Source: Felis catus
Lineage: Eukaryota
DNA: 64,000 bases
Direction of reading: 5' to 3'
Assembly: GCF_018350175.1 (NCBI RefSeq)
Contig: NC_058368.1
Coordinates: 22,074,001-22,138,000, forward strand
Notes under the pieces: generated by a model
Databases searched by the model: none
Told to the model about the DNA's origin: nothing
What the model saw: the letters and a program-made list of their open reading frames with translations, nothing else
Shown: piece by piece, positions 1 to 64,000 of the stretch
How the letters are laid out: every line of letters starts with the position of its first letter
How positions within the stretch are numbered: the stretch's first letter is position 1
Position numbers and translations under genes: made by a program

Positions 1-974
1 GCCTTTTTCTTTCTTTCCTTCCCTTATCTATTCTTCTGTCTTTGACATTTCTGCTCAATAATCTCTTTTCCTACTTTCTCCTCTTGCCTAGCTCGCTCAC
101 TCGCGCTCCCCATCTTACTCTTCACTTTTTCAACTGGCCATATGTGGAATGAAGTGTAGTTTTATCATTGCATCTGTGTATTTTCACGTTTCTTTTATTT
201 AGTTTCAAATGAGATATTATGAACATTTATAGGAGTCGTGCCTAGTGGAAAAATACTTGGAATTAAAATTGTTTAGAGTCCCTGCTGTGCCATTTGATAG
301 TAATGTAACCTCTTTGAGACTAACTTTTGTCATCTCTAAAATAGGAAAAGTATGAACTTCCAGCAGTTTTAAATATTAAACTGAATTTAAAAAATACATG
401 TTGTATAAGAACAATAAATACATGTACAGACTATACACAAATGTCAGATAGTATATTCTTATTTCCTCTCTTAAACTGAAGTTAAATGTAAGCTGGTTTA
501 TTTTTGTTATAACCCTTGATTTTTTTTTATTATTTTAATTTTAGATTTAGTTAATCAGTGACCATAAATGGGAAAAATACTCCCTACTCTTGGATTATGG
601 TATTATATTTCTATAAATCTCCTATTGTTTTGCAGATTTCCCTCAAAGCAGCAGTATATTAAGCCATTATCGTGATTAATTAGTATGTTAGCTTGAGTTG
701 GTTTATGAGATTAGCCCAATTTGCAGTTGGATGCTGGAAGAAATATGACCAAGGATGGTTATGGTTTGAAGAATGAGTCAGGGATGAGATGTCATGAGGT
801 CCAGTGAACTAGGAAAGTCTTGAGCAGCCACAGAATAGTGTTGGTTCAAAGCACTACCCAAGAATTAGGGAGGTAAGAGTATATCAAGACAGACTTCGGG
901 TATCTTGCAACTTTGCTTAGCGTTGGTTTAGATATCAAAAGAGGAACAATAAGAACTACTTATACAAGACTCTG

Positions 975-1079
975 TCAGTTAAGTGTCTGACTCTTGGTTT
1001 TGACTCAGGTCATGATCTCAAGGTTCGTGAGTTTGAGCCCCACATCAGGCTCTGTGCTGACAGTGGGGAGCCTGCTTGA

Positions 1080-1125
<46 letters not shown>

Positions 1126-1163
1126 GCCTCCCATCTCTCAACAAATAAATAAACATTAAAAAA
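975..1163 (+). mobile_element. Can-SINE (5'-truncated) with (CT)n
   Basis: tcagttaagtgtctgactctt...ctcaggtcatgatctc, CT tract, A tail. Confidence 0.85.
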
Positions 1164-3056
1164 ATATTTTTGGATTAAGACATCCAGTTGCCTAAAAGTT
1201 GACTTACACATTATCAAGTCAACTTTTACTGTCTGGAATCCTTAGGGAAAGAAGTATCTTTCTGAATATTTTCATTTTCCATGTAAGTGAAGATTAATTC
1301 TTCAAATAAAGGAAGTCAAACAAATTACTTTCGTGGATTACATTTTCTCTAAAATGCATTGTATACTTGCCCCTTTCCAAAGTAGTATTCTAGATATAAT
1401 TTTTTACTGTTGACTCAGAACTAACATTATGAAGATCTATTATTGTAGCAATAAAACAGCAGACAGTTCTTTTTGTTTTCAACTTTACTAAGGTATAATT
1501 GACCAGACAGTTCTTTCTTGACTTTGTCCATTCAACTGATGTAACATGATGCCTAGAACTCGGTTATAAATGAATGTGATATTCAGTAGGTGCGGCTGTC
1601 CTTCTCAAGCCCATAAAAAAATAGACACTTATAAGTACTTCTTGGTTGACTAAGTGAAAAACAGTTAAAATTTAGGACAGTTCAATTTTAAGCATTCCAC
1701 TCATGACATACAGTATTTTCAGGAAGGAGGCACCATTTGTAGCATTATTAGCTTACTTGCAGAAATGTGCTATGTATCTCTATGGACTGGAGGTACTAAC
1801 CGTCAGCCTGCAAGCAGCATATTTCTATCTCAAGCCTAAAGTATCCATATAAGCTAGTGACAGCTTGAAAAAATTCATCCTAACTTTAGAACTCAGTCTA
1901 ATCACACAGAACTCTTGCCCTCCTTGTCTCTTGGTTCGTAGGTAGAACTGGTATAGCCCCTTCTGGATTGAAAGTATCTTGAGTACTAGAACCCTGTTTC
2001 CCACACCTAATGCTATACACACTGGCTGGTTGAGTGAATGAATGAATGAATGTAGGCATGAGAATGAGAGCTTGAAGCAGAGGTAAGGGAATTAGACCAA
2101 AGGAAAGTGATCTGAATGCAGCAATAAGCCAGTTTTCTTGAAGAATTAGTAAACTGTTTAGAAGATAATTCAAGAGCGATGATAACATTCTAGTAAGTGA
2201 ATAGCCTCTCATGGGGTTTTTGGAGAGTACAATAGTCATCTGACTGCAAAATTTCTGGTATGTGTTTATAACAGGAAGAAAAAGATATTATTTAGAGATG
2301 GGCTATAGCTTTTGTCAGATAAACTAAAAGGATGGGGCATTCCTTACAGAGAAAAGTGAACTTTTAGAAGACACCGAGATGGGTTTTTTTGTTAGTTGTA
2401 AAAGTTTAGGTCTCTAGGTAATGTCTGGAAGGAAAAGACTAAAAGGGAAGAGCTTAAATTTCCTTTTGCAGAGTGAAGTAACAGAAATTTGAGAAATGCC
2501 CTCTCTTTGGCTGTGATTGATGGAAGTAGGGGAAAGTTTTGGAGTGAGGGAAAGAGATTCCAGAACCATGACAGAGAGAAGGGACTTAAGGAAAAAGATG
2601 ATCAGGAATTCTGACAAACCTTTAAAAATAGCGATTCATAGAATTCAATTTGAAATTGTTTCTGCACTATGCTATAATTACCCTTTGTTGCCTTTAAACC
2701 TTTGATAAAAGAACTATGTACTAACAGTATATGCTGAGTGAAGGAGAAAGGGTGGTTTTCTATACTTGGAGGCAACAGGGTGTTGAGGAAATAACTAGCT
2801 GCAGGAGGAAGGACCGGGAACAGGGTTGAGGGGAGCTTGGAGCAGGGGTTCAGAATCCAGAGCTGACAACAGTGATGGTGGCCATGGCAGTGGCTTAGAT
2901 GGGGTAGCAGGCACTGCCTTGGGAAACTGTGTGACAAACTCATTTCTCCTTCAGGAATCCAGAGCAAAGTAGTCCATTGGGGAGAGGAAAGTACTGGAGG
3001 ATCCTACTATTTTGTAAATAAGGGTAGTTAGGAGGCACACCTTCGAGTTAAAATTG

Positions 3057-3703
3057 TGGGTGGCTCAGTCAGTTAAGTGACTGACTTCAGCTCAGGTCAT
3101 GATCTCACAGTTTGTGAGTTCAAGCCCTACGCTGGGCTCTGTGCTGACAGCTCAGAGCCTGGGGCCTGCTTTGGATTCTGTGTCTCCCTCTCTCTCTGAC
3201 CCTCCCCCACTCACACTCTGTGTCTCTCTCACTCTCAAAAATAAATATATATAAAAAAAAAGGGGGTGCCTGGGTGGCGCAGTCGGTTAAGCGTCCGACT
3301 TCAGCCAGGTCACGATCTCGCGGTCCGTGAGTTCGAGCCCCGCGTCAGGCTCTGGGCTGATGGCTCAGAGCCTGGAGCCTGTTTCCGATTCTGTGTCTCC
3401 CTCTCTCTCTGCCCCTCCCCCATTCATGCTCTGTCTCTCTCTGTCCCAAAAATAAATAAACGTTGAAAAAAAAAATTAAAAAAAAAATGGGGCGCCTGGG
3501 TGGCTCAGTTGGTTAAGCGCCCAACTTCAGCTCAGGTTGTGATCTCCCAGTTTGTGGGTTGGAGCCCCTCATTGGGCTCTGTGCTGACAGCTCAGAGCCT
3601 GGAGCCTGCTTCAGATTCTGTGTCTCCCTTTCTCTCTGCCCCTCCCTTGCTCATGCTCTGTCTCTCTCTGTCTCAAAAATAAATAAAACATTAAAAAAAA
3701 AAA
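3057..3703 (+). mobile_element. Three head-to-tail Can-SINEs (~3057-3261, 3262-3487 young SINEC_Fc type, 3489-3703)
   Basis: Three successive tRNA-derived heads, each followed by a CT tract and A tail. Confidence 0.93.
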
Positions 3704-4729
3704 AGTCTCATTACTTTATAGCCATAAATTTTTAATCTAATCCTTTAGGCCTTAAAGTTGCTGACAGAAAGGAACTACTTCTGCATATTATTATGAGGTT
3801 AAAAAAAAAAAGACTTGTGGCTGAGATTGCAAATCTTCAGATTTTATGGGCTCAGGATCAAACTCAGAGCTGTGTTTTTTGAGGTTTGGCCACTATTCAA
3901 GACACAGCTTCAGACTCTGATGTTTTGAAACACAATGTGATAGGAGATCAAAGGATGAAATTTATTGATGCATTCATTTTAAAGAAAGGCAGGTGTGCCT
4001 TGCAAAACTAGGGTGGATGCAAAGTCATCTGTTCGGGCTGAATTAGAAAGCAGTTCAAAGAAGCAGAACACTTTCTGCCATGATAATTTAATCTCTAAGG
4101 CTTAATTCTTGCTACATTAAATAAAAGTCAGCAAAATGAGTACTTCAGTATCAGCTTCTCATTAACCCATTTTATGGTCCTAAATTTTTGAAGATTTCTG
4201 TCCCTTTTTAAAAATCCTTTTCTGTTCCCTGGCCTCCTCTTTAAAGTGGTCCTTCGCCTTTGGTTTTATTACTATAAAAACGAAAAATCATAAAGCCTTA
4301 AGACATAAGCTTTGACTATGCTTCATGCATAATTTGAAATGCTTACCATGTGTATAGGGCATTGATTCTACTTGGTCTTCATTCTGTTTGGTTTATATAT
4401 TTTGCACCTGCCATTAAACAAATTAAGTTACAGAATTTACAATTACAGGTGAGGAAATACTATATCATATTAAATGGAATTTTATGTTATTGTTACCCTA
4501 ATGCCCTCTTAAAATAATGAATATAAACTTTAGAAGCATTTATCCTATAAAGGTACATAATATGTGGGTGATTTAAAATGGTGTTGGAATCAGGCCCTTA
4601 ATCAGAAGCATAACATGTTAATTGGTTGTATTCTCCCTATAAAGACAGTGACCATTTTACTTTGACCCTACTATACTTTTTAAGCAATGTAACCTGCCAT
4701 AAAGATTAAGACTGCTCATGCCATGTATA

Positions 4730-5260
4730 ATGTACAGAATGTTTTGTCCCCTCTGCTTTCTGGGGAACACTGGCTCCTTCCCCACCCACGTGGTTACAGT
4801 GGGAGCAGCCATTTTGCGTGGCTTGACACCCTGCCCCCCACACACAGCTGATTGGCTTAGTAGTGGATATCTGATCAAAGGGACAGGACCACAGTATTCT
4901 GCAGGATTCTGGAAGTAAAACTGAGGTAGAACCTCAGTCTCCGACCAGGAGCTAATGGTATTCCACGCGATTTCTGTATCGATGGTCAGGTTTCCTACCA
5001 TGTAAATGAAAAAAGTAGGAAGCCAGCCTGTAGAAAAGACAGAAAGAAGAATGATGATGGGGAGAGAAATAGAGGGTCAGAGAGAGATAGAGGGCCATCC
5101 TTGATGGGATTCGTGTCATAGGTAAATATAATTATACTGAAAAAAATTTGAGAGCAACTCATCCTGAGCTAGCCTGTGTTTGGGTTCTTTGAAACTTTCC
5201 CAGTACCTGTAAATTAGTTTAGCTTGAATTTTAGTCCCCTGCAAAAGCGCTCATCCATGC
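4730..5260. mobile_element. Possible ancient ERVL/MaLR-class LTR remnant (LTR16-like)
   Basis: Resemblance from memory only (cagccattttg...gctgattggc...ctgatcaaag). No termini or TSD verified. Confidence 0.35.
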
Positions 5261-5439
5261 AGTGAATACTCCCCACCCCCAGCTCTGCTTATCTAGTTCT
5301 GCTCCCGAAAGTCAGTACAAACATTTGCCCTACACACCTTAGCTCTCCCCGTCCTACTCCACAAGGCCAACCTGTACAGGAGCAGAAGAGAGAAAGAAGC
5401 GAACAGAGGAGAGAAGTCAATGGCTACAATTATGTTTCA

Positions 5440-6175
5440 TCTTTTTAAAAGTTAAGGTATAATTTACAAACAGTGACATTCTCTCTTTTTAATATGCAGT
5501 TCTGTGATATAGGAAAATTCCATCACCCCCCAAATTTTCCCTTGACCCTTTGTAATCCTCTCCTTTTCCTACCATCAGCTGCTGGCAACCACTGGTCCAT
5601 CTTCTGTCCCTGTATTGTTTGCCTTTGTAGGTGTGTAAATGGAATCGTGCAAAATGTAGCCTTTTGAGTCTGTCTTCTTGCGTATAGTATAATGCATTTA
5701 GGATTCGTCCATGTTGTTGCTGTGTATCAGGAGTTTGTTCCTTTTCGTCACTGAGTAGTATTCCACTGCATGGATATACCACAGACCATTTATCCATTCT
5801 CCAGTTGAAGGATATTTGAGGAATTTCAAATTACAAATAAAGCCTTTATAACCATTTATGTACAGTTGTGTGTGCCAATGTAGGTTTTCATTTCACTTGG
5901 GTAAATACCTAGGAGTAGGATTATTGGGCAGTATTTGGATTTTTTGTTTGTTTGCTTTGGCTTTGGTTTTTAACTTCAGTCACTGATGTAAGTGTTGGTG
6001 GTATATCATTGTGATTTTAATTTGCAGCCTCCTAATGACTCATGTTGTTGAGCATCTTCTCATGTGTTCATTTGCCACCATATCTCTTCCTTTGTGAATT
6101 GTCTATATAGATCTTTGCCCTCTTTTTATTTGGTTGTTGAATTTTGAGAATTCTTTATATATCTTGTATACAAGT
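5440..6175 (-). mobile_element. Old L1M-type 3' fragment
   Basis: Typical antisense L1 3' text (tgagtagtattccactgcatggatataccaca; gggtaaatacctaggagtagg). Confidence 0.8.
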
Positions 6176-7230
6176 CAATGGCTACAACTTTAAAGTGGGT
6201 GCCTGCTCTGTTTTACTCCCGTATTTGCCTTCTCTTACTTATGTTATCAGCGAAGGGTGCTCTTTATCATTAGTTACTTCTGATTGCTGTTCATTGCTTC
6301 TTTCTTCCTTCTTTTTCTTTTTCCTTATTTAACTCCAGTGACACTTCCATATGTATCATTCATTCTGCAAATAATCTTTGAGCATCTCCCATCAGGGCTG
6401 ACCTTTTTGATTTTGCCAGCTTAACGCAAGTGCTTCTTCAGGTTTGGTATCTGTTCACTTACATTATATGTTATTTTAGAATTACTGGCTAATTTAAGGC
6501 ATTTTTGGTCATTTCTAGATGTTGTTTTATTATCATGAAACATTTTCTTGTCTTTTTTTTTTCTGACCACTTCTAGATCCAGAACTTGAGACCTAGCAGT
6601 CTGATGGTTGGCTGAAGACTGGTTTTGAAATAGTTAAGGCTTTACTGTAGTTAGTGTGATGAATGGATATCTGCATAGGTTATGTATTATGGAAAGACCA
6701 TCATTAATCATCTTGTACCTGTTTAAGGTTTCTCTAATCCTTTCCATTCTGATCCTTTCCTCTGATGTGAGAAACTGTTCCTGGTATCAGAGCTTGTTTT
6801 TGTTATCCACAGGGGGCTTCCTTTGCCTTTGCACACTATTTGCTAATGAACCAGAAGAATGTTTTTCTCTGTGTAAAAGTTGGATAGAGTTCTGTGGAGC
6901 TTCATTTCTACTGTTCACTGGAATGCCGTATGGAAATGTTCTTGTGGCATTTCACTGGGAAGTATGAAAAACATGCTCTTGTGACTTTTTAAAGAGGACT
7001 GATATTATGTAGTATTACTGTAGAGTCTAGAATGGTTTGAATAAAACATTTTATTTTTAATTTAAATTTCATTTTAAATTTTAAATTTTATTTATATTTA
7101 CAGCTGTACCTCTTATACAAGTGTACTGCTTAACATCTATATAAATGAAATTGAGATAGCATGAAGTAGCATACTAGAACCTTTTTTAGTATTTTAAAAT
7201 TATGAGAGCAACTGACCCTAAAGCATCCTT

Positions 7231-7437
7231 TTATTTGTTTTTAAACATTTATTTATTTTGAGAGAGAGAGAGAGTGCGAGCAGGGGAGAGGCAGAGAGAG
7301 AGGGTGAGAGAGAATCCGAAGCAGGCTACGTGTTGGGTGTGGAGCCTGACTTGGGGCTCGATCCCACAATCCGGGGATCATGACCTGCACCAAAATCAAG
7401 AGCCAGACATCCAACCAACTGGGCCACTGGGTGCTCC
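7231..7437 (-). mobile_element. Can-SINE
   Basis: Reverse-complement head and (AG)n. Flanks aagcatcctttt / acacatcctttt. Confidence 0.85.
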
Positions 7438-8035
7438 ATCTAACACATCCTTTTAAACTGAAGGTTCACTCAGCTCCTAATTTTCTAAATTTGGATTTTA
7501 TGTAGTGTTTTTTCTTAAAGGAAGATATAATTTGCTTTCGCAAGTGCCTGTGTTTTTTTTGTTGTTTTTTTTATCTTTCTTTCTCTTCTTTTCTTAAATT
7601 CTTCTTTCTTCTTCCCTGGCTCCCTTTCTTTTCTGCTTTCTTAATTTTCTCTCTTTCTCCCTTATTTCCACCCCTCTCTGTTTCTCTCCACGGAATAAAG
7701 TGAAAGCAATGAATAGCCATAGATTTTTCTTATATTTAATTATTGCCAACATTTTGATATTGTTTCTGTCAGTTACATATACCATAATTTATGTAAGCAT
7801 GCCTAATTCTGGACATATTGTTTCTAACTCTATAGTATCACCACTATGATTAAGACCTCTGTGCCTGAAATTTTTCTTCTGTATTTAACATTGTTATTTA
7901 GGATTATTTCCTCAGGCTAGATTTCCCAGTTTGAGATTCTAGAACATCATTCAGGTATTATTTAATTGCTTTATATCCTCACCAGCAATGTATGAGAACC
8001 AGCATCAAATTTTACCATTTAAAAAATTCTGGGAT

Positions 8036-8254
8036 GGGGCACCTGGGTGGCCCAGTCAGTTAAGGATCTGACTTTAGCTTAGGTCATGATCTCACAGTTT
8101 ATAAGTTTGAGCCCCACATCAGACTCTGTGCTCACAACTTGGAGCCTGGAGCCTGCTTCAGATTCTGTGTCTCCCTCTCTCTCTGCCCCTCCCCCACTCG
8201 TGCTCTGTCTCTCTCTCTCAAAAATAAATAAACATTAAAATATTTAAAAAAATT
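8036..8254 (+). mobile_element. Can-SINE
   Basis: Full head to tail, TSD aattctggga. Confidence 0.9.
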
Positions 8255-8261
8255 AATTCTG

Positions 8262-8935
8262 GGACTCTGGACTTAGATGACAGCATAGGAGGCTCCTGAA
8301 TTTCCCTCCTCCTATGGATAAACAGAATGTACAGTTATACATGTGGGAATTCCCTCTGAGAGAAATGCAGAAATTCAGCTAAGTGATCCCTACTCATTGA
8401 GCAACTGAGAAAATACCCACATCAAAATGAGTGGGAAAAGCTGAGACATACTCTGGCCATAGACCCTACCCACTGGCATAGCACCATGCTGTTGGGAGGG
8501 AATCCTAACACCCATCTTCTCTTTGAGGAGCAAAGGGTTTGAACCACACATCTAGTGCCCCTACTTTTAAGGCTGTCAGCTGAGGGATGGGCCCCCAAAT
8601 CACCTATGTATGAAAGCTAAAAGGGCTTGCATTCACGAGTCCCAAAGGACTCTAGCAAACAAAGGAGCAGTTCACGGGTGCATGAGCACTTGCTGTAACT
8701 ATCCCTGACTCCCCCGGGCTAGGCACAGAGGAAACCGACAGGAACAACCATCTCCCAGTCTTTCTCTGGAAGGGGGTTTGATGCATACTTTACAAGCTGC
8801 TGTGTGAGGTTCTGGCCTTTAATTAACATGGATCTACTTGCTGGCTACAGTCTTCCATAGGGCCCAGAAGAGCTAGTGGGCGCTTCCCCTGCTTTCTTCC
8901 ACCAGCTTGCTCCAATAAGAAAAGCAATAATAAAT
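8262..8935 (+). mobile_element. Isolated 5'UTR-like fragment of an older carnivore L1
   Basis: Begins agatgacagcataggaggctcctgaatttccctcctcc, resembling a decayed L1 AAGATGGCGGCGTAGGAGG start. Family assigned from memory. Confidence 0.55.
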
Positions 8936-8939
8936 AATG

Positions 8940-11260
8940 CAGGGAAATCTCATGTACCTTGCCCAGTTTCCCTGATGGCAATATCCTGCAAAACTATAGG
9001 GCAGTAACGTGATGAGGATATTGATATTGATAAAGTCAAGATATAGAAATTTTCCATCACTACAAAGATCCCTCCACTTGCCCTTTCATAGTCACTCACC
9101 TCTGACCTCTAGCAACCACTAATCTGTTCTTCATTTCTGTAATTTTGGCAATTCAAGAATATCATGTAACTGGACAATGTGTAATCCTTTAAAAATTTTT
9201 TTTGAGTTGACACACAATGTTACATTAGTTTCAGGTGTACAACATAGTGATTCCATAAGTTTATAATTTATGCTGTACTCACCACAAGTGTAGCTACCAT
9301 CTATTCCCATATATCACTATTACAATATCACTGACTATTTTCATTATGCTGTCTTGATTTATTTCTTCCATAACTGGAAGCCTGTTTTCCTACTCCCCTT
9401 CACCCATTTTACCAATACCCCCACTTTCCTCTCCTCTGGTAACCATGAATTCATTCTGTGTTTATAGGTCTATTACTGCATTTTACTTGTTTATTCATTT
9501 GTGGGGTTTTTTTTTTTTTTAGATTCCACATGAATGAAATCATATGGTATTCATCTTCCTCAGTCTGACTTATTTCACTTAGAATAAGACTCTTTATGTC
9601 CATCCATATTGTCTCAGATGGTACAATCTTATTCTTTTTTATAGCTGTGTGATATTACAGTGTATATATATCACATCTCTCTTACCCATTTGTCTGTCGA
9701 TGGACATTTAGATTGTGTAACCTTTTGTTGCTGGCACTTTTCACTCAGCATAATTCCCCAAGATTCATCCAGGCTGTTGCATGTATCAAAGTTCATTCCT
9801 TTTGGGGGCACCTGAGTGGCTCAGTCAGTTAAGCATCTGACTCTTGAATTCTGCTCAGATCATGATCTCAGAGTTTGTGAGATCCAGCCCTGCATCGGGC
9901 TCCACACTAGTGGCACAGAGCCTGCTTGGGTTTCTCTCTCTCCCTTCCTTCTCTTTGCCCCTCACCCAAATAATAAATAAGTAAGCTTTAAAAAAAAAAA
10001 TCACTCCTTTTTTATTGCTGAGCCCCTGGTATGGATGTAGCATAGTCTGTTTCACCATTTACCTGTGGAAGGATTTCTAGGTTGTTTCTAGCTTTTGGTT
10101 ATCATAAATAAAGCTGCTATGAACATTCATGGCCAGGTTTCATTTCTCTGTGATAAATACTAGGAGTACAATACCAATAGAGTAGTTGCATGTTAAGTTT
10201 TTAAAGAAATTGCCAAATCGTTTTCCAGATTGACCATATATATTAGATCTCCCACCAGCAGTGTACAAGTGCAGTTTCTCTGCATCTTTGTCAGCATTTG
10301 CTGTTGTCACTTTTTTATTTTAGCCATTTTGATAGGTATATGTAGTAATTTCTCCTGGTGGTCTTAATTTGCATTTCCCTAATGGCTAATTATGTTGAAC
10401 ATCTTTTATGTGCTTGTAGTCATCTGTAGATATTTGGTGAAATATCTCTTCATGTCTTTTGCCCATTTTCTAATTGGTTTGTATTTTGTCCTGTTAAGTT
10501 CTGAGGGGAGCACCTGGCTGGCTCAGTCAGTTAAGCATCTGACTCTTGATTTCAGCTCAGAACATCAGTCACGGTCATAAGATCGAGCCCCGTATCGGGC
10601 TCTGTGGTGAGTGTGGAGCCTGCTTGGGATTCTCTCTCTCCATCTCTGCAACTTCTCTGCTTGTTCTCTGTCTCTCTCTCAAAATAAATAAACATTCAAA
10701 AAAAAGTTCTGAGGACTCTTTACATATTCTAGACACTAGGCTTTTGTCATATATATGTTATGAAGTTCTCCTAGTCTGTAGCTTGTCTTTTCATACTATT
10801 AATAAGATCTTTTGCAAAGCTTAAGTCCTGAATTTTGATGAAGTCTATTTAAGACTTGTCTTAAACAAGTCTGTTTTTGTTTTACAGATTGTGCTTTTAG
10901 TGTCAAGTTTAAGAATTATATGCCTAAATCTAGTTCCTGAGGATTTTCCTCTATTTATTTCTAGAAGTTTTATAGTTCTACATTTTATATTTAAGTCTGT
11001 GATCCATTTCGAGCCAGTTTTTTTTAAGTTTATTTATTTTTGAGAGAGAGAGAGAGAGCACACACACAGGTGCACACACGAGTAGGGAAGGGGCAGAGAC
11101 AGGGGGAGAGAGAAAATCCCAATTAGGCTCCACACTGTCAGCGCACAGCCTGATGTGGGGTTTGAACTCACAAACTGTAAGATCACGACCTGAGCCAAAA
11201 TAAAAAGTCTGATGCTTAACTGACCCAGCCACCCAGGTGCCCTCAAGCCAATTTTTGATA
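8940..11260 (-). mobile_element. Nested antisense old L1 fragments (L1M-type interrupted by a carnivore L1 3' end ~9200-9715 and SINEs at 9824-10000 +, 10505-10705 +, 11018-11243 -)
   Basis: L1 3'UTR signatures (ttacattagtttcaggtgtacaacatagtgattc; ttgcatttccctaatggctaat) and three Can-SINE bodies. Confidence 0.8.
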
Positions 11261-11669
11261 AAATTAATCCTTTAAGAATATTTTATCCTTTCAGATATTC
11301 TTTAAGAATATTTTTCTATGTTAGTATTCTTAATCAGTCCTTAGTGCACATTTCATATGTCTAATAGCTTTAAGATTGAGTAATTAATTGAATAATCTTA
11401 TTGTCTTCTTTTCCTTTTGAGTCCTAGTTCTTTTATTATTAAAAAAGTGCCTCAATAATAGATAAGCGAGATTCAGTGGTCTCTGTTTGTGCTAAAGGGT
11501 TTACAAATGACTATGCCTCTAAAGTAGTAAGTCAGGACAGTCAATATTGAATGCTACTATCTATTGGTCCCCACTATGGACATTGAAATATGGCTTTCCT
11601 TGGGAGCTAACAGTGTGATGAGGACTTTAGAGACGAAATTCATTAATTTCAGTGTTCTGTGCTCATTGT

Positions 11670-11890
11670 TGGAGTCAGCTTAGTATGATGGCTAAGAACC
11701 TAGACTCTGGATTCCATCAGTTTGGGATGGAGTTGTGGCTTTCTCACATGCCACCTGAGTAAGGTAACCTCACTAGTCCTTAATTTCCTTACTTATAAGA
11801 TGTACATTATAAGGTTGTTATGAGGATTGGAAAATACATATAAAGTTCTTACTATAAGTGCCTGGCACAGAGTAAGCACTTCTTCATAAG
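11670..11890. mobile_element. MIR fragment
   Basis: Core-like text (gtaacctcactagtccttaatttcct...gttgttatgaggatt...gtgcctggcacagagtaagcact). Confidence 0.65.
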
Positions 11891-12039
11891 TTGACCGTGG
11901 TAGAGATGGAGGTAGCGGTAGACAGGAAAGAGGAGACCTACTGGTCTATGTAGGCAAAGATGTTGTTGTAATACAGAGAAGAACAGTTATCTCAGAGATG
12001 AGTACTCCTGAACTGAATCTGAAGGATTAAAAGAGGACT

Positions 12040-12497
12040 TCGACTACCTCCATTTTGACCTGTCTATACTTTCGTATTGATTAAGTTGTTCTTTCCAGCT
12101 TATCTCTTAACTTAGGCAAAAGACCCCTGCAGGCAAAACATCCCTTGGCGGGAACCACAACTACCCCCGCAAGCAATGAGGTCTGCTCTGACATCAGCAA
12201 GACCCCACGTGACTGACCCCAAGACAATGATCTTTACAGCTTACCCACATGTACCCACCAACCTTTGTCCCACATTCTCCTTATATAAACCTAGAAGTAT
12301 TTTCAGCACTTTGGAAACAGTCTTTGAGACGCTAGTCTGCTGTCTTCCTAGTGTTGGCCTCACCAAAATAAATCCCTTTCTTGGGTCACCCTCACTCATC
12401 TCTCTTCTTGTGGATTTTGTCAGTGGCACGTGGCTTAACCTGGTCTGTTTGGGACCCCCAGAACCAGGTACTCTTGCACCCCTATGTCCTGATTACA
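12040..12497 (+). mobile_element. Solo LTR-like element (ERV1-class, carnivore)
   Basis: TATAAA-like box (~12283), AATAAA (~12367), U5-like segment ending ...gattaCA. 5' terminus and TSD not resolved. Confidence 0.6.
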
Positions 12498-12752
12498 GGA
12501 TGACTAAGATTTAGCTAGGAAAAGAAAGGAAGGAAGAGCATTCAGGACAAATACAACATGAACAAAGGTACAGAAATGAAAGATTGTGTATAAGTATATG
12601 CAATACAGCAATTTGTTATTAATAGAACTTGAAGTAGGAATTGAAAAGTAAGAGAAGTGGCAGGAAAGGTAGGCAAGGTTCAGATCATGGAAGGTGTTGG
12701 ACTTTTTCAAAGCAAAAGGGGGGCACTGAAGAGAATAAGAGAATAGAATGGT

Positions 12753-12920
12753 GGGGCGCCTTGGTGGCTCAGTCGGTTAAGTGTCCAACTCTTGATTTCA
12801 ACTCAGATCATGATCTCACAGTTCATGGGATCGAGCCCCATGTCAGACTCTGAGCTGACAGCATGGAGCCTGCTTGGTATTCTCTCTTTCCCTTTCTCTC
12901 TGCCCCTTTCCCGCCCATGT

Positions 12921-12975
<55 letters not shown>

Positions 12976-12994
12976 ATAATAAACATTTTTAAAA
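12753..12994 (+). mobile_element. Can-SINE with long (CT)n
   Basis: TSD aagagaatagaatgg / aagagaagagaatgg. Confidence 0.9.
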
Positions 12995-13191
12995 AGAGAA
13001 GAGAATGGCATAGTTATTTGCATTTTTAGTAAGCTCACTCTGCAGAGTGAAGACTGCTTTGAAGTGGAGGGCATAACTGGAAGATGCTCTTTGACAGTTC
13101 AGTTGAGAGATGAAGGCCAGAATCAGGGCCGTAGTAACTGAGAATTGAATGTCATTCTTGTCCTTATTTTCATATAAAAATCTCCTGTTCT

Positions 13192-13330
13192 GGGTACCTG
13201 GATGGCTCAGTCAGAAGAGCACACAACTCTTAATCCCTGGGTTGTGAGTTCAAGCCCCACATTGGGTGTAGAGATTACTTAAAAATAAAATCTTAAAAAC
13301 AAAAAACAAAACAAAACAAAACAGAAAACA
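13192..13330 (+). mobile_element. Short old Can-SINE lacking the CT tract
   Basis: gggtacctggatggctcagtc...gagattacttaaaaataaaatctt and (CAAAA)n tail. Confidence 0.8.
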
Positions 13331-13663
13331 ACCTCCTATTCCATTCAGAGCTTCAGTTGGTGAAGCAGACTAGCCTGAGGTTGTAGGGTGTGTAAGACTG
13401 GAAGTCTGGTATATGAGGACTCTAAAAAGTTCTGTCTGAGACTGGCTATAGTTCTGCTGGCTTCAGCTACTAGGACTGAGTGGTCCCGTCTGTCCTCTAG
13501 GTTAAATATGATCTCTTAATATCACCTAAATCATATATATTCACCTAATAGAAAACTGATCTTTTTTTTTTTTTTTTTTTTTTTTTGTAATACACCAACC
13601 TGGGAATGGATAAAGTGGAGGGAAGAAATTACTTAAAAGTACATATAAGAAACAGGAATTTGA

Positions 13664-13894
13664 GGGGCGCCTGGGTGGCGCAGTCGGTTAAGCGTCCGAC
13701 TTCAGCCAGGTCACGATCTCGCGGTCCGTGAGTTCGAGCCCCGCGTCAGGCTCTGGGCTGATGGCTCAGAGCCTGGAGCCTGTTTCCGATTCTGTGTCTC
13801 CCTCTCTCTCTGCCCCTCCCCCATTCATGCTCTGTCTCTCTCTGTCCCAAAAAATAAATAAACGTTGAAAAAAAAAATTAAAAAAAAAAAAAAA
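13664..13894 (+). mobile_element. Young SINEC_Fc-type SINE
   Basis: CpG-intact body, long A tail, perfect 17-bp TSD aagaaacaggaatttga (13647-13663, 13895-13911). Confidence 0.96.
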
Positions 13895-14360
13895 AAGAAA
13901 CAGGAATTTGATTCCACCCTACATTTCCTAAAATCTTTATTTTCCTTCACCATTTTCCCTCCTTGTTTATGAAGGCTTAAAAATGTTAATCTTTATTTCT
14001 TCTTATATAAAGCTAAATAGTAAAAAAGCATAAAGAATTCAATTCACTGCTGTTTTATATTCTTCTGTGCCATTTCATTTACGACAGTGAGAACAGACTT
14101 CTACTTATTCAAATTAACCACAGTGCAAATCCTTTGGAAAAGAGCTGCATCCATTTTGTAGACTGTTTGAATGTATGAAAGTACAGCTGACTAAAGATAT
14201 ATGACAAGAATAAGTTAATGTTTTGGGATATTACAAAGAAGAGTGCTATTTCTCTTGGTGTGTGTGTATGTGTGTATACACAGCTTTTGAGATAAAACTT
14301 ACACTCCATAATTAAACTATTTCAAGTGTGCAATTTAATGGTTGGTTGTTTCTTTAACAG

Positions 14361-14479
14361 GGAAAAAAAGATGTGACCCAGATATTTAACAACATCCTGA
14401 GAAGACAGATAGGCACTCGGAGTCCTACTGTGGAGTACATTAGTGCTCATCCTCATATCCTGTTTATGCTCCTCAAAGG
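14361..14479 (+). CDS. CAB39L: CAB39L internal coding exon (119 nt; [39 protein letters not shown]+GG), probably 3rd coding exon
   Basis: Manual translation matches MO25-beta as recalled ([16 protein letters not shown] distinguish it from CAB39). Acceptor tctttaacag, donor GTAGGT, ends in phase 2. Confidence 0.96.
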
Positions 14480-14638
14480 GTAGGTACATGGTTTCCTTTA
14501 AAGAAGTAGGTTTGATTATAGAATAGTTGTTAAAAGTATTATAGCATTAGCCTCATTTGAGATATGATGGGTGCTCATTTGGAATCACAGGAAAGCTATT
14601 TGCCATGCTTGAGGTCAGCCCTCCAAATCTACATTTCT

Positions 14639-15100
14639 TTTTTTTTTTTTTTTTTAATTTTTTTTTTTCAACGTTTATTTATTTTTGGGACAGAGAGAGA
14701 CAGAGCACGAACGGGGGAGGGGCAGAGAGAGAGGGAGACACAGAATCGGAAACAGGCTCCAGGCTCTGAGCCATCAGCCCAGAGCCCGACGCGGGGCTCG
14801 AACTCACCGACCACGAGATCGTGACCTGGCTGAAGTCGGACGCTTAACCGACTGCGCCACCCAGGCGCCCCCAAATCTACATTTCTTTTTTTTTTTTTTT
14901 TTAACGTTTATTTTTGGGACAGAGAGAGACAGAGCATGAACGGGGGAGGGGCAGAGAGAGAGGGAGACACAGAATCGGAAACAGGCTCCAGGCTCCGAGC
15001 CATCAGCCCAGAGCCCGACGCGGGGCTCGAACTCACAGACCGCGAGATCGTGACCTGGCTGAAGTCGGACGCTTAACCGACTGCGCCACCCAGGCGCCCC
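14639..15100 (-). mobile_element. Two tandem young SINEC_Fc-type SINEs (14639-14871, 14887-15100)
   Basis: Three copies of the 15-bp caaatctacatttct at 14624, 14872 and 15101. Confidence 0.96.
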
Positions 15101-15223
15101 CAAATCTACATTTCTATGATTACATGGGTTACAGCAAAAATCTTTTCTTTGTATGTTTCTAAATAGAGTTCCTTCCATTTACTGTTTCTTTTTCCTCTAC
15201 TTTCCTGTTATCTCTGTCTCTTC

Positions 15224-15288
15224 TTATTATATTATTAACTGCCCTTTTATTATATTATTAACTGCCCTTTTATTAAATCTGCCCTTTT
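15224..15288. repeat. 23-bp tandem duplication (ttattatattattaactgccctt x2 plus a partial third copy)
   Basis: Read directly from the sequence. Confidence 0.85.
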
Positions 15289-15353
15289 CTTAGCTATGCA
15301 GTTACCCTTTTCCTGTTTGCATGAGACCGAATCCCCTGACCCTGAACCTCAGT

Positions 15354-15371
15354 ACACACACACACAGACAG

Positions 15372-15404
<33 letters not shown>
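15354..15404. repeat. (CA)n microsatellite, imperfect
   Basis: Read directly from the sequence. Confidence 0.9.
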
Positions 15405-15407
<3 letters not shown>

Positions 15408-15783
15408 TCCAGTGGCTGACTAGCATCTGCCAAGGTGACATGCTTCCATGTGGGGAAGCATATTTGCTTGTGCAGCATATATATATACATATGTGTATAT
15501 ATATATGAGCCAAAAAACAAAAGTCTAGTCAAATAGAATCTCTATTATTTTTTTATATCTATACTCATTTACAAATGTTTCAAGGGCATTCTGTGTCTAC
15601 TCTAACTCCCAAAGACCAGAGATCTGGATGTAGCAAGTCTTGGGGACAGCAGACTGTCTTCTTCCTCCTCTGCCCTATTTTTCTACCTCACAGTCTCAAA
15701 CCTAGCATGCTGTTCCATACCTACCCCATCTCATCTCTGTTCAGCTCCCATTTCCTCCCTGGTACATTTAAAAATACTTAATT

Positions 15784-18700
15784 GGGGGGAGGACCCAAGA
15801 TGGTGGAACAGCATGGAAGTTTTTTTTGTGTCTCGCGTCCATGAAATACAGCCAGATCAACACTAAAGCAACCTACACACCTAGAAAACTGATTTGAGAA
15901 TTAACACAACGATCTGTACAACCTGAACCACAGAACTCAGCAGGTATGCAGTGTGGAGAGGTCAACTGGGGGAGAGAGAAGCTATGGAGGGCAGAGAGCA
16001 GTTTTTGCCTGTGGAGAGAGGACAGAGAGGAGGGGAGAGTATGGGAAAAGCACCCCCCCAAAATCAGCTGGAGAGAAAGCGGAAAAGGGGAAACAGCCAA
16101 AGGGACTGAACTAAAAAGGGAGAAAGGAGAAAGGAGAGGGCTTAAATTCCATTAGAACTCTATAAACAGGGGGAGCACAGAGTCTGAAACTCCACGGCTT
16201 GATACCTGGAGGTGCTCTGGTAAGAAGAGCAAATCCCCTGGAGCAAAGTGAAGTCCGGGGGTCTTCCGGCCACATGAGGAGAGGTGGTTCCCCTGCTGGG
16301 AGGACATCTGATAGAGGCTGCGTGGCCTCCCCCAGGGAAAGGCCCCAGTAGCCTCAGAAGAACACCCACATTTGCTGGTGCTAGAACAAGGTCATTGGGG
16401 GTGAAGCCTGGTGCCAGATGCTTGTTGTGATTTTCCATAATCCCTGAAACGCTGCTTCTACACCATCTCAGAAACTTTTTCTGGGGTGGGCTGGCACCCA
16501 GCCGCAGTCTCTGGGCATCAGCGGCAGCACGTTCCCGTGAATGTTCCTGGGTGCGGCCAGCACCCAGCCATTGCTCAGTTAGACCCTCCCGCAGAGGGGC
16601 AGAATGGGTCAAAGCCACAGTCCCTCAGAAGTAAGGGTCAGGAAAAACAGCCACATTTGAGATAAAACTCAGGAGGGAGGAGCTGCCTGGGGTTTGGTCA
16701 TGGACAGTGTAGGAGTGGGGAGTGGACAGAAGCCGGAGACAAAGGACGGGTGGGCAATTATGGTTGGGGAGAACAGAGTTCTGATACTAGAGACTGGGTA
16801 GCTGGGTGATGCCATTTTCACCCCTCCCGCTCATGGGTATACACACCTACAAGCTCCACAACAATTCACACCAGTAAACTAAGCAGCGCCATCTAGTGGA
16901 GAACAGAGTTGTTACACTAAGCCCAGTCCAACTTGGCCAACCTCACTCTTCAGGAACACAAATCTCTCCACCTGCTTAGTTTATGGAATATAAAGCGATT
17001 CATAGTTTGACTTCTAGGTGAAAACTAAGTCATTTCAATCATATTTCAGTTTGTTCACTGGTCCATCTATTCAATTTTCTTTTTCTCTTTCATTTCTTTT
17101 TCATAAATACAGAAAAATTTTCATTTTCAATTTTTATTAAAAATACCTTTAATTTTTTTCTACTATATTTTTTACTTTTGTGTAATTTTTTTCAAATTCT
17201 ATTTTATTTCCATCACTTCATTTTATTCTATTTCAGTGTATTAAGTTTTTCAAATTTTCAAATGATTTCCTTTTTTTTTCTTTCCCCTTTTTTCTCTAAT
17301 CTATTAAGCTGCTTTCAACACCCAGACCAAAACACACCTAGGATCTAGCATAATTTATTTGATTTATATGTGTGTGTGTGTTGTTTTTAATTTTTTAATT
17401 TTATTTTTTTAATTTTAATTTTTTTTTACCTCATTAATGACTTTTCTCCCTTCAAAATGACGAAATGAAGGATTTCACCCCAAAAGAAAGAGCAGGAAGA
17501 AACGACTGCCAGGGACTTGACCAACACAGATGCAACAAGATGTCTGAAACAGAATTTAGAATCACGATAGTAAGAATACTAGCTGGAGTCGAAAACAGAT
17601 TAGAATCCCTTTCTGCAGAGATAAAGGAAATAAAAGCTAGTCAGGATCAAATAAAAAATGGTGTAACTAAGCTGCAATCTCGAATGGATGCCATGATGAC
17701 AAGGATGCATGAGGCAGAGCAGAGAATCAGAGATAGAGAGGACAAACTTATGGGGAATAATGAAGCAGAAAAAAAGAGGGAGACTAAGGCAAAAGAGCAT
17801 GATTTAAGAATTAGAGAAATCAGTGACTCACTAAAAAGGAACAACATCAGAATCATAGGGGTCCCAGAAGATGAAGAGAGAGAAAAGTGGGTAGAAAGGT
17901 TATGTGAGCAAATCATAGCAGAGAACTTTGTTAACCTGGGGAAAGACACAGACATCAAAATCCAGGAAGCACAGAGAACTCACATTAGATTCAATACAAA
18001 ACAGCCACCAACAAGATATACCATAGTCAAATTCACAAATTACTCTGGCAAGGAAAGAATCATGAAAGCAGCAAGGGAAAAAAAGGGTCCTTAACCTACA
18101 AGGGAATACAGATCAGGTTTGCAGCAGACCTATCCACAGAAATGTGGCAGGCCAGAAAGGAGTGGGAGGATATATCCAATGTGCTGAATCAGAAAAATAT
18201 GCAGCCAGGAATTCTTTATCCAGCAAGGCTGTCATTCAAAATAGAAGGCGAAATAAAAAGTTTCCCACACAAACAAAAATTAAAGGAGTTTGTGAGCACT
18301 AAACCAGCCCTGGAAGAGATTTTAACAGGGACTCTCTTAGGGGAGAAAAGATATACATACATATATACATATATACAAACATACATACATACATACATAC
18401 CAAAAGCATCAAAGAGAACACCACCAGAAACTCCAACTCTAGAAGTAACATAATGTCAATAAATTCATATCTTTCAGTACTCACTCTAAATGTCAATGGA
18501 CTAAATGCTCCCATCAAAAGACATAGGGTAACAGAATGGATAAGAAAACAAGATCCATCTATATGCTGTTTACAAGAGACCCACTTTAGACCGAAAGACA
18601 TCTTCATATTGAAAGTAAGGGGATGGAGAACCATCTATCATGCTAATGGTCACCAAAAGAAAGCTGGAATAGCCATACTGATATCAGATAATCTAGACTT

Positions 18701-21700
18701 TAAAATAAACAATGTAATAAGAGGTAAAGCAGGCATTATATCATAATTAAGGGGTCTATCCACCAAGAAGACCTAACAACTGTAAACATTTATGCTCCAA
18801 ATGTGGCAAAACCCAAATATATAAATGAATTAATCACAAAAATAAAGAAACTTACTGATAATACCATAATAGTAGGGGATTCAATGCCGTACTTACAGCA
18901 ATGGACAGATCATCTAAACCAGAAAATCAACAAGAAAACAATGGCTTTGAATGACACACTGGACCAGATGGACTGAACAGATATATTCTGAACATTTCAT
19001 CCTAAAGCAGCAGAATATACATTCCTCTCCAGTGCACATGGAACATCCTCCAGAATAGATCACATACTGGGACACAAATCCGCCATCAACAAGTACTAAA
19101 AGATCAAGATCATACCATGCATATTTTCAGACCACGATGCTATGAAACTCAAAATCAACCACAAGAAAAAATTTGGAAAGGTAACAAATACTTGGAGACT
19201 AAAGGACATCCGACTAAAGAATTAATGGGCTAACCAAGAAGTTAAGGAAGAAATTAAAAAGTACATGGAAGCCAGTGAAAATCATAACACCACAGCCCAA
19301 AACCTCTGCGATGCAGGTTCCCATAAGAGGGAAGTATATAGCAATCCAGACCTTCCTAAAGAAGGAAGAAAGGTCTCAGATACACAACCTAACCTTACAC
19401 CTTAAAGAGCTGGAAAAAGAATAGCAAATAAAACCTGAAACCAGCAGAAGACAGGAAATAATAAAGATTAGAGCAGAAATCAATGCCATCGAAACCAAAA
19501 AACAGTAGAGCAGATCAATGAAACCAGAAGCTGGTTCTTTGAACGAATTAACAAAACTGATAAACCACTAGCCAGTTTGACCAAAAAGAAAAAGCAAAGG
19601 ACCCAAATAAATAAAATCAAGAACGAAAGAGGAGAGATCACAACCAACACAGCAAAATAAAAAAAATAATAATAAGAGAATATTATGAGCAATTATACGC
19701 CAATAAAATGGGCAATCTGGAAGAAATGGACAAATTCCTAGACATATACACTACCAAAACTGAAACAGGAAGAAACAGAGAATTTGAACAGACCTATAAC
19801 CAATAAAGAAATCAAATTAGGAATCAAAAATCTCCCCAAAAAACAAGAGTCCAGGGCCAGATGGCTTTCCAGGGGAATTCTACCAAACATTTAAGGAAGA
19901 GTTAACAAGTACTCTCTTGAAGCTGTCCCAAAGAATAGAAATGGAAGGAAAACTTCCAAACTCTTTCTATGAAGCCAGCATGACCTTGATTCCAAAACCA
20001 GACAGAGACCCCACTAAAAAGGAGAACTATAGACCAATTTCCCTGATGAACATGTATGCAAAAATCCCCAAGAAAATATTAGCCAACTGGATCCAACAAT
20101 ACATTAAAAATTTTTTTCACCATGACCAAGCGGGATTTATACCTGGGATGCAGGGCTGGTTCAATATCCGCAAAACAATCAATGTGATTCATCACATCAA
20201 TAAAAAAAGGACAAGAACCACATGATCCTCTCAATAGATGCAGAGAAAGCATTTGACAAAATACAGCATCCTTTCTTGATAAAAACCCTCAAGAGAGTAG
20301 GGAGAGAAGGATCATACCTCGAGATCATAAAAGCCATATACGAAAGACACAATGCTAACATCATCCTCAATGGGGAAAAACTGAGAGCTTTCCCCCTAAG
20401 GTCAGGAACAAGACCTGACCACCCTCTGACCATGGGGATGTCCACTCTCACCACTGTTATTCAACATAGTATTGGAAGTCTTAGCCTCTGCAAGCAGACA
20501 ACACAAAGAAATAAAAGGCATCCAAATCGGCCAGGAGGAGGTCAAACTTTCACTCTTTGCAGATGACATGATACTCTATATGGAAAACCCAAAAGATTCC
20601 ATGCTGATCCATGAATTCAGCAAAGTGGCAGGATATAAAATCAATGCACAGAAATCGGTTGCATTCCTATACACCAACAATGAAGCAACAGAAAGAGAAA
20701 TCAAGGAATCGATCCCATGTACAATTTCACCAAAACCCATAAAATACCTAGGAATAAATCTAACCAAAGAGGTGAAAAATCTATACACTGAAAACTATAG
20801 AAAGCTTATGAAAGAAATTGAAGAAGACACAAAAACACGGAAAAATTTTCCATGCTCCTGGATAGGAAGAACAAATATTGTTAAAATGTAGCTACTACCC
20901 AAAGCAATCTACATATTGAATGCAATCCCTATCAAAAAAAACACCAGCATTCTTCACAGAGCTAGAACAAACAATCCTAAAATTTGTATGGAACCAGAAA
21001 AGACCCTGAATAGCCAAAGCAATCTTGAAAAAGAAAACCAAAGCAGGAGGCATGACAATCCTCCTGAAGCAAGGATTGCCTCTTGAAGCAAGACTTCAAG
21101 CTGTATTACAAGGCGGTAATCATCAAGACAGTATGGTATTGGCACAAACGCAGACACACAGATCAATGGAACAGAATAGAGAACTGAGAAATGGATCCAC
21201 AAACGTATGGCCAACTAATCTTTGACAAAGCAGGAAAGAATATCCAATGGAATAAAGACAGTCTCTTCAGTAAGTGGTGCTGGGAAAACTGGACAGCAAC
21301 ATGCAGAAAAATGAACCTGGACCACTTTCTTACACCATACCCCCAAACACACTCAAAATGGATGAAAGACCTAAATGTAAGACAGAAAGCCATCAAAATC
21401 CTCCAGGAGAAAGCAGGCAAACACTTCTTTGACCTTGGCCTCAGCAACTTCTTACTTAATGCATCTCCGGAGGCAAGGGAAACAAAAGCAAAAATGAACT
21501 ATTGGGACCTCATCAAAATAAACTCTTCTGCACAGGGAAGGAAACAATCAGCAAAACTAAAAGGCAACCGATGGAATGGGAGAAGATATGTGTAAATGAC
21601 ATATCAAGTAAAGGCTTAGTATCCAAAATCTGTAAAGAACATATCAAACTCAACACCCAAAAAACAAATAATCCAGTGAAGAAATGGGCAAAAGACATGA

Positions 21701-22522
21701 AGAGACACTTCTCCAAAGTAGACATCCAGATGGCCAGCCGGTGCATGAAAAACGTTCAACATCACTCATCATCAGGGAAATACAAATCAAAACCACAATG
21801 AGATACCACCTTACACTTGTCAGAATGGCTGACATTAACAACTCAGGCAACAACAGATGTTGGCAAGGATGTGGAGAAAGGATCTGTTTTGCACTGCTGG
21901 TAGGAATGAAGACTGGTGCAGCCACTCTGGAAAACAGTATGGAGCTTCCTCAAAAAATTAAAAATAGAACCAGCCTACGATCCAGCAATTGCACTACTAG
22001 GTATTTATACAAGGGATACAGGTATGCTGTTTCAAAGGGGCACATGTACCCCAATGTTTATAGCAGCATTATCGACACTAGGTAAAATATGGAAAGAACC
22101 CAAGTGTCCATTGACGGATGAATGGATAAAGAAGATGTGGTGTATATATGTACAATGCAGTATTACTCGGCAATCAAAAAGAATGAAATCCTGCCATTTG
22201 CAACTACGTGGATGGAACTAGAGGGTGTTATGCTAAGCAAAATTACTCAGTCAGAGAAAGACAAATATATGACTTCACTCATATAAGGACTTTAAGACAC
22301 AAAACAGATGAACACAAGGGAAGGAAAGCAAAAATAATATAAAAACAAGGAGGGGGAAAACATAAGAGACAAATATAGAGAACAAACAGAGGTTTACTGG
22401 AGGGGTTGTGGGAGGGGGGATGGGCTAAATGGGTGAGGGGCATTAAGGAATCTACTCCTGAAATCATTGTTGCACTATATGATAACTAACTTGGATGCAA
22501 ATTAAAAAAATACAAAAAAAAA
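15784..22522 (+). mobile_element. Full-length but inactivated felid LINE-1 (copy A): 5'UTR, ORF1 (~17457-18390), ORF2 (~18453-22290), 3'UTR and A tail
   Basis: Starts GGGGGGAGGACCCAAGATGG. ORF1 fragments (NIRIIGVPE, LYPARLSFKIEGEIKSF), endonuclease (TLNVNGLNAPIKR, CCLQETH), RT ([11 protein letters not shown]). Many stops and frameshifts. Confidence 0.96.
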
Positions 22523-22587
22523 CCCCATTTGTTTCAAGATAATACATAACATGTAGTTTAAAAATCAGATATATCAACATACAGCAA

Positions 22588-22812
22588 TTTAAAAAAATTT
22601 TTTTTTAACATTCATTTATTTTTGAGAGAGAGAGAGAGAGAGACAGAGCATTAGCAGGGAATCGGCAGAGCGAGGAGACACAGAACCCAAAGCAGGCTCC
22701 AGGCTCTGAGCCACCAGCACAGAGCCTGACGTGGGGCTCAAACCCACAAACCATGAGATCATGTCCTAAGTTGAAGTTGGATGCTTAATTGACTTAGCCA
22801 CCCAGGTGCCCC
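22588..22812 (-). mobile_element. Can-SINE
   Basis: Reverse-complement head ending ccaggtgcccc, (AG)n. Confidence 0.9.
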
Positions 22813-23778
22813 AACACATAGCCGCTTTTTGCTTCTCCCTCCTCCATTCCTCAGTCCCGTTGTCCAGAGACAACCACTTTCATCTTTTTTATTTGTTCAT
22901 CTGGTATTTACCTCTATATTTTAAATAGCTAGCTTATACTAATCTTTTGGTTTATCAATTTTAAAAATGTTCCTTTGACTTTCTATAGACTAGATGATAA
23001 TTTAGTTTTTTCACTGCCACCATTATTTTATTTTCCTTCCTCGTATCCTCCCGATATACTTTATCACAACTTTTTATTTTATTAAAACTCACATTTAAAT
23101 TATCATGGGTATGTAATTATTATTATTCATTGTTGACCAAAGTAGTATACTATGATTATTTTGTTTTTTGGTAGAAAATATTGTTTTTACTGGAAAATTG
23201 TGTCTTTCAGTTCTGGAAAGGGAAATACAGTTGTATCATAAATGAGAGTAGGCTAAACTCATAACAAACTTTAAACTTTATAAAAGGCCACAAAATGGAG
23301 TGGCTTCACTCCCAGATAAGTTTATTTGTCATATAATAGTGCAGAGCAGATGTTTTGGGTCAGCAGGGTCTTCTGCCTTCCTCACCATGTGGTTCCTAAG
23401 ATCATGTTGTTTACCTTTACCATTTTAGCTCACATGAAGGTAAAAATACATGGAGACAATTTAACCCCGGCCTGGAAATGGCTCGACATTATTCCCATTT
23501 CCATTCCATTTGAGAGCACTTTGTCATTTGGCCCCTTAACTCTTAAGGAAGGAAATCTGAGAGATATTGACTAGTGCCCAGAAAGAAGACAACAGTGGAT
23601 TTTGGTGGACCACTATCATTCTCTGTCACATATTATTTCTTTGAAAATTTCTTCCCTTCCGTTTTCTCTGTTCTCACTTTCTAGATTTCCTATTAGAGTT
23701 TGATTTCCAGGATTGATTTCTTATCTCTTCTGTTTTCCATCTCTTATCTTTTTATGTGTTGGAAGATGTTAATTATAT

Positions 23779-23983
23779 CTTTTTTTTTTTTTAAGTTTAG
23801 TTTATTTTGTGAGAGAGCACACACAGGAGGGGCAGAGAGAGAGGGAGAGAGAAAGGGAATCCTAAGCAGGCTCCGCACTGTGAGCTTGGAGCCCAGTGTA
23901 GGGATTGAACTCATGAACTGTGAGATCATGACTTGAGCTGAAACCAAGACGTTGGATGCCTGACTAAGCCACCCAGGTGCCCC
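23779..23983 (-). mobile_element. Can-SINE
   Basis: Poly-T, purine tract, reverse-complement head. Confidence 0.88.
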
Positions 23984-24815
23984 TAATATATATTTTACTG
24001 AAGATAAACTGTATTGAATTTTCATTTCAACTATAAGAACTCTTTTTTGTTCTCTGATTATTCCTTTTTCTTGTCTCTTTCACTTCCTGGTTCTGTGACC
24101 TTAAGCAAGACACTGCACCTTTTCGAGCCTCAGTTTTCTTGTCTGTAAAATAAAAATAAAATTTGTAATATTACCTTCACGCTAAAATAATGTTGCCTTT
24201 TATGCCATTGACTCTGCATCATCAGAAAGATTTGTGTTTTCAGCCAGGGTTCTGCCACTTACTTACTGTAAGACCTTGGGCAAAGATATCTAACTTCCTT
24301 ATGCATTGGTTTCCTCTTTGCAATATGGAGTCAATAATAATACCTACATCAGTATGTCATTATGAGTCTTCAATGTGATAATGCTTATGAAGCACATCAC
24401 CTAGCACATGGTATTCCATAACTACTAATCTGAGAAATTATTATCCCTATTGCTCTTAAGAGCTGCAATTCCCATAGAAACATATAAACAATTTTAAGCA
24501 AATATAATTAATTAAGGCCATATACAACTGCCAGAATAGTATGATAAAGAAAGTGTTCATTTGCAGCTGGAGTGGATCTGCAAGATTTAATGGACCCACA
24601 AATATGATTTGCACAGCTGGTCATTGATGATAATAAGGCCAAGGTGATCAATTTATACCCACTTCTGGAGATTCTAAAATTTAAGCTCTAAAGCATTTGA
24701 CGGTATCCTGAAGATAATGGGGGAGCCATTGAAGAGTTTTGGAGAGAGGAAGCATATCAGATTTGTGTTTCAGGAAATGAGGATAAATTATTAGTAGTTA
24801 AAAAAGATTAGCTTG

Positions 24816-25029
24816 GGGGCGCCTGGGTGGCTCAGTCGGTTAAGCGTCCGACTTCGGCTCAGGTCATGATCTCGCAGTCTGTGGGTTCGAGCCCCGCCTC
24901 AGGCTCTGTGCTGACAGCTCAGAGCCTGGAGCCTGCTTCCGATTCTGTGTCTCCCTCTCTCTCTGACCTTCCCCCATTCATGCTCTGTCTCTCTCTGTCT
25001 CAAAAATAAACAAACATTAAAAAAAAAAA
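24816..25029 (+). mobile_element. Can-SINE (feline, fairly young)
   Basis: TSD aaaaagattagc. Confidence 0.92.
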
Positions 25030-25318
25030 GATTAGCCTGTAAATAAATGATCCCTTGAGAATGGTGACATGACCTGGAGATCATGTTGGCTCATGGAGAA
25101 GAGAAGTGGTGTGGGTGATCTAAAACAGTATCTTCCATGGTGGGGTCACTGTGTGAAGGCATGCATGCAACTCCATTCTGCAGTGGGTGTTATTTGTCTG
25201 GGGCATCTCCTATAGCTACTGTCACTGATTAACAGTCAGGTGATGGCAAGTACCTTATATTTATTTTGTGCAGAGAGCCATGCCAGATACGAGTGGCTAT
25301 GTTAAAGACCTGGATTTA

Positions 25319-25487
25319 GGGGGCGCCTGGGTGGCTCAGTCGGTTAAGCAGCTCTGTATCTCAGCTCAGGTCGTGATCTCACGGTTTCGTGAGTTTGAGC
25401 CCCACATCGGGCTCTGTGCTGACAGTGCAGAGCCCGCTTGAGATTTTCTCTCTCCTTTTCTTTCTCTCTGCCCCTCCCCTACTTGCA

Positions 25488-25521
<34 letters not shown>

Positions 25522-25555
25522 ATAAATAAACAAACATTAAAAAATTTTTTTAATT
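25319..25555 (+). mobile_element. Can-SINE
   Basis: Full head, CT tract and tail. Flanks ttaaagacctggat / aaagacacggat. Confidence 0.9.
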
Positions 25556-26321
25556 AAAGAAAGACACGGATATGGTATCTTCTTACCAAGGAAATTATCA
25601 ACAATAGAAAACTAATACTGTTAAGCTATAAGAACTCAGATTAATGAAGAAGAAAGGCAAGTCAATACATTATGAAGTATGATGGTGGTTATTTAAAATT
25701 AACTTCATTCCTTTTATAGATAGTAGAATGTATGTAAATTTGATACATATTAAATATGCTTTATGGAAGATATGAAAATTTAGCATAATTGGATATTTAT
25801 TTAGAAAATTAAGTCAGTGAAAAATTGTGAGTTACATTGAAGAAAACAACTTTTTTTCCCATTTCTAGAAATAATAAGACAGAAGATAAACAGCTAATTG
25901 CAAATGCTATTTATTAATAATTTAACTGCTGGAACATATCACAGATCTATAGTGAGCCTTTTATCTGTGTTGTGCACAGGATGCATTAAAGTGTAATTGT
26001 GCACCACGGCTCGCACCCTCCCTGTTCAGTTAGAGAGAGCTGGGAAAAGAATTGGGACAGGGAAGGCAGGCAGGGGAACTAGCCTAAGCTAGATGTGATG
26101 CCCACTTTGCACAGACAAGAGGTGGAGATGAGAAGGAAGGAATCAGGAGGAGACTCACCCATGTCAGGAAAGGATTTGGGAGGCTTAACAGCAGGAAGTT
26201 CCCAAGTAGCTGCAGAGTGGTGGGAGGAGGGAAGGGGGTTTGAGAAGTGATGTTGTGAGTTAGGAGTTGATATTTTTGAGGACACATGTAATGATTGGAA
26301 TCTCTGTTTTTCCTTTAAAAA

Positions 26322-26519
26322 AAATATTTATTTTGAGAGCGAGAGAGACAGGGCACGTGCAAGCGGGGGAGGAGCAGAGAGAGGGAGAGAAAGAATCCTA
26401 ATCGTGCACTGTCAGCGCTGAGCCCATCTTGGGGCTTGAACTCATGAACTGTGAGAGATCACAACCTGAACTGAAATCAGGAGTCAGACACTTAACTGAC
26501 TGAGCCACCCAGGCGCCCC
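26322..26519 (-). mobile_element. Can-SINE
   Basis: TSD-like tggaatctct on both sides. Confidence 0.88.
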
Positions 26520-27207
26520 TGGAATCTCTTTTAATGACATTTTTTAATGACTTTTTACTATTGGCTACTGTTTCTGTGTGACTCGGTAAAACTTGTGGGA
26601 CCTTGGTTTTTTAAAAATTAAGATTACATATGAGATTTACTGAGTATGAATAATCTGTATCTTTATATATCTTCATTATACCTTTAATTTTTTGGCATTA
26701 TTATAATTAACCTTTTTTGGCATTATTATAATTATCCTTTAATTTTTTTCCCTTTATTTGAAAATGTCTTCATGTCCCATTTGATGGACAGTTTTCTGAT
26801 GAATTCAAATGACTATTCTTATACAAATTATTTGATGTAACAAGTCATTCAGTCTATAAACAAATTCTTAAATTGATGTAAGTAAAAAATCTTCTCTATG
26901 TTTGAAATATGAACTTTCTACTCATTACTCACCTGTATTTACCAGTGACCCTATTTTAATGTATAACTTGTAATAGGTAAGTGTATGTCATTTTTTCTTG
27001 TATTTAAGAAAAGGCTTTCATTCATTTTTCTAATATGTGGAGAAAATAATTTTAATTGCTTACTTAAAAAGCCACTTTGTTAATATACAGATTTCTATGA
27101 CTCCATTTTCATGTAGTTATAACATACAATAGAAAAATAGGAATTATTTATTTTTAAGAATAACTTCCTCAAATTTGAGGAATTTGAGTTTTATAAAATG
27201 TCTTTCC

Positions 27208-27412
27208 AGGGGCGTCTGGGTGGCTCAGTCAGTTAAGGGTCCAACTTTGACTCAGGTCATACTCTCATGGTTCTCAGGTTCAAGCCCCACATGGGGCTCT
27301 CTGCTGTGAGCACGGAGCCCACTTCAGATCCTCTGTCCCCCTCCCTCTCCCCTGCTTGTGCACACACTCTTTCTCCATCTCAAAAATAAATAAACATTAA
27401 AAAAAAAAAAAG
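27208..27412 (+). mobile_element. Can-SINE
   Basis: TSD taaaatgtctttcca. Confidence 0.92.
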
Positions 27413-28309
27413 TAAAATGTCTTTCCATTTCTTCTGAAAAGTTAATATTTAGTTTGGTTTATAAGGCTAAAACTGCTTATTCATTCATTTATGAAGGGCC
27501 TATGATAATAACAGTACTAGTAATAATAATACTAACAACAGTAAGTAATAGTAATGGTAGAGGTCAAGATGCTATTTACTAGATGTCAGACCTTGTGGAT
27601 AGTTATTGCTGTTGTTGTTGTTGTTATTGGTTTACCTGTTTTATACATGAGAACACTGCAGCCCGGAGAGGTTAACTAACTTATCCAAAGTCACATAGCT
27701 AGTATGATTTAAACCCAATTAGTCTGGCTCCAGAGTCTGTGCTCTCAGAACACTATCCAGCTTTCCAGTCTTCAAGCAGTCATAGTCTACAATGAGAAGA
27801 GACAACTCATTACAACTCACTGTTGTTACTTTACCAGTATACTCTGTAGGAACTCAGATGAAGGAGCCATAATCTCTGCCTGGGACATCAAGAATGAAGC
27901 AAGTCTTAAAGTAGAAAATTGCCAGAAAGGCACAAAGAGTTGAAAGATCAAGTACTTCCCGTGCAAAGGCACAGAGGCATCAAAATGCATAATGTGTTTG
28001 GAGGATGACAAGATTTCTGGTGTAACTGGAGTTCAGTGTGAATGGGAAGGAGGGATGGGAGATAAAGCTGGAAAGACTGAGAACAGATTATGAAGAGCCT
28101 TCTATGCCCTGAACAAACCAACTATGGAAAATTTGAGGAGGGGACAATCAAGGAAATTTGAATATGGAGTGGGTATTAGTTACTAAAGAATTACTGTTAA
28201 TTTTTAAGCGTGATAATTACATTGTGGTTATGTAAGATTTATCTTTTTGTTCAGTTAAGGATCCTAACAAAATCCAGTTGTTGTATTTGGATGTAATGTC
28301 ACATAGGTC

Positions 28310-28508
28310 TTTTTTTAGTGTTTATTTATTTTTGAGAGAGAGAGAGAGAGAGAGAGAGGCAGAGAGAGAGGGAGACACAGAATCTGAGCAGGCTCCACGC
28401 TCTGAGCTGTCAGCACAGAGCCCAACGTAGGGCTCAAACCCAAAAACCACGAGATCATGACATGAGCCAAAGCCAGACACTTAGCTGACTGAGCCACCTA
28501 GGTGCCCT
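28310..28508 (-). mobile_element. Can-SINE
   Basis: TSD tcacataggtctttt / tcacatgggtctttt. Confidence 0.9.
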
Positions 28509-29554
28509 CACATGGGTCTTTTAAAGTCTCTTTTCATTGACAATAGCGTCTGTTCCTCTTTTTATGTCATTGATTTTTTGAAAACCTGAGTTAATTATCC
28601 TACAGAATTTCCTCCATTCTGGGTTTGTCAGATTGTTTCCTAATGATGTCATTTAACTTGTTCCACTATCTCCTGTATTGATATCCTGGAGGTTATATTT
28701 AAAGACTTGATTAGATTTAGATTAGGTTTTATTTTGGCAATCATATTTTGTAAGTGGTGTTGTGCAGTTCATATTTCATCTCATCCGGAGACAAACATTT
28801 AGTAATGCTAAGATTGAGCAGTGGGTTCAGATGGAGACAGCTTAATCCATTGTAAAGTTCCTCATCAGCCTTACACTTAATTGTTTGACCATTCATTGAT
28901 GAACACTGTATGATTCAGTCATTTCATTAGAGGTTACAGAAAGGTGATATTCTAATCCTGTCATTCCTCGTGCATTTATTGGCTAGAGTAGTTTTAAGGA
29001 GAATAACTTTCTCTCATCTACCACAACAATTTAATTACTTTAAAATACAATTCATACCAGGGAGAGAGAATAAGTGCCTAATTCATTTCCTTCAGTTATC
29101 AATTTAGAGAGAAGTTGTTACCCCAGGAACTAACATTGGCATCTAATGAGTTTCTTTTATCTTTCTCTCTTTCTCTCTCCCTCATCCCCCCCCCCCCATC
29201 CCTTTATTAGCACTATGAACTTCTGTGTAACTTTTTTCCATATGTCTTATGTAGTTGCACACATTTTTCTTGTTGGTGCTCAATCCTCCATTCAAGTTGA
29301 CCATGTCCTTTTTATATTACTCCCATTAGTATGTGAGAGATTCCCTGCTTTCTGGCACAAGATAGACCAGGCTCATCTTGTATATTTCCTAACACAGACT
29401 TGGAATCAGCCATTTCTACCAAAAACTCTTGTTCTTTTTAGTGAGGAATGGTTCTTAGAGACTATAATCTGGATGCTAGGGCTTCTCATTGACATTGGAT
29501 TGTAATTGCTTCTGAGCTTTTTTAGTAGACAGAATTATATCTCATTATTTTCTA

Positions 29555-29821
29555 AATTTTTTTAATGTTTTATTTATTTTTGAGAGAGAGAGAGAGAACA
29601 TGAGTGAGGAGGGGCAGAGAGAGAAGGAGACAGAGAATCCAAAGCAGGCTCCGTACTGTCAGTGCAAAGCCTGATGTGGGGCTCGAACCCATGAACCGTG
29701 AGATCATGACCTGAGCTGAATTATAAATAAATTATCAAATAAATAAATTATCAAAAGCCAATATCCTCAAGGGTAGTAAGGTTGAAATGACACTTAACCG
29801 ACTGAGCCACCCAGGTGCCCC
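29555..29821 (-). mobile_element. Can-SINE carrying a ~70-nt foreign templated insertion (29721-29792)
   Basis: SINE text breaks at ctgagctgaa and resumes at cacttaaccgactgag. TSD tcattatttt. Confidence 0.92.
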
Positions 29822-30151
29822 ATCATTATTTTTAAAGTAAGCAAATATATCTAGATTAAAAGCAAAACTTCTTGCCTATATTGAGGAGGCCAAGTGTTTG
29901 TTGAATGACATTTTATAAAACTTTTCCAACTACTACCTGACATTGTTTGCTTCCAGCAAAAACAAAAGTCATTTTTGCCCTTATGTGATATGTGTTCTTG
30001 AGATATTCTTGCACAAGCTCTTCTAGCCGTTTTTTTTTTTTTTTTGTTTTGTTTTTTTGGTATAATATTTACTGTAGCTCACTTCTAGATGAGACAAATG
30101 CTCTTACATACTAGCTTTTATTAAATTTGAAAGTGATCTTAGATGCTGTGA

Positions 30152-30366
30152 TTTTTTTTTTCAACGTTTTTATTTATTTTTGGGACAGAGAGAGACAGAG
30201 CATGAACGGGGGAGGGGCAGAGAGAGAGGGAGACACAGAATCGGAAACAGGCTCCAGGCTCCGAGCCATCAGCCCAGAGCCTGACGCGGGGCTCGAACTC
30301 ACGGACCGCGAGATCGTGACCTGGCTGAAGTCGGACACCTAACCGACTGTGCCACCCAGGCGCCCC
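30152..30366 (-). mobile_element. Young SINEC_Fc-type SINE
   Basis: TSD gatgctgtgatttttt. Confidence 0.95.
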
Positions 30367-31840
30367 GATGCTGTGATTTTTTGAATAAGCATGCATCTAT
30401 AGTAGTGTGCCTTCTCCAAACTAACATAGTTCTTTAGAGTCTAGACTGTATGATACAAACTACAAATCAAGGAAGGAAGATGTAATTCAATTCTATAAAA
30501 TAGTGATTCAACATTTACTGGATTAATCTTTCCATTAGCAACCTGACATGAATTAGTCATTGTGGAGGCATAGTGATTCATTGTGGTCCCTGGCCTTGGG
30601 AACTTTTTTCTTAAGTGGAATAGGATAGATGAGATATTTATTCTGTACCAAGAATAAGGATATTAATGTTATTGAGATTTGAAACTTCAGATAGGCTTAA
30701 TTTGTGGAGCACATTTGTATATAGTAGGCAATAAATTATCAAAAGCCAATATCCTCAAGGGTAGTAAGGTTGAAATGACATATGTGAATTATAGATCCCT
30801 TAAAGGGTACTGAGTAAAATTAAGGATTTCTCTGTCTATCCCAATGTATTGCTAACTTTAAGAAACTCATCTCAGAGAATGACATTTTCACTCTCAGGCA
30901 CAAACTAGTGGGATGCAACCAGTGTTCTGACCAAGAGGAGTATTTTAAAAAATATTTTCTTAGTTCTCAAAAATAAATAGTATATCACAGATGGTTCCAA
31001 TACACTTCACCCAATGAAAGGAAAAAGAGAACTAATTATACACAAAAGTTGGGAGTATAAACTTTTAGCAGATAGTCTCAGTTTGGAAATTGGATTAAGA
31101 AATGAGAAAATGTTGGCTGGAGATCATACAGCCTTTTGTGTAAGCCAGAGTTTGACTTTCATTAGAGTTCTAGTATTAAGAATTTCAGTCAGAGTTTGAA
31201 ACTTATTACCTTCATTATATGCCTACTTTGTGCAAAATATTATGCTAAGCACTCTTTGGAAATTGAGGTGGGGATGGAGAAAAGTAACAAGATACAGACA
31301 CCATATGGAGATGGGGGTAGAGGAGGAGAGGAGAAGGTATCGAGAACAGGAAGGTAGCAAGGAGAATGAAGTTGTTTGAAATGACGTGAAGAAAACAGAT
31401 TTATAACAATTTATTGATGATGTCACCTAGTACAGATTGAAAAAAGTGCTAAATTGGTATTACAGATAAGCTGTTGTAAGAATACAAAGGGGAGAGAGAA
31501 TAGTCCTGAGTGGTGGGTGATTGTGAAAGACTTCAAGGAGGAGGGGATATTAAACTAAAGCCTTGAAAGATGGGAGAGAATCTTAGAGGAAGAAGCATAA
31601 GAAGGACGTTCTAGGTTGAGAGAATGGCGTCCTCCAAAGAGATAGGGAGTGGGATGAGAAATGAAACTGGGAAGTTAAGTTTAGGGCCAAATTACAAAAG
31701 TCCAGAAATATCTCAGTAATAAGTCTAGATTTTAATGATGTTTGCTCTTTATCTAGGCCAAGTCTTTATCTCATACTCTCCAGAGTACTCTACCAATAAA
31801 CAAGTGTTCTCCTTCACACTTTAGAAAATACACCCCTCTT

Positions 31841-32045
31841 GGGGGTGCCTGGGTGGCTCAGTGGGTTAAGCGTCGGACTCTTGGTTTCGGCTCAGGTCCT
31901 GAACTCACGATTTCGTTGAGTTCGAGCCCCATGTTAGTACGGAACCCACTTGGGATTCTTTCTCTCTCCCTCCTTGTCTGCGCCCTCCCCTGCCTCCATC
32001 TCTGTCTCTCTCAAAATAAAGAAATAAACTTAAAAAAAAAAAGAA
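31841..32045 (+). mobile_element. Can-SINE
   Basis: TSD agaaaatacacccctctt. Confidence 0.92.
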
Positions 32046-33254
32046 AGAAAATACACCCCTCTTTATGACATTTTAATATTTTTTCCATCTATAACTCTAC
32101 TATGTGTACCAGCAGTCTGATTTTCAAGTTCTTTGGTAAGAGAAATTATTAACACTATAAATAGGCATTTTTAAATATTCTTCAAATAATCACGCCTATC
32201 TGAATACATTAGCATTTAATGTTAATATGAATTATTCAGGGAATACTCAAAGGACATTTATAAATAGTATTCAGCATAAAACAGACAAAAATGAATAAAT
32301 ATTACCCTAGTTTAATGAATCCTCTCAAATATCCTTATTTACCATTTGCCCTATTGTATTTGTAGATTTGATTTTGCAAAGTATCCTGTTTCCTAAGTTG
32401 TGGGAGAGAGATTTTATTCTTGAATCTGAATTTCATGTAGATCTTACCTTATAAAAAACAGTGCATTATTTTTTATTGCTCAACAAATGTTATCACTTAC
32501 ATTTGATGAGTTACATCTTGAAGTTTTGTGTAAGAGTGGTTTTGCTTTGATTTTCATCTATTCAGTTTTCTTATCCGTCCATTTCAGTTCTCATTTGTTC
32601 AGTGGTCTTTTTTGCTTCTTAAAAGTATTTTTTTGCTAGAATTTTTCTAACTTGCAGAATTCATGGTAAATTTGAAAGATTATGCAGGTCCTTCATGGAT
32701 ATCATTTTTCTTCTGTTCTCAACATTATAGGAAAGCACTTTTTCAAGAATTGAGATCATTTGAGTTTTCTCCCAGTGGGCTTTATATTAGAACCACAAAA
32801 ATTAATATTGTATTTAACTGAAGTGAAAGGATAGAAGTTTTTTATCCTACACTCTACTCACTTCCCAGTCTTCTACAACTGTATCTGCCTTTGTTCTGTT
32901 CTTTTACTATTTATCACACAATTGTCAACTGTATTATTTAATACTGGACTTGTTTTACTTGAGCTACTGTTGTTCATTTTCTTGAAACCTTACAATACAC
33001 TGGAATGTAACTCAAACCTAGATTTATTTCAGTGTTGAATTTGACACTTGAGGCATTGTTATTAAATTAGGAAAGGAACAGATATAATGTGCCCATCCTG
33101 AATGGTTTCCTACAGTAGACATTGTGTTTTTCTAGTGCAGTTTTTGCTACGAGCAGTAATTCATGAGATCAGTGAGTCAGTCAGTGCACAGCTATTTATT
33201 ATTGGTCATCTACAATATACAAATCAACTATATGTGCATGAAATATCTATCCTT

Positions 33255-33965
33255 ACCTTCTTCCTGAACTCCAGATGCACATATTCTACTGCCAAGGAGA
33301 CATCTCTACTTAGATAGCAGGCATCTCAAAGTTAACACGGTTAGAAACAAACTTCCAGTTTTTTCACTGACCTGTACCTCTTCTAGTTTATTCATCTTAA
33401 AAATTGGCACCACCCTCTACCCAGTTATTTGGGCCAAAATTTTGGGAGCCGTTCTTGAATCCTTTGTTTCCCTCACCCCAAATTTGTTCCCTGCTCTACC
33501 CCACCACCTACAACATCAGCAAGGCCATTGACTCTTCCTACGGACAATATGCGTGATGTGCACACAGGCCTTTCCTGCACTCCTGCTACCCCAGTCCAGG
33601 CCACCGTTGTCTCCAGCTGGACTTCTGCTCCTGCTCCTAACTCCCCAGTTCATTTTTCCCTCTTTTATAATAGATTCTCCACAGATACCTAGAGTGATCT
33701 TTTTAAAGCATATATTAGGCCGTGTTCATGTCTCACTTTAAACTCTCTAAAGGCTTCCTCCCACACTTCAACACCACACTCCTAACCTTAGCCTATAGAG
33801 CTGTATGTGATCTGGCCCCTGCCCTTTTCCACTCTTGCCTCATTTCACACCATTCCCTGCGTTTCCCCTACATTCCAGCCACACTGGCCTTACTTTTCTC
33901 TAACTCACCAAACTGGTTCTTGCCTTGGAACCTTTGCACAGTTAGTTCCCTTTACCTGGACTGTG
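33255..33965. mobile_element. L2 LINE remnant
   Basis: Characteristic pyrimidine-rich L2 text (cctgaactccaga...ggcatctcaaa; tgatctggcccctgcc; ccagccacactggcct; cctttgcaca). Confidence 0.7.
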
Positions 33966-34083
33966 ACAAATGTTACCCATGCGTCCCTTAACAGCAGTAT
34001 TGAAATGGTTCTTTTGATACCATTAATATTATTTTATTAATAAGATAACAGAGCTCTCTATTTCTCTCTTGTTTATGCTTTAG

Positions 34084-34252
34084 ATATGAAGCCCCACAGA
34101 TCGCCTTACGTTGCGGGATTATGCTGAGAGAATGTATCCGACATGAACCACTTGCCAAAATCATCCTCTTTTCTAATCAGTTCCGAGATTTCTTTAAGTA
34201 TGTGGAGTTGTCAACATTTGATATTGCTTCAGATGCCTTTGCTACTTTTAAG
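34084..34252 (+). CDS. CAB39L: CAB39L coding exon (169 nt; (G)[56 protein letters not shown])
   Basis: Acceptor tgcttttag, donor GTAATT. The first base completes the GG+A Gly codon from the previous exon. Open frame matching MO25-beta. Confidence 0.97.
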
Positions 34253-35635
34253 GTAATTTTTTTTTAATCAGCTAGTTCATTTAGTTTCAGCATTTAGTTA
34301 AAGTCAATTGGCCTCCAAAGAGACAGTTTAATTAAAACACAGAAAAAGCTATTCCTGAGGCCTGAGTATAACCGACTGTGAATTACGACACAAACCGCAA
34401 GAGCATCGATAATGCATTCTATTAGACCAGTCTATCACATTGTGGAAAAAAACAACTCAAAATACTTGTCACACACTCATACAGAATGAATTGCAATATA
34501 TAAATGTAGTATTCTATGCAAAGCATGCTTTCATTTATGTTAAAAACAAACGGTATAAGCTGTCACTTAAGGTGCACTGAGTACCTCTGGAAGGTTATCA
34601 GGGAAGCAGGAACAGTGTTTCCCTGCAGGGAAGGGAACTGGGTAGCAAAGGGAGCTGGAGAATGATATCTTTGAACATGAAGGACATCACATTACCTTAT
34701 CAATGTCATTATAAATTCCCCTACAGTGAAACAAAATACTAAGAAATGATACTTTTTTTCCATAATCATCTATATTCTTATAAACTTATAATCTACTGTT
34801 ACTTATAGGTAATAAATTTAATCTTAGTTTTTAAATTAAAAAATTTTTTAATTGTTATAAAATAACATACATGAAATTGCCATCTTACCGTTCTTTAGTG
34901 CACAGTTCAGTAGCGCTAAGTATATTCATATTATTTGTGCAACTAATATCTATTAGATAACAATGCTCCATTTCCCCCTCCTCCCAGGGTCTGGCAACCA
35001 CCATCTACTTTTGGTTTTGGAGTTTGACCATCAAAAAGATGTTCAGAGAGCATATTAGAAATAATGTAGCTAATTTGCAAACTAAAATACTAGAGCTTAT
35101 ACATCCAATGAATGATATCACCTTAAAGGTCCTATCTTAGAAAACGATTTCCTTTTTCTTATGATCCTGCCATTATTTAATATATTTTGAAACTGGTATC
35201 ATTTTCTGTGGCATGTTCATTTTTCAGTAATGTCAAATGTTTATCCTTCGAGGGCAGATAAAGTTTTGGAAAGAGCACAAGGCTATTTGACATTCAGGTT
35301 CATGGGTCAAGTGGGTGATCTTGGTAGCTAGAACTGTTTTCAGTTTTGGTAATAATAATGAGATTGATAATAAAAATAAAATTTATTTTTAAATTTCTAA
35401 ATAATAGTAAAATAATAAAATAATAAATAATAATAAAAATTCTAAAATAGAGTCTGATTTTCTTCAGCACATACCAAATTGCCTCTGAAGATGATTTTAA
35501 AAGAGGAATTCTGAAAATATTTTAAGCTAACAATGTAACAGCATCATTGACCAAAAACAAAAAAAAAAGTCAATTACAAATAGATAAGACTCATTCAAAT
35601 GTATATATTCAGATTTGTTTCTATAAAAGCATTTT

Positions 35636-35760
35636 GGGGCGACTGGGTAACTCAGTTGGTTAAGTGACCGACTCTTGATTTTGGCTCAGGTCATGATCTC
35701 ACAGTTCATGAGATCGAGTCCCATGTCAGCTCCACTCTGATGGCATAGAACCTGCTTGGG

Positions 35761-35819
<59 letters not shown>

Positions 35820-35910
35820 GCCTCCCTTTCTCCCTCTCCCTCTCTCTGCCCCTCCCCGCCCAGCAATCACTCTATCTCAAAATAAATAAACTTCAAAAAA
35901 AAAATAAAAA
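35636..35910 (+). mobile_element. Can-SINE with long (CT)n
   Basis: TSD ataaaagcattt / taaaaagcattt. Confidence 0.9.
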
Positions 35911-37299
35911 GCATTTCAGCAATTTACTTGCTCCATTTACATCATTCCAGATTTACTTCTACATTTTTTAGGATATAAATATATATTTTTACTTAATTGT
36001 AATACATGTATGGCTTTTTATTTTTATATATTACCTTAAATACTTATTTTAACAGTATTGACATAGTCCATATACCAATATTTGTAAATACTTTAATCTT
36101 ATTACTTTATGTAAATGACTTGAAAGTTGTCTAGGACCTGGGTGATAAATAGTATCTTTTTTTCTAACGTTTATCTATTTATTTCAAGAGGGAGAGAGAG
36201 TACACATTAACAGGCAAGGGAGGGGAGAGAGGGAGGAAGAGGTTGGGGCTGAACACTAAGGAGAGTTGCCTGGTGGGTGGAGGAAAGGGTAGCAAGGGCG
36301 ACAAGCATGGGTGTGTGCTCAGAGTGCTGTCAGACCTGGAGCCTGTTGTGTTTGACAGGCTACTTGGTCTCACCCAGCAAAGCAAAAGTATGGTGGCTAC
36401 AGATGAACCTCCCAAAGTATATCTAACAGCACATGGTGAGAGAGGCCTTGATGCATGAAATCTGTTGAATGACATTTAACACAAAAGATGATTCCATTTC
36501 TTCCTGGCAAAATGTCTGTGCCTAGATAACTAAGGAGATGTTTTCTATTAATAGCACAGTACCGTTCTTTCCCCCTTTTCTATCTGATGACTCTGCTGTC
36601 ATGGAAACAAAGTTGGCTCCTTTTTTGAAAGACTGTATGTAAGTGAAGCTTCACAAATAATTATAAACAAAGAACAAACTCTAACGGAGGGAAAAAGTAA
36701 ATAGAAACGTATGTACTTTTCAAAATTTCCCCAAAGATTTTTCAACATTTAATAGAATAAACTATATTGATAATGTCTTGCTATCATAATGTTCAACCCA
36801 ATTTAATTTTCAGTACAATTTGGATATCAAAAGTAAATTCATGTTTTAATTTGTACCTCAGCATATTTTCCATTGAACTTAAGTCAAGAGTCTGAAAATC
36901 TAAATAAGCATAAAAAGTTTTATAGTATGCCAACAATATTGGAAATGCCAACTTTATGTATTTTTCCAAAATGCTGTGGTTAATATAGTAGAACAGTGAC
37001 CATAAGTCACTTTTTCTTTTTAGATAGATGGCTGAGGGGTTTTGGTTGTTTGGTTGGTTTGGTGTTGGTCTGATTTTAATTTGGTTTTATATTTTGTTTT
37101 TAACCTCTTAGACTTACCTTTTTTGTTTTGAGCTCCAACAGCCCTCTGGCTGTTGCCCAGTCTAATCATTAATGTTTCAGCACTGTTTATATTTTTGTGG
37201 CAGTGTTGTCTACAAATTGTCCTTTCCCCAAAAGCACACCTAACAATCAGAATTTCTTTCATCCCTCCTTCCAAGAATTGACATGATAGAAGGGGTCTG

Positions 37300-37490
37300 A
37301 ATTCCACCTCCCTCTGCCACCTGACTGGCACTATGTCCTTGAGCAAATAGTTAACCTTAGAGTTTCATTTTCTCATCCGTGAGATGAAGAAAATAATCCC
37401 TGCTTTGCAGAGTTGCTGTGAAGATTAGAAATAATGTGTGTAAAGTGCTCTGCATGCTCCTCGGCTCATAGTAAACCCTCCATAAATGGC
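37300..37490. mobile_element. MIR fragment
   Basis: tccttgagcaaatagttaacctt...gttgctgtgaagattag...gtaaagtgct. Confidence 0.7.
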
Positions 37491-37719
37491 AGCTGCTGCC
37501 TGGCCCATCAACTGCCATGTCCCTGCCATTGAGTGTGTCTCTGTCACTCCACCCCGTGTCTCCCAAGCTGTGCAGAAGTCACTCCCATATCAATATCAGA
37601 TAATCTTTAGCATAATACCTAGACTATGCAAAGCTTAGTCTTGTCAAAACAGAATTGTGAGAGGTGGGATGAAAGGGTACACTGTTTCAAATAATATTTA
37701 AAATTGTATTTTATTAAAA

Positions 37720-37888
37720 ACATTTTTTTTAACATTTATTTATTTTTGTGACAGAAAGAAAGACCGTGAGTCGGGGAGGGGCAGAGAGAAAGGGAGACAC
37801 AGAATCAGAAACAGGCTCCAGGCCCTGAGCTGTATGCATAGAGCCCGAAAGGCAGATGCTGAACCCAACTGAGCCACCCAGGCGCCCC
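37720..37888 (-). mobile_element. Can-SINE with internal deletion
   Basis: Reverse-complement SINE lacking the middle of the head. Confidence 0.85.
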
Positions 37889-38158
37889 AATAGTTTTTAA
37901 AATTTTGAATTATTTAAAATTTGAACTTTATTTTTCTTTGCAACTTTCTGCTTTTTCCTTTTTGGGTAGGATCCTACCTGGTTTATTTTTCCCACTGTTC
38001 TGTGATCTACAATGATGCAGCAATTATATTTAGTTTTGTATTATATGTATATATGCATGGGTGTATGTATAGACTGTTCCTCCAGTTGTGTGCACGTATT
38101 TATTATGAACAGAAATTTGAGGGTATAGCTATGAATATACACACACGAGTGTGAGAGA

Positions 38159-38160
<2 letters not shown>

Positions 38161-38232
<72 letters not shown>
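38161..38232. repeat. Compound (GT)n(GA)n microsatellite
   Basis: Read directly from the sequence. Confidence 0.95.
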
Positions 38233-38236
<4 letters not shown>

Positions 38237-39556
38237 TTTACTGGCTGTACCCACCATGTACCTGTGCTAGAGGAATTCTACCCCACCTTATTTTATTTTT
38301 CTATTATTGGATATGCAAGTTATTTCAAGTTTTCCCCCTTGGAATTTGAAGTTGGCTGCTACTAACAGGACTCCCTCCTGATGCCTCTGTCTTTGGAGTA
38401 CCACTAATGCACAGTGAATGGAAACCTTCCCACGCAGCGTGTATCTGCACAGCGCTCTGTCTGCTGCTGTGCAGACCTGTAGCCATGAGAGCACACAGTC
38501 CCCACGCTCAAGCCTGCCCACTGTTGTTACAGGCGGATCCAGTGTCTGCGCAGCCCTTTCTAACCGGGGTCAGCTCTGAAAATCACTGATACTCTGAGGA
38601 GGTTAGGGAAGCGGGTGTCTGAAAACTAGGGACCCTAAAGAATGCCGTGGGACTACCTTATTCTTCTGGGGGCCCCGGATACAGGAACTCATTTGAATTT
38701 TGACCTCAGACAGACCAGGAATGAATTGCTGTGGAGGGGTTTCCCATTTTAAAATTCCAGTTCCAGAACAGCACTGAATGTTCTACTGGGAAAAAAAAGT
38801 ACAGCTTTCCACTGATAGGCTCAGCGGTCACTCAAGATATGATGATAAGTAATGAAATGAAATCAATAGCTAGTCTCATTGTTCTTGAACTTGAAAATTA
38901 CAGTGCAAAATGCTTTAAATATTTTACTTGGTATTAAAATAGAAACAGGTGAGTTTTGCCATTGCTGCTACCTTCCTGTTCTCTGTGAATTTATGTTGTG
39001 GATCTTCTATATGCTTTTAGGTAGTTTTAATTAAATGCGTATTAAAGTATAAGAACTTATTTTGGAAAACTTTAAAATTCTTGTTATGTTTTTAATTAAA
39101 TTCTACATTCTACCTAGACAGGGTATTTAGCCTGTAAGCGTATAAAAGGGATTAGGTGAGGCTTGTTTTCTTTCAACATTAAGGTGAATTAAGGATATAA
39201 TTTAGGTGTGAGTTGAAGACAGTCAAACGTTCCTTTATGCTTTTGTTCAGTTTTCTGAGAGCTATGCCTGTCATAAGACCAGTCTGCTTGTCTTCAGCTT
39301 TGAAAGCGGGCATTGTGCTACTTAGTCACCGCAGTCCTTGCACAGCACCTCACAGCCCATCAACCGGGGGCAGGCGGATCCTGGGATGGCACAGTTAAGT
39401 GTCATTCTTGTGCTTCTCAGCAGCCTAGGCACCTCCATTTTAAACGTGGTTAAGGAAAAAAAACTAAAGGTTGACATTCCTGAAAATCTTTTAAGTTAAC
39501 TAATGAGATACAGTTTTAAGACATTCAGAATTCTTTAAAAAAAAAAAAAAGCTATC

Positions 39557-39752
39557 GGGGGCACCTGGGTGGCTCAGTCGGTTAAGCATCTGACTTTGGC
39601 TCAGGTCATGATCTTACAGTTTGTGGGTTCGAGCCCCATGTCGGGTTCTGTGCTGATGGCTCAGAGCCTGGAGCCTGCTTCAGATTCTGTGTCTCCCTCT
39701 CTCTGCTCCTACCCCACTCTCACTCTCTCTCTCAAAAATAAGCATTTAAAAA

Positions 39753-39792
<40 letters not shown>
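39557..39792 (+). mobile_element. Can-SINE with tail expanded to (TA)n
   Basis: Full head, (TA)n at 39756-39792, flanks agctat. Confidence 0.9.
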
Positions 39793-39794
<2 letters not shown>

Positions 39795-40169
39795 CTATTA
39801 ACAATATTTCAAAAAGATCATTATACACTTTATTTGGATTTTATTATATCATAATCACAGGGTAGCCATGGCCTGAAGAAATATACTGTAGACCCCCTCA
39901 CATAGGTGCCATCTGTTTCACTAAATTATTCCTATCATAAATCTAACAATGATATGAATTAAAACACTTTATTGTTTTTCACATGAAACACATTTGCATT
40001 TCACATCTTAAACTAAGAATGGAAATAATTTTGTGGTATAAAGAAAATATTCTTCAGAAACTTTTATGTTTCAAGTGACTGGACTTACATAATTCTTAGA
40101 AGGAAATACCAGGTTTGTAAAATTTATTAGCTATAATAATTTTATTTCACTTAACTGTTCTTTTTCTAG

Positions 40170-40229
40170 GATTTACTAACGAGACATAAAGTGTTGGTTG
40201 CAGACTTCTTAGAACAAAATTATGACACT
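40170..40229 (+). CDS. CAB39L: CAB39L coding exon (60 nt; DLLTRHKVLVADFLEQNYDT)
   Basis: Acceptor tttttctag, donor GTAAGT, phase 0-0, continues the MO25-beta sequence. Confidence 0.96.
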
Positions 40230-40527
40230 GTAAGTAGAAGTCCTTTTTAAGATTTTACCTCTTTCTCTCTTCTCCCCTCTCTCTCCTTCTTAGATCTATG
40301 GATACTGGCTCCTATTTGTGATCCACAACAGACACCAACCATGGTCCACCTTGCACCCAATTTGTCCATTTACCTGGAAGCCAGGTCATCAGGAAACTGT
40401 GGAAAATTGAGGGCTTTCTTATTTTTCACACCTCTTCCTGTTGTATCAGCTCCAAAAAAAGACTGGTACCTGCTCACTTTGATCGTGATTTAAGAGCCTC
40501 CATGTTGCTCTTATGAGGCAGTAGGTA

Positions 40528-40720
40528 GGGGCACCTGGGTGGTTCAGTCAGTTGAGCATCTGATTTCAGCTCAGGTCATGATCTCACGGTTTGTGAGTTT
40601 AAGCCCACATTGGGCTCGCCACTGTCAGCGCAGAGCCCACTTCAGACCCTCTGTCCCACCTCTCTGTCCTCCCCTGCTCATGTTCTCTCTCAAAAATAAA
40701 CAAACACTTAAAAAAAGAAG
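40528..40720 (+). mobile_element. Can-SINE
   Basis: TSD gcagtaggta. Confidence 0.9.
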
Positions 40721-41667
40721 AAGCAGTAGGTAACCATAAATGGAAGAGCACTCCACCCTCACTAAAAAATAAATCATTTTACTTGCTTGATAATTAGTTT
40801 TACTTACTAGTAGAAATACCAGTTCCCTTCTCAAATGGTGAATCCAGCCCATCCTTTTGAGATTCAGCTGAAACATGACTTTTCTAGGAAGCTTTTCCTA
40901 ATCCCACCTGTCCACATGCATGCATGCACAATTCCCCCGCCCCCACTGTTCACGTTGTATTATTATGGAGTGTCTGTACCTTCCTGGCTGGTTCCTGAGC
41001 TCCCTGAGAAGCAGGAACCCTGTCTGTCAAACACAGGGTTCAGAGCCTGCTTGCCTGGCTTCAAGACCCAGCTCTGCCTCTTATTAATTGTGTTACTTTG
41101 GGTAAGGTAATTTGGGTAATTTTGCACCTACTGCAAAATGAAGATATTAATAATACCTACCTCATTGGGTTGTTTGTAGGAATTTGTAAAGATTTGGAAC
41201 AATTTTTTTAGGATAATACCATATTAATCCCTCAGTATTAATTTTTGTCATTATTACTTGTATCCCTAATACCTAACTCAATGCCGTACAATGGTGGTGT
41301 TCAATGAGTATTGGATAAATAGATATATCCAAGAACAGCTATGCTTTTTCTAAATACGTAAGCAAGAGTAACAGCATGATTAAAGTGAACATGGCACAAA
41401 CCTAAAAGAGAAATTGTAAATCTTGATCTAGTGTTGGTTCAGATGCTCTAGACCAGTGATGTCCCACTGAAATAAAAGCCACTGTATAATTTAAAAATTT
41501 GTAGTTAGCTACACAAATAGGTAAAAGGAAACACATGACTCTGTGAAGATACAGAATACCCTCCCTGTCACTTTCCTATAGCTTCACACATCCAAATCAC
41601 AGAAATTCAACTGTCTCTTTTATTCATATATTGTTTACATATCTTCCTTTGAGATTAAGAATTAGCA

Positions 41668-41862
41668 GGGGTGCCTGGGTGGCTTAGTCGGCTAAGTGCC
41701 CAATTTTGGCTCAGGTCATGATCTCATGGTCCATGGGTTGGAGCCCTTCTGTCAGCTCTGGGCTGTCAGCTCAGAGCCTGGAGCCTGCCTCAGATTCTGT
41801 GTCTCTCTCTGTGCCCCTCCCCCACTCATTCCCCCCCTTCAAAAATAAACATTAAAAAAAAT
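41668..41862 (+). mobile_element. Can-SINE
   Basis: TSD aattagca. Confidence 0.9.
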
Positions 41863-42556
41863 AATTAGCAATGTAATCATGAAGTCAAAATTGATTTTCA
41901 TATCCTAAAATTATCAAGAAAATATTTGTGGGATCAACTGGAGTACTTAGATCTAAATGCAAAACATGAAGGGAGAATAATTTTTATTGCCAGCAGTATC
42001 CAAAAGCTTCTAGACCAAAAGAAAATGGCATATTTTTAAACTAAGGAAATGAGCTATTATTATAGTTTGGTTGATCAGAAACTGCAGATGCTGGATGGAA
42101 TGTTAGAGACTCATTAGATGTACCTTATAATAAGTGAAAACAAGAGAGCTAAGATAGTTTATTACAAAACCCGTGGTATCGGCTACTGATCTTTTCTATA
42201 GAATGAGTGATGTAAATGTGTTGAGTAACACTGCTTTGCATTCAGGACATAGTACATAACAATTTGGGAGACTGTGAACTCATTCTCCTTGATCCCTTAT
42301 TTACCTAATTTTTTTCTTTGTATCTAGAGTCACTTCTTGTGTAATTTGGTAGCTTCACAGATGCTGAGGCTGCTGCACCAACCTGAACACCAGCTCTGAG
42401 AGCTCATGCCCCCTCAGATATTTCATACTTGCTGAGTTTCATATTTTTTTGGCAGTAAACCATGAGATGGGAGCACACTGATATATGACTCTAAAATAAT
42501 GAAACTGGCATCTTGGGGAATGTCATACCTTATACATGTGTTTGAAGTTTCTGGTT

Positions 42557-42840
42557 ACATATGATTTCACTCATATGTGGAATTTACAAAACAAAGGGAA
42601 TGAGAAAAGAAAGAAAAATAGAGAGAGACAAACCAAGAAACATACTCTTAATTGTAGAGAACAAACTGATGGTTACCAGAGGGGAGTTAGGTGGGGAAAT
42701 CGGGGAAATTGGAGTTGGGGATTAAGGAGGGCACCTGTCCTTACGAGCACCGAGTGATGTGTGGAAGTGTTGAATCACTATATTGTACACGTGAAACTAA
42801 TATAACACTGTATGTTAACTAAATTGAAATTAAAATTTTT
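42557..42840 (+). mobile_element. Carnivore L1 3'UTR fragment
   Basis: catatgatttcactcatatgtggaattt...gagaacaaactgatggttaccagaggg...gaaactaatataacactgtatgttaact. Confidence 0.85.
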
Positions 42841-43059
42841 GGGGCGCCTGGGTGGCGCAGTCGGTTAAGCGTCCGACTTCAGCCAGGTCACGATCTTGCG
42901 GTCTGTGAGTTCGAGCCCCGCGTCAGGCTCTGGGCTGATGGCTCAGAACCTGGAGCCTGTTTCCGATTCTGTGTCTCCCTCTCTCTCTGCCCCTCCCCCG
43001 TTCATGCTCTGTCTCTCTCTGTCCCAAAAATAAATATACGTTGAAAAAAAATTTTTTTT
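42841..43059 (+). mobile_element. Young SINEC_Fc-type SINE inserted in the L1 tail
   Basis: 19-bp TSD aattgaaattaaaattttt (42822-42840, 43060-43078). Confidence 0.95.
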
Positions 43060-43229
43060 AATTGAAATTAAAATTTTTAAAAACTTACCACAAAGTTTGA
43101 TAAATTTAATGTCCCACAAAATCTTCTTCAGTTTCATGACAGAATAAGTTAAACTTACTGTTTAGTACAAACAATAAGCCCTTCATATAAAAGAGACTAA
43201 TTATTATGACTTTAATGTGAACTAGATGC

Positions 43230-43477
43230 TTTCTTTTTAATATTTATTTATTTTTGCGAGAGAGAGAGAGAGAGACAGAGGAGAGGGAGGAGGGGCAGAG
43301 AGACGGCGGGGGCGGCGGGGGGGGGGGGTGGAGTGGAGGGGGGTGGTCAGAGGACTGGAAGCAGGCCCTGTGCTGACAGCAGAGAGCCTGATACAGGACT
43401 CAGACTCAGGAACCGTGAGATCATGATTTGAGCCGAAGTCGAACACTTAGCTGACTGAGCCACACAGGTACCCCCCA
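43230..43477 (-). mobile_element. Can-SINE with G-run expansion
   Basis: Reverse-complement SINE with a G-rich tract at 43305-43346. Confidence 0.85.
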
Positions 43478-44407
43478 ATGTTCTTACTTTCCACTTTCTT
43501 AATTCCCAGTTGGTAATTATCATCTGTGTGCACTGCTTGCCCTCATTGCATACGTGCACACACACCTCACCCTCAACCCTCTGAGGACCAGGACTGTTCC
43601 ACCCTCCTCAGCCCCTGGACTCTCCTGCTTCAGTTCTCTGTTGGGCTCACTCCTCCCACCTCAGTGGTCCCTGAAGCATGTCCTTGCCTGGTGGGAGAAT
43701 GACGCTGAGCTTCCCCCACCTGTGGCACTCTATGTGAAACTAAAGGGCCCAGTAGTGGAGAGTAGTTGACAGGCACACTGGGAAACGGGGGCCTTGAACA
43801 CCAGCATCCTCCAGCTTCTGGGGACAGGGAAGTCCTCCAGAGAGGCCAGCTGGGATTAGATTAGCATGGCCATTGTGCAGCAAAAGTTGCCCCGTTTCTC
43901 TGTGTCCGCTATGAACTTGACACTTTGATTCTTTATGGGGTACCAAGTGGAGCTCTAAGTATATTTAATCTTTTCCTAAATTATTCTTGCACTCGTAGCT
44001 ACCAGCAAGGCTACCTGAACAAATGACATGAAATGTGTTATTTTGCTACCCACTTAATAGATGAATTAGATCTTTTATTCAAAAGGGTTTATTTGAGAGG
44101 ACTCAAATACTCCATTTTTCTACTCAATTTTTAATTTTCAGAACTAAAGTAGCAAAGTACATCTGTTGTTTCACTTGACCTCCGTATCCCGCTGTGTCTT
44201 TATGTGTAAAGGATGGTGAACTGGGAACCTCCGGGTGGACAGTGTGATCAGCATGGCGTTCAGTACATTGATGCAGAGCACAGCAGCTGGGCCGTGCTGG
44301 CCTAGTGGGCTGGCAATTTACTTTTGAAGCAAGAGAGTAATAAGCAAACCTAAAGCAGAGGAACCGCTGCTGGTGTTACACCCTAATATTTGTTTTCTTT
44401 TCATTAG

Positions 44408-44473
44408 ATTTTTGAAGACTATGAGAAATTGCTTCAGTCTGAGAATTATGTGACTAAGAGACAATCTTTAAAG
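44408..44473 (+). CDS. CAB39L: CAB39L coding exon (66 nt; IFEDYEKLLQSENYVTKRQSLK)
   Basis: Acceptor ttttcattag, donor GTAATA, phase 0-0. Contains the conserved MO25 motif NYVTKRQSLK. Confidence 0.96.
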
Positions 44474-44887
44474 GTAATATCAAATTGCTTAAGTTAGTCT
44501 GTGTTGGTTGATGTCTTGTTAGTAAATGATGGCCTCTTAGTGGACAAGTACATATGGGGAAAATTAAAGTGTCCCCCCCACTTTATTTTTGTAACTTGAA
44601 AAGTATGCTTCATGTTATGACTGTACTTTGTAGCAAAACAGTGTTGTGCCCTGCCTCGACTACTTTTTGGAAGTAATAACATAAAAATAGTAAGTGCATG
44701 ATAAAGTAGAATTTCGTATATTTCAGCTCAGAAAGAAAGTCAAACCTAAGTTAATTTAAATAAAACCACAGTTCTCTCCTAGGGGATATTTTCTGGAGAT
44801 GAAAAGAAATCACTCTTAGCTTGAAACTAAGATCTGAATTACTGTTTATAAGGAAGAAACAGCAAAGTTCTCCTGTAGTTCTCTCTC

Positions 44888-45133
44888 TTTTTTTTTTTTT
44901 TATGTTTATTTATTATTTTTGAGAGAGAGAAACAGAGTGTGAGCTGGGGAGGGGCAGAGAGAGAGAGGGAGACACAGAATCCGAAGCAGGCTTCAGGTGC
45001 TAAGCTGTCAGCACAGAGCCCAATGCAGGGCTTGAACTCACAAACCCAGGGCTTGAACTCACAAACCGTGAGCTCAAGATCTGAGCCAAAGTCCGACGCT
45101 TAACCGCTTAACTGACTGAGCCACGTGGACACC
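44888..45133 (-). mobile_element. Can-SINE with an internal ~20-bp tandem duplication
   Basis: agggcttgaactcacaaacc x2. TSD ctgtagttctct / ctgcagttctct. Confidence 0.88.
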
Positions 45134-45297
45134 ACTTCTGCAGTTCTCTTTCAGTGTATCTTGAAACAGAAACCAAAATGACCGTATTTTTCTTGTACAT
45201 CTATATAATGTAGACTTCGTAGGGTATTTTTCAGAGAAGGGGGGAAGAAAAGGTGACACTGACAAAATATAACACATCAAATGCAAGATTAAAGTTT

Positions 45298-45512
45298 GGG
45301 GCGCCTGGGTGGCTCAGTCGGTTAAGAGTCCGACTTCGGCTCAGGTCACGATCTCGCGGTCCGTGAGTTCGAGCCCCGCGTCAGGCTCTGGGCTGATGGC
45401 TCAGAGCCTGGAGCCTGCTTCTGATTCCGTGTCTCCCTCTCTCTCTGCCCCTCCCCCGTTCATGCTCTGTCTCTCTCTGTCTCAAAAATAAATAAATGTT
45501 AAAAAAAAAAAA
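45298..45512 (+). mobile_element. Feline Can-SINE (young)
   Basis: TSD ttaaagttt. Confidence 0.92.
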
Positions 45513-46285
45513 TTTAAAGTTTCCCTCTAAGTTTATGACATTACTGGAGAAATTCTGAATATATTTTCAATTGAGAGGGAAGACAACTTTCTACTATGAA
45601 ATGGTGCTTATAGAACTGAAACGTTATGCAGCTCGTGGGAAGCACTTACCCCCAGATTTGTAACATATTTTTCTAAAGATTTTTTTTTTAACTGCATTGC
45701 ATTACTGGGTTTCATTCTCTGAGCATTCTTGTTAGTGTTTTACTACAGGTCATTTTTAGAGGTACCTCCACCATTTAACATGTTCAAATTGTATTTCCAA
45801 CAAAGATGCTGAAATATGAAACATGCTTATTCTTTAAGAGTTAAAAGAATAATCTTTAATAAAGTGGCTGTAATAAACAGATATGTGAGAAGACTACCTG
45901 ATCAAGAACACAAAACTGCTTTTCTGAAAATTGCCAGTATTACACCAAAACAGACTCTGGAAAGAGGTCAAAAGATGATATCGCTAGCTGGAAGAGAAAG
46001 TAAAGTCAATGCTCAATTATCTGCAAATAGCTTTAGTTGGATGAATTATTGGGGGTGATGAGAGGGGTGAAAGGGCACTCCATTTGGCCAACAAATATTT
46101 ATGTGCTCCTATTCCTGACATTACGGTGACAGCCAAGAACAAAATGAAGTCGCATCTCAATGGACCTTACATTCTGCCAAGGAGAACAGACAATTGATAA
46201 ATAAACAGATAAATATGTAATTTTCAGGTGATTTTAGAACAGTTATGCAGGGCACAAGGGCAGGAAGTGACGACTGAAGGGATAA

Positions 46286-46322
<37 letters not shown>

Positions 46323-48280
46323 CAGTGGCATTTACTATTGGAGAGCATATCACCTATGAAATACCTGTGCAAGTTTGCTTTCCCTCATGAGGCAGGAAGC
46401 CCAGCAGAGTACAGCCGCCATGTAGTCGGTGAGTGGCTTTCCCTCCTTCAGTGAAACAGTGCCTGGAGGCAGCCATTTGGCCAGGAGGAGGTGGGGCTGC
46501 CCCTGTGGGAGTGGAACATGAGTTAGAGCTGTGTCCCTACCCTTCAGATCTCACTCAGATATTCCAAAGGATGTTTTTGGCAGATAATAATTGGCTGGTT
46601 TTGTCAAGCAGTTTGTATGATTTTGGGGCTTACTAAATATCACCTGTATTATGTTTACATGTTGGGATGACATTAATAGAACAATGTGTTTATTTCTAAA
46701 TACTGAATACAGTTTTAACTAAAGTGATGACATAAGCCCATTTTGTATCACATTTTTGTCAGTTCATTTTACCCATGATTTTGCCTTAGCTGTGACCTGC
46801 CTTCCCCTATATTTGTGCCCTTGCTGCTCCAATGGTACCCATTGATGGAGGGGTCATTGGGATATTTTCAGCCAGTCATTCAGCACCTTTTTATTGAGTT
46901 TCCCCTTGCATGGAAACCCGTACAAGCTGGTCTGTGTAGAAAATATACCATGGTTTCACTGCTCTTTTTCTGGAGCCTGGACTGTTGAGATGGAGCTTCC
47001 GACAAAGGCAGTGACATTATGCCATGCTCTCCCAAGTCCAGAAAGCTTGTTAAAGCAGCTGAAGATAAGGCTGCATCCTGGTGGCTTACCTGTGTAGTAC
47101 CTAAAGAATAGAATTCCCTATTTGCTAAGGCTCCACAACGACGGCCAAAACAGAGGAGCTGCTGCTCTGTATTATAAGAGATCATCGCCCTCGGAGGGAA
47201 GTAGAAATTGAATAGGAACAGAGACAACAGTGCTCTAAGGGGCCAGCATGTAAGAAATAGCTCATACATTTTCCAAATCCTTCCTCTTTTTAGTGAGAAT
47301 CTATGAGACCCTGAACCAAAGTAGCAACATTGGTATGAACTAAGGTGATGGGACTAAAGTGGGATCCAGAAAGCTGAGGGTCATAGACTTTAGAGTTTAT
47401 CTTTGTGCCATTTTCAGCAGTGACAGGAATTCATGATAGAAATTTTTCTGTGATCGACGATCTCTAGAGCCTTAGGTGAAGTTATAAAGCTAACAGTTGT
47501 TCATCCAAACATCTGGGCCTTCTTCCTGTTTTTTCCGTCATGCTACCTTATCATCTCCTACCCATGGGCCCATTGCCCTCATTCTGTTCTCAAGCCCCAC
47601 CTTGTCCTGTCCCCTTGTTAATAGACATAAAGTGGTTAGAGCAGAGCCTAGCTCATGTTAAGGAGTAGATATGTGTTCAATAAAATAAAAATAAATTTTA
47701 TAAGTAAATATTCCTCTCCTGTCCTCAGTGCTCAATCTCTAGAAGGTGGTCTATCCTAAATAAATAATTGAGACTAGGGTATGAATTAGACTGATACCCT
47801 AGTAGATTGCATTTGCATTTGAAAACAGAAGCAGTGGATATGTGATTGGTAATACAAATCTGGTGGGTAGCACAGGGGAGTGAGAAGGTTCATTCTTCAC
47901 TGCTGTCTACTGCTCCCCCTCCCCCCCTCCACTGTTCTGCCCCCTTCTCACGTGGCTCTGAGGCTAGACACCTCTACTCTATTTCCAGCGACACAGGCAA
48001 GGAGCAACCGAGTTTGTATCTGGTATTGAAACTCTCCCTTTTCCACTTGATTGTGCTTCCTACTTTTTCACAGATGCCCCAGTCCATGCAGAAGGCCTCT
48101 TTCCTGTTCTTTATTAATCCAGCCAGATGTACTACATTGGCTGCTACTCTTGCCTAAAATCTTTTATAGTGGAGTATCTCATAAATGTTTTGTTTACAGT
48201 GTGATAAAACTGAGCACTGGTTGGACACCAAAAAAACCAAACCAAAACAAAACGAAAACTAGCAAAAGACATATAAAGCA

Positions 48281-48415
48281 GGGTGCCTGGGTGGCTCACG
48301 TGGTTAAATGTCTGACTCTTGATTCCGGCTCAGGTCATGATCTCACAGTTGTGAGTTTGAGCCCTGCATTGGGCTCTGCCCTAAGTGTGGAGCCTGCTTA
48401 AGATTCTCTCTCTTC
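48281..48415 (+). mobile_element. Can-SINE 5' half (split by L1 copy B)
   Basis: gggtgcctgggtggctca head. Preceded by aaaagacatataaagc, which recurs with one mismatch at 55083-55098. Confidence 0.9.
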
Positions 48416-50893
48416 TTGCTGCACACGTAGAAAACTGATTTGAGGATTAACACAACAATCTGCACAACCTGAACCACAGAACTCAGCAGGTACGCAGCGC
48501 AGAGAGGTGAACTGAGGGAGAGAGAAGCCGCAGAGGGCAGGGAGGTGTTTTTGCTTGTGGAGAGAGGACGGAGACGGGATGGGGGTGGGGTGGGGGGTAT
48601 TATGGAAAAAGCACTCTCCCCCAAAAGCAGTTGGAGAAAAAGTGGGAAAATGGAAACGGCCACAGGGACTGAACTAAAAAGGGAGAAAGGAGAAAGGAGA
48701 GGGTTTAAATTCCATTAAGACTCTCTAAACAGGGGGGAGCGCAGACTCTGAAATTCTGCAGCTCAATACCTGGCAGTGCTCTGGTGAGAAGGGCGAATCC
48801 TCAGGAGCAGAGTGAAGTCAGGGGTCTTCGGGCCACACGGGGAAAGGTGGTTCCCCTGCTGGGGAGGCTGTGCGGCCACCCGGTCCCAGCAGACCCCAGA
48901 GGACAAACACATTCGCTACTCCAGGAACAAGGTCGTTAAAGGTGAAGCCTGGTGCCAGAGGTGTGTTGTGATTTTCCATAATCCCTGAAACGCTGCTGCT
49001 ACACTATTTCGTGAACTTTTTCTGGGGCGGGCTGGCACCTGGCCGCAGTCTCGGGGCACCAGCAGCAGCACAATTCCGCGAAAAGTTCCTGGGTGCAGCC
49101 GGCACCCAGCCATTGCTCGGTGAGATCCTCCCCCAGAGGGTCTGAGCCGGTTAAAAGCCGCAGTCCCTCAGAAGTGAGGAGTCGGGAAACACAGCTGATC
49201 TGAGATAAAACTCAGGAGGGAGGTGCCGCCTGGCAGCCTGAAGGCTTGGTCACAGACAGTGTAAAAGCAGGGAGTGCTCCAGCTTCTGGAGACAAAGGAC
49301 AGGTGCGCGATTGCTGGTCGAGTGGAGCAGAGTTCCGATTTGGAGATTCGGTTCCCGCGTGACGCCATTTTTGCCACTCCCGCGCATGGGCTTACGCACC
49401 AACAGGCACCACAACACTCCACACCAGGAAGCTAAGCAGCGCCATCTAGTGGAGAATGGAGCTGTTACACTAAGCCCCATCCAACTGGGCCAACCTCGCT
49501 GTTCAGAAACACAAGTCTCCACCTGCTTAGATTATGGACTATAAAGTGCTTCATAGTTTGATTGCTAGGGTAAAATGAAGTAATTTGAATCCCATTTCAG
49601 TCTGTTCGCTGGCCCATCTATAAAATTTTCTTTTTTTCCTTTTTCTTCTTTTTCGTTTCTTTTCTTTTTCTTGAATAAAGAGAAAAATATTTTTATTTTC
49701 AATTTTTATTAAAAATATTTTTCTTTAAAATTTGTTTGTATTATATTTTATATTTTTTTTTGTAAAATTTTCAAATTCTACTTTACTTCCATCATTTCAT
49801 TTTATTCTATTTCAGTGTACTCATTTTTTCAGATTTTCAAATGTTTTCCTTTTTTTCTTTTTCCCTTTTTTCTCTAATCTATCAAGCTCCTTTCAACAAC
49901 CAGATAAAAACACACCTAGGATCAAACATCATTTATTGGACTTGGGTGTGTGTGTTGTTTTTAATTTTTTAATTTTAATTTTTTTGCCTTATTAATTCCT
50001 TTTCTTCCTTCAAAATGACAAAACAAAGGAATTCACCCCAAAGGAAAGAGCAGGAAGAAACAACAGCCAGAGACTTAATCAAGAGAGATACAAGCAAGAT
50101 GTCTGAACCAGAATTTAGAATCACGATAATAAGAATACTAGCTGGGGTCGAAAATAGATTAGAATCCCTTTCTATGAAGATAAAAGAAGTAAAAGCTAGT
50201 CAGGATGAAATAAAAAATGCTATAACTGAGTTATAGCAATCTCGAATGGATGCCACAGTGGCAAAAATGGATGAGGCAGAGCAGCCAATCAGTGATATAG
50301 AGAACAAACTTATGGAGACTAATGAAGGAGAAAAAAAGAGGGAGACTAAGTCAAAGAGCACAATTTAAGAATGAGAGATTTCAGTGACTCATTAAAAGGA
50401 ACAACATCAGAATCATAGGGGTCCCAGATGAAGAGAGAGAAAAAGGGGTAAAGGGTTATGTGAGCAAATCATAGTGGAAAACTTTACTAACCTGGAGAAA
50501 AACACAGACATCAAAATCCAGGAAGCACAGAGGACTCCCATAAGATTCAACAGAAACTGACCATCAACAAGACATATCATAGTCAAATTCACAAATTACT
50601 CAGGCAAGGAAAGAATCATGAAAGCAGCAAGGGAAAAAAAGTTCTTAACTTACAAGGGAATACAGATCAGGTTTGCAGCAGAAACTTGGCAGGCCAGAAA
50701 GGAGTGGGAGGATATAGTCAATGTGCTGAATTGGAAAAATATGCAGCCAAGAATTCTTTATGCAGCAAGGCTGTCATTTAAAATAGAAGGAGAGATTAGA
50801 AGTTTCCCAGACAAAAATTAAAGGAGTTCATGCCCACTAAACCAACGCTGCAAGAGATTTTAAGGAGGACTCTCTGAGGTGAGAAAAGATAAG

Positions 50894-50933
<40 letters not shown>

Positions 50934-53900
50934 ACCAAAAGCAACAAATTTTAGAAAGGACCAGAGAACACCACCAGAAACTCCAACTCTATAAGAAACA
51001 TAATTGCAATAAACTTATATCTTTCAGTATTCACTCTAAACGTCAATGGACTAAATACTCCCATCAAAAGATACATGGTAACAGAATGGATAAAAAAACA
51101 AGAGCCATCAATATGCTGGAGACCCTCTTTAGACCTAAAGACACCTTTATATTGAAATTAAGGGAATGGAGAACCATCTATCATGCTAATGGTCGACAAA
51201 AGAAAGCCAGAGTAGCCATACTTATATCAGACAATCTAGACTTACAAATAAAGGCTGACAAGAGATGAAGAAGGGTATTCTATCATATTAAGGGGTCTAT
51301 CCACCAAGAAGACCTAATAATTGTAAACATTTATGCTCCAAATGTGGGAAAACCCAAATATATAAATCAATCACAAATACAAAGAAACTTATTGATAATA
51401 ATACCGTAATAGTAGGGGACTTCAAAACCCCGATGACAGCAAAGGACAGATCATCTAAACCAGAAAATCAACAAGAAAACAATGGCTTTGAATGATACAC
51501 TGGACCAGATAGACTTGACAGATATATTCAGAACATTTCATCCTAAAGCAGAATATGCATTCTTCTCCAGTGCACATGGAACATCCTCCAGAATAGATCA
51601 CATACTGGGACACAAATCAACCCTCAAGTGGTACAAAAAGATTGAGATTATAACGTGCATATTTTCAAACCCCAATGCTATGAGACTCAAAATCAACCAC
51701 AAGAAAAAATTTGGAAAGGTAACAAATACTTGGAGACTAAAGGACATCCGACTAAAGAATTAATGGGCTAACCAAGAAGTTAAGGAAGAAATTAAAAAGT
51801 ACATGGAAGCCAGTGAAAATCATAACACCACAGCCTCAAACCTCTGCGATGCAGGTTCCCATAAGAGGGAAGTACATAGCAATCCAGACCCTCCTAAAGA
51901 AGGAAGAAAGGTCTCAGAAACACAACCTAACCTTACACCTTAAAGAGCTGGAAAAAGAATAGCAAATAAAACCCGAAACCAGAAGAAGACAGGAAATAAT
52001 AAAGATTAGAGCAGAAATCAATGCCATCGAAACCAAAAAACAGTAGAGCAGATCAATGAAACCAGAAGCTGGTTCTTTGAACGAATTAACAAAACTGATA
52101 AACCACTAGCCAGTTTGACCAAAAAGAAAAAGGAAAGGACCCAAATAAATAAAATCAAGAACAAAAGAGGAGAGATCACAACCAACACAGCAAAATAAAA
52201 AAATAATAAGAGAATATTATGAGCAATTATACACCAATAAAATGGGCAATCTGGAAGAAATGGACAAATTCCTAGAAACATATACACTACCAAAACTGAA
52301 ACAGGAAGAAACAGAGAATTTGAACAGACCCATAACCAGTAAAGAAATCGAATTAGGAATCAAAAATCTCCCCAAAAAACAAGAGTCCAGGGCCAGATGG
52401 CTTTCCAGGGGAATTCTACCAAACATTTAAGGAAGAGTTAACATGTACTCTCTTGAAGCTGTCCCAAAGAATAGAAATGGAAGGAAAACTTCCAAACTCT
52501 TTCTATGAAGCCAGCATGACCTTGATTCCAAAACCAGACAAAGACCCCACTAAAAAGGAGAACTATAGACCAATTTCCCTGATGAACATGTATGCAAAAA
52601 TCCTCAAGAAAATATTAGCCAACCGGATCCAGCAATACATTAAAATTTTTTTTCACCATGACCAAGCGGGATTTATACCTGGGATGCAGGGCTGGTTCAA
52701 TATCCGCAAAACAATCAATGTGATTCATCACATCAATAAAAAAAGGACAAGAACCATATGATCCTCTCAATAGATGCAGAGAAAGCATTTGACAAAATAT
52801 AGCATCCTTTCTTGATAAAAACCCTCAAGAGAGTAGGGAGAGAAGGATCATACCTCGAGGTCATAAAAGCCATATATGAAAGACCCAATGCTAATATCAT
52901 CCTCAATGGGGAAAAACTGAGAGCTTTCCCCCTAAGGTCAGGAACAAGATGGGGATGTCCACTCTCACCACTGTTATTCAATATAGTATTGGAAGTCTTA
53001 GCCTCTGCAATCAGACAACACAAAGAAATAAAAGGCATCCAAATCGGCCAGGAGGAGGTCAAACTTTCACTCTTTGCAGATGACATGATACTCTATATGG
53101 AAAACCCAAAAGATTCCATGCTGATCCATGAATTCAGCAAAGTGGCAGGATATAAAATCAATGTACAGAAATCGGTTGCATTCCTATACACCAACAATGA
53201 AGCAACAGAAAGAGAAATCAAGGAATCGATCCCATGTACAATTTCACCAAAACCCATAAAATACCTAGGAATAAATCTAACCAAAGAGGTGAAAAATCTA
53301 TACACTGAAAACTATAGAAAGCTTATGAAAGAAATTGAAGAAGACACAAAAACACGGAAAAATTTTCCATGCTCCTGGATAGGAAGAACAAATATTGTTA
53401 AAATGTAGCTACTACCCAAAGCAATCTACATATTGAATGCAATCCCTATCAAAAAAACACCAGCATTCTTCACAGAGCTAGAACAAACAATCCTAAAATT
53501 TGTATGGAACCAGAAAAGACCCTGAATAGCCAAAGCAATCTTGAAAAAGAAAACCAAAGCAGGAGGCATGACAATCCTCCTGAAGCAAGGATTGCCTCTT
53601 GAAGCAAGACTTCAAGCTGTATTACAAGGCAGTAATCATCAAGACAGTATGGTATTGGCACAAACGCAGACACACAGATCAATGGGACAGAATAGAGAAC
53701 TGAGAAATGGACCCACAAACGTATGGCCAACTAATCTTTGACAAAGCAGGAAAGAATATCCAATGGAATAAAGACAGTCTCTTCAGTAAGTGGTGCTGGG
53801 AAAACTGGACAGCAACATGCAGAAAAATGAACCTGGACCACTTTCTTACACCATACCCCCAAACACACTCAAAATGGATGAAAGACCTAAATGTAAGACA

Positions 53901-55028
53901 GGAAGCCATCAAAATCCTCCAGGAGAAAGCAGGCAAACACCTCTTTGACCTTGGCCTCAGCAACTTCTTACTTAATGCATCTCCGGAGGCAAGGGAAACA
54001 AAAGCAAAAATGAACTATTGGGACCTCATCAAAATAAAAATCTTCTGCACAGGGAAGGAAACAATCAGCAAAACTAAAAGGCAACCGATGGAATGAGAGA
54101 AGATATTTGTAAACGACATATCAGGTAAAGGGTTAGTATCCAAAATCTATAAAGAACGTATCAAACTCAACACCCAAAAAACAAATAATCCAGTGAAGAA
54201 ATGGGCAAAAGACATGAAGAGACACTTCTCCAAAGAAGACATCCAAATGGCCAACCAACACATGAAAAAAATGTTCAACATCACTCATCATCAGGGAAAT
54301 ACAAATCAAAACCACAATGAGATACCACCTGACACCTGTCAGAATGGCTAACATTAACAACTCAGGCAACAACAGATGTTGGCAAGGATGTGGAGAAAGG
54401 ATCTCTTTTGCACTGCTAGTAGGAGTGCAAACTGGTGCAGCCACTCTGGAAAACAGTACGGAGGTTCCTCAAAAAATTAAAAAATAGAATGACCCTACAA
54501 CCCAGCAATTGCACTACTAGGTATTTATCCAAGGGATATAGGTATGCTGTTTCGAAGGGATACATGCACCCCAATGTTTATAGCAGCGCTATCAACAATA
54601 GCCAAAGTATGGAAAGAGGCCTAATGTCCATTGGTGGATGAATGGATAAAGAAGATGGGGTATATATACAATGGAGTATTACTCAGTGATCAAAAAGAAT
54701 GAAATCCTGCCATTTGCAACTATGTGGATGGAATTAGAGGGTATTATGCTAAGCGAAATTAGTCAGAGAAAGGCAAATATCATATGACTTCACTCATATG
54801 AGGACTTTAAGACACAAAACAGATGAACATAAGGGAAGGGAAGAAAAATAATGCCGAAACAGGAAGGGGGACAAAACCTAAGAGAGTCTTTAATATGGAG
54901 AATAAACAGAGGGTTACTGGAGGGTTTGTGGGAGGGGGGATGGGCTAAATGGGTAAGGGGCATTAAGGAATCTACTGAAATCATTGTTGCACGATATGCT
55001 AACTAACTTGGATGTAAATTAAAAAGAT
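48416..55028 (+). mobile_element. Near-full-length inactivated felid LINE-1 (copy B), ~90 nt 5'-truncated, inserted inside a Can-SINE
   Basis: Same ORF1/ORF2 motifs (ORF1 ATG 50015, RT FADDM in ORF 52812-53408). 15-bp TSD agattctctctcttc at 48401-48415 and 55029-55043. Confidence 0.96.
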
Positions 55029-55086
55029 AGATTCTCTCTCTTCCTCTCTGTCTCTCCCCCACTCACTTTCTCTTAAGAAAAAAAAA
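55029..55086 (+). mobile_element. Can-SINE 3' half (CT tract and A tail) resumed after L1 copy B
   Basis: CT-rich tract, A tail, then TSD aaaagacagataaagc. Confidence 0.85.
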
Positions 55087-57062
55087 GACAGATAAAGCGC
55101 ATGTACAATATAGAAATTGTTGAAATGAATACTAAAGAGTTGGCTCTTTTGAATGCTAGACTGTAGGCAGACATCACTATTCAAGGAGAGAGCCTGTCAA
55201 ATACTGTGTATTTAGTAGAAAACTATTGTTTTGGATTGCTCCGCTGGTGCATTATTGGTTTTTCTTTTTGAGAATTAGGTCTGGGGTAGCAGTATGTTCT
55301 GTTTTGACACAGCTGTTTATATCTCTGAATTCTGTAATATTTTGCACATAGATGTTTCATCATTTTAGAAATCAAGAGAGTTTAGGTTATTTTAAGAGTA
55401 TACTTAGAGTATTCTTTAAGTGATAAACTGTCTTAAAGCTCAGCTGTGTTCTAACTCCAAAGCTACCAACCGTCTTTTGTTAATCTTATTCTTAATTTTC
55501 GTGAGCTACCTTGAGATGCTTGGATTCCCGGTGTCAATAAAAAATAATTAACAAAGAAATTCCTTCCCCTCACATGACAGAGCTTAGGAATTTATTTCTT
55601 ATCTTCTTCAGAGCCTGGTATTTAATTATTAGAGGGAAAGATTATAATTCAAAAGAAGCTTGGTAGAATTTGGGCGTTTTTTTTTGGCTCTGGTCAATTT
55701 CATTAAAACACTAAGTTAAAAGAAACTCTTATTATTTCCACTTGCTTTGGTTCTACTTTGTAATATATAAGCCTATAAAATGAAATTTAGAGAACTAAAA
55801 ACAATTTTTTTCCATTTTACCTAGTATAGTATTGTGTTAAATGCTTTGTATTATGATGAAATGCAGCATTTTGTCATTGTCAGTATTAATTAAAATAGAT
55901 TAAATTTAATGGCTAAAAGAGTCAGTGTAGTTGGTAAATAATTTAACACAATTGCTTGTTTCATAAAACTAGTGAAATTATATTAGCAAAGGCTAGGTTG
56001 GATAGAGTTTATATGTATGCATACCCATGGAATAAAAATAAAAGTGACTTAATCTGAATTTAACTCATAAATGTCACTTCAGCAAATTATTGAGTGTGTG
56101 TGTACATGCAAATTAGGAGTAAATTTTTTTAGTGAAATTTCTTTGTTGCTGAAAGACCTTTTGATATGTGTATGTGTATATAGTAATATGTATATGTATT
56201 TGTGTATATATGATGTGTATTTTATTGGATTTTTATATATGTTTTATATAAATATATCTTTATATATCAATGTAGAAGCTGTATCTATATCTATCTATAG
56301 ATGTAGAAAGCTCTGTAAAGAAGCCTATCTATATCTGTATATGCCCATGTATATCTTAGGTGGGTGTATCTTACATCCACATATATGTCTTGTCAGTTTT
56401 ACAACCCAAAAGAGGTTTGTGGTTTGTTTTTTGTTTTTTGTTTTGTTTTTTGGGGTGTTTCGTTTTGTTTGGTTTTGTTTTGTTTTTTGGGTTTTTTTTT
56501 TTTTTTTTTTGAGAGTCTGGAAGCCATTCTGCTGACCCATAAACATGCCAGAAGACAGCACGCCTATTGCCCTGTCACCAGGGAAATTAACCCTGGTACT
56601 TCTCTCCAAGCTGCAAGCATTTGCTTGTCAGAGAGATAAGAGTTTTATTTAATTCTCTTTATTAGTGGAATAAAGGCAATTAGTTAAAACAAATAGCTAC
56701 CTCAGTGGACAGGTGGGTTCAGAGTGAAATGTGAAGGGTGCACAGCAAAAGGCACTGTCAAGTCCCCTTACAGAGAACAGGTTACCTTTCATCTTGAGAA
56801 GATATGCATGTAACGGGTTGCAGCTGCATGGCAGTATAAGTAAGGTGTAATTTTATGTGTCTTCGTGATGTCTTTTTCACACATTACCTACAATGATGTG
56901 CTGTGGATGTGCTTATTTAGTAATCAAACTGCTTGCTTTCTTTTCTACGTTTTGTCAACTTTATTTCCCCAACAGTATCCATGCACATCACACAGTTAAG
57001 TTGTAAAGGGTACAAACACAAACATGATTTGATGGATGCCCTTACGTTCTAAAGAGGCAAGT

Positions 57063-57286
57063 GGGGCGCCCGGGTGGCTCAGTCGGTTAAGCGTCCGACT
57101 TCAGCTCAGGTCACGATCTCGTGGTCCGTGAGTTCGAGCCCCGCGTCAGGCTCTGGGCTGACGGCTCAGAGCCTGGAGCCTGCTTCCGATTCTGTGTCTC
57201 CCTCTCTCTCTGCCCCTCCCCCATTCATGCTCTGTCTCTCTCTGTCTCAAAAATAAATAAACGTTAAAAAAAAATTTTTTTTTAAA
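57063..57286 (+). mobile_element. Feline Can-SINE (young)
   Basis: TSD taaagaggcaagt. Confidence 0.93.
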
Positions 57287-57359
57287 TAAAGAGGCAAGTA
57301 AGTCTGTACTGCAAGGCAGTGAGTACTGCTGAGGAAAAACAATGCAGAGCAACAGGGGA

Positions 57360-57718
57360 GAAAGTTGAGCTCTTAGAAACTGAACGTAGAATGGTGGTCC
57401 CCAGGCACTGGCAGGCAGGGGGATGAGAGGTATTGGTCAATGGGTACAAACTTTCAGTTATGAGAAGACTAAGTCCTAGGATCCCATGTCCAGCATGGTG
57501 ACTATAGTTAAGAATACTGTGTCACGTACTTGAAACTTGCTGAGAGTGGATCTTAAGCATTCTCATCACACACCAAACCAAAGGGTAACTGTGAGGTGAT
57601 GGATGTGTTAATTAACATGATTGTGGTAAATGTTTTACAGCGTATACATATTTGAAATGATTGTGATGTACACTTCAAGTATAGCCAGTTTTGTCAGTTA
57701 TATCTAAATAAAGCCAGG
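57360..57718 (+). mobile_element. L1MA/MB-type 3'UTR fragment
   Basis: ggtacaaactttcagttat...cagcatggtgactatagtta...tcttaagcattctcatcacac...aataaagc. Confidence 0.8.
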
Positions 57719-58345
57719 GGAAACATTCAGAGCAAAGAGAGTGCAGCCACAGGGGCAGAAGAATGAGGAGTAAGTGGGGCTCCAAGGAAAGGAAGTAGAA
57801 GTGACTCAGGAACACAGAGGGCTTTGAATGCTATCCTAAGAGTTTAATTTTTTCCCCCTAAATTTATTGGCATCCAGGGATTTGTTTATTCATTCACTCC
57901 TGAAGTGGAATTGGTAACATGAATGGGGCTGATCTTCAGGAAGATGTGTTTGACACTGCATGCAGGGTGGATTGGATTGGGTCTGCATTGAGGAAGGGAC
58001 CACTCTGCGTGCTGCCGCAGGAGCCCGGCGAGAGGCCCTGAGGGCTGGAAAGAGGATGCTGGCAATAAAAGTAGAAGGAAAGATGTTCGAGACATTGATA
58101 AACAGAAAATTGGCAGACCATGGATGTAGACTTGATGCAACGGCGGAGCGAAAGAAGAAGCCGAGGAGGACTTCAACTCTGCCCTAGGGACCTGGCTGGC
58201 AGTGGTGTCATTAACAAAGCAGGAAAGGAAGGGTTTCAGAGAAGCTGAGTGTGATTAGCTAGCCAAGTGTTCTACTGGGCCTCCAGGCAGGCAGTTAGAA
58301 ACTTTGGTATATATATTAAAAAAAAAAAAAAAAAGAAAGGGGGTA

Positions 58346-58562
58346 GGGGTTGCCTGGGTGGCTCAGTCAGTTGAGCATCCGACTCTTGATTTCAGCTCAG
58401 GTCATGATCCTAGGGTCGTGGCCTTGAGCCCTGTGTTGGGCTCTGTGCTGAATGTAGAACCTGCTTGAGAATCTTTCTCTCTCTCTCCGTCTCTCTCTCT
58501 CCCAACACCCCCTCCCCCAACTCACACTGTCTCTCTGTCTCTCAAAGTAAAAAAAAGAAAAA
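58346..58562 (+). mobile_element. Can-SINE
   Basis: Head, CT tract and A tail. Confidence 0.88.
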
Positions 58563-59011
58563 GTAACGTTGTTATAGAGCTTAGGAAAGAAACTGGGACT
58601 TGAAATACAGGTTTGGGAGACATCTTCCTAGATATTACAGTTGAAGCCTTGGGTGTAGGTAGTAAGACTGAAGAGGGAGAAAAGATCAGAGATTCAAGAT
58701 ACCGCTTGGAAAATTCCTACATAAGGAGGGCAGTAACACAGGAGCAAAGAAACAAGCTGCAAGAGATAAGGAGCCAGAAGAATTCAGTGGCCTTGAAACC
58801 AGGGGCAAAGAAAGTTTCCAGAAGAGGGGCAGTTAGCTCTAGATGTGGCAGAGATATTAAGGAAAACGAAGATGAACAGTTTACACGACGGCTGTCCCAT
58901 GTTTGAGAATACCCAGCTAACATCCATCACTGCCCATCATTTCCTTTTGTGCGCTAAAATAACTTTAAGGTGTGTAGTTCTCAGTTGTTAAATAGACAGC
59001 CAGATGCACAC

Positions 59012-59015
<4 letters not shown>

Positions 59016-59058
<43 letters not shown>
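59016..59058. repeat. (CA)n microsatellite
   Basis: Read directly from the sequence. Confidence 0.95.
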
Positions 59059-59059
<1 letters not shown>

Positions 59060-59408
59060 CACTGCACACACATGTCTGGGGTTCTGTTGCTAGACAGTAT
59101 TGTGATAGACAGCCAGCTCAAAGTTTCATGTGCTTTCTCCTCCCATCCAGGATTTCTGTAACTATCTGTACAATAGATTACTATCCTGAGGCATCCAGAA
59201 AAGGTCTGGTGAATAGGAGAACTCAAAAATAAGTATATCATGTATAAAGCTGTGTGAAGGGTACATTTCAGCTGCCTGGTTGCTGAAGCTTTAGGATCTC
59301 TACCACTACATGAGAATAAAAAGTTGATGAGGTAGAGAACATTCAGTGATGCTACTAGAGGCTCTCCCACTATTCTCATTTTTGGTATTTTTATTTTGTT
59401 TTAAAGTC

Positions 59409-59641
59409 TGTCTTAGTCTGTTTGGGCTGCTACAACAAAAATACCACAGACTGGGAGGCTGGGCAGCCCAAGATCAAGGGGCCAGCAGCAAGAGAGCTCT
59501 CTGGGGTCTCTTTCATAAGAGCACCAGCCCCATTCATGCAATTCTACCTTCCCAAAGGCCCCACCTCCTAATACCATCACATTTGGGGTTAGGATTCCAA
59601 CATACAGATTTTAGGGAGGCACAGACATTCAGTTCATAACA
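59409..59641 (-). mobile_element. MaLR LTR (MLT1A/MST-like), internally deleted
   Basis: TGtcttagtctgtttgggctgct...aaataccacagactggg...cccaaaggccccacctcctaataccatcaca...ttcagttcataaCA. Confidence 0.8.
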
Positions 59642-60309
59642 TGGAATAATGCTGCATTTGGGGGGAACCATTAATTTGTTACAAGAAAATGTTTTGCTTT
59701 ACTTTTTTATAAAAACTTGCTGTACATATTAAACTTCATGTGGATTCAGGGTCAATGATTTTTTTTTTCTTGGCTATCTAGCAGGTTTTGTAATAAAAGT
59801 TAGGGGGAAGGTAAGATTCACTTAATGGAACCTATTTGCCCAGTAAGCTACTAGAGTACATTTATTCAGGGAAGGGAGGTATAACTGTGGAATCAATTTT
59901 GGTATTCTTTTTTCTAGCACAATGCCTAAGAAGCAATGTGGTACTGGGAAGCAAGATTAAAGTAAGCGAGGAAAATAATAAATTCATTTTGGGCTATCTC
60001 TGGATGAAAGCTACAGAGAGAGCTTTTTTAAGCTGCAGCAATGACTGGCTTTTTAAAAAGATGCAGAAATGCATTAATCACTGAGTTTAGCAAAACTGTG
60101 TGAAAAGCTTAAAATAACTTAATAACCACTCCTTTCATGCCTGTGCTAAATGTAAGATGCATGTAATAAAGACTCTCAGTTTTTTTCACGTCAACATTCC
60201 TAACCACATTTATAGTTTGTTTTTCAGGGAAAAGTGCCATATATTTTGAATCAGATGGCTCTCAGATTATTGCTTTAATTTTGTGTTTGTTTGTTTGTTT
60301 GTTTTGTAG

Positions 60310-60453
60310 CTGCTAGGTGAACTGATCCTGGACCGACACAACTTTGCCATTATGACAAAGTACATCAGCAAGCCAGAGAACCTCAAACTGATGATGAACC
60401 TCCTTCGAGATAAAAGTCCCAACATTCAGTTTGAAGCCTTCCATGTCTTTAAG
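60310..60453 (+). CDS. CAB39L: CAB39L coding exon (144 nt; [48 protein letters not shown])
   Basis: Acceptor gttttgtag, donor GTAAAG, phase 0-0. Contains the conserved QFEAFHVFK motif. The final coding exon was not found in the window. Confidence 0.97.
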
Positions 60454-61385
60454 GTAAAGTGCAACAGAAATAACGTGGGCATTTGCTTTTCACTTTCAAA
60501 TGGCTAACTCCCTGCTGTTCACTCTTCTTTATACTTGAGAGAAAATGAAATAGGCAGTTTTTCTGTTTTGTGTGACTTGGATGAAATTTTAGAGTTATTT
60601 TAATGAATGCCCATTTGTTTCTAATCCCTATCTCTAAATATTTTCATTTTTTCCACTGAGAAAATAGGTGGATACTGTTTCCCAAACGTTACTAAAATAA
60701 TCAGCGATAGAGCCAGAACCCAAATCCCAAGGGTCGGAATTATTGAATGCTTTGCTTTCTGCCTAAAGTGTTTTTTTGAACCTTAAATGAAGCAGTGAAG
60801 AAACAGTGGGGCACTACTCACTTTCATTACTTGTTTAGAAATTTTTTTTTAAATATGTTTTGCTATGAATGGAAACTAGTTCCCCATAACACCAGCTTCT
60901 TTCTAACACTTTTTCTTTGATGTAAGAGTGACAAAATGGCCTTCTAGTAATTTTAGACAATATACTTTTTTAAAGCATGGTAGGAGAAATCTGTAATCTG
61001 TAATCCCATACTTGTAATCAAACTATTGTAAAGATTTTAGTTAACTTTATTTTCCTGTGCTCATATTTGAAGGTTTTTTTTTTCTGCAGCTGTATTCACA
61101 TGGTACACAAAATTGATATCCCGATTTTATCACTTAGTGCTATTCCAGAAGAGGTGAACATTAATTCATTGTTGTTATATATGGGTTTTAGAGCCAGTAG
61201 TTTTATTAGCATTACAGTTTATCATTGGATTTATTTACTCTAGTTTACTTGAATCGTCCTCTGTTATTTATATTTAGGTTGTTTCCATTTTCCCCACTGT
61301 AAGGAATGCTGTCATGAGCATTTTCTATATCCAGCCAGTTGTTTTTCCATATTTGGGATTATTTTCTTAGGATAGATTATCTGGA

Positions 61386-61600
61386 GGGGTGCCTGAGGGG
61401 CTCAGTTGGTTAAGTGTAGGACTCTCGGTTTCCTCTCAGGTCATGATCTCACGGTTTGTAGGTTAGAGCCCCACATCAATTCTGCGCTGGCTGTGCAAAG
61501 CCTGCTTGGAATTCTCTCTCCCTCTCTCTGCCCCTCCCCCGCTTGCATGCCTACACATGTGCAAACTCTCTCTCAAAATTGTTTTAAAAAGGATTAAAAA
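61386..61600 (+). mobile_element. Can-SINE
   Basis: Head and tail. Flanks aggatagattatctgga / aggataaatatctctgga. Confidence 0.85.
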
Positions 61601-61839
61601 AGGATAAATATCTCTGGAGTAAAATTAAGAGTCAAGGGAGTTCCAGGCTTTTTTTGGATCTTTATGATGTTTATTCGGTGACTGAATTTATAAGTCTAAA
61701 AATGGGAGACATGACAGTTTATAAGGTATGTAGCTGTTGCTTTCAGAGGTTAAAAAAAAAAAAAAAAAAAGCTTGGTCCATCTTTCAGCCATCGGGTCTT
61801 TTTTGGCCAGAGAGCCGCTAGAGAAATTCAAATAACAAA

Positions 61840-62400
61840 TTAATTTATAAATTCCATTCAATTATGTTCAAAATCCCTACAGGACTTCTCATGGAACTTG
61901 GCAAGCTGATTCTGAAAGTTACGTGGTAGAACAATGGTCTAAGGTTAGCTATGGCAATTTTAAAAAAGAGCAAGGTAGGGGAATCCACTCTACCAGATAC
62001 TGAGACTTAAGATTTATAGTAAATGAAGACAGTATTGTATTGGCATAGAGATAGATAAATAAAACAACAAAACCAAGGTAGAGGGCCCAGAAATAAACCT
62101 GTACAAACATGAAATGGTTTTGATAGTGGAAGAATTATAAATCAGTTGAGAATAGGTTAACTGTTTAATAAATGGTTCTAGAGTAATGGATTTCATCCAT
62201 GGAGAGAAAACCCTATACTATACCCTCCACTATACTCAGAAATAAATTCTCGGTAAAGATCTGCACTTGAAAAGCAAAACTTTTTAACTTTTAGAAGAGC
62301 AAATAAGAGACTGTCTTTATGATGTATAGGAGGGAAGAATTCTTTAAACAGAATGTAGAATCACAAAACATAATAGGAAGTATTTAGTTAACTACATCAA
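61840..62400 (+). mobile_element. Old L1M-type ORF2 fragment (continues ~63310-64000)
   Basis: Degenerate L1 ORF2-like text (aagacagtattgtattggcatagagatagataaat; cccagaaataaacc). Confidence 0.7.
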
Positions 62401-62409
62401 AATAGACAC

Positions 62410-63257
62410 CTTTCCAGCGAAAACATCCAGATGGCTAACACACATGAAAAAATGCTCAACATCACTCATCATCAGGGAAATACAAACCAAAACCACAATG
62501 CGATACCACCTCACACCTGTCAGAATGGCTAACATTAACAACTCAAGCAACAACAGATGTTGTCGAGGATGCAGAGAAAGAGGATCTCTTTTGCACTGCT
62601 GGTGGGAATGCAAGCTGGTGCAGACACTCTGGAAAACAGTATGGAAGCTCCTCAAAAAATTAAAAATAAAAATACACTACGGCCCAGCAATTGCACTAGT
62701 AGGTATTTATCCAAGGGATACAGGTGTGCTGTTTCGAAGGGGCACATGCATCCCCGTGTTTTACCAACAATAGCCAAAGTATGGAAAGAGCCCAAATGTC
62801 CATTGATGGATGAATGGATAAAGAAGATATGGTATATATATATACAATGGAGTATTACTCAGCGATCAAAAAGAATGAAATCCTGCCATTTGCAACTATG
62901 TGGATGGAATTGGAGGGTATTACGCTAAGCGAAATTAGTCAGAAAGACAAATATCATATGACTTCACTCATATGTGGAATTTAGGATACAAATCAGGTGA
63001 ACATAAGGGAAGGGAAGCAATAATAATATAAAAACAGGCAGGGGGGACAAAACAGATGAGACTCCTAAAAGTGGAGAACAAACTGAGGGTTGCTGGCGGT
63101 GTTGTGGGTGGGAGGATGGCTAAATGGGCAAGGAGCACTAAGGAGAACACTTGTTGGGATGAGCACTGGGTGTTATATATAGGGGATGAATCACTACATT
63201 CTACTCCAGAAATCATTATTGCACTATATGCTAACTAACGTGGATATAAGTGAAAAA

Positions 63258-63300
<43 letters not shown>
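62410..63300 (+). mobile_element. 5'-truncated felid L1 3' end (ORF2 C-terminus and 3'UTR) with (TAAA)n tail, inserted in an older L1
   Basis: ORF fragments [28 protein letters not shown] and [10 protein letters not shown]. Homologous to the 3' ends of copies A and B. Confidence 0.9.
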
Positions 63301-63303
<3 letters not shown>

Positions 63304-63697
63304 TTTTTAAAAAGACAGAATAAGCAAAGTGAAAAGATAGAATGTGACACATATAACTGGCAAATCATTTGGAAAGACAATTCAATAGAAAAATGGGCAA
63401 AGGATGCAAGTTGGTAACTTACAGATGAGAAAGCCTGATTGGTCAATAAGGAGGTGAAGATGATCATCTTACTAAGTAACATTGGAAATGGCCATTGAAA
63501 TATCAATGAGATATCATTTTACATTTTCATAATGGCAATATGTTTAAGTCTGACAATAACAAATATTGGTAAGGTTGGACAGCAGTGGAAGCTGTCCTAC
63601 ACTGTAAGTTAGCACAACCACTTTGGAGAGCAATTTAGCAAATTAAAGAACTGAAGTATGCGTATCCTTCAATCCTGAAATCTCATTTCTCAGCAAT

Positions 63698-63891
63698 TGT
63701 TTTAAGTTTATTTTTGAGAGAGAGAGAGTGTGTGTGTGCAAGGGAGAGAGAAGGGAGGGAGAGAATTCCAAGCAGGCTCCACAGTGTCAGCAGTAGCCCG
63801 ATATAGGGCTGGATCCCACAAACTGTGAGATCATGACCTGAGCCGAAATCAAGAGTCGGACACTGAGCCAATGGAGCCTCTCAGGTGCCCC
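63698..63891 (-). mobile_element. Can-SINE
   Basis: TSD tctcagcaa. Confidence 0.88.
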
Positions 63892-64000
63892 TCTCAGCAA
63901 GTTTTTAGAGACATTCTTGCACATGTGCATGAGGAATTATGTACAAAAATATTTATCACAACATTGTTTAGAATGGTGTAAAATGAGAGAAAAAAACCAC

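Follow-up and report, generated by a model that had tools for sequence, protein, structure and literature searches.

Two decayed L1 copies 32.5 kb apart in the Felis catus genome share a 2.4-kb tract best read as non-allelic gene conversion

The window analyzed here, a 64,000-nucleotide stretch of Felis catus DNA free of N, contains two decayed L1 copies, A and B, that share a nearly identical internal stretch with the same damage, and the locus raises the question of how elements at different sites came to carry it. Copy A (15783..22512, + strand) is full length, with ends taken from self-BLAST and from family start matches; 8 full-length family members start at A 15786-15805, except one at 15902. 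It consists of a long 5' UTR, ORF1, and ORF2 with endonuclease and reverse-transcriptase domains, and every part contains stops and frameshifts. Pfam searches located Transposase_22 at 17837-18082 (1.3e-16), Tnp_22_dsRBD at 18139-18324 (2.5e-22), Exo_endo_phos at 18480-18704 (3.9e-10), and RVT_1 at 19989-20762, split into three pieces that lie in three different frames (4e-8, 2e-6, and 4e-13). Copy B (48416..55028, + strand), delimited by the alignment ends and a bracketing target-site duplication, belongs to the same family, lies in the same orientation, and is ~90 bp shorter at its 5' end. It was inserted into the CT-rich tail of a SINE. The 15-bp duplication AGATTCTCTCTCTTC is found upstream (48401..48415, + strand) and downstream (55029..55043, + strand) as an exact 15/15 match; it occurs just twice in the window, against 0 matches expected by chance (100 shuffles). 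A search for a target-site duplication of A gave no convincing one. The ORF1/ORF2 domains, the A-rich 3' ends of both copies, and the target-site duplication of B identify A and B as L1 (LINE-1) non-LTR retrotransposons.

The two copies are separated by 32.5 kb on the same chromosome. Sequence outside the elements was only 36-47% identical between A and B in a global MAFFT alignment, i.e., unrelated, and self-BLAST elsewhere in the window returned SINE matches only. A and B are located at distinct loci with unrelated flanks and are not one duplicated segment. This is in agreement with the sequence-only reading that preceded this analysis, which had described unlike flanks and a target-site duplication belonging to B.

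Self-BLAST aligned A 15873-22512 with B 48419-55029 (both + strand) at 88.5% identity over 6741 columns. The identity profile, drawn from the global MAFFT alignment in 100-column windows, was that of a mosaic: 61-92% 5' of A ~19113, 94-100% from there to ~21700, and 75-94% onward to the 3' end. The tract extends over 19147..21578 in A (2432 bp, + strand), as defined by low divergence from B, a sister-group tree, and private shared substitutions, and over 51685..54095 in B (2411 bp, + strand), as defined by alignment to A and difference counts. In A, it starts just past the endonuclease domain, takes in the entire reverse-transcriptase domain, reaches into the C-terminal part of ORF2, and ends 934 bp before the element 3' end. 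Within the tract, 34 substitutions were counted over 2408 aligned sites (1.41%), along with 5 indel events (27 gap columns), as against 549 substitutions over 4099 sites (13.4%) outside it (Fisher p = 3e-75). Divergence beyond the tract amounted to 14.6% in the 5' part and 9.2% in the 3' part, and the segment 20495-21578 was the site of only 7 substitutions over 1083 sites (99.35% identity). The earlier eye count of ~35 sites and ~98.5% identity, as well as the claim of non-uniform identity, was correct.

Both edges of the tract are sharp. On the left, the final pre-tract difference is at A19146/B51684, and none follows until 19298; the right-hand end is at 21578, beyond which differences occur at 21579, 21590, 21597, and onward. 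These are the limits given by the sequence-only reading, which had placed the left boundary just before ACTCAAAATCAACC. The left end falls in the interval 19147..19204 (+ strand), between the last A/B difference at 19146 and the first change separating A and B from the family at 19205; the right end falls in 21574..21589 (+ strand), between 21573, where the dense run has its last shared change, and the first differences at 21579 (B-specific) and 21590 (A-specific). The boundaries are hence resolved to 58 bp on the left and 16 bp on the right. Immediately outside the left end, the 66 bp at 19081-19146 contain 16 substitutions, a number reached by 70 of the 1701 gap-free windows outside the tract.

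The 34 differences in the tract (25 transitions and 9 transversions, 7 of them in CpG context) look like natural mutations, with 15 private changes in A and 15 in B. A 19-bp insertion (20413..20431, + strand) is found in A but in neither B nor any of the 12 panel copies printed; it is either younger than the transfer or a loop left unconverted. That one copy was pasted or polished onto the other during assembly is very unlikely: the tracts are not identical, their substitutions have a natural spectrum and, with the 5 indels, are evenly split between the copies, and, with 12-15% divergence in the flanking L1 sequence, long reads could not confuse the two. The window is also gap-free, and a second pair of L1s on another contig, L040-L064, shows the same pattern.

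About 100 changes in the tract are common to A and B and set both apart from 28 other family members. Alignment of A and B with the family revealed a shared in-frame TAA at 19223..19225 (B 51761) and shared TAG codons at 19422..19424 (B 51960) and 20889..20891 (B 53406), all on the + strand; the TAG at 19422 is off the frame of the stop at 19223 because of a shared frameshift near 19312. Both copies also lack 1 bp after HHINKK (A ~20205) and carry a 15-bp in-frame deletion with the junction ENPKDS^MLIHEF (20589..20618, B 53106-53135, + strand; junction at A 20602/20603), found in 0 of 28 panel copies. A 28-bp insertion at 21063..21090 (B 53579-53606, + strand), identified in the A/B alignment, was absent in the 8 aligned panel copies printed. 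Apart from the frameshift near 19312, these lesions had been listed beforehand, the insertion as ~30 bp.

Lesions of this kind could have been inherited from one defective, trans-mobilized source or from a subfamily that already carried them, a circumstance named in advance as one that would overturn the gene-conversion reading. A and B do belong to the same family, and some of their 3'-end variants recur in a subset of copies. However, when the near-complete 2.43-Gb assembly was searched with up to 3 mismatches, the 28-bp insertion gave 2 matches, A and B alone, and so did the 30-bp deletion junction. A common source also predicts likeness along the whole element, yet the 5' and 3' parts differ by the 14.6% and 9.2% noted above, and 16450-17899 is without an excess of sites shared by A and B only (1 such site, a count equaled or exceeded by 81 of 91 pairs). 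The next-best copies were 89-92% identical, and common descent from a defective source is extremely unlikely.

Comparison with the rest of the family gave the same picture. In the tract, A-B was the least divergent of 276 family pairs (1.41%; next 5.45%; median 8.2%), whereas in the 3' part it was outside the five lowest of 435 pairs. At 17900-19146, A and B were 12.0% apart and lay, on average, 11.4% and 11.7% from 22 panel copies; hence, beyond the tract, each is as far from the other as from unrelated copies. When changes were polarized against 8 full-length family copies, 1.26% of sites in the 5' part were shared by A and B vs. the family, 5.81% were changed in A only, and 6.5% in B only; in the tract, the corresponding values were 4.04%, 0.63%, and 0.63%. 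Such a pattern is expected if the private decay of one copy had passed to both. There were 47 substitutions private to the A+B pair in the tract, the next-highest of 253 pairs having 5. The tract tree placed A and B as sisters (support 1.0, patristic distance 0.018), and in the trees of 15900-17899 and 21916-22512 they were not sisters.

A closer third copy was not found: among the 40 of 8512 candidates that were scored, the highest identity to A 20500-21500 was 89%, and among the 40 scored of 9067 candidates, the highest identity to A 19147-20410 was 92%. Neither A nor B had a relative above 88% in the 5' flank of the tract, which argues against either being the recent retrocopy of a source still present. 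These searches also bear on the proposal that A and B were each converted by a third L1 that has since been lost or is absent from the assembly. All scored candidates are at or below 92% identity, and two events with identical boundaries would have been required; a third donor is accordingly most improbable.

Non-allelic gene conversion between A and B is the best reading of the locus, with a probability of roughly 0.88. The mosaic identity, the lesions confined to A and B, and the unlike flanks support the earlier proposal that one decayed copy overwrote the other. A and B would have been independent, ancient insertions of one L1 family, each decaying separately, until, much later, a DNA break occurred in ORF2 of one copy. 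The break may have been repaired off the other copy, 32.5 kb along the same chromosome, by non-allelic homologous repair without crossover, probably synthesis-dependent strand annealing, in a single main event or a few. In such a repair, ~2.4 kb of the recipient would be replaced by the already broken sequence of the donor, and the same stops, frameshifts, and indels would thereby be found in both copies. Since the transfer, ~0.6% of new change would have built up in the tract of each copy. The two elements align colinearly from end to end, and the 32.5 kb between them are retained; loci and interval are thus intact, as after a non-crossover. In the search for an unconverted state of the locus outside this assembly, two metagenome pattern scans gave no match. 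The position of the tract, in the reverse-transcriptase region where the family is most alike and with its left end at the mismatched 66-bp patch, fits an exchange that spread while homology lasted.

The private change per copy is 0.63% in the tract vs. 5.8-6.5% in the 5' part, which would place the last transfer in roughly the last tenth of the lifetime of the elements. The neutral rate in mammals is 1-2.2e-9 per site per year, and, if it applies here, we infer a transfer a few million years old in elements of tens of millions of years. Homologous repair in mammals works poorly on sequences that differ by more than 10%. For this reason, one transfer of 2.4 kb would be somewhat surprising, unless previous exchanges had preserved the likeness of the region.

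Weaker signs on both sides of the tract may represent a halo of older or patchy exchange, spanning 18040-21902. The left halo (18040..19047, + strand) consists of six sites at which A and B alone agree (18040, 18107, 18166, 18512, 18607, and 19047), five of them transversions, dispersed through 12%-diverged sequence; the pair mean was 0.47 and the next-highest count 3 (276 pairs). The right halo (21608..21902, + strand) comprises three such sites (21608, 21702, and 21902), which rank 1 of 435 pairs (mean 0.10, next-highest 2), and, at 21880, a 2-bp deletion common to both copies. No excess of A+B-only sites was seen in the far 5' part or at the 3' end. The adjacent trees likewise joined A and B as sisters, on long branches (17900-19146: support 0.96, patristic distance 0.18; 21579-21915: support 0.93, patristic distance 0.088). 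The contrast between inside and outside is hence not perfectly clean, and older or patchy exchange must be assumed. The suggestion of longer past conversion episodes made in the sequence-only reading is borne out in part: the excess of A+B-only sites on both sides favors it, but the 2-bp deletion on which it had relied is recurrent in the family (30 copies with and 2366 without it), and another carrier, L063, has none of the neighboring A/B-specific sites.

The shared changes in the tract lean from AT to GC. The ratio of AT-to-GC to GC-to-AT changes was 49:27 for those shared by A and B, as against 357:452 for changes private to 8 other copies over that region (p = 0.0007), and 52:30 vs. 470:425 with a 28-copy control (p = 0.064), so that the result varies with the control used. 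With the latter control and the tract split into halves chosen after seeing the data, the ratio was 30:9 vs. 270:234 in the 5' half (p = 0.004) and 22:21 vs. 200:191 in the 3' half, where the bias is absent. A GC-biased footprint in the 5' half is possible.

The tract may instead have been swapped between A and B repeatedly over a long time, the last swap being recent, perhaps with a recurrent break site within the tract as the cause. Concerted evolution of this kind is a variant of the gene-conversion reading and not its denial, and it is a tentative possibility. In its favor are the first rank of A-B for halo sites on either side; the left flank, where A+B-only sites are interleaved with sites that B shares only with L060, a pattern beyond a simple tree; the shared AT-to-GC excess; and the divergence of 2.0% in the 5' half of the tract vs. 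0.65% in the 3' half (panel distance 8-9%). Against it, the change point between the halves is not significant (permutation p = 0.074, with the choice of breakpoint allowed for), and the GC bias has the dependence on control and post hoc split just described. The halo sites are also few, and a rough estimate gives ~1.5 identical parallel hits for two 6%-diverged copies, the other pairs averaging 0.47.

Gene conversion between A and B has counterparts in several known systems. Non-allelic gene conversion of dispersed transposable elements is best documented for Alu, according to PMC6598467, which cites Kass 1995, Roy 2000, and Aleshin & Zhi 2010. As in Alu conversion, an internal stretch has been exchanged across loci, producing a mosaic element and a gene tree at odds with the insertion history. 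The same source states that the conversion rate varies with distance and identity and is raised below 10 kb; unlike those cases, A and B are 32.5 kb apart with a background divergence of ~13%, and they are 6.7-kb L1s with a 2.4-kb tract rather than 300-bp Alus. In cultured cells, an induced break in one L1 was reportedly patched from another L1 in cis or trans, and tracts down to 13 bp are mentioned (work cited in PMC3055243 and PMC1920257). The mechanism is the same as that assumed for A and B, which differ in representing a fixed germline event deduced from sequence. Ectopic gene conversion among the LTRs of human endogenous retroviruses, as summarized for Trombetta et al. (2016; PMC4921805), similarly involves dead retroelements as donors and recipients and derived alleles that move in clusters, but it concerns polymorphism among individuals, whereas the present case is drawn from one assembly. 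L1-L1 recombination-associated deletions (Han et al., as cited in PMC3055243) also involve two direct-orientation L1s on one chromosome; there, a crossover removes the intervening DNA, while A, B, and the 32.5-kb interval have been kept, as in a non-crossover. In the review literature, as represented by PMC6598467, Alu and LTR conversion are covered in detail and L1 little. A/B is a real, clean case of a well-known DNA repair process, sharply bounded, marked by complex lesions confined to the pair and free of a rival source, and no new kind of thing. It shows long-dead L1s still exchanging kilobase-sized stretches across at least 30 kb. An old element that carries such a tract looks locally young, and unrelated insertions take on the appearance of sisters, which can lead to errors in dating by divergence, in the assignment of subfamilies, and in screens for 'recent' duplications.

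Across 300 family pairs compared over A 17900-20600, a 400-bp window with divergence of 1.5% or less was present in only two, A-B (32.5 kb apart) and L040-L064, neighboring L1s 39 kb apart on another contig that were reached by a biased route of discovery. In the other 298 pairs, the lowest 400-bp window was at least 4% diverged, and both low pairs are neighbors on one contig. Strong homogenization confined to physical neighbors (2 of 300 pairs) points to proximity-dependent DNA-to-DNA repair. The reverse transcription of L1 begins at the 3' end of the element. The internal position of the A/B tract, 934 bp short of that end, and the restriction of strong homogenization to pairs 32-39 kb apart on one contig both speak against an RNA- or cDNA-mediated conversion, in which an active L1 reverse-transcribes the transcript of a dead copy into cDNA, which then recombines with the other copy. 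Although A and B lie on the same strand and this route is documented for yeast Ty and Tf2 in PMC6598467, it is very unlikely here.

It is conceivable, though rather doubtful, that A/B is one instance of a frequent, recurrent, GC-biased exchange between neighboring dead L1s tens of kilobases apart in this genome, an exchange tolerated even where background divergence exceeds 10% and possibly driven by recurrent breaks in ORF2. If so, neighboring old L1s would evolve partly in concert, L1 ages and subfamily assignments that rely on divergence would carry a systematic distortion in the vicinity of other L1s, and dead copies would serve as markers of sites of ectopic repair activity.

The window is located on contig C1 in the 71-contig, 2.43-Gb assembly and contains no N. 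Self-BLAST revealed one long direct repeat, formed by two decayed L1 copies on the forward strand, A (15783-22512) and B (48416-55028), which align between 15873-22512 and 48419-55029 with 88.5% identity over 6741 columns. Comparison with eight full-length family members placed the 5' end of A at ~15783-15788, and that of B was found to be ~90 bp shorter. B is inserted in the CT-rich tail of a SINE and is bounded by an exact 15-bp target-site duplication (48401-48415 and 55029-55043), the only two matches of that sequence in the window. The corresponding search around A gave low-complexity A/T matches only, and no target-site duplication was recognised there. The DNA flanking A is unrelated to that flanking B (36-47% identity). 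Pfam analysis of A recovered the domains of L1 ORF1 and the endonuclease, along with a reverse transcriptase broken up among three frames, and stops and frameshifts were found throughout both copies. The stretch 17075-17297 of A, just upstream of ORF1, is present in tandem two or three times in several same-family L1 copies of the assembly (L037, L039, L040, and L048), and hence the family varies in the copy number of a ~220-bp unit. A third L1 of the same family, a 3'-end fragment at 62401-63144, lies ~7.4 kb downstream of B; it matches B with 86.2% and A with 83.0% identity and lacks any high-identity patch.

The similarity of A and B along their length was far from uniform. In 100-column windows the identity was 61-92% up to ~19113 of A, 94-100% from there to ~21700, and 75-94% up to the 3' end. 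The near-identical tract is preceded by a difference at A19146/B51684, with no other until 19298; to the right, the clean run stops at 21578. Within this tract (A 19147-21578, B 51685-54095), 34 substitutions were observed in 2408 aligned sites (1.41%) along with five indel events, as against 549 substitutions in 4099 sites (13.4%) outside it (Fisher p = 3e-75). The tract begins just after the endonuclease domain, spans the whole reverse-transcriptase domain and extends into the C-terminal region, which is also where family members are most alike (median pairwise divergence 7.5-8.8% vs 9.7% further 3'). The sequence-only reading had described such a tract with identical lesions in both copies. 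Stop codons at 19223, 19422, and 20889 were confirmed in each of them, as were the frameshifts, a 15-bp deletion, and a 28-bp insertion, and the description held in every particular checked. The differences accumulated in the tract comprise 25 transitions and 9 transversions, 7 of them in CpG context, with 15 changes private to A and 15 to B. They look like ordinary mutations, a further point against an assembly artefact. Only A carries a 19-bp insertion at 20413-20431; it contains an internal CTGACC repeat and is located mid-tract beside two changes that A and B have in common.

The assembly itself served as the control; four segments of the two elements were used as queries, and 40 of the ~7,500-9,600 candidates were scored for each. 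With the tract pieces, A and B matched each other at 98-99%, and the next-best among the matches listed showed 89% (A 20500-21500) and 92% (A 19147-20410) identity. Directly 5' of the tract, neither copy had a relative above 88% among the matches listed, and B was absent from the 40 scored matches of A. Panels of other family copies were then aligned, numbering 22 over A 17900-20600 and 28 over A 19000-22512. In the left flank A and B were as diverged from each other (12.0%) as each was from unrelated copies (11.4% and 11.7%), while within the tract their divergence was 2.0% (5' half) and 0.65% (3' half), compared with 8-9% to the panel. Among 276 pairs, A-B was the lowest in the tract (1.41%; next 5.45%; median 8.2%); in the 3' part it fell outside the five lowest of 435 pairs. 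FastTree placed A and B together in the tract with a support of 1.0 and a patristic distance of 0.018, and not as sisters in 15900-17899 or 21916-22512.

Two rivals are a defective subfamily to which both elements belong and a recent retrocopy origin of one of them. The tract contains 47 substitutions that A and B have in common and that are absent from 21 other copies (next-highest pair 5, among 253 pairs), and whole-assembly searches at up to three mismatches for the 28-bp insertion and for the 15-bp deletion junction each matched A and B only. The former origin is thus ruled out by the 47 substitutions along with lesions confined to these two copies in the assembly, and the latter by the same evidence together with the absence of a close source copy among the matches listed. 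Exact-pattern scans of metagenome contigs gave 0 matches to the 28-bp insertion and 0 to an A-specific flank motif. In 24 sequencing runs from 14 organisms, 0.40-0.51 of the sampled words were present, shares that by themselves constitute no evidence. Sites were also polarised by the majority of eight full-length copies. In the 5' part, 1.26% of the sites set A and B jointly apart from the family, 5.81% were A-only and 6.5% B-only; in the tract the respective values were 4.04, 0.63, and 0.63%. These tract values indicate that the private decay of one copy is now common to both, with little added since.

The simplest account of the tract is non-allelic gene conversion between A and B. The sequence-only reading had arrived at the same interpretation, which the lesions restricted to the two copies, the lack of a close source among the matches listed, and the trees now bear out. 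A break in ORF2 of one copy would have been repaired with the other as template, the two lying 32.5 kb apart and in the same orientation. The repair would have proceeded without crossover, because both elements and the interval between them are intact. The left end of the tract falls within a 58-bp interval (19147-19204), straight after a 66-bp patch with 16 substitutions, a number in the top 4% of windows (reached by 70 of 1701). The location of this mismatch-rich patch is suggestive of an exchange halting where homology fails, and of nothing firmer. Each copy carries 0.63% private change in the tract vs ~6% outside, which by inference places the last transfer within about the last tenth of the lifetime of the elements. 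If a mammalian neutral rate applies, the transfer would be a few million years old and the elements tens of millions.

The direction of transfer was sought through L060, a same-family copy on another contig than B (G000:C2:10527643-10535543). Over A-coordinates 16604-18866 (5' UTR, ORF1, and endonuclease), L060 uniquely shares 21 sites with B vs 5 with A. This route was rejected, as the affinity of B to L060 is also absent in the unconverted right flank of B (1 site), which makes the five tract sites at which A, B, and L060 agree uninformative. The pattern suggests that a sub-lineage signal is confined to the 5' two-fifths of the element, or that the family has a mosaic history. Tallies of unique sites held in common with individual panel members also lacked the power to assign direction.

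Exchange between A and B may also have been recurrent, and possibly GC-biased. This variant is judged rather unlikely and is kept as a live option, not as a finding. It draws on the flanks of the tract, where sites shared by A and B only were in excess: six in 17900-19146, five of them transversions (mean 0.47, next-highest 3 among 276 pairs), and three along with a 2-bp deletion in 21579-21915 (mean 0.10; rank 1 of 435 pairs). No such excess was observed in 16450-17899 (1 site; at least 1 in 81 of 91 pairs) or in 21916-22512, and a localised signal of this kind is not as expected from a shared source. The left-flank sites are interspersed with others common to B and one further copy only, a pattern that would need patchy exchange. 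The sequence-only reading had hinted at earlier episodes; the excess flanking the tract favours this, while the 2-bp deletion is weak on its own. Its use as proof of an older event was rejected since the deletion, at 21880, is recurrent (30 copies with it vs 2366 without). L063, another family copy carrying it, shares 0 of the 6 left-flank sites, 0 of the 3 right-flank sites, and 3 of the 47 tract sites. The higher divergence of the 5' half of the tract than of the 3' half is likewise in line with recurrence, and the contrast appeared significant by Fisher's test (27/1348 vs 7/1084; p = 0.005), but the permutation p was 0.074 once the chosen breakpoint was allowed for, and the two-event model within the tract was dropped. 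As for GC bias, tract changes common to A and B showed an AT-to-GC lean (49:27) compared with changes private to eight other copies over the same region (357:452; p = 0.0007), but the contrast weakened with the 28-copy control (52:30 vs 470:425; p = 0.064). The lean was confined to the 5' half of the tract (30:9; p = 0.004), the 3' half showing 22:21. In 21579-21915, B-only changes were few (6 vs 15 A-only), from which no claim is drawn.

Conversion of L1 sequences has been reported earlier in human and mouse. Section 4 of PMC6598467 describes non-allelic gene conversion between transposable-element copies as well documented for Alu and LTRs, and as proceeding via cDNA for yeast Ty and Tf2. 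The same section states that conversion rates depend on distance and identity and are higher below 10 kb, whereas A and B are 32.5 kb apart. In mouse cells, a break in one L1 was repaired from other L1s (Tremblay et al., 2000, as cited in PMC3055243 and PMC1920257), and a single L1 locus was explained by intra-chromosomal gene conversion in PMC1920257. Searches of open-access full text found no systematic study of L1-L1 conversion between neighbours. The A/B tract is a real, new instance of an already known kind of event.

A second neighbouring pair showed a comparable pattern. The same-family copies L040 (G000:C22:47446367-47450568) and L064 (G000:C22:47407400-47411600), on the same strand and 39 kb apart, differ by 0-3% in a stretch that starts at or before A-coordinate 17900 and reaches ~19100, and by 5-14% beyond. 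This stretch of at least 1.2 kb, covering the 3' end of ORF1 and the endonuclease region, is conversion-like. Among 300 pairs compared, A-B and L040/L064 alone had a 400-bp window diverged by no more than 1.5%; the remaining 298 pairs, on different contigs or >300 kb apart, were all at 4% or more. The two pairs together support proximity-dependent exchange. Both L040 and L064 were picked because they scored among the top matches of A, a choice that favours converted pairs, and the pair therefore says nothing on frequency. Two other copies 43 kb apart, L065 and L066, showed 91% identity over 1.2 kb without a clear tract.

Within the window, two SINE copies 10.4 kb apart (3263-3487 and 13664-13889) are 99.1% identical over 226 bp (one mismatch, one gap), compared with 90-97% for most other SINE pairs there. 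Such similarity might stem from a very young subfamily or from a further local conversion. Tandem SINE dimers at 3057-3704 and 14646-15115 match in inverted orientation at 86-88% over ~450 bp, forming a large inverted repeat pair ~11 kb apart.
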